From Octopus bimaculoides (lineage: Eukaryota), in the NCBI RefSeq assembly GCF_001194135.2, contig NC_068984.1, positions 74,922,133-74,986,132 on the forward strand: 64,000 nucleotides of DNA, in the 5' to 3' direction. Shown here piece by piece: positions 1 to 64,000 of the stretch. Numbering within the stretch: position 1 is the first letter of the stretch; every line of letters starts with the position of its first letter. The position numbers were made by a program, and so were the translations under genes. The notes under the pieces were generated by a model. That model had not been told where the DNA came from. It saw only the letters and a list, made by a program, of their open reading frames with translations, and ran no database searches.

Positions 1-188
1 GTTTATCTTTATTTTAATATGGTAGGGTTGTGATTTCCAGTACGTTGCCATATAGGGATTCGCTTAATAGGCATACACCTGAACTTCTAACTTCAACTAG
101 TGAAAAAGTATGTCTTATTAATTCAATAAATGTAGTGTTTAATTTAAAAAATATTTTGTTTATTTTCTTTTCCTTTTACCACTTTCAG

Positions 189-230
189 TTCGTTCCAGCG
201 ATACAGCTTTTATCCCTGCAGCCACCAAAA
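189..230 (+). CDS. Micro-exon A (42 nt, phase 1-1): [14 protein letters not shown]
   Basis: Acceptor ttttcttttccttttaccactttcag, donor gtaagt at 231. Confidence 0.75.
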
Positions 231-658
231 GTAAGTTGGTAAACATACATATATATGTATACGTGTGTGTATGTGTGCGTAAATTGATGCTTAAAATCAA
301 ATTTCACTAGAAATTATTTCACGTGTTCATCAAAGAATCCATTTTATGCTATTTAATGTAGTGGTTGCAACGAAAATTACAAAAGACAAACAAAATTTTG
401 AGAAACAGACTCAGTATTCATAGGCAACATATACGAGATCCTAATACTAGACAGATTGCTCTAGGTGAACATTTAAACTTATGAGTAACAAAAAATCACC
501 GAAATTCCTTCTCACTTAACTTTTGTTCTGTGAAAAACAAGATCAAATACACACACTCACACACACACTCACACACACACACAACACACACACACATATA
601 TATATATATTATATATATACATAGATACACGCACACACACATACATATACACATACAT

Positions 659-692
<34 letters not shown>

Positions 693-971
693 CAACCAAG
701 CAGCATGCGGATTGGTCAAAACCGTATTCCAAAACTTTAGGTTGCTGGAGCGTTCTAAGAGGTACTGCAGTTGTCAAGAACTCAACTGTCAATTAAATAC
801 ATTTTGAAACATGACGATTACTCCGAACGTATGGAGGCGCTAATCGATCTTTATGTACATTACAAAATATTCTTTTAATGTTAAAATTCAATGATAAAAA
901 AGGTGAAAACCAGGCCATGTTTTAACGTTATTCAACCGATATAATATTCTATACACATTCACACAAATTCA

Positions 972-1026
<55 letters not shown>

Positions 1027-4000
1027 CNNNNNNNNNNNNNNNNNNNNNNNNNNNNNNNNNNNNNNNNNNNNNNNNNNNNNNNNNNNNNNNNNNNNNNNNN
1101 NNNNNNNNNNNNNNNNNNNNNNNNNNNNNNNNNNNNNNNNNNNNNNNNNNNNNNNNNNNNNNNNNNNNNNNNNNNNNNNNNNNNNNNNNNNNNNNNNNNN
1201 NNNNNNNNNNNNNNNNNNNNNNNNNNNNNNNNNNNNNNNNNNNNNNNNNNNNNNNNNNNNNNNNNNNNNNNNNNNNNNNNNNNNNNNNNNNNNNNNNNNN
1301 NNNNNNNNNNNNNNNNNNNNNNNNNNNNNNNNNNNNNNNNNNNNNNNNNNNNNNNNNNNNNNNNNNNNNNNNNNNNNNNNNNNNNNNNNNNNNNNNNNNN
1401 NNNNNNNNNNNNNNNNNNNNNNNNNNNNNNNNNNNNNNNNNNNNNNNNNNNNNNNNNNNNNNNNNNNNNNNNNNNNNNNNNNNNNNNNNNNNNNNNNNNN
1501 NNNNNNNNNNNNNNNNNNNNNNNNNNNNNNNNNNNNNNNNNNNNNNNNNNNNNNNNNNNNNNNNNNNNNNNNNNNNNNNNNNNNNNNNNNNNNNNNNNNN
1601 NNNNNNNNNNNNNNNNNNNNNNNNNNNNNNNNNNNNNNNNNNNNNNNNNNNNNNNNNNNNNNNNNNNNNNNNNNNNNNNNNNNNNNNNNNNNNNNNNNNN
1701 NNNNNNNNNNNNNNNNNNNNNNNNNNNNNNNNNNNNNNNNNNNNNNNNNNNNNNNNNNNNNNNNNNNNNNNNNNNNNNNNNNNNNNNNNNNNNNNNNNNN
1801 NNNNNNNNNNNNNNNNNNNNNNNNNNNNNNNNNNNNNNNNNNNNNNNNNNNNNNNNNNNNNNNNNNNNNNNNNNNNNNNNNNNNNNNNNNNNNNNNNNNN
1901 NNNNNNNNGCTGCATGCGGATTGGTCAAAACCGTATTCCAAAACTTTAGCTTGTTGGAGCGTTCTAATAGCTACTACAGTTGTCAAGAACTCAACTGTCA
2001 ATTAAATACATTTTGAAACTTGATGATTACTCCGAACGTATGGAGGCGCTAATTGATCTTTATGTACATTACAAAATATTCTTTTAATGTTAAAATGCCA
2101 TAATAAAAAATGTGAAAACCAGGCCATGTTTTAACTTTATTCAACTGATATATTATTCTATACACATTCACACACATTCAGAAATTATATATATATATAT
2201 ACATATGCACATGTATATATATACACACACACACACATACACACATATATCATCTTCTTCCAGCTTTTTACGCATCTTAAATAAAAAGGAGAAATGGCCT
2301 TGACTTTGTAAGGATTGTGCCGAAGAGAACTGTCTTTTAAGATGACATGGTTACATTCCTCCAATTCTCGATGCAAACTTAATGTCAGCTGGGTTGACGA
2401 AAGCAGCAGCCAATTGTACATTGATATCTATATTTTATTGACGTACGTTTACTCATAGTAAGGAGAAGCCTTAAACTCAATGCAAACAAAGCTTGTTACA
2501 TATCTTTTGCAAGATTTGTAAGATATGCTCAATTTAATCGGCAAGATATCTTACGAAGTTAAAATCATATACATCACATGACGCTTTAGGTGTATGGTTG
2601 AATGTATATGTATGTATTAGATGTTTGGTTGAATGTATATGTATGTATTTCGGAGAGAGTGTTTGGTAATTAAGACAAAAACATTTAAGTGTTTGGCTGG
2701 ATGATGAATCACATCGTCACTCTCTCCAGATATTATCCGGCAAAATGTGTTTAATGTATTTAAACAAATGCAACGGAAAGAAGTTGAAGCACTCAGCCAA
2801 ACGTTTGCTGCGGATCTTTTTTAAAACGGGGGCCACATTTTTCATTAACGAAACACTTTGAAACTTGGAACACTGGTAGAATGTGTCATATAAAACATCT
2901 TTTTCTCTTAGTCTTCTTTTAAAAAAAAGAAATCCCTAAGTTATTCCATGTTAAAGTTGTCGTATTTCTGTAATTTCAACCAATCACTGACGTCCATTCC
3001 GCCCATATACATTAAGTGCCGACTACATAAACAAACGATTCTGAAACAATTCTATCGGTGATAGGGTTAGGGTTAGGGTTAGGGTAAAACAGCAAATTTA
3101 AAAAGACAAAAGAAAAACGAAGCTATGGAAATTAAATACGCTTTACACCGCTTAATCAGCCAAAGGAGTAAATGTAAACAACTGAATACTTGTCAGTGAT
3201 TGGTTAAAATTATCGAAATAAGACAATTTTTTACATGAAATAAATTCGAATCCAAAAATATTTTTCTGTTCTATAACACAAAATAGATAAGTATACGAAG
3301 TTTGAAAGTCTTTCGGTACCAAAAACACTACGTAAAACATTAATGAAAAATGTGGCCCCCATTTTAAAAAAGATCCTTTGCTGCTACTTGTGAATAGTTT
3401 GGAATATTCATGAAACAGTATAGATATTCATGAAACAGTACAATTTTCATATAATTCGGATTTCGAAGGGTATCTCTATATATAAGAATCGGAATTTCTA
3501 GCACAACTGGAAGACGTTATAGAAAAAAGGTAAATATTCAAGGCATTGATCAAACACAGCCTACAGAAGACACTTTCCAGAAATAACGCACAGTAGAACA
3601 CAGGACCACATCACTATGACGTTACTTTCATCACTACTCGAGCATATCTGGTAATTTATATTGTCAATAGTAACTGAATAGTTTAAGGTACGTGGAGGCG
3701 CAATGAACCAGTGGTTAGGGCAGCGGACTCGCGGTCATAGGATCGCGGTTTCGATTCCCAGACCGGGCATTGTGAGTGTTTATTGAGCGAAAACACCTAA
3801 AGCCCCACGAGGCTCCGGCAGTGGATGGTGGCGAACCCTGCTGTACTCTTTCACCACAACTTTATCTCACTCTTTCTTCCTGTTTCTGTTGTGCCTGTAA
3901 TTCAAAGGGTCAGCTTTGTCACACTGTGTCACGCTGAATATCCCCGAGAACTACGTTAAGGGTACACGTGTCTGTGGAGTGCTCAGCCACTTGCACGCTA

Positions 4001-4785
4001 ATTTCACGAGCAGATTGTTCCGTTGATCGGATCAACTCGAACCCTCGACGTCGTAAGCGACGGAGTGCCAACGACGACGACGAATTTAAGGTACATCTTT
4101 TTGTACCCTCATAGTTTCATAGTCTCAATTCTATATGGCCTCTGCATCTTCAAGAACATCAAGATTATTTTCTTCGTGTAGCCAATTCTAATCTTGATTT
4201 CTGGTGTAGACAAAACTATTCCTGTTTGTGTAAGCTAAAAGTTAATACGCAAAATATCTATGCTTTGTAAGGTAATGATTAATATTGATTTCTAGCATTT
4301 ACAAAATATTCTTATATTTGTAAGACAATAATTCATACTGAATTATAAAATATACAAAAGATTCATCTCATTCTAAGCTAATATTGATTCAAAAGAAAGA
4401 AAAAAATGTTGTTTAAGGCAATGATCCGTAATGATGAACGAAAGGCCGCAATTTTTTGTTCGGAATACAATCGAATTAATCAAGAGCCTGAATTCTTTGA
4501 AATTAAAATGTACAGTGACCTGGCAGCTCTATGGTTTCTATCTCTCAAAGTCATCAAAGAAATACTTTATATAAATTATTATAAATTGTATTTATTCTCT
4601 GAAGTGACTTAAGCTATTTCCTCCAATTCTAGATTCTTTCAAAGGTGAAGTTGATACTGTTGCAGCTGAAAGCGGTAAGTCCTTTGATATACATGTCTGT
4701 GTGTGCGTATGTGTGTGTGTGCGCGCGCGCACGAGGGTGCGCGTGGGTAAGCGTGGGTAAGCGTAGGTGTGTGGTGTGCGTGTGC

Positions 4786-4827
<42 letters not shown>

Positions 4828-7800
4828 TATGTGCGTGTGTGTGTGTGTGCATGCGTGCGCGTGCATGTGCAAGTATGCATGTATTTATGGATGGATGGAT
4901 GCATGTATGGGTGGATGGATGGATGGATGGATGGATGGATGGATGGATGGATGGATGGATGGATGGATGTTGTATGTATGTCTGTGAACTTCAAATTATC
5001 GTGACTGAGATGTGAATAAGACCATGTCCTGAAAAAACAACCGATAGTTACATGCGCAGATAGAACAGTATTTCGATGACTCAACAAACCTTTAGCATTT
5101 CCAAAAGCAATGACACTCCACGGTTCATAATTCAAAATGAAATGCATCCTTTTTTTCTTTTAATAGACATAAATGTTTTGCATTACCGTGTAAGCAATTT
5201 GTTACACTAAGATTTTTATCTCTACGCATTCAGAAAAGCACTACGAATTGACTATTCTACAAATCAATCTATTTAATTATTGCCATGTTGTTGAGTAACA
5301 TGTTCAAAATACATATTTCTTATATCCGCTAAAAGTAACTTTCATTGAATTGTTATACAATAGTCATAACATATAGTTCTTTATGGAAAGGAAAACCAGA
5401 ATCTTAATGTTAAACCAACACTCTGGTCTAATATCGATAATTGTAATGGCGAAATCTTTTTCATCCACTAAGCATCATTGCGCCTTAGAGTTCAGTATTA
5501 TTCTGGTATCTAGATCCCTAATTTCAGTGAATTCTCTTTTGAAATGCAATACTTTCAAAAGAAGAAATTTAGAGATATATACATAGACGTCTACAATATT
5601 GAATTGACTCAAACCGCAGAATGATTAGATTCCAATGTCGTGAAACTATTTAAAAACGGCAGCACTGATGCTCCATTGTAATTTACAGGATAAAAGTTTG
5701 ACGAATATCATTGTTGACCATTCCCAGTTTACTGTTGAAGTTGTTGATTTTAAGAGACAGGAACTTATAAAGAGTATATCTTTCTTCATGTAAAGGCTGA
5801 TTGCATAGATATTACCCGACCTGCACACACATGCACGCGTGTGCATACATACGCGCGCGCGCGCAAACACAGACAGATACAGATACACATATGAAAGCGC
5901 GTGGCCTAGTAGTTAGATTATAAAGATGGAACAACCAACATAGTTTCTGAGAATGGACAGGTACAATTTTTTCTAGATGAAGAAGGGCACTGTAACGGAT
6001 GAAGTAGGTATTTTCTTGGCAAATAATGAGATAAGGTAGTTATAAGTAAGTGGTAGAATAATTAAGCTTAGAATAGTCATAAACAACATGACTTTGAAAT
6101 ATATGCTACAATCAGAATTGACAGATGAACAAAAGGGCCGCTTTTGTGAGGTCTTCTTTCAGAATATCTTGATCATGCATGATAACGAATACATTACTAT
6201 GGTTGAGGATTTTCATGGACATGTTGGGAAACACCATGATAGTTAGGTACTTCGACATGTATGAAGTCTATAGAAATGGAACGAGGAATACGAAGAATCA
6301 AGTCGGAGTTTTGTGTCGCAAACTGCTAAATCATTTTCAAATTAACTCCAGAAAAATAACCAGCCATCCGATCGCGTGCTACTCTGTTTCTGTGTGCCAA
6401 ACAGTCTTCGTCGTTACTAAGAAATGATACAGAATATATAGAGGATTGGGAATAATGCGTCTTTTCTTGGTGAAGAATGTACTGCTCAACATAGATTAGT
6501 GAATTCGGAGTTCAGAGTACAGACACTTCGGAATCTTGGCGTAAGAAAGTATGGAAACAGAAACATCCTTCTGCTAAACATAGGCTCTGAGAGGTTCTAA
6601 GTGAAGCGTATAGCAAAAACGGAGGTAGAGATAGGGACTAAAAGCATAGAGATAGAGAACAACTAAGAGTATTCTCGAGACACGCTACATCCGGGCACTG
6701 ATATATCCACGATTGGAACAAGATACAAACTGTGATCTAATTGGATGCCAGATTTAATCCATTGCTCGGTTTAGTTTAACACCATCACCTGATACTTTGG
6801 CTGCCTTTAACATAATCCATTCTGTGGCAAGCATTCGAGCCAGGATTCCTGTTTAAGGATACCTTCTTTCCTCCCATCTTCCCATCAGTATCAGAGGACT
6901 TTTAAGAGTCCTCCCTACTGACTAAAAGATGAAAAAATAAAAACAACTATCTTCATTTTCAGAATTAACTTGTTTTATTTCTTCCATTTCTAGGTATTAC
7001 CAACACTTCTGGAGCAGCAAAAACAGAGAGTAAGTTAATGTTTTATCTATACTTTTCATTCAAAATCATGATCTTAATTACCTTATATTAACAAAAGATG
7101 ACCTTATCGTAAAGATACCGATAGTTACGCCATTAGACACGAATGTTTTTGTTCTTCAACGACTCTTTCACTGTTTCCTGAGATCAAGACATTCTACAAT
7201 GCTTTCCATGTACGTAGCCATCTTTCTAGAGAGATAACAGTTGCCTGTTTCTTACAAACGCTGAAATTATTTCTGATTGAGAAGTTACAACGCGGTAACA
7301 TGTCGTTCATTATGTGAAGCAGAGATCGGAGTTGATGGTAAATGGAAGTCTCATATTGATCATTGGGTGAATGTCTCAAGAGTCATTGTGAGGTTAATTA
7401 ATTATTATACTGGCGTAAAACTTCAGAATAATGCATTCGTTCTCTAGCTCTACTTAGTTCTAACTATGTAATCTTTTCTGCTCTAGATGCAAGGCCTGAA
7501 ATTTAGGGGCGAGGATAAGTCGATTATATAAACCCCAGTGCTCAACTGGTACTTGTTTTATTGACACCAAAGAGGAAAGTCGATATTGGAAGAATTTGAA
7601 CTTAGAACAAATACGCGCGAAATACCACTAAGCATTTTGTTACGCGTGCTAACGATGCTGCCAGCTCGGAGCACCGTTGTATAATCCTTTCTACTATAGA
7701 CACAAGGTCTGAAATTTTTAGGGATGGGACTAGTCGATTACATCGACCCAGTGTTTTACTGGTACTTAATTTTCTAGATGAAGAAGAGCACTGTAACGGA

Positions 7801-9668
7801 TGAAGTAGGTATTTTCTTGGCAAATTATCGACCCCGAAAGGATAAAAGGCAAAGTCGACCTGGGTGGAATTTGAAATCAGAACGTAGCGACGTGCGAAAT
7901 ACCGCTAAGCATTTCGTCCAGCGTGCTAACTATTCTGCCAGCTCGCCGCCTTAGAGCATCGTTATATAATGGTACAGTAAAACTTCGTCATATCGCGGTT
8001 CACCTATCGCGGTTCACNNNNNNNNNNNNNNNNNNNNNNNNNNNNNNNNNNNNNNNNNNNNNNNNNNNNNNNNNNNNNNNNNNNNNNNNNNNNNNNNNNN
8101 NNNNNNNNNNNNNNNNNNNNNNNNNNNNNNNNNNNNNNNNNNNNNNNNNNNNNNNNNNNNNNNNNNNNNNNNNNNNNNNNNNNNNNNNNNNNNNNNNNNN
8201 TTAATGATTTGTTGTTGTTGTTGTTGTTGTTGTTGTTCTTCTTCTTCTTCTTCTTCTTCTTCTTCTTCTTCTTCTTCTTCTTCTTCTTCTTCTTCTTCTT
8301 CTTCCTCCTCCTCCTCTGGTAATTGTCTTTTCATTGCTGTAAGTCAACTCTGACGAAGCAAATCTATCGAAAAAAGACGCCCAAGTCAAGAAAAAAATGT
8401 TCTTTTGATTTTCCACACACATACACACAATCTATATATATATTCTTTCACTCTTTTACTCTTCTACTTGTTTCAGTCATTTGACTGCGGCCATGCTAGA
8501 GCACTACCTATTAGACGAACGAATCGACCCTCAGGACTTATTCTTTGCAAGCCAAGTACTTATCCTATCGGTTTCTTTTGCCGAACCGCAAAGTTACGGG
8601 GACATAAAAACACCAACATCGGCTGTCAAGCGATGGTGGGGGGGGGGACAAACACAGAAACACAAACATACACATATATACACATATATATATACGACGG
8701 GCTTCTTTCAGTTTCCATCTACCAAATCCACTCACAAAGCTTTGGTCGGCTCGAGGCTATTGTAGAAGACACTTGCCCAAGGTGTCACGCAATGGGACTG
8801 AACCNNNNNNNNNNNNNNNNNNNNNNNNNNNNNNNNNNNNNNNNNNNNNNNNNNNNNNNNNNNNNNNNNNNNNNNNNNNNNNNNNNNNNNNNNNNNNNNN
8901 NNNNNNNNNNNNNNNNNNNNNNNNNNNNNNNNNNNNNNNNNNNNNNNNNNNNNNNNNNNNNNNNNNNNNNNNNNNNNNNNNNNNNNNNNNNNNNNNNNNN
9001 NNNNNNNNNNNNNNNNNNNNNNNNNNNNNNNNNNNNNNNNNNNNNNNNNNNNNNNNNNNNNNNNNNNNNNNNNNNNNNNNNNNNNNNNNNNNNNNNNNNN
9101 NNNNNNNNNNNNNNNNNNNNNNNNNNNNNNNNNNNNNNNNNNNNNNNNNNNNNNNNNNNNNNNNNNNNNNNNNNNNNNNNNNNNNNNNNNNNNNNNNNNN
9201 NNNNNNNNNNNNNNNNNNNNNNNNNNNNNNNNNNNNNNNNNNNNNNNNNNATATATATATATATATATATACTTGAAAACCAAGAGGAGAATGGAGATTT
9301 ATTCACATCCAAAACTTTTTTAATAAAACGTTTTCTACAGCATATAAAATAAAAATGACCAACATATGTTTCTACTGCAACAGCTCATTTCTTTGTATGT
9401 CATTATGCATCGTAATCGCTGTAATTTCATCAAGGGTTCATCACTTACGACGTTTTCAAAGTGAACTAATTCACACAAGTTTCCTGCGTTGATATTCAGT
9501 TTGAGGTTATAGCGTTACTTTCTGAATCGAATTGAATACTAATCACCTCTACTGCTATTACAGTTGAATCGTGGTTCTAAAATGTTCATTGATATTACAG
9601 TTAATTGTAGAAGTTTTGTTTACATTTTACTGTATGGAGTACATTATTCAGTTAATATCATTGTTATT

Positions 9669-9738
<70 letters not shown>

Positions 9739-11832
9739 TTACTAGTAGTATTTACATGAATATCATTAATTATCACAATCATTATTTTAACTAGTATAAT
9801 TACTATAGATGGTAAGTTATTTTTATTTAAATCGTTTAAATGTATATTTTGTCCAGTGTGGACATCTCGTAGCATGTTCTATTCTAGTGTTTATAAGAGT
9901 AAATTTAGAAGTGAACATTTAGCACATTTCTTCTGCACAAAAGTCACATATATTATCACTATTCTATATGGTTTTGCCTTACTAATTATTTCTCAAGGAA
10001 TGGAAAATACTTTTTTACTACTTGTTAGTGCCCAAATTAGCTTACCAAGGCTGGTAGCATTCATTGTGTTCCTATTTCTAAACAAACTTAAATGATTGGC
10101 AATTCTTTGCTTAATATAACATGAGTTAGCTTCTATATATAAAATACTCACTATTCTCTGAGGTAATCTTACATCTGTATACGATATTTTTATGCCTACA
10201 ATTAGAGTTAAGCGGTCAGACCCTGTTCCTTGCACAATAGCATTTAATAGTTCTACTACTTCTATTAACAGTATCCGCTTCACGTTCTCAAGATGTAATT
10301 TCTATATTTTTCTGCCTATCTTCTAAGCTATTAGTCTTTTGCACATAGACAGCATTCTGAGTGCTCTGCTTTTAGGATTCACATCTTTTTCTTCCAGGCG
10401 AATGGGGGAGTTCACTCGGGTCTTTTCTATTTTATTGGTTGTCAAACCAGAGTTCCTATCCTGATACCTAATTCTGTTACTTATGGTTTGTTCGCTCATG
10501 TTGACATTGTTGATATTTATTGATCTATAATTATAATTCGGGCTACTATTATTGCTATTGTTCATATGGAAACTGTTAAATTTACTAGTGTTGTGTGTTG
10601 CTATAAATTGTGATAAATTTTTGCTTTTAGGAAAAGTTAATCTATGTTATTAAAATTCTATAGTATTTACTGTCTTTTGGAAAATGTTTGGTCAATGCCA
10701 TATAAAACAATTTTGGTATATTGGAAATAATTTGTTTTCCAAAAGGAATTATATACAATTCGATACAACTAGAGGTATTTATGTTATTGAGGTATATATT
10801 TCTATTTCGACCTAAACTTTTTGTAAAAGTGTGTAATCTATTTATTTGGTTCTTATTACGACATTGGGTTTGTTTGCTTTTATATTTGTCATTATATGTT
10901 ATATGTGTCAGTTATTTGTATCGTATTATTTACAGAGCTTATGTATTGTTTACCTCCCCTATTTGAATAGGACTTCTTAGTAGGTCCATTCATATTTAAG
11001 CCACTCTGTTCTTTATTTGGCACAGATTCATGTAAATTTCTACTCTTCTTTTTGTTTCTAGGTACTCTGTTGTTATATTCTAATTGCACAGACTTCCTAT
11101 TTTTAACTCTTCCTACTATCCGTTCTTTTTGGTTAGTGGTGTTCTTCATATTATGCATACTATTTTGATTATTGTCGGGATGGTCCATCCCATTACTTAT
11201 TTTTATTATTACTACTACTAAAGAATTTTAATTTTTCTCTAAATCCCACCTTCTCTAATGCTAAATTATGAAAGTCCTCATTTAGTTTAAATACTTCTTC
11301 GTTCGCTTGAGAGGTTAGTAATGCGGATTGTTATATTTTCTACTGTAGATTAGGTTATACTTTTTGAGTGATTGCTATTTTTATGAATGCGTCTAAGGTT
11401 CGTATTGGATGTATGGTATGGCCTGTATATACCTGTATTTAAATCTAAATTAACATCAAGAAAGTTACCTGAGTTATGCTCCTCTTCTATTGATATTTGA
11501 AGTCCTGTGTTTTTAATGAACCTAAAACATTTTTACTAGATTTTCCTGTGTCCCCATTTGAGGGGTTAAACAGGGGGAAAATAGTATCATCCCTGTATAG
11601 ACCCCTCCTATTTCAGGAAGTTCTTTATACGGGCAGAATAAAATGTACATCCCTACTAGGTTCGTTACCTGTGAAGAGTCTGTCGACCCCATAGTTAAAT
11701 TGAATATCTCTGGTCTAACCTTTATATATCATTTTTTCAGTCTGCGAAGAAATGACTAAAATTTCTGTTTATAATTACACCATATGTTACCCATATATAT
11801 ATATATATATATTTACATATGTGTGTGTGTCT

Positions 11833-11864
<32 letters not shown>

Positions 11865-13250
11865 ACATACATATATATGTATACACGACGAGTTTCGTGT
11901 ACCAAATCCACTCACAAGGCTTTGGTGCACACGAGTTTATAATAAAAACACTTGCCCAAGATATGACACAGTGGGACTGAACTGAAGATCTCATTGTTGT
12001 GTGTGTGTGTGTCTGTGTTTGTCTACCCCACCACTGTTTACAACCGGTATTGGTGTGTTTACGTCTCTGTTACCAGCGGTTCGACAAAAGAGATCGATTG
12101 AATAAGTACCAGGCTTTAAAAAAGTATTAGGATCGATTCATTCGATTAAAAATTCTTCAAGGCGATGCCCCAGCATGGCCACAGTCTAATGACTGAAACA
12201 AGTAAAAGGTAAAAGATAAACACTAACCAATACAGAATTTTCATTCCTTCACATCAATTATGCATACTCAGACAAACAATGAAGAACTAGGTTGAAGGTC
12301 CTGACTCCATCAACTCAGAACTTAATTTTTAGCAGCGTTATCAACAGCAGTAGAATAAAGCAACTCCATCATATTATTGATGCATTTTTTAAAACAAAAG
12401 GGTTATGAATGTCTGAATTTACCACGGAAATTTTTCAGTATTTAAACTCAAACCAGACTTTAATACAAGAAATTTCCTCTAGAACTCAGTTATTAATGCT
12501 AATTTATCGACCAAATTGGCAGAGTTGTTAGAGCATCGGACAAAATGCTTAGTGGCATTTCTTTCCGGCGTTACGTTCTGGTTCAAATTCCGGTGAGATC
12601 GATTTTGTATTTCATCCTTTCCGGGTCGATAAAGTAAGTAGCAGTTGAGTGCTGAAGTTGATGTAATGGACTGGCCTTCTTCTCTAAAAAATTCAGTCCT
12701 TGAGCAGAAAGGAAAAAAAGATTATTGACCTAGCAAAATAAAATAGTGCTGTCTTTTGTGACGTGGCCACGAAACACCAATAGTGACGAATAGGAATTGT
12801 GATTGTAGTATTTTTTTTTTCTCATGACATAAATGGTGCAATTGAAGTAAAATATTTTCAATCAGGAACTGATTCCTTATTGTAGTCATAACTTATTGCA
12901 ATAATATATATTTGTCTACGAAAATATCTGTTTCCGTTAAAGGTTAAAGTCCGTTGGTTCTATTAATTTACTTTTTATAATTTTAATATCCAAAAAGATG
13001 AAATGCAAAATTGATTCCGGTGGAGCAGGAACTCAGAACGTAAAAAGGCTTGCTAAAATAAATAAATAAAATAAAATTGTCCGCTGTATTTATTGTGATA
13101 CTCTACCGATTCTGTTACCATTATTAACGGAATATTTCTTATTTGTTATTATATCTTTGTTTTAACAACTAACTTATAATGTAATTCTTTTTCAATTCTA
13201 GATATAACTGCTGCTGCTGCTGCTGTTTCAGAGGGTAAGTTGATACGCGT

Positions 13251-13295
<45 letters not shown>

Positions 13296-16200
13296 TCATA
13301 TGGCAGTCTTATATAATGTGTCTGTGTGTGCTTGAGAAAGAAAACGAGAGAGGGGAGACAGACAGACAGACAAAAAGTGAGACAGAGACTGACAGACAGA
13401 CAAACAGATAAACAGACAAAAATGTGGGGAATGAAGTCAATAAGGCTAATGTTTACCTTGAACATATGTAGGTTCATAACTGCAGATAACACTCGGGCCG
13501 AGGCACAGTTTTAGATGGTTGCAGTTCTGGAAAGTGTGGAATAAGAAAAATATTTAGTGAGGAATATCTTCATGGGTAGCCGAAATATTCTTACGCTATC
13601 AATGAGCTGTGTCGAGGCCATGAACGTCTATCATAGATTTTGTAATGTATCTGAGATAGCGTTATACATGTGAGATTACTAAGATATTTCATTGCAGATT
13701 GTAAGATTTAGGATTTGGAGGTACCTTGGTGGGTGAACTTTAATTGTGTGTTTCGCAAATGTAAAGACAGAAAAGTTCATAGCTATTTTCTTTACAATAT
13801 ATAGTCAATGTGTCTATTTGTTCTTTAAAGAAATCAAATTGTCCCAAATTAAAGAAATTTCTTTAATGATCACTCGGATTAGTAACAAGCAGAGTTTGTG
13901 TCTTTTTAGATATATCGTTGGGTTCGTTGATGAGTATTGCAGTTGTTTGGTTAACTGAACTGCCTATCTATTGAACTTAGTGGGTAAGGAGCAGTATATT
14001 CCACACATACTTCTAATATCAACGTAATTCTTGAGAGGTATCAGCGTGGCAGTGTGCAATAAGGGTGGACCTTTGAACTACATGTACAATGCCAACATCT
14101 GACAGGTTACCAGTCCCTGACTATTCACTCATTCACAAGGTTTGGGTCGAACTGAAATTAAAAGTAGAAAAGCTTTGCCCGTAGTGTCACGCAGTTTTCT
14201 TGAACTCACGTCCTATGATGGTGAAGCAAACTTCTTAGCAATTTTGTCATGCCTGCATTTAGTGTTGTGCCCTAGTGGACAGTTATTACAAGGAAAATAA
14301 TTATTTCGTCATTATCTCTTTATTAAGTTTATATTTTTCATGTATTCTTTATTAGCTTTTTACAATTGGTTTGAAACAGCAGAATTCCTAAAACTTGAAC
14401 GTAGTCGAGTATTTAATGAAACATTTATACGTGCGCGCGCGCGCGTGTATGTGTGTGTGCAGAATAAACTGGGCCAATGAGGGAGTGCTAGAATTGTGAA
14501 AAGAATGGATCATGCAAAGTGCTTAGTGTGGAATTCGACAGAGGTGAGAGATCAAGGCATTAACAGACCTGAGCCAATAGTAGGAGACGCCCAAGCTGGG
14601 GCTTCAAACTACTGACCCATGTAGTGGCAAAGCACATTTATTTTCGGTATTATCCGATTTATTTAAGTTAGACTTTCAAAACCTTTAGGGCACGTCTATA
14701 ATTTCAATTTTGCATTGCTTCTTCCAGTTAATATGCAACGTTATTGTCTTTGTAAGGAAAGAACTAATATTGGTTTTAAATTTTGGCACACGGCCAGTAA
14801 TAAAAGGCAAAGTCGACTTCAGCGGAATATGAACTCAGAACATAAAGACAGACGAAATGCCGTTAAGTGTTTTGCCTGGAGTGTTAACGATTCTGCCAGC
14901 TCACCGTTTTAAAGCAAGAACTAATATTGGTTTCAAATTTTGGCACAAGGACAGCAATTTCGGGGAGTGGGTAAGTCGATTGCATCGACTCCAATGCTCA
15001 ACTGGTACATATTTTATCAATCCACCTCGATGGAATTTGAACTCATAACGTAGAGACGGATGAAATGCCGCTAAGCATTTTGCCCAGCGTGCTAACGATT
15101 CTGCTAGTTCCCCGCCTTAAAAGGTAAGTCGACCTCGGTGAAATATGAACTCAGAACGTAAACGAGATTACCTGAATGTTTCGTCCAGAGTGCTAACGAT
15201 TCCGCCAGCTCGCTGTTAGAGGCAAGAACTAATAATGGTTGTTAAAATAGGTAAAAGTTTTGACGCTTTTGTAAGCTAATGATTAATATTGATTTATAAT
15301 CTAGGTCAAAGGCTACCTTTCTTTTAGTTAGGGTATAACTGATTTAATCAACACCTCCCCCCACACCTAAACTTTGCCGGTGCTTACTTTCGATAATCCG
15401 TCGGAGTTTAAGATGACTACGTAAACAGCTGTAACTAAATACTCTCAGGCATTTCGTTCGACGCTCTACAGATTCTGTTTCTGCATTATCTTATATTGCT
15501 TATGATACATTATTTCATGTCGATTTTATTATTAGAAAGGTTTTATGTTATTTCTTCTAATTCTACAAAATGGCACGGATACAGCTGTTTCTGAGAAAGC
15601 TTCAAATGGTTGAGTTGATATATATCTTCTACTGGTTTCAGTTATTGATTACTGACCATGCTGGGGCACCACAATTAAGGGTTTAATCGAAAAAATTGCC
15701 CCCCCCCCGACCCGCCTCCTATTTTAAAGTCTGCTAAGTAGGGGATGGAAACACTCCAACACCAATTGCCAAGCGGTGGTAGAGGATGAACACAGACACG
15801 CGTGCATACACACACACACACACACGACAAGTAAGTCATGTCTATTCACATTGGTTGTGTAAATGTTTGTGGCCTGATGTCTTGCTGGAAGCAAGGACGC
15901 TTCCTAAATGACATCAGGTCAAGAAAATTGGATGTGATTGTTGCAACGGAAACCCGGGTAAAGGGGCCAAGAGATCTGCTCCTCCTCCTGAACAATTATG
16001 AGAAATACTTTTCTCCGAGTCGGGCGGGAGGTGGGGATGGGTTGTTGGTCCTACAAAAAGAAACCGGGTAGCCGAGAAAAGGTTGTTTTTTTCTGACCCA
16101 AAAGGCAGGTTGGTCGTTCTTGACCTGACATTCCGTTGTGGCAAGATAATCATGCTAGTCGCTATTTATGCACGCAACATTATGAGTAAGCAAAGTGAAT

Positions 16201-19200
16201 ATTTTCGTGACCTGGGCAAGTTTCTGGCCACGTCGCATTCACCAGTATTGTTAGGAGACTTTAACACAATATGTAACGCACACGCAGATTGTGTTGGCTC
16301 GAACATGAACAGAAAATGTAACCCAGGCTTACGGGATCTGCTAAGTCACTTTCAGCTAACAGATCCATATAGGTTGGAACACCCGAACACTCCATAGTGG
16401 ACGTGGTCAAATAGTGACGGGTCTTCCAGAACATATCTAGATAGGATTTTAATTAGAGAAATAGATAAGTCCATAGCTCAGTGTCCAGTTTTATCTAGTC
16501 AGCTACAGTGACCATAAGATGGTTACCTGTAAACTGACGGTAGATAAGTTGCATAGTCAGGGATCTGGATACTGGAAACTCATTACGTCCCTTTTGGCGA
16601 TTGAGGAGTACAGAAAGCGGATCGAGATGTTAATACAGAGGGCATTGACAGGTACCATCATTAATAACAAATGGTGGTGCGCCCTAAAAAGAGCCATCAA
16701 TTATGAGTCTATTAGGTTTAGCATAAGTTTAGCTAAGAAGGGACGTAGAATAGGAGATGGTCTAATTAAGGAACTAGAAGAAGCCTGGAAGACTGGTAAT
16801 GCGGACAAAGCGAGGGTGAAAGGATTGGAGTTAAACCAACATCTTGAAGCCCAACACATGGGAATTATTGCCAGAGCTAAGTTACGTGCGATGGGAAGTG
16901 AAGGAATCAAGGCCGCTGGATGGTCCCGAGTGGTGGAAGCTAGGCAATGAAATAGTTCCATTATTCGGTCTTTGATGAATCAAAATGGTGTCTTGGTAAA
17001 CGAACCCGAGAAAATGTGAGGCCTTTCGGATGTACTTCGCCCAGCTGTTCGGGGGATGACGGTGGTCCTGGTGGCTAGAGAGCCCTCGAGGACTTTCTTG
17101 CCGGTCTGCCGTGTCTCTCGGGGTCGGCTGCGGAGTCTTGCGAAGGGCCAATCACGCCTGTTCGGGTAATGAAGGCTTTGGCCGACTGTAAAGCGGGTAA
17201 GTCACCGGGACTTGATGGTCTTCCGTATGAGCTGTATAAATGTATGCCAGACTTGTTCGGACATCTACTGGCTGACGTTTACGCAAACTGGCAATAGAAT
17301 GGGTTTATCCCCGGATCTGTGCGTTGATCAGTAGTGACGTTGATCAGAAAGGACCCGGACAAGGGGGACGTTATAGAGAATTTCAGGTCCATCACTCTGT
17401 TAAACGCAGAATTGAAGATTTTGGGCAAGGTCTTAGCGAAAAGGTTGGCGCGTGTCGCGAATGGTATAATGGGGGAGGCACAGACATGTGCCATCCCAGA
17501 CAGAACCACTCAGGATACCCTCCATCTTATTCGCTATACCATAGAGAGGGTTGGTAATAAATCTGGCAAAGGTGGAGCATTGGTACATTTGGACCAGTCT
17601 AAAGCTTTTGATAGGGTTGAACATCGATACCCGGCGACTGTGCTTGCGCGGTTCGGCCTGGGCCTTGGATTCCTCAGGTGGTTTATCGCTTTGTACCACA
17701 ACATTGACTCGATAGTTTGGGTGAACGGTTTTCCTTTCGAAGCCGTTCTGCATCAGACGCTCGGTTCGTCAAGGATGTCTGCTCTCATTACTTTTGTACG
17801 TGATAGCTCTCGAGCCCCTACTGCGAAGGTTGAGTGGCATCCCGAGGGAACCAGGTCTAGAGGAGTTTGTTACGGCTCACGCGAATGATAACCTCAGTAG
17901 CACGCCTACGTGAAGTGGGTAAGACTATTGAGGCTTACGAGGAGGTGGCAAGAGCAAAGATTAACCAGGAAAAGTCGGTCGGCTTGCAGCTCGGCACCTG
18001 GGTTGGCAAGTCGATGCCTTCAGAGAGCGTTGTTGGGCGCTGGACGGAGGGACCGGTTGAGTTGCTGGGAGTTTGGTTTGAACCAGGCCTCCAGATAGAG
18101 AAGAACTGGACGGAGATATNNNNNNNNNNNNNNNNNNNNNNNNNNNNNNNNNNNNNNNNNNNNNNNNNNNNNNNNNNNNNNNNNNNNNNNNNNNNNNNNN
18201 NNNNNNNNNNNNNNNNNNNNNNNNNNNNNNNNNNNNNNNNNNNNNNNNNNNNNNNNNNNNNNNNNNNNNNNNNNNNNNNNNNNNNNNNNNNNNNNNNNNN
18301 NNNNNNNNNGGTTTAGGGATGCCTCGGTTAATGATGCGCAGGTATGCGTTGAAGTTGAGGCACCTCTGGATTCTCCTGGATAGTGAACGGGTGTGGTCTC
18401 CGCTGGTCAAACAAATGTTCAAAAGTTTTTGCTAACAGGAAGCCTGGTGTTCTCGTAGACCGAAGGAGAGTGAATGGCATAAAGAGTGCCGTAAGGCTCT
18501 CTTGCTATTCCGGTTCTCGGGCAACGCCAGCGGTGGGGGTTCACACGGATTTTATATAGTGGGTTGGTAGAGTCTGAATGCGACGATGGCCTAGGGGCGA
18601 CTCTAGGTCTGGGGTTTATTCAACTAGACAGCCTGTTTCATCGTACATTTGGGTTAAGAACGTTGGGCAACTTCCAAAAGTCCTTAACCTGGCAATGCTA
18701 CAGAGGTGCCTTGCCCGTTTGGGGCAAGCTCGCAAGACACGGTGCAGTGAAGACAGGCAAACCGTCCCTCACGCTATTGTTCAGTGTCCGGAGATATCTG
18801 AAATGTGGGCACTTGTTGTCCGGCGAAGGAAGAGTACAACTGTCGACTGAATCAATTATAAAAATTGACCCACCGGGAGTTTTAACAAACGAAGGTAACA
18901 AATTGTTTTCTCACGGTTGTAGCAATAGCGAAAGAGGCAATATGGAAGACTAGGATAAAAGGAATTAAGACAGGCAACTTTATCTCTGGCCACAATTTAC
19001 GATCATTTTTTTTTACTTTTCATTTGAAAAGGAAGGTGTGGCTGGAGAAGAGATGTCTATCGGAGTGTACGTTCCAAAGGAGATGGAAGCATGTTGCACG
19101 GGTGATGTACGTGAAAGGAACCGTGTGAATAGACGGGAAAAAAAGAACAAAAAAGGTACCAGTGATAGATCGGGGCTTGTGGGGTTGGAGCGTGACCTGA

Positions 19201-21599
19201 TCATCGCTTCATTTGTATTGTCCCTGTATTGTTAATTTCATTCGATTTTTTATATTTTATTTAATTATTAAAAGTCATATTTTATGTAAAATCATACCGA
19301 TTTACTGATCCCATCAGTTGTTCTGTCTATTTCTATGTTTAGCCCCCAGTAGCAATAAAGAAATTGGTATTTCGTCTGTCTTTACGTTCTAAGTTCAAAT
19401 TCCACCGAGGTCGACTTTTCCTTTCATCCTTTCGGGGTCGATAAATTAAGTACCAGTTCCGTCCTGGTGTCGATCTAATCGACCGGCTCCTTCCCAAAAA
19501 ATTTCGGTCCTTGTGCCTAAAGTAGAAAAGATTATCTTATAACTTTTCTTGTCGATTTAGTTGACTGTTCCTTCTCTGTCGTTATACTCAGCCATTGTAC
19601 CTGTGCTAGAAATTATTTGATCATCAAACAAAATTCTGGTATCGAGTGCCCTTACATAAGTCTAAATATTAGGCCTTAAAGTTTGAATTCATTACTACTG
19701 TATTGTCCAAAGAATACTAATTTTGTTCATGATGTTTCTTTTCATATATGGTATGCCAAATTAGAAAGTGAATCCATAAGTGACAAAGACGGTGAGTTTT
19801 TTTATGCATTTCCTTTGTTTATATAACTAAAATAGAAGTATTACAAGTTTAATGGAGACCATGTTTTTCATAATTATACAGGCTCGAGTCAACGAGTATT
19901 TTTGCAAAAGTGCTCCATCTAAAGTGCACCATTGGTGGTTATTTTTTAACCAATGGTTTTACATCAATAGTTTTTATCGGCAGTATTCTATCACTAGCAT
20001 TAAACCTCAATGATGTCTATCAGGCACAGTTAGCCTTTTCCGAAAAGCGGGCTTCATAAGATATACTTCATTATTAGGCGGGCCGCATGAAACATGACTC
20101 ATTATTAGACACATCGCACTGCTAAATTAATTCAAAGTAACTTTTCGTTAGGCGTACCATTCAGAAAATTCTGCGGGTTGCATGTTGCTTATGACTGGTG
20201 TATGTCGACGGTCCCATATTAATGACATTACATCGATGACGTTAGATTGATAGTATTTCATCGACAGTGTTATATCAAAAGTTTTAAGGTCAGTGAAATT
20301 GTATAGATGGTGTTACACATCAGTGGTGTTACACATCAGTGGTGTTACACATCAGTGGTGTTCCATCAATAATGTTACACCATGAGTGTTATATAGTGTT
20401 CTGTTAGTGATATTACATTAACAGTGTTGCGTTATAAAAGGGATGTAGCGTCAATACTGTTACCACAATTATCTTATATCAGTTATATTCTGTGAATGAT
20501 ATTCCATCAAGGAGTTACATCAGTTATGTTACTTCAATCCTGTTCCATAAATAGCGGTCTATTAATGGTGTCATGTATTACAATGACGCTACATTTTTGC
20601 TATTATATCGGCTGCATTCTATCAACAGGGTTACCATGGTTGTGTTACATTAGTTATGTTCCTCGGTAGTGTTAAATCAATGTTGTTAGGCCTTAAATAC
20701 CACATCTGTGGTGTTACATCAGTAGTGTTACATCACTGGCGTTACATCGGTGATGTTAGGTAAGTTGTATTACATCGCTAGAGTTACATATACAAAGTGT
20801 TACATCACGTGTTTACACCAGTAATATTACACCGGCATTGTCACTTCAGTGGTTTTACATTATTACTGTTACATCATTGATGATACATCGGTGTTGTTAC
20901 ATCGACGGTGTTACATCTGTAGTATTGCATCAGTGGTATTAGATAAGTAGTGTTGCATCTTCAGTGTCACAGTGATACTGTCACATCAGTGGTGTTATAT
21001 TAGTAGGGTTACGTTGATAGAGCTACAACAATGGTGTCAGTAGTGTTACATCAGTGTTACATCGCTCGTGTTATTTATTGCAGCAGTGTTATATACGGCG
21101 ATGATACATCAGTGGTATTACATCGGTGCTGTTACATCAATAATGTTACATCAGTATTGTTGTATCCATACTTTTACAGTTGTGTTATATAGTTGGTTTT
21201 TATTTACATCAGTAATGTTATTTCGATCGTGTTACATCAGTAGTGTTACATCAGTAACGCTACATCAGTAATGTGAATTCGGTGTTATTTACATGAGTAA
21301 TGCTACACCGCTGGTATTATCTTTACAGTGTTCCTATTATTATAAAGAATGGAAGAGTTACAACATTCCTCTTAATAAGAATAACATGTTTCTATTATTT
21401 TTCTATTGCAGAAAATGCTTACAAAAACGCAATGCTGTTGAATTTTATCCTGGAGATTTCTAGTAAGCTTTTCCGTTTACAAATATTGCATACACTACTT
21501 CTGGTCATACACATTTATACATACGTATGTATGTATGTATGTATGTATGTATGTATGTATGTATGTATGTGTGTGTGTATGTATGTATGAACAACGTAC

Positions 21600-21633
<34 letters not shown>

Positions 21634-24600
21634 TGATTACATCGACTTCAGTGCTCAACTGGTACTTATTTTAATCGATCTCGAAAGGATGAAAGGCAAA
21701 GTCCACCTCGGCAGAATTTGAACTCAGAACGTAAAGACGGAAGAAATGCAGCATTTCGTCCGGCGTACTAAAGATTCTGCCAGCTCGCTGCCTTTGATGT
21801 CCAGAAATAATAGTTAGGAACAAATAGAAAACAATAATATTGTTTATTATAAAAAATTTGAAATGGACGAAATATTGNNNNNNNNNNNNNNNNNNNNNNN
21901 NNNNNNNNNNNNNNNNNNNNNNNNNNNNNNNNNNNNNNNNNNNNNNNNNNNNNNNNNNNNNNNNNNNNNNNNNNNNNNNNNNNNNNNNNNNNNNNNNNNN
22001 NNNNNNNNNNNNNNNNNNNNNNNNNNNNNNNNNNNNNNNNNNNNNNNNNNNNNNNNNNNNNNNNNNNNNNNNNNNNNNNNNNNNNNNNNNNNNNNNNNNN
22101 NNNNNNNNNNNNNNNNNNNNNNNNNNNNNNNNNNNNNNNNNNNNNNNNNNNNNNNNNNNNNNNNNNNNNNNNNNNNNNNNNNNNNNNNNNNNNNNTGGCA
22201 GAATCATTAGCAAGCTGGGCAAATACTTAACAGCATTTCCTACGTTCTGAGTTCAAATTCCGCCGAGTTTGACTTTGCCTTTCATCCTTTGGATTCGATA
22301 AAATGGATACCATCTGAACACTGGGGTCGATGTATTTCTGGACACAAATTTTATGGATCATAAGTCACGCAGCTTGAGCATAAATTTAACTTCTTTTATT
22401 TTTCTTTAAGATGTATTGACAGTATCAATGCAGCAGGTCCGAATCTGGCATTGAAAGTGAAAAAGCTTCCCATGTTTATGAATCAAGCCATCAATCACAG
22501 CAATTTAGGGATCGTAGCTTGATCCTTTGCATTCAGGATCAAGAATGACCGCGAGGCCTCTGGCGAGGACGTGTCAACCGTGGTCAAGAGGAAAGAAACA
22601 TTAAACATTCTCGAGGGTTCCTTGTCGCGGGAGGACTGAGATAGTCTACCTGCTGTAGGACATCTCCCACAAATAGACAAGGGCATCGCTGCATCAGAAG
22701 GAGGTGGGATCCATTATCAAATGTATGGTATACAAGAACATTAGATACGAATTCTACGTGATTAGGAGAGGAGAGGAGAAGTTCATATTCAGCAAAATCC
22801 GGAAGAATCGGTTGATCCCCGACATTATGAGGTCTCCTTAGATGCCAAGGAGTCGCTAGAGCATGATAAGTGGAATGAGAGATACCATTTGATTTAACAT
22901 GCAGCTGCTTCCATGGCTGCATCTTCGCCACTGTTGAGGATAAGGACAATTTTATTTATTGGTTTCCTTCCTTTATACATATATATATATCGTGGAGGCG
23001 CAATGGCCCAATGGTTAGGGCAGCGGACTCGCGGTCATAGGATCGCGGTTTCGATTCCCAGACCGGGCGTTGTGAGTGTTTATTGAGCGAAAACACCTAA
23101 AGCTCCACGAGGCTCCGGCAGGGGATGGTGGCGAACCACAACTTTCTCTCACTCTTACTTTCTGTTTCTGTTGCGCCTGTAATTCAAAGGGTCAGCCTTC
23201 TCCCACTGTGTCACGCTGAATATCCCGAGAACTACGTTAAGGGTACACGTGTCTGTGGAGTGCTCAGTCACTTGCACGTTAATTTCACGAGCAGGCTGTT
23301 CCGTTGATCGGATCAACTGGAACCTTCGTCGTCGTAAGCGACGGGGTGCCAACAACAACAACATATATATCAAGAGAAAAACGAAGTGGGTTCACAAACA
23401 TTCTGTTTCTCGCCAGTAATTTACATAAGTCTTTCTCCAATTCTGATGATCGTAAGGTCGTGGTTTCGATTCCTGGACAGGACGACACTATGTATTCTTG
23501 TGCAAAACATTTCATTTCACGTTGCTTCAATCCACTCAATTGGCAAAAATAAATAACCCTGCAACGGACCGACGTCCCATCCATGTGGGGAATATGTACG
23601 CCATGGAAACCGTGAAACCGGTTCTATGAGTCTATGTGGGGGAATATGTACGCCATGGAAACCGTGAAACCGGTTCTATGAGTCTATGTGGGGGAATATG
23701 TACGCCATGGAAACCGTGAAAGCGGTTCTGTGAGTCTATGTGACTCGGGAAGGAACTTTACTTTTTTACTTTTTCTCCAACGAAACAAGAAAAGGAAGAA
23801 AATTCACTTCTATCAATAAGCTTTATCCACAAGGATAAACTATCATTTTCTCAAATACAGTTATGTGGTAGACAATTTTTTGCTTTCAACCTCAAAGTTC
23901 CTAAAGAATTCAGCTTTGTTTTTGTTCTTTTTCCGTTTTTGTTTGTTGTTTATCTGGATATAATATTTTAGTCGAGTTTCGTTCCCTCCTCCCCCCTCTC
24001 TCTCTCTCTTGTTTTAATTCTCGTTTTATTTCTATTTGCAGATTCTTGTGCGGATTCGTGTGACTTAACTCGAGAAAGTAATTCAGTTGATTTAATTTTG
24101 TTGTTGTTGTTTTCTACTTTCTTTCTTTTCTTTTTTAGTTATATAATTAATATTTTGTTTATTAAATTTTTAACATACTATAATGTCACGAATTTAAAGA
24201 AATAAGTGTAGTCTCGATCATATCGATCTTTGTACATAAATTGTAGTTATTTTATTAAGTAAAAAGGCAAAGTTAATCTCGGAGTGATTCGAACTTAAAA
24301 CTTAAAGGGACGTAAGTAAATGCGCAAGACACCAAATCCGTCGCCACAGATTGCTCATATCTGTTTACTGGTTAGAGATTAGTGTGTGTGGTGGATTAAC
24401 AGAGTCCTTACAGCATTAGACAAAGTATCTTGCTGAAACAATTCGAATCCTGCCTAGGTAAACTTTGCTTTTCATCACTTCCGGAGTCGATAAAATACAG
24501 TAATAGCTCAAGCAAAAGAGAACGGCTGAGAATCCAGAACGAATCTTCTTAACACAGTTCGAGACTTGAGCATGGATGAGGTATAGAAATCCTTAACATC

Positions 24601-27600
24601 CGTAGTATCTCTAGAAGAAACCACTAGCGTAGCTAGGATAGTGGACGAGGGGGAGGTCCACACTTTTATAGGGGCGGTATTTTTTGATCTGCTGTTTAAA
24701 CCTGTATAGGTATGAGGGCCCGAGGTTGCTCGGCAAACTCACGGACCGTCCCGAGCAGCACACTTTTTAGCCACCTCACTGGAAGAAGCTATACGCATTG
24801 TTTTCTCAAGACATCCAAACCTGGTAAGATCAAGGGTGTATGTATTCATCTTCAAGCTATAAGTAGAAAAAATAACAAAGACAAAGACTGAGTTTTAGAG
24901 ACCTGATCTATATCTCAGAAAAAGGTCCATGAGTAGCGGTTAATGCGAAGCCCAGAGAGAGTGGCAGGTGGGGCATAATATGGTTGATGAGAGGAGGAGA
25001 AACTAATAAATCAAGAGTACTTTAACTAGATCAGAAGTGCAGAGACAATTGTGGTAACAGTAGAAAAAGCAAAGAAAAGAGATTATATCTATTGATTTGA
25101 GATTTAAGTGTTGTTGACCAGTTCATGTCAATTAGTCGGGTGACCTTTTTGTTGATGCGACAAGTATATATGCACGTACGGACGAGCGGACCGATAGATG
25201 GATGGATGGATAAACGTGTAGTGGCAACACCATCGATGTCGTAGAACTTCTTTGCGAGCTTTATACAGGGTTGGTAGATGTTGGGACCGAAGTATTTCCT
25301 GGCCCTAAAGCAGCCTGTCTTTGTGATGCAGTCGTTGCTATGCTGATGTACAATATGCTATGCTTGTGTACAATAACCAGATGTCTTCAATGGTAGTGAC
25401 CTTGAATGTTCTATTAGTGACCTCGAAGGGTCTAGATGTGTATTGCTCATGTACAGCACTCTTCGTATGCCTGTGTTGTTGAAGGAATCAAAATTAGTAT
25501 GATTCTATTGGAAGATGTTGTTTGAGGTCACTATTTATGGAATCAGTGCAGCTTTAGCGTGAAGTGTCTTGGCTGCACGAGGGTAATGCTTGGTCGGGGA
25601 GTATTAGGGACAAGTGAAGGATGGTATAGTTAGCATAAAAAAGAACATTTTGAGTGGATAGCAGTTAGGTTTTTGATAGGTTGTAGATGGCAAAACTAAA
25701 CTTTAGGGACAACAAAGTTGACAGAATACGGGTGAAAAGAGTTCTATCTGCGTGCATCACGATGATGCTGTCAAAAAGGAAACCTTGATAAAAGAGATAA
25801 AGAGTAGCATTGCAAGGGTCTTGTGTTTGTGGTATCTCTGGGCAAGACACTTTATTTTATACGATGTATTATACATTATGTAGTTAGTAATAATAATCTG
25901 CGGTACCATTCATTTAAGGGAGACTGTATCAAATATATCTTACATCAACCTGTTCTAATACTACTGGAATCAGATTTAAGTACCGCTTCTAAATCATTCC
26001 TGAAATGATTAACTCTAGAATTTTAATAGTTAAAGTAATCTGGTTAACAGATCCGATCTAATTTATTTTATTCTGACCTTAATAAGTCATCGTTGTCATT
26101 ATGGGGATTTGAACATTAGTCCTCTATCTTGGCGATTCACTGTCCTTGCGATTTCATGGGATATAGCACTTTTAATATATATGATCGAATACCTTATTCC
26201 ACCTGGGTGGTATTTGAACCCAGGAATCAAGGGATATCGAATTCGATTACAGTAAATTAAATCGTCTGTTTATTTAAACATACATGGATTTTTAATGTTT
26301 CTGCCCCCGTTTTTGTTTTCTTTCATAGCGGAATGTGAAGATAAAGAATGCATGGAAAAAGAAAAACGTAAGTACCTCTACCTATACTGTTATATATCTA
26401 TACATTATTCACTTCCTTTATATATGTACATCTTTTTATACTGATCATATGACTGTACATTATGCCTAGCCTGATATACATACATATACACTAGTTATAC
26501 AACTGTTCTTTATTGACTTGAGGTGTGTAACTTAGTGGATAGAAGTGTTGGACTCTTGATCGTAAGATTGTGGTTTCGATTCCTCGGCCGGGCGATGCGT
26601 TGTGTTCTTCAGCAAAGCACTTCATCTCATGTTCCTCCAGCTTACTCAAATGGTAAAAATAAGTAATCCTGCGACGGAGCAGCGTCCTGTCCAGGAGGAA
26701 TACATGCACCACGGAAACCGAGAAACCGGCTCTATGAGTATGTATGATTCGGAAAGGAGCTTTATCCTTTAGTGTTCGTATATCGATTTAGATTGATTAT
26801 AAAATTGTATTTTGTTTATGTAAGTATATCTATTTATTAAAAAAATAATTAAAGGACCAAAAGTCCTTCTCGAACCATAGTCTCATAAGGCCTGTCTTTC
26901 AGCTTCAGTGACGTTTATATTCCATCCGACTCACTAGACGGGACAGCAGTACGTCCCAGGATTACTCATTTTTACCGGCTGCGTGGGCTGGAGCAACGTG
27001 AAATGAAAAATGTTTTGTTCAAGAACACAACGCATCACCTGGTCTAGAAATCGAAACCATAATATTACGATCGTGAGTGAAACACTCTAACCACTAAGCC
27101 ATGCGCTACCGCATATCTATTCATACTGTTATATAGTTATACTTCATATAACCAAATATAATGATGCCTTATGGTAGTCTCTCGAGTTTGAGAGAGACGG
27201 TTCTGCATTTTTTTTTTTTTTTGCAGAACAATCTGCACTGATGATTTGTTTATAGTGATCAAACGTTTTTGCAGCATATTAGCTCTCTCCCTCTTATCAA
27301 ATCGGCGTTGCCTGTTCACTGCACGGTGTGACACACATCAGATGTCGTAATGATCGCCACAATCTTGCAATCACGAGATCAACACCCAAACTACTAGGCC
27401 ACGTGTCGTGACGATGCCTAATACAAGTATATCTGTTTGGACTGATTATGTAAGCACATCTACTTGTGCGGCCATTGGTCTTGGCTGATCAGCGATCACT
27501 GACTAGCTAGATGGCGTACCGTCTATATGTATAACTAATGTTTGCCAATGAAAATGCACCAAAAAACAAAATTGTTAATGAGATTTCAATATGTCGTTTA

Positions 27601-28471
27601 TCAAAACTGGAACCGAATGAGTCTATTGTAATTTTTTGCTGGTCAACTACTGATAAAAGAAAAAAAAGCAGTTCCCTGTTTGTTTTATCAGAGACTTTCT
27701 GACGCCATCAATCTTCAACGGCATCGTGTTTTATTGTTCAGTTCTTTTTATGTTCGAACACAATGATTCAGGTTCAATTCCGAGGCAATGAGTTGGTGTT
27801 CGGGACTCTGCCAAATATTTTCGCTACAGATATATAACTATAGTTTATTCACTCGTTTTATGAGGATGCATTTTTTTGGACTAATTCTCTGTCAGTAATC
27901 CATTTAGTTGCCTTATACATATTTTAGTTGTCATACGCATATATATTTTAGTCTCGCAGTAAAACCAAGGCTTATAGTTAGACCATGCCTTCATGTAAGT
28001 AAGATGTGCCTGACACAATATGGTTTATTTTAATAAGTCGCTCTCTACATTCAGTAGGTGGAAGAAAGATAAAGAACGAAACCCAATGAGCTGTAAAGAC
28101 GGCAAAACTGGTCGGTTTGAACCTCATTTCAAGCTGCTAAAGATTTCGTTCAATAGTTTGTCTTTCTCTTTAAGCGTAACACTTGAATTTGTTTCATTCT
28201 GTTAAATATATCGATTATCTTCTCCGTAGTTAAGGTAATTGACGGCGTAACCCTCGAACACTTACTGCCAGAAGCAGAATAATATTACTGTCAGAGAACG
28301 CGTATGTTTGTGTATTAGAAATAATTACCCTTGCAAACTTCAACAATAATTTTTTTTTCTTTTTTTTTTTGCTATTATTTCAGTTTGTGCGCAATGCATG
28401 AGAAACCGTAAGTAAAAATAATTGTTAACATCATTTCTAAGGCTATTTAGAAAACACATGGTGTGTGTTTG

Positions 28472-28505
<34 letters not shown>

Positions 28506-28515
28506 NNNNNNNNNN

Positions 28516-28552
<37 letters not shown>

Positions 28553-30023
28553 GCCTTTCAGAGAAATGTACCCTGGATAACAGAAGTTGTAGAGAAAAAG
28601 GAAAACATAAACCTAGCAACAATTGTTAACAAATCTCCAAAGAAAGGGAAGATAATTTCAAAATATAATTTATTTCACAGAAAATTTACTTTTCATGCTT
28701 CTGTGTAGAAAGATAATATCGATATTTCTTGCAGGATTTCATAATAGAAAGAGCAAACATAAAAAAAAATTATAACGGTGCATATATTTTAAACATCATA
28801 TATTGTAATTCATGTATTATAATGAAAGAAGGATTCAGTCTACAAAATTTTAACACTATCCGTAATATATGATTAGGGAAGGGGTAAAATGCAAATTCAA
28901 TACGTGCGTATGTGTGGGTATGCATAAAAATGTGTATGAATATATGCATATTTACCCATGGTGGAGGTGCAATGGCCCTGTGGTTAGGGCAGCGGACTCG
29001 CGGTCAGAGGATCGCAGTTTCGATTCCTAGACCCGGGTGTTGTGAGTGTTCAATGAGCGAAAACTCTTAAAGCTCCACGAAGCTTTGGCAGCGGGTGGTG
29101 GCGGACCCTGCTGTACTCTTTCACCACAACTTTCTTTCACTCTCTCTTCCTGTTTCTGTTGTACCTGTATTTCAAAGGGCCAGCCTTGCCACACTGTGTC
29201 ACGCTGAATCTCACCGAGAACTACGTTAAGAGTACACGTGTCTGTGGAGTGCTCAGCCACTTGCACGTTAATTTCACGAGCAGGCTGTTCCGTTGATCGG
29301 ATCAGCTGGGACCCTCGTTATCGTAACCGACAGGGTGCCGTAGTATTTACCTATATTTGTGGATATATAATACATATATGCACATATATGTAAGTGCATA
29401 TTTATATAATATATATATATATAGATAGATAGATAGATAGATAGATATGCAGGGCAGAGAATCGTCAATTAGTAATAAAATTAATAATTAACAATTTTGC
29501 CGGGTAGCTCAGTATGAAAAAACCTTTTCGGTAAAATCATTTATAATCATAAATATATAGGGATTGACAGTAACCTGCTTCTCCAACATACTGAGAATTC
29601 AGAAATAGCAGCCAAAGAACTACTGATTCCAAAACTACAAATTATTACTCTAAATTGATAGCGATATTTATGATACACACAGAACAAAAAACAGTAGAGA
29701 AGAGTAAAAAAACCACTTGCCTTTAGTTAATTTAGTACGNNNNNNNNNNNNNNNNNNNNNNNNNNNNNNNNNNNNNNNNNNNNNNNNNNNNNNNNNNNNN
29801 NNNNNNNNNNNNNNNNNNNNNNNNNNNNNNNNNNNNNNNNNNNNNNNNNNNNNNNNNNNNNNNNNNNNNNNNNNNNNNNNNNNNNNNNNNNNNNNNNNNN
29901 NNNNNNNNNNNNNNNNNTATATATATATATATGCATGTATGTGTGAATACTTCTCTGTTTTGATTTTATTTTGTTTGTACAGCACAAGAACCTGAATTCA
30001 ACCTAAGGAATTCAACCGGATAA
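189..30023 (+). CDS. Predicted multi-exon micro-exon gene (3' part; 5' end upstream of window), uncharacterised S/T/A-rich plus 6-Cys protein
   Basis: Ten short exons with pyrimidine-tract AG acceptors and GT donors on the nine internal exons join in phase 1 without stops: [123 protein letters not shown] (123 aa). No family recognised. Confidence 0.72.
700..2190 (+). repeat. Direct duplication of at least 280 bp across an assembly gap
   Basis: 700-980 recurs at 1909-2190 with scattered substitutions. Confidence 0.85.
1028..1908. other. Assembly gap (largest of 11 N-runs)
   Basis: Other gaps at about 8018-8200, 8805-9250, 18120-18309, 21878-22195, 28506-28515, 29740-29917, 36518-36594, 51430-51908, 53957-54069, 61671-61680. 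Confidence 0.99.
2812..3376. mobile_element. Non-autonomous DNA transposon (MITE), Merlin-like, with internal (TTAGGG)4
   Basis: 37-bp TIRs (2812-2848 and 3340-3376, 1 mismatch) starting GG; 8-bp TSD tttgctgc (2804-2811, 3377-3384); telomere-type repeat at 3062-3085. Confidence 0.8.
3692..4084 (+). mobile_element. tRNA-head SINE, family A (full length)
   Basis: tRNA-like A/B boxes (tggttagggc...ggtttcgattccc), 10-bp TSD tttaaggtac (3682-3691, 4085-4094). Close copies at about 22992-23362 and 28961-29342, decayed copy at about 50782-51105, reverse partial copy at about 54615-54815. Confidence 0.85.
4633..4674 (+). CDS. Micro-exon B (42 nt; in-frame alternative acceptor at 4645 gives 30 nt): [14 protein letters not shown]
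   Basis: Acceptor tatttcctccaattctag, donor gtaagt at 4675. Second AG (ttctttcaaag) is 12 nt downstream in the same phase. Confidence 0.75.
4700..4980. repeat. Compound microsatellite (GT)n/(GGAT)n, representative of many
   Basis: Direct reading. Similar tracts at 545-690, 8205-8315 (GTT/CTT), 9660-9735 (ATT), 21525-21635 (GTAT), 41760-41820 (TAG/CAG), 58040-58115 (AAT). Confidence 0.95.
5925..6650 (+). mobile_element. Decayed RTE-type LINE fragment (APE endonuclease)
   Basis: Broken motifs [14 protein letters not shown] (GDFNGHVG-like), [20 protein letters not shown]. Confidence 0.65.
6994..7029 (+). CDS. Micro-exon C (36 nt): [12 protein letters not shown]
   Basis: Acceptor tgttttatttcttccatttctag, donor gtaagt at 7030; contains NTS sequon. 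Confidence 0.78.
9800..11735 (-). mobile_element. 5'-truncated, decayed Penelope-like element (RT plus GIY-YIG)
   Basis: Reverse-strand motifs LTMGS, GLYRDD (11586-11603), [17 protein letters not shown] (from about 11466), [19 protein letters not shown]...[18 protein letters not shown]...CDFCAEE. Confidence 0.85.
13202..13234 (+). CDS. Micro-exon D (33 nt): [11 protein letters not shown]
   Basis: Acceptor attctttttcaattctag, donor gtaagt at 13235; (GCT)5 encodes poly-Ala. Confidence 0.75.
15567..15608 (+). pseudogene. Micro-exon E (42 nt), probably crippled: [14 protein letters not shown]
   Basis: Open in phase 1-1 and similar to exons A/B/D, but acceptor reads taattctAC instead of AG and donor is gttgag. 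Confidence 0.45.
15838..19364 (+). mobile_element. Tx1-clade LINE, ORF2 with stops and frameshifts
   Basis: APE (CVNVCGL, ATETR, LLGDFN, YLDRI, DHKMV, GYWKL); RT ([46 protein letters not shown]); C-terminal HAIVQC knuckle remnant; gap at 18120-18309. Confidence 0.88.
19765..19791 (+). CDS. Micro-exon F (27 nt): ESESISDKD
   Basis: Donor gtgagt at 19792; nearest AG (ccaaattag) lies about 20 nt after a tttcttttc tract, so the acceptor is weaker than the others. Confidence 0.6.
20309..21320 (+). repeat. Degenerate minisatellite, 14-16 bp unit gtgttac(ac)atcagtg
   Basis: Three perfect 16-bp units at about 20309-20358, then dozens of diverged gttacatcag-type units. Confidence 0.8.
21412..21462 (+). 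CDS. Micro-exon G (51 nt): [17 protein letters not shown]
   Basis: Acceptor tttctattatttttctattgcag, donor gtaagc at 21463. Confidence 0.7.
23584..23742 (+). repeat. 52-bp unit triplicated near the 3' end of a tRNA-head SINE (about 23450-23765)
   Basis: aatatgtacgccatggaaaccgtgaaa recurs at 23591, 23643 and 23695. Confidence 0.9.
24042..24077 (+). CDS. Micro-exon H (36 nt): [12 protein letters not shown]
   Basis: Acceptor tctcgttttatttctatttgcag, donor gtaatt at 24078; C-x3-C. Confidence 0.72.
24500..25850 (-). mobile_element. Heavily decayed retroelement, possibly Penelope-like RT
   Basis: GC-richer stretch; reverse reading TILATL...DVKDFYTS resembles RT motif A (DVxSLYT). No other motif recovered. 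Confidence 0.35.
26329..26367 (+). CDS. Micro-exon I (39 nt): [13 protein letters not shown]
   Basis: Acceptor tttttgttttctttcatag, donor gtaagt at 26368; C-x4-C. Confidence 0.78.
28384..28407 (+). CDS. Micro-exon J (24 nt): LCAQCMRN
   Basis: Long T-tract then gctattatttcag acceptor, donor gtaagt at 28408; C-x2-C. Confidence 0.75.
29983..30023 (+). CDS. Predicted terminal coding exon K: [13 protein letters not shown]
   Basis: Acceptor ttttattttgtttgtacag; phase-1 reading ends at TAA 30021-30023. A gap at 29740-29917 could hide another exon. Confidence 0.65.
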
Positions 30024-31899
30024 CCAAGTAGCTTAACACACACACATAAACACACACAAAACCTACCCTGGCGAACACATACTGATAAACGCACAGATGA
30101 TGCTCAGAGCAGTCACTCGAACTGTTTCGAATTACAAAGAATTCTCCCTCAAGCTGTCCATGCTACAGTATTTTCTTTTAATGAAAAATACATGGTACAA
30201 CGGAGTGCCTATATACAAATTTGACTAGATTGCCTCAAATTGAATGTTTTTTTTTTATGATTGCTCTGCTCGTTCAGAGTCACGATGGTGCCAATCAGTA
30301 ATAGCTGTAAGAGCTACCACGCGATAGAAGCGCAGTAATAGTTCTCTCAAATCATACTCATACCGCCATTGTACAGGATGCATTAAAGAATGTAGTGTTC
30401 GATATACGAAGCGGTGGATAATCACAACTGGTCGGCTTTCATCATAGATCTACCCATGCTTAAAATAATCAGCCAAATTTCCTTCAAGTGATACATTCAG
30501 CCGTCAGGAAACAGAAAGGACATACATTGTATAACATTGTCCCTGATTTACAAAAAACGGGATGGTCATGCTTAGAATGCTTTCTATCATAGGTCTGCTC
30601 GATCCGAGATAATCTGGGACTAAGCCAACAATAGTATCTCTATATTGCAGCTGAACCTGATAAAAAAATATTTGCCATATCTCTCTCAACTCATACACAG
30701 TATTTTCAATATATAGATAGTGTAAATAATTACTCTGTAACTGTGAAACAGTATTGATTGCGAGAAATATATGGAATCAACACATGAGATTATCAGAGAT
30801 TATAATGGCGAGCACTTCATTAAAGCTAATATAAATGGCATTAGCCATAGTGTTGCTATGGTGAGAAATTGTAATGTCCTCGTTTTGCGGTTGGAGGCTC
30901 TGATATTGCCATCTTATTGCATTTGCGGGAGACAGCAACAGTAATTTATAAATATTAACAGTTCTCTTTTATTTTCTACCTACAACTAGAAGAATAGACC
31001 TCCACTAGTCTATTATTCTGGTGGTAATTGTGATTAAGCAGAACATTTACTTATAAAATAATTATATAAGTACAAGTTTTAATGATAGGGTAACCCATAC
31101 AGACAAATGTAAAAATTTTCTTGAAATATAACATTGATAAAAACTGGTCTGAGTTGAACGTATTGTAGAAGTTATTATGCATGTTTTTGAAATGATGTTC
31201 TTTTAGCGATGTGATATATGGTGCAGTGTGATTAAAGCCCTGGTAATATCATATCTTCGGATTTAATAAGAGACAGGATAGAGAACATCAAGAAATATGA
31301 AGACAAGTTAAAGTTGACAGCAACATTTATTCCGACGCCAAAAGGAATTACAGCAAACTGGTATTACATGAATAAATCTATCAATTAAAATACAATTTCA
31401 AAGTGCTTCTTGAAAGTGAATGTTCGAAAAACACAAAGCATAGCGTCAAGGAATCCTGCTACAATTCTCTCCTCTCTGACTAAACTCAAAAGACCATTCT
31501 TATTTATAGCTATCTGTTGGCTAAAACAGACCACATTTTAGCCATGGTGAGAAAAGGTTTGATTGAGTGACTTAAAACATCCAATCAGTACGCACAGGAG
31601 TGGTCGTGTTCCCACTCACAGTAAAAGGCCTTGCTGGATCCAAAAAGGACTATTTAAGGCTAAACAACCAAAAATTGAACATCTCTCATCGCTACATTCT
31701 TTTGAGTCTGCACTAGAGTCTAGACACTTTTGAGTCTTTTGTTACCAGAAAATGTTGCTGAAATAGAATTAAAAGAAATGTGCACACACTGTAGAGAAAT
31801 TGGTGGAATCAAGATACGAGAAATCGATATCTTGTTCAGCTGAAAGGTGTCTTGTCACAGTCGAGCTGAAGCGAAACACGACTGATTCCGTTAAAACGG

Positions 31900-34200
31900 C
31901 TGAAAACGGCCAAAATAACCTAGTCGTATTTAAATAGGGATTTTAATGTAAGTACATTCGTGAAAAAACGTGATTTCACTGCGTTAGCAATTGAGTTACA
32001 GTATCCGACATTATTTGGTATGATATCTAACCTTTGAAGTTTTAGAGATTTTTCTACATCGCTGTTTTGAAAATTTATAATACTGACGGATAACTGATAT
32101 GTGGTGAATCAGATTTTGACGGATTTTCGCCCGAAGATATTGAAAAATTAAACAGAATATTTAGCGAACACAAAAACTGCCTGGTGTGTGAAAATGAATC
32201 GGATATTTTTATTCCGAAAAGTGAAAGTGATTCGGACGATAATTCAGACAGTGACAAAGAAAATGTATTTGTACCTGATTGGGACAAAAGTTTGAAAACC
32301 GTTTTTCTTACTGATTTTTCTGAAGACTGGACCTAGTCACAGACAAAACCATTAGACTATTTTTTTTACCTCCAGTTTATTCGAAGCAATTACTGCGGAA
32401 ACTGATCGCTACGCAGAATATAAACAATGTGATAAAAAAAATTAAAAAAACCGTTTGTGTTCTCCGACACACTTAGATGAAATCCAAGAATTCTTTTCGC
32501 AAACATCGGAGCGCGAAGCGCTCCACACGAACGTGCGTTCGTGAGATGGTTGTGATCTGTAAACAGTTTAGTGTGGGAATCGGAAAAAGTATGAACACGC
32601 AATGCGCATGTGCACACTGAATTTATAGAACGGAAGAGAAGAATAAAAACGCAATGTCTAACAAGTTATATGACGGTCTGCATGTCACATTTGACGCCAC
32701 TGTCACGCAGCACTGTAACAATTTTCTTGTTTGCTATCAATAATGTAATGGGAGTAAGATTGTTACTCAGAATAATGAACATTTTGGAGACCAATAGGTT
32801 TCCAGTATCATGACACAGACAATTTTTTTTTAATTATCACGATACCTGCATGTAAGAGACACTAGCAGTACACTAGTACAAAGAGAAAATGGCACCCCAT
32901 TTGTGCTCCTCGGTTATGACAAGTACATGGGTGGTGTAGATCAGCTGAATCAGATGATGAGCTATCAGCCGAGTAATAGACGTTGGCAGTACCTGGTTTG
33001 GCTTATAGTAAATGAGCATCAAATCAGGAGAGGTGCGAAAGCAATGCGACCATCTGTAGTTCCGAGCAGATGAAGCATCGCAGTTGAGAGCTGGTTTTTC
33101 TTCCAAAAAATGGTTGTTAGGAGAAAACCTAAAGCCTGCCAGAGGGATATCCCTCTGAATTCAGCCGACCTCCATAAATTAGAGAAAATTGAGAGTCGCA
33201 AAAACAGTGCCGTGAAAGTCTTCGTTAAAAAAAGAAAAGTTCCCAGTGGACGGGTCCTTGAAACAAGTTCACAATGTGCATTCTGCAAACTTTCATTATG
33301 TGAAGTTGGGTGCTTTACAAGTTACCATCATAGAAATATTATTATTAAGGCGGCGAGCTGGCAGAAACGTTAGCACGCCGGGCGAAATGCGTTGCGTATT
33401 TCGTCTGCCGTTACGTTCTGAGTTCAAATTCCGCCGAGGTAGACTTTGCCTTTCATCCTTTCGGGGTCGATAAATTAAGTACCAGTTACGCACTGGGGTC
33501 GATGTAATCGACTTAATCCCTTTGTCTGTCCTTGTTTGTCCCCTCTATGTTTAGCCCCTTGTGGGCAATAAAGAAATAAGAAATATTGTGTGATTTATAT
33601 ACATACTATTTGATTTTCTTAAAATTTACCTCTTCTTTCTTATTTACCTGTAATGTGAATGACAAATTTTGATCAGTTTATATTATGAATCATTATTATA
33701 TATGTTTTTGCGCATTTATGTATGTGTATAGGTTTATTTTATTAAGTTACTGGTAAGCGTGTTTCCTTTTCTAGTTAACTTCAAACATAAATTCCAGTAT
33801 TTCATTCTATTTTTACTTTTATTACTATACCTGTCTTACATGGATTTAAGTTCAAATGATAATTCAATAACGTGCACAATTCATCGATTTTAAAATTTTG
33901 TTGTATACCCATTTGAATATTAGCTAGTAACTCATTTTCTTTGATGTTTAAACAAAATTGAAATAATTTTGTATGTAGTTGAATTTACCAGTAATTACGA
34001 GTCGTTTTGAGACAAACATTATGCAATAAATTTAAGAACCTCTTGTTAATTTGTGTTCCAAAAATCACAATAATATGTTGATGAATAAAAAAAGTAAAAA
34101 TTGTGGTATGAAACCAGTCGAAATTCACGATTATATTAGAATTTAATTGAAACACATAAAAGGTGTATTTTGATTAGAAATATAGTAGCGAAAGGGCTAA
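31900..34200 (+). mobile_element. Internally deleted piggyBac transposon remnant
   Basis: Acidic N-terminus SDFDGFSPED, KPLDYFF, YDKYMGGVDQLNQ (32915-32941 onward), Cys-rich tail ETSSQCAFCKLSLCEVGCFTSYH; right end gtagcgaaagggctaa resembles a piggyBac TIR plus TTAA. Left TIR not confidently found. Confidence 0.8.
33341..33578 (+). mobile_element. Young tRNA-head SINE, family B, inserted in the piggyBac remnant
   Basis: 9-bp TSD agaaatatt (33332-33340, 33579-33587); core gactttgcctttcatcctttcggggtcgataaattaagtaccag, which from memory resembles the MetaSINE central domain. Many other copies, e.g. about 7490-7960, 12520-12700, 14790-15230, 19365-19540, 21640-21800, 39390-39690, 41460-41730, 52750-52950, 55600-56300, 61010-61225, 62900-63330. 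Confidence 0.85.
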
Positions 34201-36818
34201 TATATCACTGCACGGTTGAGAAGAACCATTCTGATATGGGCCCACTAAACTGATGATAAACAATGGACAAATATAACTTCATCTGGTTGCATGAGAGTCG
34301 CTACACGTTTTTTGGTGCTGTTGTAGATGTTTTTCTTATATAATCAAAAAAGATGGAGAGAGGTTATCTTAAAGTTTTGCACGATGGATGATGATCGTTG
34401 AGTGCAAGATATAAAATTGAGTTTAAGGTGAATTTTCCATTGTAATTTGTCTGGTGAGATAAACATTTCAATTCTTTATAATTCGATTTGATTTTTTCGT
34501 TCCAGAACGACTGAAACAATTGAGAAAACTTCTGAAATAGCAGGAATATGTGAATGTCTATGTATACACAATCACACAAACCAGAAGGCCAAATCTTTTG
34601 CAATAGAGTGCCGACAAGCTGAAGTGTACGAAATTAAATAATTGACAAGTGAAACAAGTGAAATCCTAAATATATAATCGATAACATTAAATTTATTAAA
34701 AATTAGAATTTACCAGGAAGCAATAATCAATCAGAACTGATACCTGATATTCTTTTGTTAATTTCTAATCCTTTCATATAAACTGAAATAAACTAATGCG
34801 CCATTAATGAAAAGCAATACCTTTCTAGTTTGTTATGTTGGTTTGTTGTTCCAAAATTTTGATTATTTTCTATGTTCCAGAGTCATAAGTGACCATGTTC
34901 ATAGAGACGTTAAAGTAGAGGCCATAAAATTTGTAGATATTAGTCGTTTACATATTACCTGTAATTATACAGGATGTCTCATAATAATGGGACACATTTT
35001 AAATGAAAGTAACTGGGACAAGAACAATCACAGGCGAGTGCACAATGATCTTGTGTATTACAAAGTGTGTGCAGGCATGATGTGTGGTAAGAAGTTTGCT
35101 TCGAAACCACATAGTTCTAGGTTCAGTCCCACTGCGTGGCACCTTGGGCAAGTATTTTCTACTATAGCTTTGGTCCGACCAAAGTCTTGTGAGTGGATTT
35201 GGTAAACAGAAACTCTGTGCATGCACATGTATTTGTCCCCCACCACTGCTTAACAACAGGTGTTCGTGTGTTTATGTCCTGTAACTTAGCGGTTCAGCAA
35301 AAAACTGACAATAAATACCAAGCTTTACAAAGAAATAAATACTGGTGTTGATTCATTTGACATAAATTCTTCAAGGTGGTGCCCCCGATTATCATTACCA
35401 GAATCCTGTATTGACACTTGTTTCATTTAAATCTAGTTTTTAAAATCATAGCTCTAAGTTTTACATTTCAAAGCAGCTTTTGAGCATTAGGCCCCATGGA
35501 GGCAATGTGGCCGATGTTGATGTCGCGTGACTAGCACCCGTGCCCATGACATATAAAAAGCACCTTTTGAGCGTTGAGCCTCACGGAGGCAATAATAAAT
35601 GACTGAAACCTTCGGCAACATGCCGTGCTTGAGTAGAAAACCCATCAAGCCAAGTGAAATCGTAGTCGTGGCAGATACTGGTTTCACGCAGCTGGTACCC
35701 ATACCGGTGGCACGTAAACACGCCCACTACACTGTCGGGGTGGTTGGCATTAGGAAGGGTATCCAGCTGTAGAAAACATACCAAATGAGACTGCAGTCTG
35801 GTGCAGCCCCTCAGTATGTCAGCCCTGGTCAAACCGTCCAGCCCATGCCAGCATGGACAACAGATGTTAAAAGATGATGATGACAGTGATATTTGATTGG
35901 TTGCTCAATAAAAATTCATTAGAGAATTTCTTCATTATTTTCCACAGAATTGTGAAATTTATTTTACATATTCCATACCATGAGTAAAAAAAAAACATGA
36001 GTGATAAAAAATATCCATGTTTTTGACATATTCTACAGAATATATGAAATAAGCCATATGCTTCAGGATATGGTAATGAACAGATAGAAATGTAATGGGT
36101 TTTGTAATGGATTTTTTGAGCCACCAATTATGTTTTGAGGTATAATGTTCTGTGAAAATATGCATGGTCATTGTGCTGTTCATGTTTAAAAGACTAGGGA
36201 AAATACTGTCTTGTCTGGAAATATGAGTCTGTGACAGGAAAGACATTCAGCTCTGGAAAATCTGCTAAACGAATTTCGTGCATTCATGGAAAAGTGGATG
36301 TTAAAACCATTTGTGGTGATGAGGAAGATGGTGATACGTATGTGTGGTTAAGATGATCTCTTTGTAACCAAATAATTTCACGATCAGTGTCACTGCACAA
36401 TACATTAGGCAAATGTCTTCTAATAGAGCACCATGCCAATCAATGGCTTGTAAATGAATTTCATAGACAGAAACTGTAAGGAAGCCCATCAGATATATAT
36501 ATATATATATATATATANNNNNNNNNNNNNNNNNNNNNNNNNNNNNNNNNNNNNNNNNNNNNNNNNNNNNNNNNNNNNNNNNNNNNNNNNNNNNTGTGTG
36601 TGTGTGTGTGTGTGTCTTGTGTTCACGTATTGACAACTGGCGTTGGTTTGTTTCTGTTCCCATAACTGCTTCAGCAAAAAAAATAAATAAACAGACTTGA
36701 AATATGTATAGACATGAATTTGATCAACTAAACCCTTGAAGGAAGTGCCCCAGCATGGCCACAATCCTATGACTGAAACCAGTAATATATATGTACACTT
36801 GAAACACACACAAACATG

Positions 36819-36850
<32 letters not shown>

Positions 36851-36856
36851 CATTTA

Positions 36857-37050
36857 TAGGATGGCCAAAAGTCACGCACCAAAACATTTGACATTTTATT
36901 TATATTAAGTCTTTATTATTATTCATTTTCTTCATCATATACAAGTACATGTGTATTTATCATTATTTAATTTTAGGAAAATTGCAGCATGTCTTTGACA
37001 ATTCCTGAACATACTGAACTTATTTTGTACTTGACTTTTGACCCACCCTG
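36857..37050. mobile_element. Tc1/mariner-type MITE remnant
   Basis: Imperfect TIRs (t/c)aggatggccaaaagtca and tgacttttgacccaccctg near TA dinucleotides. Confidence 0.5.
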
Positions 37051-38413
37051 TGTACATCACAGAAAATTAAGTTTTAACAATTAACATAAACATTAAAACA
37101 AATCTTTTCCTCATAAAGATAATTTAGTAATTAAATACCAATACTACTTTTTGCTGTTAACTATAATAAATGAAGATAAAAAATGCATTTGGTAAATTTT
37201 TTCTTTAAATTTATTACATATTATTATATAATCTTACATTGGCACAAGACCACAGTTTTGTTAAGGAGGGTGTATCATTGACTGAAATGGTCCCAGTTTA
37301 AGACTGGTACCTATTTTATAGACCCTGGAGGAATGAAAAACAAAGTTAGTTTTGGCAGGATTAGAACTCAGAGTGTAAGAGAGACAAAACTAAATACTGC
37401 CTGGCATTTAGTCCAAGACTACCATTTCTGTCACTCCATCATTTGCAACATTATCTGGCTCTATTTAAAATTAGTCAATGTGTAAGTAAAAATATTACAT
37501 TTTGTCATTGAATTATCAGCATGCAGCCTAATATTAGAGTCTTGAATAAATGAAAAGCAGCTTTTTTTGTGACCCCTACATCAGTCCCTTGTCTTCCTGC
37601 TACTGCCCCTTGCCTTCTTCCCCCAAGTTCTTAACACTCCAACATTCATGGTTAGTACAGCTGGTCATTGTCGTATTCATTATCAGGCTAGGAAATTTCT
37701 TGTTGTTAATTTAACTACCACAGTCAATCCATCATTACACTCTCAAAGCATTGTGGGTAGTCATGCTTCTTATGCCGCCCATAAGAAGCATGACTGCCCA
37801 CATTTATTCTATTATCATTATGTCGAATTAACCACAAGGGCCATTCTAGCTTTCCTCATCTTTATAATAATCATCAGTCTGTGTTTTCTTTCTCTCGTTC
37901 TGACTCGTATGATGAGATTAGTTCATTATTGTCATTCTGATGACTATGGTCAATCTAGTCAGTCATACCAATTTCCATAATTCTATATGACATGACATTG
38001 CTATTATATTGTTACTTTAGGTCAGCTTATATTGTCATCTTTCTTCTTATATCACCTATATTGCTTTTATTCTGTTCTCTTATAGTCAGTTCATCTTCTT
38101 GCTGTCACTATTCAGTCTCTTTGCATTTGGCCAGATTAAAATGTGACCAAATCTCACTCTCTTTTGGACAATCATAGTGTGTGATTTGTCATCTAGATCC
38201 TTCTGTTTTGATCTGTCAAAATTTGCAGCAATATTCAAGCCTTTTTTAATTTCATAGGTTCAAATATTGCAATATTATTCAGATTCTTTAATTCCATAAG
38301 GTCAAATACTTTCAATCCTATTCCGAACACTTTCACTTCTATTGAATCAAAGTTTGAAACTGTATTCAGTTTCTTCTTTTCTGACCAGCCCAACCAGCCA
38401 CTGTAGCTGTTGG

Positions 38414-38596
38414 TCAGCTCCTACCAGCCACTCTAGCTGCTTGACTCTGCATCAGTTTTTGGAGTTTAGCAAGATTATCTTTGGTCATGGCATCATTTGG
38501 TTTCAGTCGTAAAGCCTCCTTGTAGCTCTTTTCCGCTTCTTCTAATTTACCATTGAGATGTAAGATGGCACCAAGGTTCATGTGAGCTGTGGCAAC
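38414..38596 (-). CDS. TMTC2: TMTC2-like terminal coding exon (183 nt including TGA)
   Basis: VATAHMNLGAILHLNGKLEEAEKSYKEALRLKPNDAMTKDNLAKLQKLMQSQAARVAGRS*. Confidence 0.92.
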   Translation of the reverse strand, partial: VATAHMNLGAILHLNGKLEEAEKSYKEALRLKPNDAMTKDNLAKLQKLMQSQAARVAGRS

Positions 38597-41500
38597 CTGT
38601 AGAAAAGAAGAAAAATTAATTTTTATTGCAGCCAATTCAATGTCAGAGTAAACAGTATGGTGCTAAAATAGGTAGAGGCAGAATGCATCTATTTGACAAA
38701 TCATCATCACCATCATCATTTAACGTCCACCTTCTATGCTGGCATGAGTTGGGCAGTTTGACAGGAGCTGACCCAGCAGAAGACCCACACCATGCTTCTG
38801 TATCTGTTTTGGCATAGTTTTTATGGTTGGATGCCCTTCCTAACACCAACCGCTCTGCAGAGTGAACTGAATGCTTCTTACATGGCACCAGCACAGACAA
38901 GATACGTTTTGGCATGGTTTTTACAGCTGGACACCCTTCCAAATGCCAACCACTTCACAGAGTGGATGCTTTTTGAAAAATCATCTAGATGACTAAGATA
39001 GCCTCTACAAAGTCACTCAAGCTCCCAAATGTAGCTGGTAGCTCAACTATCTTTAGAAACAAAAAGCAGGACAACATAATGGATAGTGTACCATGTGCCT
39101 GAATAAGAATTGTAAGTCACAGCTGGAGTACCTTCGATCATGGGTTGACTTAATCCATTAGCATTTGAAGTGACGATCCAGCCAAGATAATCTATCACTT
39201 TTATATTCAAATCGGCCATATCCAGCCTCTCAAACCTACCCTACAATGCTATTTTAAAAATAAACAATCACAGCCTTGAAATTCAAAGCTATGAGATAAT
39301 ATATGATTAATTCAAAATAATGTCAGTAAATATGCATTACATTAGACAAACTAATCTGAAATGCTACAGGTGAAGCCATCCTTAGTGGAATTTGAACTCA
39401 GAACATTAAGACAAAATGCCACTAAGCATTTTGCTTGGAGTGCTAATGATTCTGCCAGCTTGTCACCTTAACAACAACAATAATAATGCTTTCTGATTTT
39501 GGCAAAATGCCAGTAATTTTAAGGGGAGTGGTTAAATCGACCCCAGTACTTGACTGATGCTGTATTTTATCAACCTTGAAAAGATGAAAGACAAAATTTA
39601 CCTCGGTACTATTTGAACTCAAAACATAAAGAATCAGAAGAAATGCTGTTAAGCCTTTTATGTGATTCTTTAATGATTTTGCCACCTCACTGCCCTTTTA
39701 TCCCATGCAGTAATTATGGACACAGTATATAATATAGCCTTAGGTTCTCTGAATATAGGAGGGTTACAGCCAGAATGTTTTTGATCAAAGGTCTGCTTGA
39801 TTTGATCAGGGTTGAGCTGGGAAACAGAACCGAGCTGGTACTCAACAACAATGTTCATCCCCAAATTCCCAAATGAAAGGAGGACTAAACAGTTCCTTAC
39901 CTGAGGATTCAGTTGTGCAGCCCTTTGGTAAAAATCTTCAGCTTCAGTGTAGTTACCAGATTGTCTGGAAAGGAAAGACATCGATATTTAAGATGTATGA
40001 TTTAGGCTGCTAATCTCATATTATGAACGAAAAACATGGATGTGTGGTTAAGAAAATTGCTTTGAAACTAGGTGATTTTGGGTTCAGTCCATTGCATGTC
40101 ACTTTGAGCAAGTATTTTGTAGTATTGCACAGGGCTGTAGTTTGGTTTGTGAATGAATTTGGTAGACATAAACTGGAGGAGATGCATCATACATATATAT
40201 ATATATATCTCATGTGATCACATGACCTACAAAACTATCAGATGCTGTTACACACTGCTAGTCACAAGGCACTTTGCATTGTTTTAGCCTTTTAATAATG
40301 CCACCGAGCTGGCTAGGTGAGCAGGCCAACATTCCCCACTTGATCGAAAGGGGGACTGGAGCAATGTGAAATGAAGTGTTATGCTCAAGAGCGATATGTA
40401 TGTGTGTGTGTGTGTGTGTGTGCACAGGTATCTGAAAATGTAAGTCTCGGCTCTTTGTCATTGCCTAAGAGGAACAGAGATAACATTTACATTCATTGTG
40501 CTATCAAAGACTGTGGAATAAAAAAAAGGTAAGAATTGGCAACAGGAAGAGCTTCCAGTATCTAACAAGCACTATTCTTAGTCATGCTAGCAAGGGAAAA
40601 TGGACATCAAACCAAGGAATGAATATATTTGTTTACTTTGGATTGTGTTTTGGGGGCATTGAAGAATTTGAAATATCTTGAAGAAGTTGCTCAGTTGCAA
40701 TTATAACTCTGTGCGTGTGTGTGTGTGTGTGTGCACGCGAGAGAGAGAGAGAGAGAGAGAGAGTGAGAGAGAGAGTGAGAGAGAGAGAGAGTCTGTGGGG
40801 CAGATGCCAAAAATGATATATACATGTATGTATTTGTGTACACACATACACACACATACATCATCAGCATCATTATCACCATCGTTTGATGTTCGCCTTC
40901 CATGCTAGCATGGGTGGGACACACACACATATAATACGGATCAAATGCACACACACACACACATAGAGTATTTACTGACAGTAAGCCACAGCATATGTAG
41001 ATCCAACCAGAGCCCCAAGACCCATGAAGTCCCAGGCAAATCACTGCATTGGACCCTATATATTCTCTTCATTGACAGCAAGCCAACCCATATAGAGATC
41101 AGATTTGGGCCCCTAGACTTGCGAAGCTTCTAGGCAACTGCCCAGTGCGTCTATACCTTAAGATGGCACTGCATATTCTAAAAGAAAAAGGGAAGATATC
41201 AGTTAATTGGTATTACGTTAAGATACCACCAAAAGAGTTATCTAACTTTGATCCATGAAATCATGTTAATCCACTTACCTCAAAGCATTGGCTGTGTTAA
41301 AGACAAGTTCAAAGTCATCACTATTCGTTTCAAGCACCTGTTTGTAGACAAGAACTGAGTCAGCATGCCGGCCAGATTCACCCAGGAACTGAGCTGAAAG
41401 ACAAAAGGAATTACACCCTTAGTGTAAAATGACAAAGCAAAACATAATAATAATCCTTTCTACTAAAGGCAGGCACAAGGCCTGAAATTTGGGGGAGGGG

Positions 41501-41761
41501 ACTAGTCGATTACATCGACCCCAGTGTTTCACTGATACTTAATTTATTGACCCTGAAAGGATGAAAGGCAAAGTTGACCTCAGTGGAATTTGAACTCAGA
41601 ACGTAGCAATAGGCAAGATACTGCTAAACATTTTGTCTAGTGCGCTAACGATTCTGTCAGCTCGTTGCCTTATAACGATTTCAAATTTTGCCACAAGGGC
41701 AGCAATTTGGAGAAAGGGGATGAGTCGATTCACTGCTCTGAATAATATTTAATTCTTAAAA

Positions 41762-41809
<48 letters not shown>

Positions 41810-44457
41810 CAGCAGCAGCAGAATAATTCAACGAATATTTACCGTAATGCTGGTGAGCAGTTTTGTACGTGGAATCAAGAGCCATTGCTTTTAAGTACCA
41901 TTTTTCAGCTTTATCTAGTTGGTTCTGTTTGGAATAGAATTGAAAATATATAGAACAGGGTAAAGAAAATGAACAAAGCAACAATAATAATAATAATAAT
42001 AGTTTCTGATGTAAAAACAAGGCCAGTAATCTTGAGAGGTGAGGGTTTAGTCGATATCATCAACTCCAGTACTTGACTGGTACTTTATATCATCAGTCCA
42101 AGAGGGAGGAAAGTCAAATTTGACCTCAATAAGATTTGAACCTAGAATGTAAAGAATTGGAGCAAATATGAAGTGGCATTTTTCTGCCTCTCTCATGATT
42201 CTGATAATCCACTAACACAAGGACTGAAATTTAGAAGGAAGTTGGGTTAGTTGATTAAATCAACTTTATTACATGACTAATATTTTATCTGATCGAGCTC
42301 GAATGGACAACAGGCAATGTTTACCTAAGCAAGATTTGGACTCAGAATACAAAGAGCTCTGCCAAAATACCAGATGGTATTTTGTCCAATTCTCTAATGG
42401 TTTAGTCAATCATCATCATTTTGACATCTACTTTTCCATGCTTGCATGGATGAAACAGAGTTTGCTGAAGCAGATCTACATTTGAATAATGCTGTTCCTG
42501 TTGCCAACCTTTACTTGTTCCTCTGCAAAGTAATATTTCTCCATGGCCAGACAGGTTTCCACAGAATATTGGAAGTAAATGACGTTCATTAACTACAATC
42601 ATGCGAGGTCACGATAAGGAGACACAAACACTCACACTCACATATTTATACATACATATACATTACACACACGTGAAGGTGCATGGCTTAGTGGTTAGAG
42701 CATTGGGCTCACAATTATGAAGCAGTGACTTCAATTCCTGGAATGGGCTATGTTTTATGTTCTTGAGCAAGACACTTTATTTCATCTGGCTCCAGTTCAC
42801 CCAGCTGTAGAAATTAGTTACTACATCACAGGTGCCAAGTTGTATTGGCCTTTGCCTTTCCTTACTTGGCCTGGGGCAGCAGTAGAAGAGATTTACTCAA
42901 GGTGCCATGCAGTAGGACAGAATCAAAGACCACACAGTAGGGAAGCAAGTTTTCCAATCACACATCCACAACTACATCTATGCAGCCACCAATAATAATA
43001 GTGATGTTGTTTCTCATATAGGCATATGCATCAATCAAAAAGAGAAGAAAAAAGTCATAAAATAGATTCCCAGCAAAACAATGAAAGACAGAAGGTAATA
43101 GATTAAAAGAAAAAACAAAACCAGTTTATACTTACTCTTCTGGACAGCAGTTTAGCCATTGTGATGTGAGCTGGTAAATGGTCAGGCTTCACACGCAATG
43201 CTTCCTGGTACCAGAATTCTGCTTTGGCCTCATCATCAGATTTCATGTAAGCTTCACCTAACATATTGTAAATACTTTGCAATCCATAATAACTGGGTGC
43301 TCTTTGAATAGCTTTATTATAGGTCTCAATAGCCAACTGATATTTCTGTTCGTCTGCATACATTCTGCCAAGGTTATAGAGAGCAGAGATCTTGGTACTT
43401 TCATGAAGTCGAGGGTCTCGCAAACCGGTAATATCTACATTTGAACAGTTCAAATAGCTCTGAAAAATACCATGAATAACAGATTTATGAATAAACGTTA
43501 ACAACAACAATAGCAGCAAAAACAACAATAAAATAAAAGATAGGTGCTCTCTTTACACTGAACAGTCCCATCTCTAATACTATCTGTTAATGAGGCAGCT
43601 TCCTAGAAATAGCAGGCAATTTTCCCTTAAATCAAATCTCACCATCTCAGAAAAAGATACACTGGATGATGTAGTAGGTTCCTTGTACATATGAAAAAAA
43701 ATGGGACAGTCAATGCTGGAACACTTTTGATTCATAGGTCAACTGCAGGGCTAACCTGGGGCTAAATATCATCACTGTCATTACTACAACACCTACCACT
43801 ATCAGCAAAATCATCCTTAATATCACAACCTTCACTTCAATCATTACTACCACCAAAGCTTTCACTGCAATTATTATAACTACAACCACTACTTTTTAAT
43901 TATACACCTATTACAGCTCAGTAATCCTAAACAATATCATAACATCTTCTCTACCAAAATCTTCACATGGATTCCTATTCAGTTATTTTAAATCATGATT
44001 AATATTTTACACTGAAGTATGGTGGCGAGATGGCAGGATCATTAACACTCTGGACAAAATGTGAGGCATTTTGTCTATCTTTACAATCTGAGTTCAAATT
44101 CCACAGGGGTCTACTTTGCTTTTCACCTTATCAGGTTCAATAAAATAAGTACCAGTTATGTACTGGGGTAGATGTAATCAACTAGTCTCTTCTCCTAAAA
44201 CTTCAGACCTTATGCCAACAACAGAAAGGAATATTTTATACTGAATGCATGAGAATTATTTTTATTTGATAAATTATTTATCAAACTGTTATTAAATTTT
44301 GTCAGTTGTATCTAAGTCAAATATTCCTTTTTGTATAACTCCCACTATTATTGGGAGATGTATGACTTGAAAGTTAAGATGTTGTTCCCTCAGTCATAAG
44401 GCTGTGGGTTCTATTCCTGTTCCAGGCTGCGTGCTGTGTCCTTAAGCATTTCAGATA

Positions 44458-44532
<75 letters not shown>

Positions 44533-45290
44533 GGGATACAGACAGGCAGACAGAGACAGACAGACACCTTAATAACATTAATATATAGGGAACAACACCT
44601 TAACCTTTAAGCCATACATCTCACAATAATAGTGGGAGTTAAACAGAAAGGAATATTTGACTTAAATACAACTGACAAGATTTAATAACAATTTAATAAA
44701 TAATTTATCAAGTATATATAAATATATGTATGTATGTGTCAGTAATTTTTGGGCGACCAATAGGTATATGTCAATTAGTGTGTTGAGTAAAGCACATTCA
44801 CAATTTGGACTACCATGGTTAGGGGACTAGTGAATGGTACAGCAGGCAAACAACATGACTGTGAGAACTCAGTATATTCAATGGGACACCATTTTATGCA
44901 TGCATGTACCTTATGTGACCCAGACTGCACTGCACTGATTGATGCAATACAATTGGATGCGCAACATCCCACCCATAAAGGACAGTCACAGGAGGGGGTC
45001 AACATGATCATCATACTCAATAAAGACTAATGCTAAATCCATCTTCTGCTCACCATTCTGCTTAAATAATGGAACTGCAGATACAATATTCATACATATC
45101 TCACGTCTGTTTTCATTCCTCCACTTCACTCTGTATTTCATATCTTCTTTATAATAACTATTACTTAAACATTTTCTCACACCATCTCTGATGAAAGGAT
45201 ATATAAAATATCACGGAAACAGCCTGTAAGACCTCTTTATAAATGTTCTGAAAACTTTCACAACCTTGGATTTTTTATCCCATTCTGTTA

Positions 45291-45332
<42 letters not shown>

Positions 45333-48300
45333 CACCCACTACATTCTCGGAGTGGTTGGTGTTAGGAAGGGCATCCAGCTGTAGAAACTCTGCCAAATCA
45401 GATTGGAGCCTGGTGTAGCCATCTGGTTCACCAGTCCTCAGTCAAATCGTCCAACCCATGCTAGCATGGAAAGCGGACGTTAAACAATGATGATGATATG
45501 ACATATGACCAATGGGTTTCTTTCAGTTTCCATCTACCAAATCCACTCACAAGGCTTTGGTCAGCATAAGACTATAGTAGAAGACACTTGCCCAAGGTGC
45601 CACGCAGTGGGATTGAACCAGGAAGCAAACTTCTTGCTACACTTGTTTAGCTCGTTTTTATTATCCATTTGGTGGAGAGACACCCTCATTATAATTGTTT
45701 TGTTTTGTTTTTAAACTCCACTAGATATTTTAAGCACAATTAGTCATTTAGATAATGATTATTCTTACTAGAAACAATGTAACTTTCATTAATTCAGTAC
45801 AGTAAAATTGCTAGCACTCACCTATTTTACTATCTAACTTCCATGTTGTTACATGTTTCTTCCATAGTCCTTTATGTGTTCACCTAAGAAAATCTTACAA
45901 TCATCTACTCACACCAGGATTTTGGTACTCACAGATCAGGTCTAGTACAACCAAAAGATGTCCAAAGTTGTCATTGGATTGCTAATAATTAAACTCCATC
46001 TCCTCTGCATTTTATATTTGATATGTTTTGATTCATATATTTTAATTAATTATAATTTCACGCTTCTGCCCCCACACATTTCTTCTACCAAAATGAGTCA
46101 GAATTTCTCTCATTGCTGTGGGTACCTTGCTACTAAATCAAGTACTAACGCTTGCTTCATAGAAAAAAACATACAAACAGACGATTATCTACGTTGCCAA
46201 TGAGAATAGTCTGCGTCTCAAATTATATCTATCTTTTCTACAGGATAAAAATTTTTTTAAATGAAAAGTTTAATAAAATTCACGAATTACAAATTCCAGC
46301 CTTGAAATGTCCGCCATTTCACCCCAGCTTAGTCGACACCAATTACTACGGGAAATAACTCTGAATGTAGCTAACGTAAGAGTTATTTCCCTTAGACCAT
46401 AAACTATTTTCCTTAGCCTGTAATAAAATTTCCTCTGATCTTATAATGCAAGTATATAGATGGCAAGATATCTAAGTAATTTGTCTATGGATTAAATAAT
46501 TAACATTTTATTGAAATTCGTAACTCCGAAGGTAGAAGACAGAAAGTTATAGGGTGCATATATTCGAAAAAGACAGGATTATATACACAAACTGAACAAA
46601 GGATTATCAATTAGTGTATATGGCAGAAAATACTTTCAAATGGTAATATATAGGATTAAAGTCATTATTTTCATTTCTATTTGATAGGTATTCGTTCTGT
46701 TTAGTTAACGGGATTACTTCAGGTATTCCATTGATTATTTGGGCTTGGAGTTGGAGAAGTAATTGCCGTTAATTAAATTTTAAAAACTGCGAAGATTGGA
46801 TGAGAAATTTAAAAATCTCTTTTCTCCAAAATAATGCTTAATACAATTTATGTAACTATATTTTAAAATTAAGCTCATTTGAACTGAATAAATAACGTTT
46901 ATTAAAACATCCTTTGAACGAAATAAAACATTTACTAAAGCTTATTTTGAACAAAATTAATAAAAGACATTTATTATTAAAATTATAAACTGTATTTATA
47001 AGCGATTTTTGTTACGTTGAGCTTTCTTATCTAATAATTGAGTTAATATTATTTACAAGAAAGCTCGATTAAAGACAAATTTCTAAATTTCTTGGATGAC
47101 CCTAACAAGTTTTGAAAAATAGTCTAATCGCAATTACCTCCCTTCTAACGCTTTTCACGATCTTCATATTAAGACAAATATCAAAAGAGTATATTAATGG
47201 TATTAGTCTTAAATCCCAGATAATGAAAAATAGATTATCTTAAGATAGGCCAAAGGCCACAGAGTTAAGAACGACTCGGTTGATTAAATTTATTCCAGTA
47301 TATGATTGGTACTTAAATTTAGCATCCTCGGGTAACCACGATGAGACTTTCTAATACGTCAGATTTCAAGGCCAAAACATTCTGACAAGTCAGTAGTCGA
47401 TTATACCTACTCCAGTACTTAACTGGTATTTTATTTTACCGAACCAGGACGGATGAAAGGAAAAGCTGACATCAACAGCATTTTAACTTCGAACGTAAAT
47501 ATCTGAAACTGGATGCCATGCGGTATTTTGTCGGATGAGCTATCAATTTTACAAATCCATCGCTCACATTTATTCATTTATTTTTTTCCCCCTCAAATTT
47601 TCAACATAAAGACATTACGAAAAAGTATGGTTATTTAAAATGTCTCCGATAAAAGACTGCAAATCTTTCACTGACACTCGGAAGGTTCAAAAGTCAAAGC
47701 AGATTTAGAACTCAAAGAACGAAAAGGGACATAACTAAATATCACACTATATCAACAGGCTCATCGTAAATGCTGTTGAAATATTAAGTGAAGGTCGCCT
47801 TGAGTGATGTGATATGTTTTTGTCATGATTCAATCTAAAGTGTTGAAGGGGATTTTAACAGTTGAAGCAAATGTCACGGATGTGACAGATGTATCAAATT
47901 ATTCTGCTTGAAAGGGGATCATGTGACTAAAAGGTCACAGAGAGCACAATGCCATTACATGTCCAGCAGAATTATGTGTATTGATATTGGGAGTTATTTC
48001 CCAGATTTATTGTATTTATTGAAACCCATTTATTCATCCAAGTGAGAACAATTGATTTCTTGATTTCAAAGAGGAAATCTCATTTCTATCGTTTATTTTT
48101 TACGTTTTTTCAGTCATTGAACTGTGGCCATGGTGGGATTCCACCTTGAAGGGTTTAGACAAACAAATCATTGACCCCAGTACATTTTTTTTTTTAAAGC
48201 CTGGTTCCTATTTTGTTGGTCTCCTTTTTTCCAAACTCCTAAATTACAAGGATAGATGTGAACCAGTAACGGTTGTCAAGCAGGGGTGGGGGACAAGCAC

Positions 48301-51300
48301 ACACACATAGGTATATGCATGTGTGTGCGTGCGTGCATGCATGCACGACTTTCTTCCATTTCTGTCAACCAAATCTACTTCATAAGCCTTTAGTCAGCAT
48401 GAGGCTATAGTAGAAAGTGCCACACTGCAAAACTGAACTCAGAACCATGTGGTTGGGAAGCAAACTTTTTAACATGCAGCCACCCTTGCATTTTTTGTAT
48501 AGATTTCTTTATCTACTGTATGATATATAGGGGTTCCTTCAGTTTCAGTCAACCAAATCCACTCATTAGGCTTTGATCAGCCCAGAGCTATAGAAGAAGT
48601 CACTTGCCCAAGCTGCCACACAGTAAAACTGAACTTGGAACCATGTAATTGGGAGACATGCAGCCACCCTTGTGCTTTTAGTATTGACTTCTTTAAATAT
48701 TTTCTGCAGAAAATAACATTAGCTGGCCTCTAAGACTTTGAGAGAAATACAACTACAAATAAGTGTCATGTTTTATAGTCAATAATGTGCTAGATCTGAA
48801 TTCAATGGCCAAGTCTTCAATAAATTAGCAACACAAATACTGACAATAAATATTCAGCAAACTGCAGATAAGAAAAACATAAGGATATCAAATATTACAA
48901 ATGTTAAAATTCGTTTTACTTGTTCCAATCACATGCTTATTAATGAGGGCACAGAAAAACGGAAAATAATGGTGGAAAGAATATACAACCGAAGTGAATT
49001 CAACAAAGCAACATCAGTGTAAATACTGATTTCTAACGTAGATACAAAAACAAATTTACAAGAGAGGAGTATAATTGATTACAGCTCTTGAGTGGTACTT
49101 AACAGGAAAGCATCTAAGTTACACACATACATGCATGTGCGTGCGCGCGCGCGCACACACACACACATGCATACACACATTTTTGAGCAAATGCATACAT
49201 TGTTTAGAGAGTTAGATTGGCTCTGTGTAAAGCCTTTCCCCAGTTTAAGAAGCTTTATGTACAAGCACTTCATTTTTAACATCCTTATTATACGTTTCAT
49301 ACTGTGGCTGGCTGCAGTGAAAAAAAGCAACACAGTCAATGAAAAATTCCATGACATAATAAAGCCATGTGTCATCAGGGGTGATAAACCATTTTCAAAC
49401 CAGCTGCAAGAGGTATCCATTGTCCTTGCAGGAGTGAAAAGCCACATCTACTCTGCTTTAAGAGAACCACCAGGTGATGGCACTGCTTGAAATCAAGGTG
49501 CAGCCAGGAAGGACATTAAGCCATAGAAATCATGCCAAAGAAGACATTGGAATTTTATACAGTTTTCTGGCTCCTGTTGAACTATCCAATTTAGGCCAGC
49601 ATCAAAAATAGACATTAAATGATGATGATTTATATAAACACTATCTTTTTAGATCTGCTACTAACTACTGAGCCTTCACAAAGGAAAAGAGAGATAGACA
49701 GACAGACAGAAAAATGGAAAATGCCCTACCTATTTGAAGACAATGGAAATATTTACGAAACATTTCATATAATTTTTTTCTTCAATTTTAAGCTAGCTCC
49801 TGTGGAGGGCTCTGCATTGGACCGTGAGCCCAACAATGGCACTTCATGCATTGAGTACATATTAAATTTTATTAAACTTGAACAATATTTTTCAAGCATT
49901 GAACAATTTTCATCAAAACAATGATATAATTTGTCGACTTGGAACTTATTGCAAAGCTGCATGATAAACAACATTTTTTTGTCTTCCCATTCAGGGGTCA
50001 GTACAAATAGCTTGTTTCCCTTAAACAACCAACATATAGCAGGCCATAGGCAACAATAAACTCACCTTTTAAAAGTGCAACAATAATTCTTCTGCCACCA
50101 CTTAATTTAAAGACAATTTGATGTATGTAGGGCCTTACTTTCCAAACAAAAAATTATTTGTAGTAGCTGGTATATATCAAACCCCCTGCTTGTAGTTTCA
50201 AAGAAAATTACACCACTGTCGCTAAACACTATTTTAAAGTGCAATTTTTATGGTTTGGAATTACTCTAAACATATTTGACCATAAAGATTTCAAAATTTA
50301 GTATTTTTTAAGGTAATAATAAAATTAGTCAAATCTATTTTCATGCAGTCGGAGTAGACTAAGTTTCCATAGCTCCGACGGTATAAAAATAGGTCCAACA
50401 AATTTTATTAATATCTGAAAAAAATACTAAGTTTTCAACATTTTTATGGTAGAGAGTTATGAGAGATAATGTATGAGAGAGTGAGTTCAATATGAATTTC
50501 AGTTCCGAACATTAGGAAGCATGTGTTATGGTTAAATTATTTGATACAGTTATAATATTTAGAGAAAGATTTTTTTCAAAATGTTTATCTTCGAAATTAC
50601 TTTTGTAAAAAGTTATAATATTTAGATAAATACTTTTTCAAAGTGTTAGGATTAAGAAAAAACCAAGAATGATGGATAGTAGTAGAGTCATTGAATAGTG
50701 AGAGGTCAGAGGAGTAAAGTTGGAAAAGTGTGACACACTGACACACTGGCATTTGCTTTTGCATTTATTATTATAGATATATGGGTGTGAAGGCAGATGG
50801 CTTAGTGGTAGTCAGCTCATGATCATAAGGTTGTGAGTTCAATTCCCAGCAGCATGTTGAGTCCTTGAGCAAGACACTTTAAGACATGGTACTCCAGTTC
50901 ACTCAGCTGGCAAAAATAAGTAGTACCTGCAATTCAAAGGGGACGGCTTTATCACATTCCGTGTCATGCTGAATCTACCTGAGAACTATTAAAGGTAAGC
51001 ATGTCCGTGGAGTGCACAGCCACTTGCATGTTAACTTCATGAGCAGGCTGTTCCATTGATCAGATCAAATAGAACCCTTGTCATTGTAACTGACAGAGTG
51101 CCATTTATGTATGTATGTATGTATGTATGTACGTACGTACACATACATACGCCTGCATGCATGCATGGGTGAACAAAGTTACAATAAAGTAGCACACAAC
51201 ATGTTTAGTTGCAGTTTTAAATATTTAATAACAGGATGACTTGACTCAAACTCCACTTTACATGGCAAAATCACATTTAAAACCATGCTAATCACTAGCA

Positions 51301-52043
51301 TTAAATGTGTATGCAATAGGTTTATAATTTAACAATAAGTGAATAAACAAATTTGCAATTGATGTAGTACTTTCCAAAAGTCAAAAATATCAGTAAAATG
51401 AAATTAAATTGTAAGAAAATAGAAGAGAANNNNNNNNNNNNNNNNNNNNNNNNNNNNNNNNNNNNNNNNNNNNNNNNNNNNNNNNNNNNNNNNNNNNNNN
51501 NNNNNNNNNNNNNNNNNNNNNNNNNNNNNNNNNNNNNNNNNNNNNNNNNNNNNNNNNNNNNNNNNNNNNNNNNNNNNNNNNNNNNNNNNNNNNNNNNNNN
51601 NNNNNNNNNNNNNNNNNNNNNNNNNNNNNNNNNNNNNNNNNNNNNNNNNNNNNNNNNNNNNNNNNNNNNNNNNNNNNNNNNNNNNNNNNNNNNNNNNNNN
51701 NNNNNNNNNNNNNNNNNNNNNNNNNNNNNNNNNNNNNNNNNNNNNNNNNNNNNNNNNNNNNNNNNNNNNNNNNNNNNNNNNNNNNNNNNNNNNNNNNNNN
51801 NNNNNNNNNNNNNNNNNNNNNNNNNNNNNNNNNNNNNNNNNNNNNNNNNNNNNNNNNNNNNNNNNNNNNNNNNNNNNNNNNNNNNNNNNNNNNNNNNNNN
51901 NNNNNNNNATCGTTTAACGTCTGCTTTCCATGCTAGCATGGGTTGGACAATTTGACTGAGGACTGGTGAAACCGGATGGCAACACCAGGTTCCAATCTGA
52001 TTTGGCAGAGTTTCTACAGCTGGATGCCCTTCCTAACACCAAC

Positions 52044-52083
<40 letters not shown>

Positions 52084-52364
52084 GTGTCTGTGTTTGTTTC
52101 CCCACCATCGCTTGACAACCAATGTTGATGTGTTTACGTTCCTGTAACTTAGCGGTTCAGCAAAAGAGGCTGATAGAATAAGTACTAGGCTTACAAAGAA
52201 TAAGTTCTGGGGTAAATATGTTTGACTAAAGAATAAAAGTAAACAAACAATAAAATAGACACAAAAACAACATAGAAAGGAATGCAGCCGAAAGATACAA
52301 GATATTTTGTTAGGCTTTCTATGGATTCTGAACATTCCATAGTACATATATACTTGTATTATTA

Positions 52365-52395
<31 letters not shown>

Positions 52396-55263
52396 CTTTT
52401 TACTTGTTTCAATCATTGGACTGCAGCCATTCTTGAACACCACCACCTTGAAATGTTTAATCAAAAAGATCAACCCCAGGACTTTTTTTTTTTAATCTTA
52501 TTCTATTCTATCTTTTTTTTTTTTTTGCTAAAATGCCAAGTTATGGGGATGTAAACAAACCAACACCAGTTGTCAAATAGTGGCGGGAGACTAACACAAC
52601 ACAAACTACACACGCACATATATATATATCAACAAAAGATGGGAGGCAGCGTGAAGAGCAACATAACAAGGAAAAGTTTATATATTTCAAAGTCAAATTA
52701 TTATTATTATTATTATCATTATTATTATTATCGTTATTATTATTATCATAGGCGACAAGCTGGCAGAATCATTAGCAGGCCAGGTAAAATGCTTAGCAGC
52801 ATTTTGTCCTTCTTTACATTCTGAGTTTAAACCCCACCATCGTCGACTTTGCCTTTCATCCTTATGGGGTCGATAAATTAAGTACCAGTGAAACACTGGG
52901 GTCATTCTAATCGACTAGTCCCCTCGCATAAATTTCAGGCCTTGTGCCTATAGTAGAAAGGATTATTATTATTAGTAGTAGTAGTAATAATAATATTAGT
53001 AGCAACAGCAGCAGCAGCGGTGATAGCAGCAGTAGTCATTTTGTCATTGCATTACCCATCAAGACTACCAATATCACATTCATAAACTTCCTAATTAAGA
53101 GACTAACAAAAAAAAAAAAAAGAAACCATGATGGATTTAGCGACATAGTTACTAAACACACACACACACACAGTGATTAACATACACACAAACTAATTCC
53201 TATTCTTCCATTTGGTGTTTGAATATACTAATTAAATAAATTGTTGTTATGAGACAAAAAAAAAGCTACATTATCTCCAAACTTGTCTTCTGTGTAAGTT
53301 GGGAATGGCATTCATTGTTTGAAGAATCCAATCTGTTGATTCGCACATAACCACCTGCCAATATCGTATGAGTGTGTGCGTGTCTGTACATATATGTATA
53401 TGTTTTCATGTGTAAGTAGAGCAACTAATCAATAGCATCCAGCTGTGTCCTAAATGTGATCAATATTTATTGACTCTGCTCAACTGATTATTATTATTAT
53501 TATTATGTCAGGCTTTTAATGTCTATCCAGTCAATATGTCATAGACTGAGCCAATTAGAGAGCCTTTACATTATATTACAAGCAAATAGCAACAAAATGT
53601 TCCTGAAGTTATAGCATGTGAACTTGAAAGAAAGAAGCGCACATTAGATAATGTCAAATATCCCAAGTCAGACAGGATGATTGTGGCTGGAATGCCTTTG
53701 ATTATAAGTCTTCTCAATCAGAATTGACAGTGTGGAGTTAACCAACAACAACATCATCATCATCATCGTTTAACGTCCGCTTTCCATGCTAGCATGGGTT
53801 GGACGATTTGACTGAGGACTGGTGAAACCGGATGGCAACACCAGGCTCCAGTCCGATTTGGCAGAGTTTCTACAGCTGGATGCCCTTCCTAACGCCAACC
53901 ACTCAGAGAGTGTAGTGGGTGCTTTTACGTGTCACCCGCACGAAAACGGCCACGCTNNNNNNNNNNNNNNNNNNNNNNNNNNNNNNNNNNNNNNNNNNNN
54001 NNNNNNNNNNNNNNNNNNNNNNNNNNNNNNNNNNNNNNNNNNNNNNNNNNNNNNNNNNNNNNNNNNNNNCCATTCTCACCACATGTCCATACCAGCGCAA
54101 TCGTCTCTCTTGCACGCCACAACTGATGCTTCTAATGTTCAGCTTTTCTCTCAAGATACTTACACTCTGACGGGTATTCACATTGACATTACACATCCAA
54201 CGGAGCATACTGGCTTCATTCCTTGCGAGCTTACGTATGTCCTCAGCAGTTACAGCCCATGTTTCACTGCCATGTAGCATGGTTGTTCGTACGCATGCGT
54301 CATACAGTCTGCCTTTTACTCTGAGTGAGAGTCCCTTTGTCGCCAGCAGGGGTAAGAGCTCTCTAAACATGTTATGGATTATAATCTATTTTGTCCTTAC
54401 TGTACGATAACTATCTGATCTATTCAGCTGTGCTGTACAGATTCTGGTCTATCTTGACCAAATCTACTGAATAATATTTATCAAGCTATACAGCATTGAT
54501 GAACATTGATACTCAACCAATTTTTGCTTATGAACCCTCTTGATTCTTGTATTACATGAGTGGACCTTCATAATCATTCAATGTTTAAAAATATCCAATT
54601 ATATTTTTATAATTGGCACTCTGTCGGTTACGGTGGCAAGTGTTCCCATTGATGAGATCAATGGAACAGCCTATTCCTGAAATTAATGTGCAAGTGGCTG
54701 AGCACTCCTAGACACGTGTACCCTTAATGTAGTTCCCAGGGGAGATTCAGCACGATACAGAATGTGACAAGGCTGGTCCTTTTGAAATACTGATACATCT
54801 CATTTTTGCTAGCTGATTTTTATGATATTTTTAGGAATTCTATACAAAAACTTGTTAGGGATCATATTAAAAAAGCTGTTAAAATACTTTATGTATTGTA
54901 GAAATATAATCAGTTTATTTTATTCTTTTACTTGTTTCAGTCATTTGGCTGCAGCCATGCTGGAGCACCACCTTTAGTCGAGCAAATCAACCCCAGGACT
55001 TATTCTAGTATTTATTCCATTGGTCTCTTTTGCCGAACTGCTAAGTTACAGGGACGTAAACACATCAGCATCGGTTGTCAAGCAATGTTGGGGGGACAAA
55101 CACAGACACAAACATATGCGCACACACACACGCACACACATATATATATATGTATTTATTATTTATTTTTCTGGAGAACATCATTATTTTTCTTTGTGAT
55201 TGAGTCGTTGATGACCTCTTTCTAGCATATTGGAGGTCCACCTAGTGGTCATCCCTTATACAC

Positions 55264-55305
<42 letters not shown>

Positions 55306-57187
55306 GACAGGCTTCTTTCAATTTCTGTCTACTAAATCCATTCACAATACTTTGGTTAGCCCAAGGTTGTAGCAGAAGACACTTGCCCAAGGTGCTACAC
55401 AGTGGGACTGAAACCAGAACCATATGGTTGGTAAACAAGCTACTTACCACACAGCCACTCCTGCACATAAACTTTAACAACAAAATATTATATGGAACCC
55501 CTAAGGGTCATATGGACCCTGGTTGAGAATTTCTGGTATAGACTGTGGTATGCTTGTTAAGGGGAGTATGGACATTATTCAATATCTACAGGCCAATTTA
55601 AGGTGGCAAGCTGACAGAAGTGTTACCATGCTGGACAAAATGCATAACAGCATTTCTTCTGCTTTGACATTCTGAGTTCAAATGCTGCTGAGGTTGACTT
55701 TGTTTTTCACCTTTTCGGGGTCAGTAAAAGAAGTACCTGTTGTGCATTGTGGTCAATATAATTGACTTAAGACCTCCATCAGTTGAGGCTGATCATATTT
55801 CAGCACAATTAGGAACAGGTCTGGGCAAGTGTTTTGAAAGAGGATGGCAGTCATCCATACATGCAAGACTCCCCCGTCTCCACACCATCAATGTTTAACC
55901 AAAAGGAAGAGTTAGCATGCTGGACAAAGTGCTTAGCAGGAATTCATCCATCTTTACGTTTTGTGTTCAAATTTTGCTGTCAGGGGTTGATGAAATAAGT
56001 ACCAGCTGAGAACTAGAATCGAAATTGAAGGCCTTGTGCTAAAACTGGAAACCAATAGTGAGGGGTTGCAAGCAGGCAGAACTGTTACTGCACCAAGCAA
56101 AATGCTTAGCGTCATTTTGCCTGTCTTCATATTCTGAGTTCAAATTCCATCAAGGTTCACTTTACCTTTTATCCTTTCAGGGTCAATAAATTAAGTACCA
56201 GTTGAACACTAGAGAGGATTTAATCATCTTAGCCCCCTCCCCCAATATTGCAGGCCTTGTGCCAAAATTAGGAACTGAAGTTAATCCATAAGAAAGGTTG
56301 GTGATTTCAGCCCATACACCTTGGCACATAAATTGTTGTGACAGGTGTTGCAGGCAGAACACAATGAAAAGGAATAGATACCACAAAGTATCCTACCCAA
56401 ACCTCAACCAGTTCTGCCAATCCACCACCCTGGATTGTTAATTTCTTATCTATCCCAAAACAATGAAAGACAAAATTAACCACAGAGAGATTTGAACTCA
56501 AAGAACAGACAGTCAGAACAACTATCATAACATGTTCTACTATCTACAAACTACATACTGTCTCTCATCTCTCTCATTGTAGGAAGCATATATAAACAAT
56601 AGCTACCTTCACATTATAACCTTATTAAATCATATGACCAAAAATATGTGACAATCCCATATTGGACAAGAATAGACAGAAATGATTTTTTAGTAGAGTT
56701 CATGTTATCAGCAATGCCAGCATCAAAAAGGTCATCAGTTCAAAACTTTTGTGATAACTCAGAAGATTCTAGATTTGTATTCTTATGACTTAGACTATAG
56801 AACTTTGGTACATCATAATAAACATTGTGTTCATAATCCTTCAATGTGTTTATACTAGGATATAATACATACACACACACGCATGCATGCATATACATCA
56901 TCATCATCATATCCGTCTTTAACATTTGTTTTCCATGCTGGTATTGGGTGAACAGGAAATAATGAAAATGGTGAACATGTATATACATATATATAATGCA
57001 TGTGTATGTGTATTATAACTGAGTGGTTGGCGTTAGGAAGGGCATCCAGCTGTAGAAACTCTGCCAAATTAGACTGGAGCCTGGTGTTGCCATCCGGTTT
57101 CACCAGTCCTCAGTCAAATCGTCCAACCCATGCTAGCATGGAAAGCGGACGTTAAACGATGATGATGATGATGATGATGTATAAATG

Positions 57188-57242
<55 letters not shown>

Positions 57243-58038
57243 ATAATAAGATTCCTTGGATGGAATATATAAATATTTTAATGCATCACTTTGTGCATTT
57301 CCACAAATCACATATTTTTTAAGATCATAGTCCATTACAGACTGCACTGTAATCATCCCAGGAATATGGACTACGATCTTTAGAAAAGTGTGATTTGTGG
57401 AAATGCTTGTAGTGATGCATTAAAATATTTATAAATTCCATCCAAGGATTATTATTATCATTATCATTATATTTATCATACATTATATCAGCACAGCTTG
57501 GTGCAACTCCAAAACACTGGTATCTCCAGCTGGCATCAATAGGCTGTAACCGACATACTAAAATAGCTTTTTTATATGCATATTCAAAACATTTCCCATA
57601 AACGAACTTAAAGGATATATATACATATAAATATATATTCAGTGCATGTGTATTTCTTTACTATTGTTTTTTTTTTTTCAACACAGATATTCATCATGGA
57701 CTTACTGCAGGGTAACATGACCAAATCTTCTAAGATACTGAGTCATTTTTTTGTGAGGGAGATATGTGTACATGCATGCAAGCAAAATCTGAGTCCAAAG
57801 TAACATTCAGTAAATATGTAGTATAGTTGCATGCAGTTCATTTCATCCCATCCCCATTTGTTTTTCGTTTGTGTGTGTTTGTATGTATCTGTAAAAAAAA
57901 AGACTGTGATTTGTCTAGAGCAAATTAGAGTTGAACTATTTGAGAGTCAGGAGAAAAAAAAGAAAACTTACCTTTTCTGCTTCATCATTTCTACCTAACA
58001 AACTGTAGACAATTCCAAGATTCAGGTAAGCCACTGTA

Positions 58039-58116
<78 letters not shown>

Positions 58117-61100
58117 TCAAATAATAGTGCTCCTGGGAACCGCTTATATCCTAAGAAAAATATTGTCAATATGATTCCAAAAACATTTTAATCTGTGAAT
58201 ATTATCAAAAGTACTATTAAATGTACATAACAGTAAACACCTTTTACTGTCATTTTAAGATCACACTTATCATCTTATCATCAAATTACTTTTAAAACAA
58301 ACTTAATTTTCTTATGTTTTGACAGACACTCTCTAGAACAATATTCTGTGCCAAACCAAAAATATGGTACCCTAGTCACAATACCAACTTCTAACTTGTC
58401 TCTGGAGGTCTCTGGGTAAGACTTGGAGTCAACTTGTACAAATACAAAGCAAAAGCCAAATATATAATGATGCTGATGATGATGATAATAATAATAATAA
58501 TAATAATAATTTGTTCTTTTATTGGCCACAAGGGCTAATATAACTATACATAAAACAACATGCAATAACATAAAAGACAACACAAGACAATACAAAGGGT
58601 TTTACTGTGTGTAAACAATAAAAGCAATCAAAGTTAAACAATATAAAACTCATAAAAGAGAAGGCACTCTCAGGCTACTCATGGAAAACCCACAAAAACC
58701 ACAGGTGCCTGACCAACCAGGCAAGAGCCCTTCTCCTTTTATTTCTTCACAGGTGTATACTCAGAATTGGTCCTTTCACACTGGCCTTTCTTCCAACATT
58801 CACCCACCTTTCAATAAACTTGCTAGAAGATAACACTTCCCTCTTCACTCTCAATTTCCTTTTGAAGTGAAACTTGAAGAAGTCAATGAGAGCTCTATCA
58901 AACAACAATGTATCTCTCCTCATGCCTTTCAGCCTTGTCCAATAATGATAATGAAGATTATCTATGGAACATAATACTGTAGTGATATGGAACTGGATAG
59001 CCTAGTCTAGTCTGTGCAGATTTTCTCCAATGATATTAAGATGGAGTTTGGGCTCCTAAAATGTGCTACGATGGTGATGAGCTGAGGAAAGCTTATCAGA
59101 ACAGAAGGCATAGGTTTTCCAAGTGGTGAGATGATGAAGGCAATTCAACCTCAATCCAGCTATAAATACCTGAAAATACTTGAGGCAGATGGAATTAAAC
59201 ATAGCATGAAGGAAAAGACAAAAAGAAAGTACCTTCAGCAAGTGAGAAAAATACAGGCTTTACAGCTGAATGCTAGAAACGATTTCAGCAATAAACTCAC
59301 ACACAGTAGCAGTAGTTCGGTATAGCACTGGAATTCTGAAGTGGACAGAGGAGAAGCAAAAGGAGACAGGAAGTCAAGAAAGCTCCTAACAATGCATGGA
59401 GCCCATCATCCATGTGTAGACACTGATCGTCCATACATGAAAAGAGCAACTTGAGGAAGAGGACTGATAAGTCCAGAAGAGCTTAATGAGATACCTAGTC
59501 CAAAGTAAAGAGACCTTGCTAGTGTCAGTTTGGAATGAAGGAGTATTGAAAGCAGAATAAAAAAGGAAAGATGAAGGAAGAAGTACACAAAGGACATGAA
59601 GAAGAATTGCACAGCAAGGGACTACACAATCAATTCCATGTAGCCACAACAGAAGCTGCTGGGAAAATATAGGTGGGATTGGCTGAAGAAAAGAACACTA
59701 AAAAAAGAGACCAAGAGCACTATACTGGCAGTGCAAGACCAAGCTTTGGCTATAAACTGGAGGGTCAACTTTTGGAATGAGCAAGTGTCTCCACTGTGCC
59801 ACATTTGTAATAGAGTGAATCAAACCATTGCCCATATCACAAACGAATGCCCTAGACTTTCCCCAAACCACTACAAGTTGTGGCAACATGATCAGGTAGC
59901 AAAAGTGCTACATTGGAAACTGTGCAAAAAGTGGGGGGGGGGCTAGAGAGAGGCAAGATGTGACATGAGTACAAAACACAGAGAGTGGCAAAGATAGAGA
60001 CTAGCAAAATCTTCTGGGATTTCCCAATCTAAACATATCAGGTGCTAGAGCATAACAGACCAGACCTAATGGTGGTTAACAAGATGCACCACATGCTATG
60101 CTCCTTTGACCCACACATACTCAAGAAGGAAGATGAAAAACTAGATAAATACAACCCTCTTAAATACGAAATAGCCCAGCTATGGAAAATGAAGGTGAAG
60201 ATAGTGCCAATTGTTGGGTCTTTGGGGACATTATCAGAAGGCATCAAGAGGAATATTAAGGAAATTGGAATAGAGTGCCAGTAGAACTGTTACAAAAGGT
60301 TTGCTTCCTTGGCACGGCCAGAATAATCCAGAAAGTATTAGATAGCTGAAAAGAATGGATAGCATGGTGCCGTAGGCTGCAGGTAGCAAGCCCACTGTAC
60401 ATGCAAGAATCCAGGAGTTCCAACAAAACCAGTGATAAAAAGAAATAATAATAATAACAACAACAACAACAATAATAATAATAAAAGGAACTACTTGAGA
60501 ATGATCGCTGGCTTATCATCCCTGCAAGTGGAAACAATTGTTTTAACTGGTACATCTCGCATATGGAGAAGAACATTGTTAGTGTGAGAACAATTATTAC
60601 CCAAGTATTTAAATTTTTTTCTCACATGACATTTAATTTTGAAAATAAACAATCTGATGTGTTTAGTTTAATAGCCTAGCAATGTATATAGTGGGCTTCT
60701 TTGCCCTAGGGGTTGGGAAGACACTCCGTAAGAAATGGAAACAAAACTGAACGGAAAAAAAAATCTCATAATAGTAATCTCTATTAAATCCTACTCTACT
60801 ATCTTGAAACAAGAAGGACATACTGTATGATGTAATCCTAGTTGCACTTAGGGTAGAATAGTCACATTTGGAACAACTCTGATCACAGGTCTACTAAATC
60901 AAGCTTGACATAGGTTCTGAACCACAACAGCAACTAAATTATAACAAAATCTAAAATAACTGGAAAATAACTTAGTAAACCAAGAACTTACCTTTTACTT
61001 CATAACATTCCTTTCTACTATAGGCACAAGGCACGAATTTTAGTGGGGAGGGGTCAGTCGATTAGATCAACTCCAGTACGCAACTGGTACTTAAGTTATC

Positions 61101-62751
61101 GAGCCCCAAAAGGATGAAAGGCAAAGTTGACCTTGGCAGAATTTGAACTCCGAATATAAAGTCAGATGAAATACTTCTAAGCATTTCGCCCGGTGTGCTA
61201 ACGATTCTGCCAGCTCACCACCTTGTACTTCATAGTAATCAACATACAAAGGTTAAAATATCTTTTTATAATTTTCCATTAAGAGATAAAGATATTAAAG
61301 CACATGTCCTAATCTTTCATCGTAATCTTTTACTTGCTTTAGTCATTAGTCAGTGGCCATGCTGGGGCACCACCATGAAGAATTTTAATCATGCAAATCA
61401 ACCCCAGTACTTATTCTATTGGTCTCTTTTGCTAAACCCCTAAGTTACGGGGAGGTAAACACACCAAAACCAGTTATCAAACAGTGGTGGGTGATAAACA
61501 CACACACACACACACAGAGGTATATATATATATGCGACCCTGATGAGATGGAGTATCCAGAAATTTGTAATATGTTGTAATTTGTTACAATATTTTACAA
61601 GACATCTGATGATGTGGTTTATTTTTCCGGGATACCCTATTGAAATGTGCATAGGTTTGGCTTATTGTGGNNNNNNNNNNCTTATTGTGGTTGTTTCTGT
61701 TATTATAATTGTTGCTGCAATAAAGTATCTTCAATGCATTGATTTTGAGCTCTATCCTTTAAGAGACATGTATATATATATATATATACAATGGGCTTCT
61801 TTCAGTTTTTGTCTACAAATCCACTTACAAGGTTTTGATCAGCCCAGGGTTATAGTAGAAGACACTTGCCTAAGGTGCCATGTGGTGGTTGGAAATCAAA
61901 CTTCTTGCCACACAGCCATGCTTAACTGGGTTTGATTCTAGTACAAAGTGGCATGTCATGTAGTAAACCAAGGCACTTCATTTCATGATGCTCCAACCTA
62001 CTCAACTATAAAATGAGTGCTAGCCACACACTAGTGCAGTTTCTCTCTCTCTCTCCAACTGTTACATCATCAATGATCTGCTAAGTCAAATATGAGTTAG
62101 TGGGAGTATGTCTAAGTCTGTTTGTGACTACATAGGCATCAAAAACAATTTAGCATTAGCATGGTACATGTGAACAACTCTCACTCACTTGCAAGTGACA
62201 GCTGCCTGTACTTGTAAAGTCCACTCAGCTGAAAATGAAAACTAACAGTAGCAGCTGTGAGTGTTGGGGGTAACCCTGCAAGCAACTGGCACTTTGTCAT
62301 GCATTAGGAGTAGCAATTGCTCAATGTTCCAGTCTCGCTTTAAAAGAAACTTACTATGGTAGGAAGGTGGCGAGCTCGCAGAAACGTTAGCACGCTGGTA
62401 TTTCGTCTGCCGTTACATTCTGAGTTCAAATTCCTTCGAGGTCGACTTTGCCTTTCATCCTTTCGGGGTCGATAAATTAAGTACCAGTTACGCACTGGGG
62501 TCGATGTAATCGACTTAATCCCATTGTTTGTCCTTGTTTGTCCCCTCTATGTTTAGCCCCTTGTGGGCAATAAAGAAATAAGAAACTTACTATGACAGTC
62601 AGTTATAATTGTTTCACACCTTGATGAAAAGATGCGGTTGACTGACAGAATAGATAGGTACTTACTTGTGAGTTTCGGACGGCATAAAATTGCTGTCTTG
62701 TAGCTCTCTATTGCTTCATGATAACGTTGCTGATCTTGTAAAAGAATACCT
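38414..62751 (-). CDS. TMTC2: TMTC2-like protein O-mannosyltransferase, C-terminal TPR region (7 exons; gene continues beyond window end)
   Basis: Joined exons read GILLQDQQRYHEAIESYKTAILCRPKLT-MAYLNLGIVYSLLGRNDEAEK-SYLNCSNVDITGLRDPRLHESTKISALYNLG...PDHLPAHITMAKLLSRR-NQLDKAEKWYLKAMALD...-AQFLGESG...FELVFNTANALR-QSGNYTEAEDFYQRAAQLNPQ-VATAHMNLGAILHLNGKLEEAEKSYKEALRLKPND... This matches the recalled vertebrate TMTC2 C-terminus (MNLGAILHLNG, LKPDD); the TMTC1/2 subfamily assignment is from memory. Confidence 0.88.
39901..39964 (-). CDS. TMTC2: TMTC2-like exon (64 nt, phase 2-0)
   Basis: QSGNYTEAEDFYQRAAQLNPQ; cag acceptor, gtaagg donor. Confidence 0.88.
41279..41393 (-). CDS. TMTC2: TMTC2-like exon (115 nt, phase 1-2)
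   Basis: QFLGESGRHADSVLVYKQVLETNSDDFELVFNTANAL; absent from the ORF track, found by reading the reverse strand; cag acceptor, gtaagt donor. Confidence 0.88.
41843..41924 (-). CDS. TMTC2: TMTC2-like exon (82 nt, phase 0-1)
   Basis: NQLDKAEKWYLKAMALDSTYKTAHQHY; cag acceptor, gtaaat donor. Confidence 0.88.
43136..43459 (-). CDS. TMTC2: TMTC2-like exon (324 nt, phase 0-0)
   Basis: 108 codons from SYLNCSNVD to AKLLSRR with TPR motifs SALYNLG and SIYNMLGEAY; canonical splice sites. Confidence 0.92.
44266..44711. repeat. Fold-back inverted repeat, about 125-bp arms and 196-bp spacer
   Basis: 44266-44390 is the reverse complement of 44587-44711 at roughly 85-90% identity by eye. Confidence 0.85.
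53750..54372 (-). mobile_element. 5'-truncated RTE (BovB-like) LINE 3' end
   Basis: ORF 53903-54370 with RLYDACVRTTMLHGSETW...RRLRWYGHVVRM, then a 3' UTR ending catggaaagcggacgttaaacg(atg)n. The same tail occurs at about 35480-35885, 38700-38975, 45330-45497, 51909-52045 and 57020-57180. Confidence 0.88.
54915..55470 (-). mobile_element. tRNA-head SINE, family C, with internal (CA)n/(TA)n tract (representative copy)
   Basis: Recurring body gaagacacttgcccaaggtg...cagtgggactgaa and cttgtttcagtcattt...gccatgctggagcacc. Other copies at about 8450-8804, 11880-12215, 15625-15828, 35080-35390, 36390-36800, 48090-48700, 52075-52570, 61320-61925. Confidence 0.8.
57254..57447. repeat. Palindromic hairpin element (MITE-like), about 83-bp arms
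   Basis: ccttggatggaat...gtccatt pairs with aatatggact...attccatccaagg at roughly 85% identity; flanked by (TAA)n and (TTA)n. Confidence 0.85.
57972..58033 (-). CDS. TMTC2: TMTC2-like exon (62 nt, phase 1-0)
   Basis: cag acceptor after an (ATT)n tract, gtaagt donor; AYLNLGIVYSLLGRNDEAEK. Confidence 0.88.
58510..58970 (-). mobile_element. Short 3' fragment of a Tx1-type LINE related to the 15838 element
   Basis: Reverse reading DFFKFHFKRKLRVKREVLSSSKFIERWVNVGRKASVKG aligns with [38 protein letters not shown] at about 19000-19130. Confidence 0.65.
59100..60350 (+). mobile_element. 5'-truncated LINE with restriction-like endonuclease (R4/Dong-like)
   Basis: YKYLKILEADGIKH, MHGAHHP, QDQALA, CHIC...IAHITNEC knuckle, HDQVAKVLHWKLCK, EHNRPDLMVV...EKLDKY (PD..D/ExK type). 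Confidence 0.8.
62359..62579 (+). mobile_element. Young family B SINE with 15-bp TSD
   Basis: TSD aagaaacttactatg (62344-62358, 62580-62594); near-identical to the 33341 copy apart from a small 5' deletion. Confidence 0.85.
62666..62751 (-). CDS. TMTC2: TMTC2-like exon (86 nt, phase 2-1)
   Basis: cag acceptor at 62754-62752, gtaagt donor at 62665; GILLQDQQRYHEAIESYKTAILCRPKLT. Confidence 0.88.
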
Positions 62752-64000
62752 CTGGAAAATAAAGTGAAATGTAAATTAAAATTTATTTTCAAAAAAATAG
62801 TTATTTCTGTTTAATTTTGTAATTTTATCTGGATTTCTTGAAATGAGTTATCATTACCAAATACAGTAGAGACCTGAAGAAGGTTGGAGAATATACTGAC
62901 TGAAATAATGGTTCCAAATTTTGGCACAAAGTCAGCAATTTCTGGGGAGGGATTAGATTGAGTACATCAAACCCAGTACTCAACTGGTACACACTGAAAG
63001 GACGAAAGGCAAAGTCAACCTTGGCAGAATTTGAACTCAGAATATAAAGATGGATGAAACGCTGCTAAGCATTTTGCTTGGCATGCGAACAATTCTGCCA
63101 GCTCACTGCCTTTATTGGCCTGAATATTGGTTTCAAATTTTGGCAGAAGAACAGTAATTTCAGGGGGAGGGATTAAATCAATTACATCAAACGCAGTGCT
63201 CAACTAGTACTTATTTTATTGACCTTGAAAGGATGAAAAGCAAAGTCAACCTCAATGGAATTTGAACTCAGAACCTAAAATGCTTAGCAACATTTTGCCC
63301 AGTGTGCTAATGATTCTGACAGCTGGTCACATTTATTGACCTAAATATTGAGACCATAACAACTAAGACAAAGACACTAGTTTCAATGTGTCAGTGTATA
63401 ATAGTCACCATTAGACAATTATTATAAAGAGTTCTTGCTTCTTGTTCATCATAATATCTCAGGTCAAGCTTGGTTTTGTGATTTAAATTGGGTGACTGAA
63501 TTTGTGAAGAAGCCTGTTAGACAGGCTGTACCTGTTCATGAGTGATAAAGTTAATCTGCTACACTGTTTAATGGCACCACTTTAACATCTGGAAGCCTTT
63601 TTATTGAACCCACACTGTTGCAAACATTCCAACCAGGCTTTCAGACTTAGAATAATCCAAGAGTGTTATTCCTAGTATTCCAGCTATCTAAAAGACAATG
63701 CAAAAATATCATGAGTACTACCTTTCCTCCCTCTGTCTAAGCCATAAAAAGAAAACAGCTAATTGTCACCAATTCACGGAGATCCATTGTAGCTTTTACT
63801 TATAGTGTCCTGTAACATTAAGCCAATGAGAAATAATTTTCTTTTCTGAAATAGCCCACTGGTCTATTGCAGATATAAATTTTCCTGCAGAGGGATCGAA
63901 AATCAACAGCAATCAAGCTAAAGAGAGAAACCTAGATATGTTTGAGAAATCTGGATTTGTTTATACAAGGCCTGACCAACTTGAATTACATTGTGGGCCA

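What the first reader, a model, noticed from the sequence alone, without database searches (positions are those of the whole stretch)
189..30023. Hidden micro-exon gene: nine symmetric phase-1 exons of 24-51 nt spread over 30 kb
Seen: nine internal exons (42, 42, 36, 33, 27, 51, 36, 39, 24 nt), each with a pyrimidine-tract AG acceptor and a GTAAG/GTGAG/GTAAT donor. All are multiples of 3, all are stop-free in the same phase, and they join to a terminal exon to give a coherent 123-aa stretch: S/T/A/acidic stalk, then a short hydrophobic segment, then a 6-Cys module. The naive chance of nine 3n lengths is 1/3^9 (about 5e-5), but I picked exons by eye, two acceptors had alternatives, and one 23-nt counter-example exists (5167-5189), so the true odds are weaker. 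Established: runs of tiny symmetric exons define Schistosoma MEGs and are used in tropoelastin and CD44-type stalks, where any subset can be skipped in frame. Inference: a lineage-specific secreted or surface glycoprotein diversified by combinatorial exon skipping (up to 2^9 in-frame subsets in the visible part). I know of no described cephalopod MEG-like system, but I could not search.
Basis: partly seen in the sequence, partly recalled or inferred. Interest (0 to 1): 0.92.

Follow-up and report, generated by a model that had tools for sequence, protein, structure and literature searches.

The report
Probable unannotated micro-exon gene tail
The first 30 kb of the window very probably holds the 3' part of a real protein-coding gene built from tiny in-frame exons, but its function, its expression and any role for exon skipping could not be tested here.

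Summary
Nine + strand exons of 42, 42, 36, 33, 27, 51, 36, 39 and 24 nt, plus a terminal exon (29983-30023), exist as described. They join in phase 1 to a stop-free 122-aa peptide ending in TAA. No exon touches an assembly gap; all seven gaps are intronic.

An objective splice-site scan of both strands, not picked by eye, ranks seven of the nine exons in the top 17 of 268 candidates. At a fixed threshold, six of seven candidates on the + strand of 1-30 kb are 3n and open in one phase. The rest of the window gives 1 of 9, and 400 simulated sequences gave a mean of 0.68 and a maximum of 3. Exons E (weak acceptor) and G (weak GTAATT donor) are less certain.

The visible product is acidic (pI 4.4) and S/T/A/E-rich. 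It has no transmembrane segment, and its six Cys fall as one CxnC pair in each of three exons.

No homologue was found, but a control showed the protein database lacks this genome and its close relatives. So "hidden", "secreted", "cephalopod" and "combinatorial skipping" remain untested. The strong consensus splice sites argue for constitutive inclusion. The architecture resembles flatworm micro-exon genes; membership is not shown.

The parts
189..230 (+). Micro-exon A, 42 nt, encodes [13 protein letters not shown]. Acceptor ...ccactttcag, donor AAA|GTAAGT. In-frame alternative acceptors lie at 207 and 222, and an out-of-frame one at 199.
   Evidence: Matrix rank 3 of 268. Open in all three frames, so its phase is inferred from its length only. 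The upstream partner exon lies outside the window.
4633..4674 (+). Micro-exon B, 42 nt, encodes (N)[13 protein letters not shown]. Acceptor ccaattctag, donor GCG|GTAAGT.
   Evidence: Rank 10. Frame 1 is closed.
6994..7029 (+). Micro-exon C, 36 nt, encodes (G)[11 protein letters not shown], with the NTS sequon. TTAAC branch-point motif at -26. Donor AGA|GTAAGT.
   Evidence: Rank 7. Its donor 9-mer is identical to that of the TMTC-like TPR exon.
13202..13234 (+). Micro-exon D, 33 nt, encodes (N)[10 protein letters not shown], with the NIT sequon. CTAAC branch-point motif at -30. Donor AGG|GTAAGT.
   Evidence: Rank 8. Its start and end resemble exon C (IT...E), and the acceptor context is shared with B and C.
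19765..19791 (+). Micro-exon E, 27 nt, encodes (E)SESISDKD. Least certain exon. Strong donor ACG|GTGAGT (6.9) but no proximal pyrimidine tract (acceptor -5.0). It is the first AG downstream of a distal T-rich tract and a CTAAT motif at -45.
   Evidence: Only frame 2 is open, but for 27 nt that is weak evidence.
21412..21462 (+). Micro-exon F, 51 nt, encodes (E)[16 protein letters not shown], an amphipathic segment that is not a membrane span. Acceptor ctattgcag, donor CTA|GTAAGC.
   Evidence: Rank 13. Kyte-Doolittle result.
24042..24077 (+). Micro-exon G, 36 nt, encodes (N)[11 protein letters not shown], the first Cys pair (Cx3C). Good acceptor (6.5), weak donor AAA|GTAATT (-1.6).
   Evidence: Only frame 2 is open. 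It fits the pattern of one Cys pair per exon seen in H and I.
26329..26367 (+). Micro-exon H, 39 nt, encodes (T)[12 protein letters not shown], the second Cys pair (Cx4C). 79% purine. Contains TGCATG. Donor AAC|GTAAGT.
   Evidence: Rank 6.
28384..28407 (+). Micro-exon I, 24 nt, encodes (L)CAQCMRN, the third Cys pair (Cx2C). Long T-tract acceptor. Donor ACC|GTAAGT. Contains TGCATG.
   Evidence: Rank 17.
29983..30023 (+). Coding part of terminal exon K, encodes (P)[12 protein letters not shown] then TAA. Acceptor ttttgattttattttgtttgtacag (score 5.0). The 3' UTR presumably runs on; the first ATTAAA is at 30382 and the first AATAAA at 31371.
   Evidence: The acceptor lies 65 nt after gap 29740-29917, so its linkage to exon I rests on scaffolding.
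5167..5189 (+). 23-nt candidate in intron B-C with strong sites (rank 2 of 268). It is not 3n. Inclusion would shift the frame and reach a stop in exon D, so it is either a decoy or a poison exon.
   Evidence: Frame consequence read directly from the sequences.

Best explanation
Window 189-30023 (+ strand) is the 3' part of a spliced protein-coding gene whose start lies upstream of the window. At least seven and probably nine consecutive exons are phase-1 symmetric micro-exons of 24-51 nt, separated by introns of 1.6-6.5 kb full of SINE and LINE debris. A short terminal coding exon follows.

How the exons are recognised (inferred from anatomy): each tiny exon carries a donor with full complementarity to U1 snRNA (GTAAGT in six of nine). 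Most also have a pyrimidine tract with YAG and a YTRAY branch motif 25-47 nt upstream, and several are purine-rich. I think most of these exons are included constitutively. The two with one weak site (E and G) are the likeliest cassettes.

The visible product (shown from sequence) is 122 aa, acidic (pI 4.4, net charge -11) and has no membrane span. It comprises a 59-aa S/T/A/E-rich low-complexity segment with two N-x-S/T sequons, a 17-aa amphipathic segment, and a 46-aa C-terminal module. The six cysteines of that module are delivered as one CxnC pair per exon (Cx3C, Cx4C, Cx2C).

Function (inferred, weakly): a lineage-restricted secreted or lumenal acidic glycoprotein with a small disulfide-bonded, or metal-binding, C-terminal module.
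For: - Exons, lengths, frames and the joined ORF.
- Enrichment by rules not picked by eye: one search found 6 loci with GTAAGT donors on the + strand of 1-30 kb, all 3n and phase-1 open, against 1 locus in the other roughly 98 kb of strand. One search placed 7 of 9 exons in the top 17 of 268. One search gave 6 in one phase, against a simulated mean of 0.68 and maximum of 3, with real-sequence controls at 1 of 9.
- Positive control for the signals: the top-scoring acceptor in the window is the true last-exon acceptor of the TMTC-like gene on the - strand. That gene's TPR exon uses AGA|GTAAGT, as exon C does.
- Branch motifs and purine content.
- Exons lie in unique sequence, and none overlaps the interspersed repeats.
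- It is a separate transcription unit. The TMTC-like coding sequence ends at 38414 on the opposite strand, 8.4 kb away and convergent.
- Composition, sequons, Cys positions and the absence of a transmembrane segment.
Against: - There is no transcript, protein or cross-species evidence of any kind.
- The searches that could have given it came back empty. A control shows the protein database does not hold this genome or close relatives, so this is absence of evidence rather than evidence of absence.
- E and G each have one poor splice site.
- Exon A is open in all frames, and its upstream partner is unseen.
- Contig order across seven gaps is by scaffolding only.
- The splice matrix uses generic metazoan frequencies written from memory, not trained on this genome.
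- The secreted reading rests on phase-1 symmetry, sequons and even Cys numbers. No signal peptide is visible.
Confidence: 0.72

Rival explanations
1. The gene is a MEG-like diversity generator: the symmetric exons are skipped in many combinations to give a ladder of secreted or surface glycoprotein isoforms.
For: - All nine exons are 3n and in phase 1.
- No exon ends in T, so none of the possible skip junctions creates a stop.
- Each Cys exon carries exactly two Cys, so skipping keeps the Cys number even.
- E and G have one weak site each.
- Flatworm MEGs with this architecture do make isoforms this way (PMC10526429).
Against: - No isoform data exist.
- Seven exons have strong consensus sites, which is typical of constitutive inclusion.
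- Symmetry is equally found in constitutively spliced genes.
- No signal peptide is visible, and the visible part has no membrane anchor.
Confidence: 0.2
2. Real gene, different biology. The micro-exons encode the disordered acidic tail of a larger, possibly conserved, intracellular protein, and the CxnC pairs bind zinc or another metal rather than forming disulfides.
For: - The acidic S/T/E-rich composition, with [12 protein letters not shown]-type stretches, is common in intracellular disordered regions.
- Three closely spaced CxnC pairs could form a small metal site.
- The 5' part of the gene is outside the window, so nothing excludes a conserved N-terminal domain.
Against: - Runs of phase-1 symmetric exons are, from established exon-shuffling statistics, mostly extracellular.
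- Three N-x-S/T sequons are present.
- There is no match to any solved structure.
Confidence: 0.2
3. Chance. These are pseudo-exons picked by eye in ordinary non-coding DNA.
For:
- Strong non-3n decoys exist, such as 5167-5189 at rank 2.
- E and G are weak.
- There is no external support.
Against: - Objective scans reproduce the cluster and its shared phase.
- Simulations never exceeded 3 where 6 are seen.
- Real-sequence controls give 1 of 9 against 6 of 7.
- The joined frame is open over 122 codons while the two other frames carry several stops each.
Confidence: 0.05
4. A relic. The region is a once-functional micro-exon gene that is no longer expressed, or that is disrupted in the unseen 5' part or in a gap.
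For: - Introns are heavily invaded by repeats, including a sense-strand LINE reverse-transcriptase fragment in intron D-E.
- The 5' part is unseen.
Against: - All ten visible exons keep intact splice dinucleotides and an unbroken frame.
- Repeats avoid the exons.
Confidence: 0.08

Closest known systems
Flatworm micro-exon genes (Schistosoma mansoni MEGs; also reported in tapeworms)
   Same: - Most of the coding sequence is carried by a run of very short exons whose lengths are multiples of three, separated by much longer introns.
- Automatic annotation of such genes is hard.
- In-frame skipping is possible.
- The product is small and largely disordered.
(MEG features from PMC10526429.)
   Different: - Exons here are 24-51 nt, whereas MEG exons range from 6 to 81 bp and are mostly 15 bp.
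- Introns here are 1.6-6.5 kb, against 0.1-5 kb.
- The product is acidic, against the hydrophobic 'sticky' MEG proteins with Pro/Phe/Leu motifs and basic C-termini.
- No signal peptide is visible.
- No sequence relationship could be shown.
- The host genome is not a flatworm genome as far as its content suggests, though the organism is unverified.
- Any likeness would be convergent architecture, not family membership.
Vertebrate tropoelastin and CD44-type variable regions (from general knowledge, not tested here)
   Same: - Consecutive exons are all in the same phase, so any subset can be removed in frame.
- The exons encode low-complexity or stalk-like sequence.
   Different: - Those exons are mostly larger.
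- Elastin alternates hydrophobic and cross-linking exons.
- CD44 has a transmembrane anchor and a hyaluronan-binding domain.
- Neither has one Cys pair per exon.
Fast skeletal troponin T 5' mini-exons (from general knowledge)
   Same: A run of tiny in-frame exons encodes an acidic, variable segment. It is the classical case of combinatorial mini-exon use.
   Different: It is an intracellular muscle protein of a conserved family. Its exons are 12-18 nt, and it has no Cys module.
Neural microexons in conserved genes (SRRM3/4-dependent programme; studied across bilaterians including Octopus bimaculoides, bioRxiv 10.64898/2026.09.05.749416)
   Same: Very short in-frame exons that need special recognition signals.
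   Different: - Those are single exons, usually 27 nt or shorter, inserted into otherwise ordinary conserved genes.
- Here the whole visible coding sequence is made of micro-exons, and only two of them are 27 nt or shorter.
- A UGC just before the AG is seen only at F and G.

Membership tests
Micro-exon gene (MEG) architecture class | Most of the coding sequence is carried by many very short exons (6-81 bp) | tested here: met
   330 of the 369 visible coding nt lie in nine exons of 24-51 nt. The range definition is from PMC10526429.
Micro-exon gene (MEG) architecture class | Exon lengths are multiples of three (symmetric exons) | tested here: met
   9 of 9 internal exons are 3n and all are in phase 1. 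This holds under objective selection for 6-7 of them.
Micro-exon gene (MEG) architecture class | Short exons interspersed with much longer introns | tested here: met
   Introns are 1575-6530 nt. Gap lengths are only estimates. Intron A-B is probably overestimated, because a 328-nt duplicate flanks gap 1028-1908.
Micro-exon gene (MEG) architecture class | N-terminal signal peptide; secreted product | not testable with these tools
   The 5' end of the gene is upstream of window position 1. The sequence could not be extended.
Micro-exon gene (MEG) architecture class | Isoforms produced by differential use of the micro-exons | not testable with these tools
   No transcript data are accessible. Only the permissive property was shown: no junction creates a stop.
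Schistosoma MEG protein families (homology) | Sequence relationship or shared motifs (hydrophobic FL..F motif after the signal peptide, Pro/Phe/Leu-rich, basic C-terminus) | tested here: not met
   The visible product is acidic (pI 4.4), rich in Ala/Glu/Ser/Thr, and lacks these motifs (motifs from PMC10526429). No database hit was found, although that database is uninformative for animals.
SRRM4-type neural microexons | Isolated exons of 3-27 nt in conserved genes, with a UGC motif next to the 3' splice site | tested here: not met
   Only E (27 nt) and I (24 nt) are 27 nt or shorter. TGCAG acceptors occur at F and G only. Here the micro-exons make up the whole visible coding sequence.
Membrane-anchored stalk glycoprotein (CD44 or mucin type) | Transmembrane segment after the stalk | tested here: not met
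   The maximum Kyte-Doolittle 19-residue mean is 0.83. The hydrophobic stretch [10 protein letters not shown] is 10 residues long and contains N and E.

The most novel reading that the evidence does not exclude
It would be a secreted acidic glycoprotein whose stalk and whose three two-cysteine C-terminal units are each separate phase-1 micro-exons, shuffled by combinatorial in-frame skipping into many isoforms. The gene would also have been missed by standard annotation.
Probability: 0.12. Interest if true: 0.75.

Novelty: new variant of a known kind. Interest (0 to 1): 0.5.

Why it matters
Genes made almost wholly of symmetric micro-exons are described as a class essentially only in parasitic flatworms. 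My literature searches found none in cephalopods or other molluscs.

A verified case in an unrelated animal would show that this architecture arises convergently. It would also show that gene finders systematically miss such genes, and it would give a tractable model for how very short exons are recognised and whether they are used combinatorially.

If the gene proves to be constitutively spliced, it is a curiosity of gene structure and an annotation fix.

Tried and rejected
1. Protein homology. The joined 122-aa peptide against 5.8 billion proteins gave no hit at E<=10. A control with the conserved TMTC-like TPR exon gave a best hit of only 65% identity, ENA or Logan sources only, and 7 hits in all. 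The database therefore lacks this genome, its relatives and most animal proteins, and the negative says nothing.
2. The exhaustive HMMER library refuses spliced sequences. Structure prediction has the same restriction on its input, and no single exon reaches its 30-aa minimum, so I did not try it.
3. Solved structures gave no match at E<=10. A likeness in flavour to the small acidic six-Cys mollusc pheromone attractin, recalled from memory, was considered. I dropped it because the Cys spacing differs and the PDB search found nothing.
4. Metagenome contigs. Six back-translated peptide patterns gave 141 raw matches, none confirmed. An exact 38-mer spanning exon A and its donor gave no match. So there are no orthologues and no way to extend upstream.
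5. Synteny. Two long ENA contigs carrying TMTC-like exons (L001, L002) show nothing like the micro-exon peptide within +/-10 kb. They are distant, and the flank is too short to reach beyond the TMTC gene.
6. Paralogous exons in the window: none. Exon flanks match only microsatellites. Alignment of B, C, D and E with their flanks shows shared acceptor and branch contexts but no convincing duplication.
7. Literature. The peptide strings occur in no paper. 'Micro-exon gene' or 'microexon' combined with cephalopod, octopus or mollusc gave nothing relevant.
8. Rfam and tRNA scans of the window were empty.
9. Rbfox-type TGCATG enrichment near the exons: not seen, apart from one copy inside each of H and I.
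10. The organism could not be identified with the tools available.

Full report
**What is there**

The window is AT-rich (about 37% G+C), repeat-laden eukaryotic DNA with eleven assembly gaps.

| Exon | Coordinates | Length |
|---|---|---|
| A | 189-230 | 42 nt |
| B | 4633-4674 | 42 nt |
| C | 6994-7029 | 36 nt |
| D | 13202-13234 | 33 nt |
| E | 19765-19791 | 27 nt |
| F | 21412-21462 | 51 nt |
| G | 24042-24077 | 36 nt |
| H | 26329-26367 | 39 nt |
| I | 28384-28407 | 24 nt |
| K (terminal coding exon) | 29983-30023 | 41 nt including TAA |

Joined and read in frame 2, so that every intron is phase 1, they give this peptide: [122 protein letters not shown]. That is 122 residues plus a stop. 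The two other frames carry several stops each.

**Gaps first**

None of the ten exons touches a gap.
- Six gaps were listed by the scan program. A seventh, at 29740-29917, was not listed. All seven lie inside introns.
- The reading frame is carried by the exons alone, so wrong gap lengths cannot break it.
- Three caveats remain. About 2.2 kb of intron is unread and could hide roughly one more exon. The order and orientation of the eight contigs is by scaffolding only. The terminal exon's acceptor lies just 65 nt after a gap.
- Gap 1028-1908 is flanked on both sides by 328-nt direct copies, 700-1027 and 1909-2236, at 91% identity. This looks like an uncollapsed haplotype, so intron A-B is probably about 1.2 kb shorter than drawn.

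**Is it more than chance?**

*Rule 1.* At least 14 of 20 pyrimidines, then AG, then 18-60 nt, then GTAAGT. This gives six independent loci on the + strand of 1-30 kb. All six are 3n and all are open in phase 1. It gives one locus, of 29 nt, in the remaining roughly 98 kb of strand.

*Rule 2.* A generic metazoan donor and acceptor weight matrix, with frequencies written from memory and not trained on this genome.
- At a fixed threshold, the + strand of 1-30.1 kb holds 7 candidates, of which 6 are 3n and all 6 share one open phase.
- The + strand of 30-64 kb holds 4 candidates (one 3n). The whole - strand holds 5 (none 3n).
- 400 first-order Markov simulations of the region gave a mean of 0.68 and never more than 3. 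A Poisson tail from that mean is about 1e-4 or less.

*Positive control.* The highest acceptor score in the window belongs to the true last-exon acceptor of a conserved TMTC-like gene on the - strand. That gene's TPR exon ends in AGA|GTAAGT, the same nine bases as exon C.

*Further support.* Most acceptors have a YTRAY branch motif 25-47 nt upstream, including a perfect CTAAC for D and TTAAC for C. The exons sit in unique sequence, and none overlaps the many interspersed repeats.

I conclude that the run of symmetric micro-exons is real for A, B, C, D, F, H and I. E and G are probable but weaker.
- E has a strong GTGAGT donor but no proximal pyrimidine tract. It is, however, the first AG after a distal T-rich tract.
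- G has a good acceptor but a weak GTAATT donor. Its Cx3C content matches the pattern of one Cys pair per exon seen in H and I.

**Surroundings**

- The gene is a separate unit. A TMTC-like gene (TPR repeats) runs on the - strand, with exons near 62744-62610, 43456-43127 and 41960-41853 and a last exon at 38596-38414. The two genes converge, with 8.4 kb between their stop codons.
- Candidate polyadenylation signals follow exon K from 30382 (ATTAAA) and 31371 (AATAAA).
- Intron D-E holds a sense-strand LINE reverse-transcriptase fragment at 16.5-18.95 kb. It matches the LINE-1 ORF2p reverse-transcriptase domain at E=7e-9, which explains the local G+C peak.
- The start of the gene lies upstream of the window and could not be reached.

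**What the product looks like**

These features come:
- It is acidic: pI 4.4, net charge -11.
- Residues 1-59 are low-complexity Ala/Ser/Thr/Glu/Asp with the sequons NTS and NIT.
- Residues 60-76 ([16 protein letters not shown]) are amphipathic, not a membrane span. The maximum 19-residue hydropathy is 0.83.
- Residues 77-122 hold six Cys, spaced C-x3-C-x7-C-x4-C-x6-C-x2-C, with exactly one pair in each of exons G, H and I. A further NST sequon follows.
- There are no dibasic processing sites.
- No exon ends in T, so no exon-exon junction, in any skipping combination, can create a stop codon.

**Mechanism, with what is shown and what is inferred**

*Shown:*
- the exon-intron anatomy;
- the shared phase;
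- the open joined frame;
- the signal strength relative to controls.

*Inferred:* these short exons are recognised through unusually strong sites: full U1 complementarity at six of nine donors, plus good branch and pyrimidine signals and purine-rich exon bodies (79% in H, 70% in E). From this I expect most of them to be constitutive. If it occurs, E and G are the first candidates.

*Weakly inferred:* a secreted or lumenal location. This rests on phase-1 symmetric exons, sequons and an even number of Cys per module. An intracellular acidic tail with a small metal site is a live rival.

**Comparison with what is known**

The nearest described class is the flatworm micro-exon genes. These have 10-20 exons of 6-81 bp, mostly 15 bp and mostly multiples of three. 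Their introns run to about 5 kb, they carry an N-terminal signal peptide, and they yield many spliced isoforms (PMC10526429).
- The architectural criteria I could test are met.
- The signal peptide and isoform criteria cannot be tested.
- The protein-level motifs of schistosome MEGs are not met, since this product is acidic and Ala/Glu/Ser/Thr-rich.
- So it works like, or at least is built like, a MEG, but it is not shown to be a member of that family. Any likeness would be convergent.
- It is unlike single neural microexons in conserved genes. It is also unlike transmembrane stalk proteins, since it has no membrane span.
- My literature searches found no MEG-like gene reported in cephalopods or other molluscs. 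The peptide strings occur in no paper.

**What could not be done**

- Homology searches were empty. The TMTC control proves the big protein database lacks this genome and its relatives.
- Two distant TMTC-bearing contigs showed no syntenic counterpart within reach.
- The organism was not identified. 'Cephalopod' and 'hidden' are unverified.

**Verdict**

It is most likely (about 0.7) the 3' part of a genuine, lineage-restricted protein-coding gene built from phase-1 micro-exons. The diversification-by-skipping story is possible (about 0.2) but unsupported. This is a moderately interesting structural find that a single RNA-seq alignment would settle.

Noticed in passing
window 38414-62744, - strand: Exons of a conserved TMTC-like gene (TPR repeats; the best database relative is 65% identical). 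Exons lie near 62744-62610, 43456-43127 and 41960-41853, and the last coding exon is 38596-38414, with its stop at 38416-38414. It is convergent with the micro-exon gene and served as the positive control for splice signals.
   Followed up: partly
window 16519-18953, + strand (intron D-E): Broken non-LTR (LINE) reverse-transcriptase ORFs in sense orientation, interrupted by gap 18120-18309. They match the human LINE-1 ORF2p reverse-transcriptase domain at E=7e-9, and they account for the 47.6% G+C peak at 16-18 kb.
   Followed up: partly
window 53903-54370, - strand: A second retroelement fragment (ORF with ...LRVKGRLYDACVRTTMLHGSETWAVT..., the typical C-terminal part of a LINE reverse transcriptase), interrupted by gap 53957-54069.
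   Followed up: no
window 700-1027 and 1909-2236: Two direct copies of 328 nt, 91% identical, abut gap 1028-1908 exactly on both sides. This is probably an uncollapsed heterozygous overlap, i.e. an assembly artefact. The gap and one copy may not exist, which would shorten intron A-B by about 1.2 kb.
   Followed up: partly
window 29740-29917: A 178-N assembly gap inside the finding's range that the scan program's list omitted. It ends 65 nt upstream of the terminal exon's acceptor.
   Followed up: yes
window, e.g. 7469-7970, 14800-15240, 21628-21812, 33337-33583, 41444-41730, 52724-52977, 61002-61238, 62904-63350: A family, or several families, of 150-450-nt SINE-like interspersed repeats with up to about 20 matching copies in the window. 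Many share a ...GTCGATAAAATAAGTACCAGT...GTCGATGTAATC... core, which yields spurious AG...GTAAT 'exons' on both strands. None overlaps the micro-exons.
   Followed up: partly
window 28943-29339: A repeat whose 5' end looks tRNA-derived (ggtggaggtgcaatggccctgtggttagggcagcggactcgcggtcagaggatcgcagtttcgattcc...). ARAGORN calls no tRNA and Rfam gives no hit. Probably a tRNA-derived SINE in intron I-K.
   Followed up: partly
window 5167-5189, + strand: A 23-nt candidate exon with one of the best site scores in the window (rank 2 of 268), lying between exons B and C. Inclusion would shift the frame and stop in exon D. It is either a decoy or a possible poison exon.
   Followed up: partly
window 26329-26367 and 28384-28407: Exons H and I each contain the hexamer TGCATG (an Rbfox-type motif) at their Cys-Met codons (GAATGCATGG and CAATGCATGA). 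This may mark common ancestry of the two Cys-pair exons or an exonic regulatory site. No enrichment was seen in the flanking introns.
   Followed up: partly
window 4680-5150: (TG)n and (GGATGGAT)n-type microsatellites directly downstream of exon B generate long spurious ORFs on both strands (119 and 172 aa). Similar TA/TG runs border most assembly gaps.
   Followed up: no
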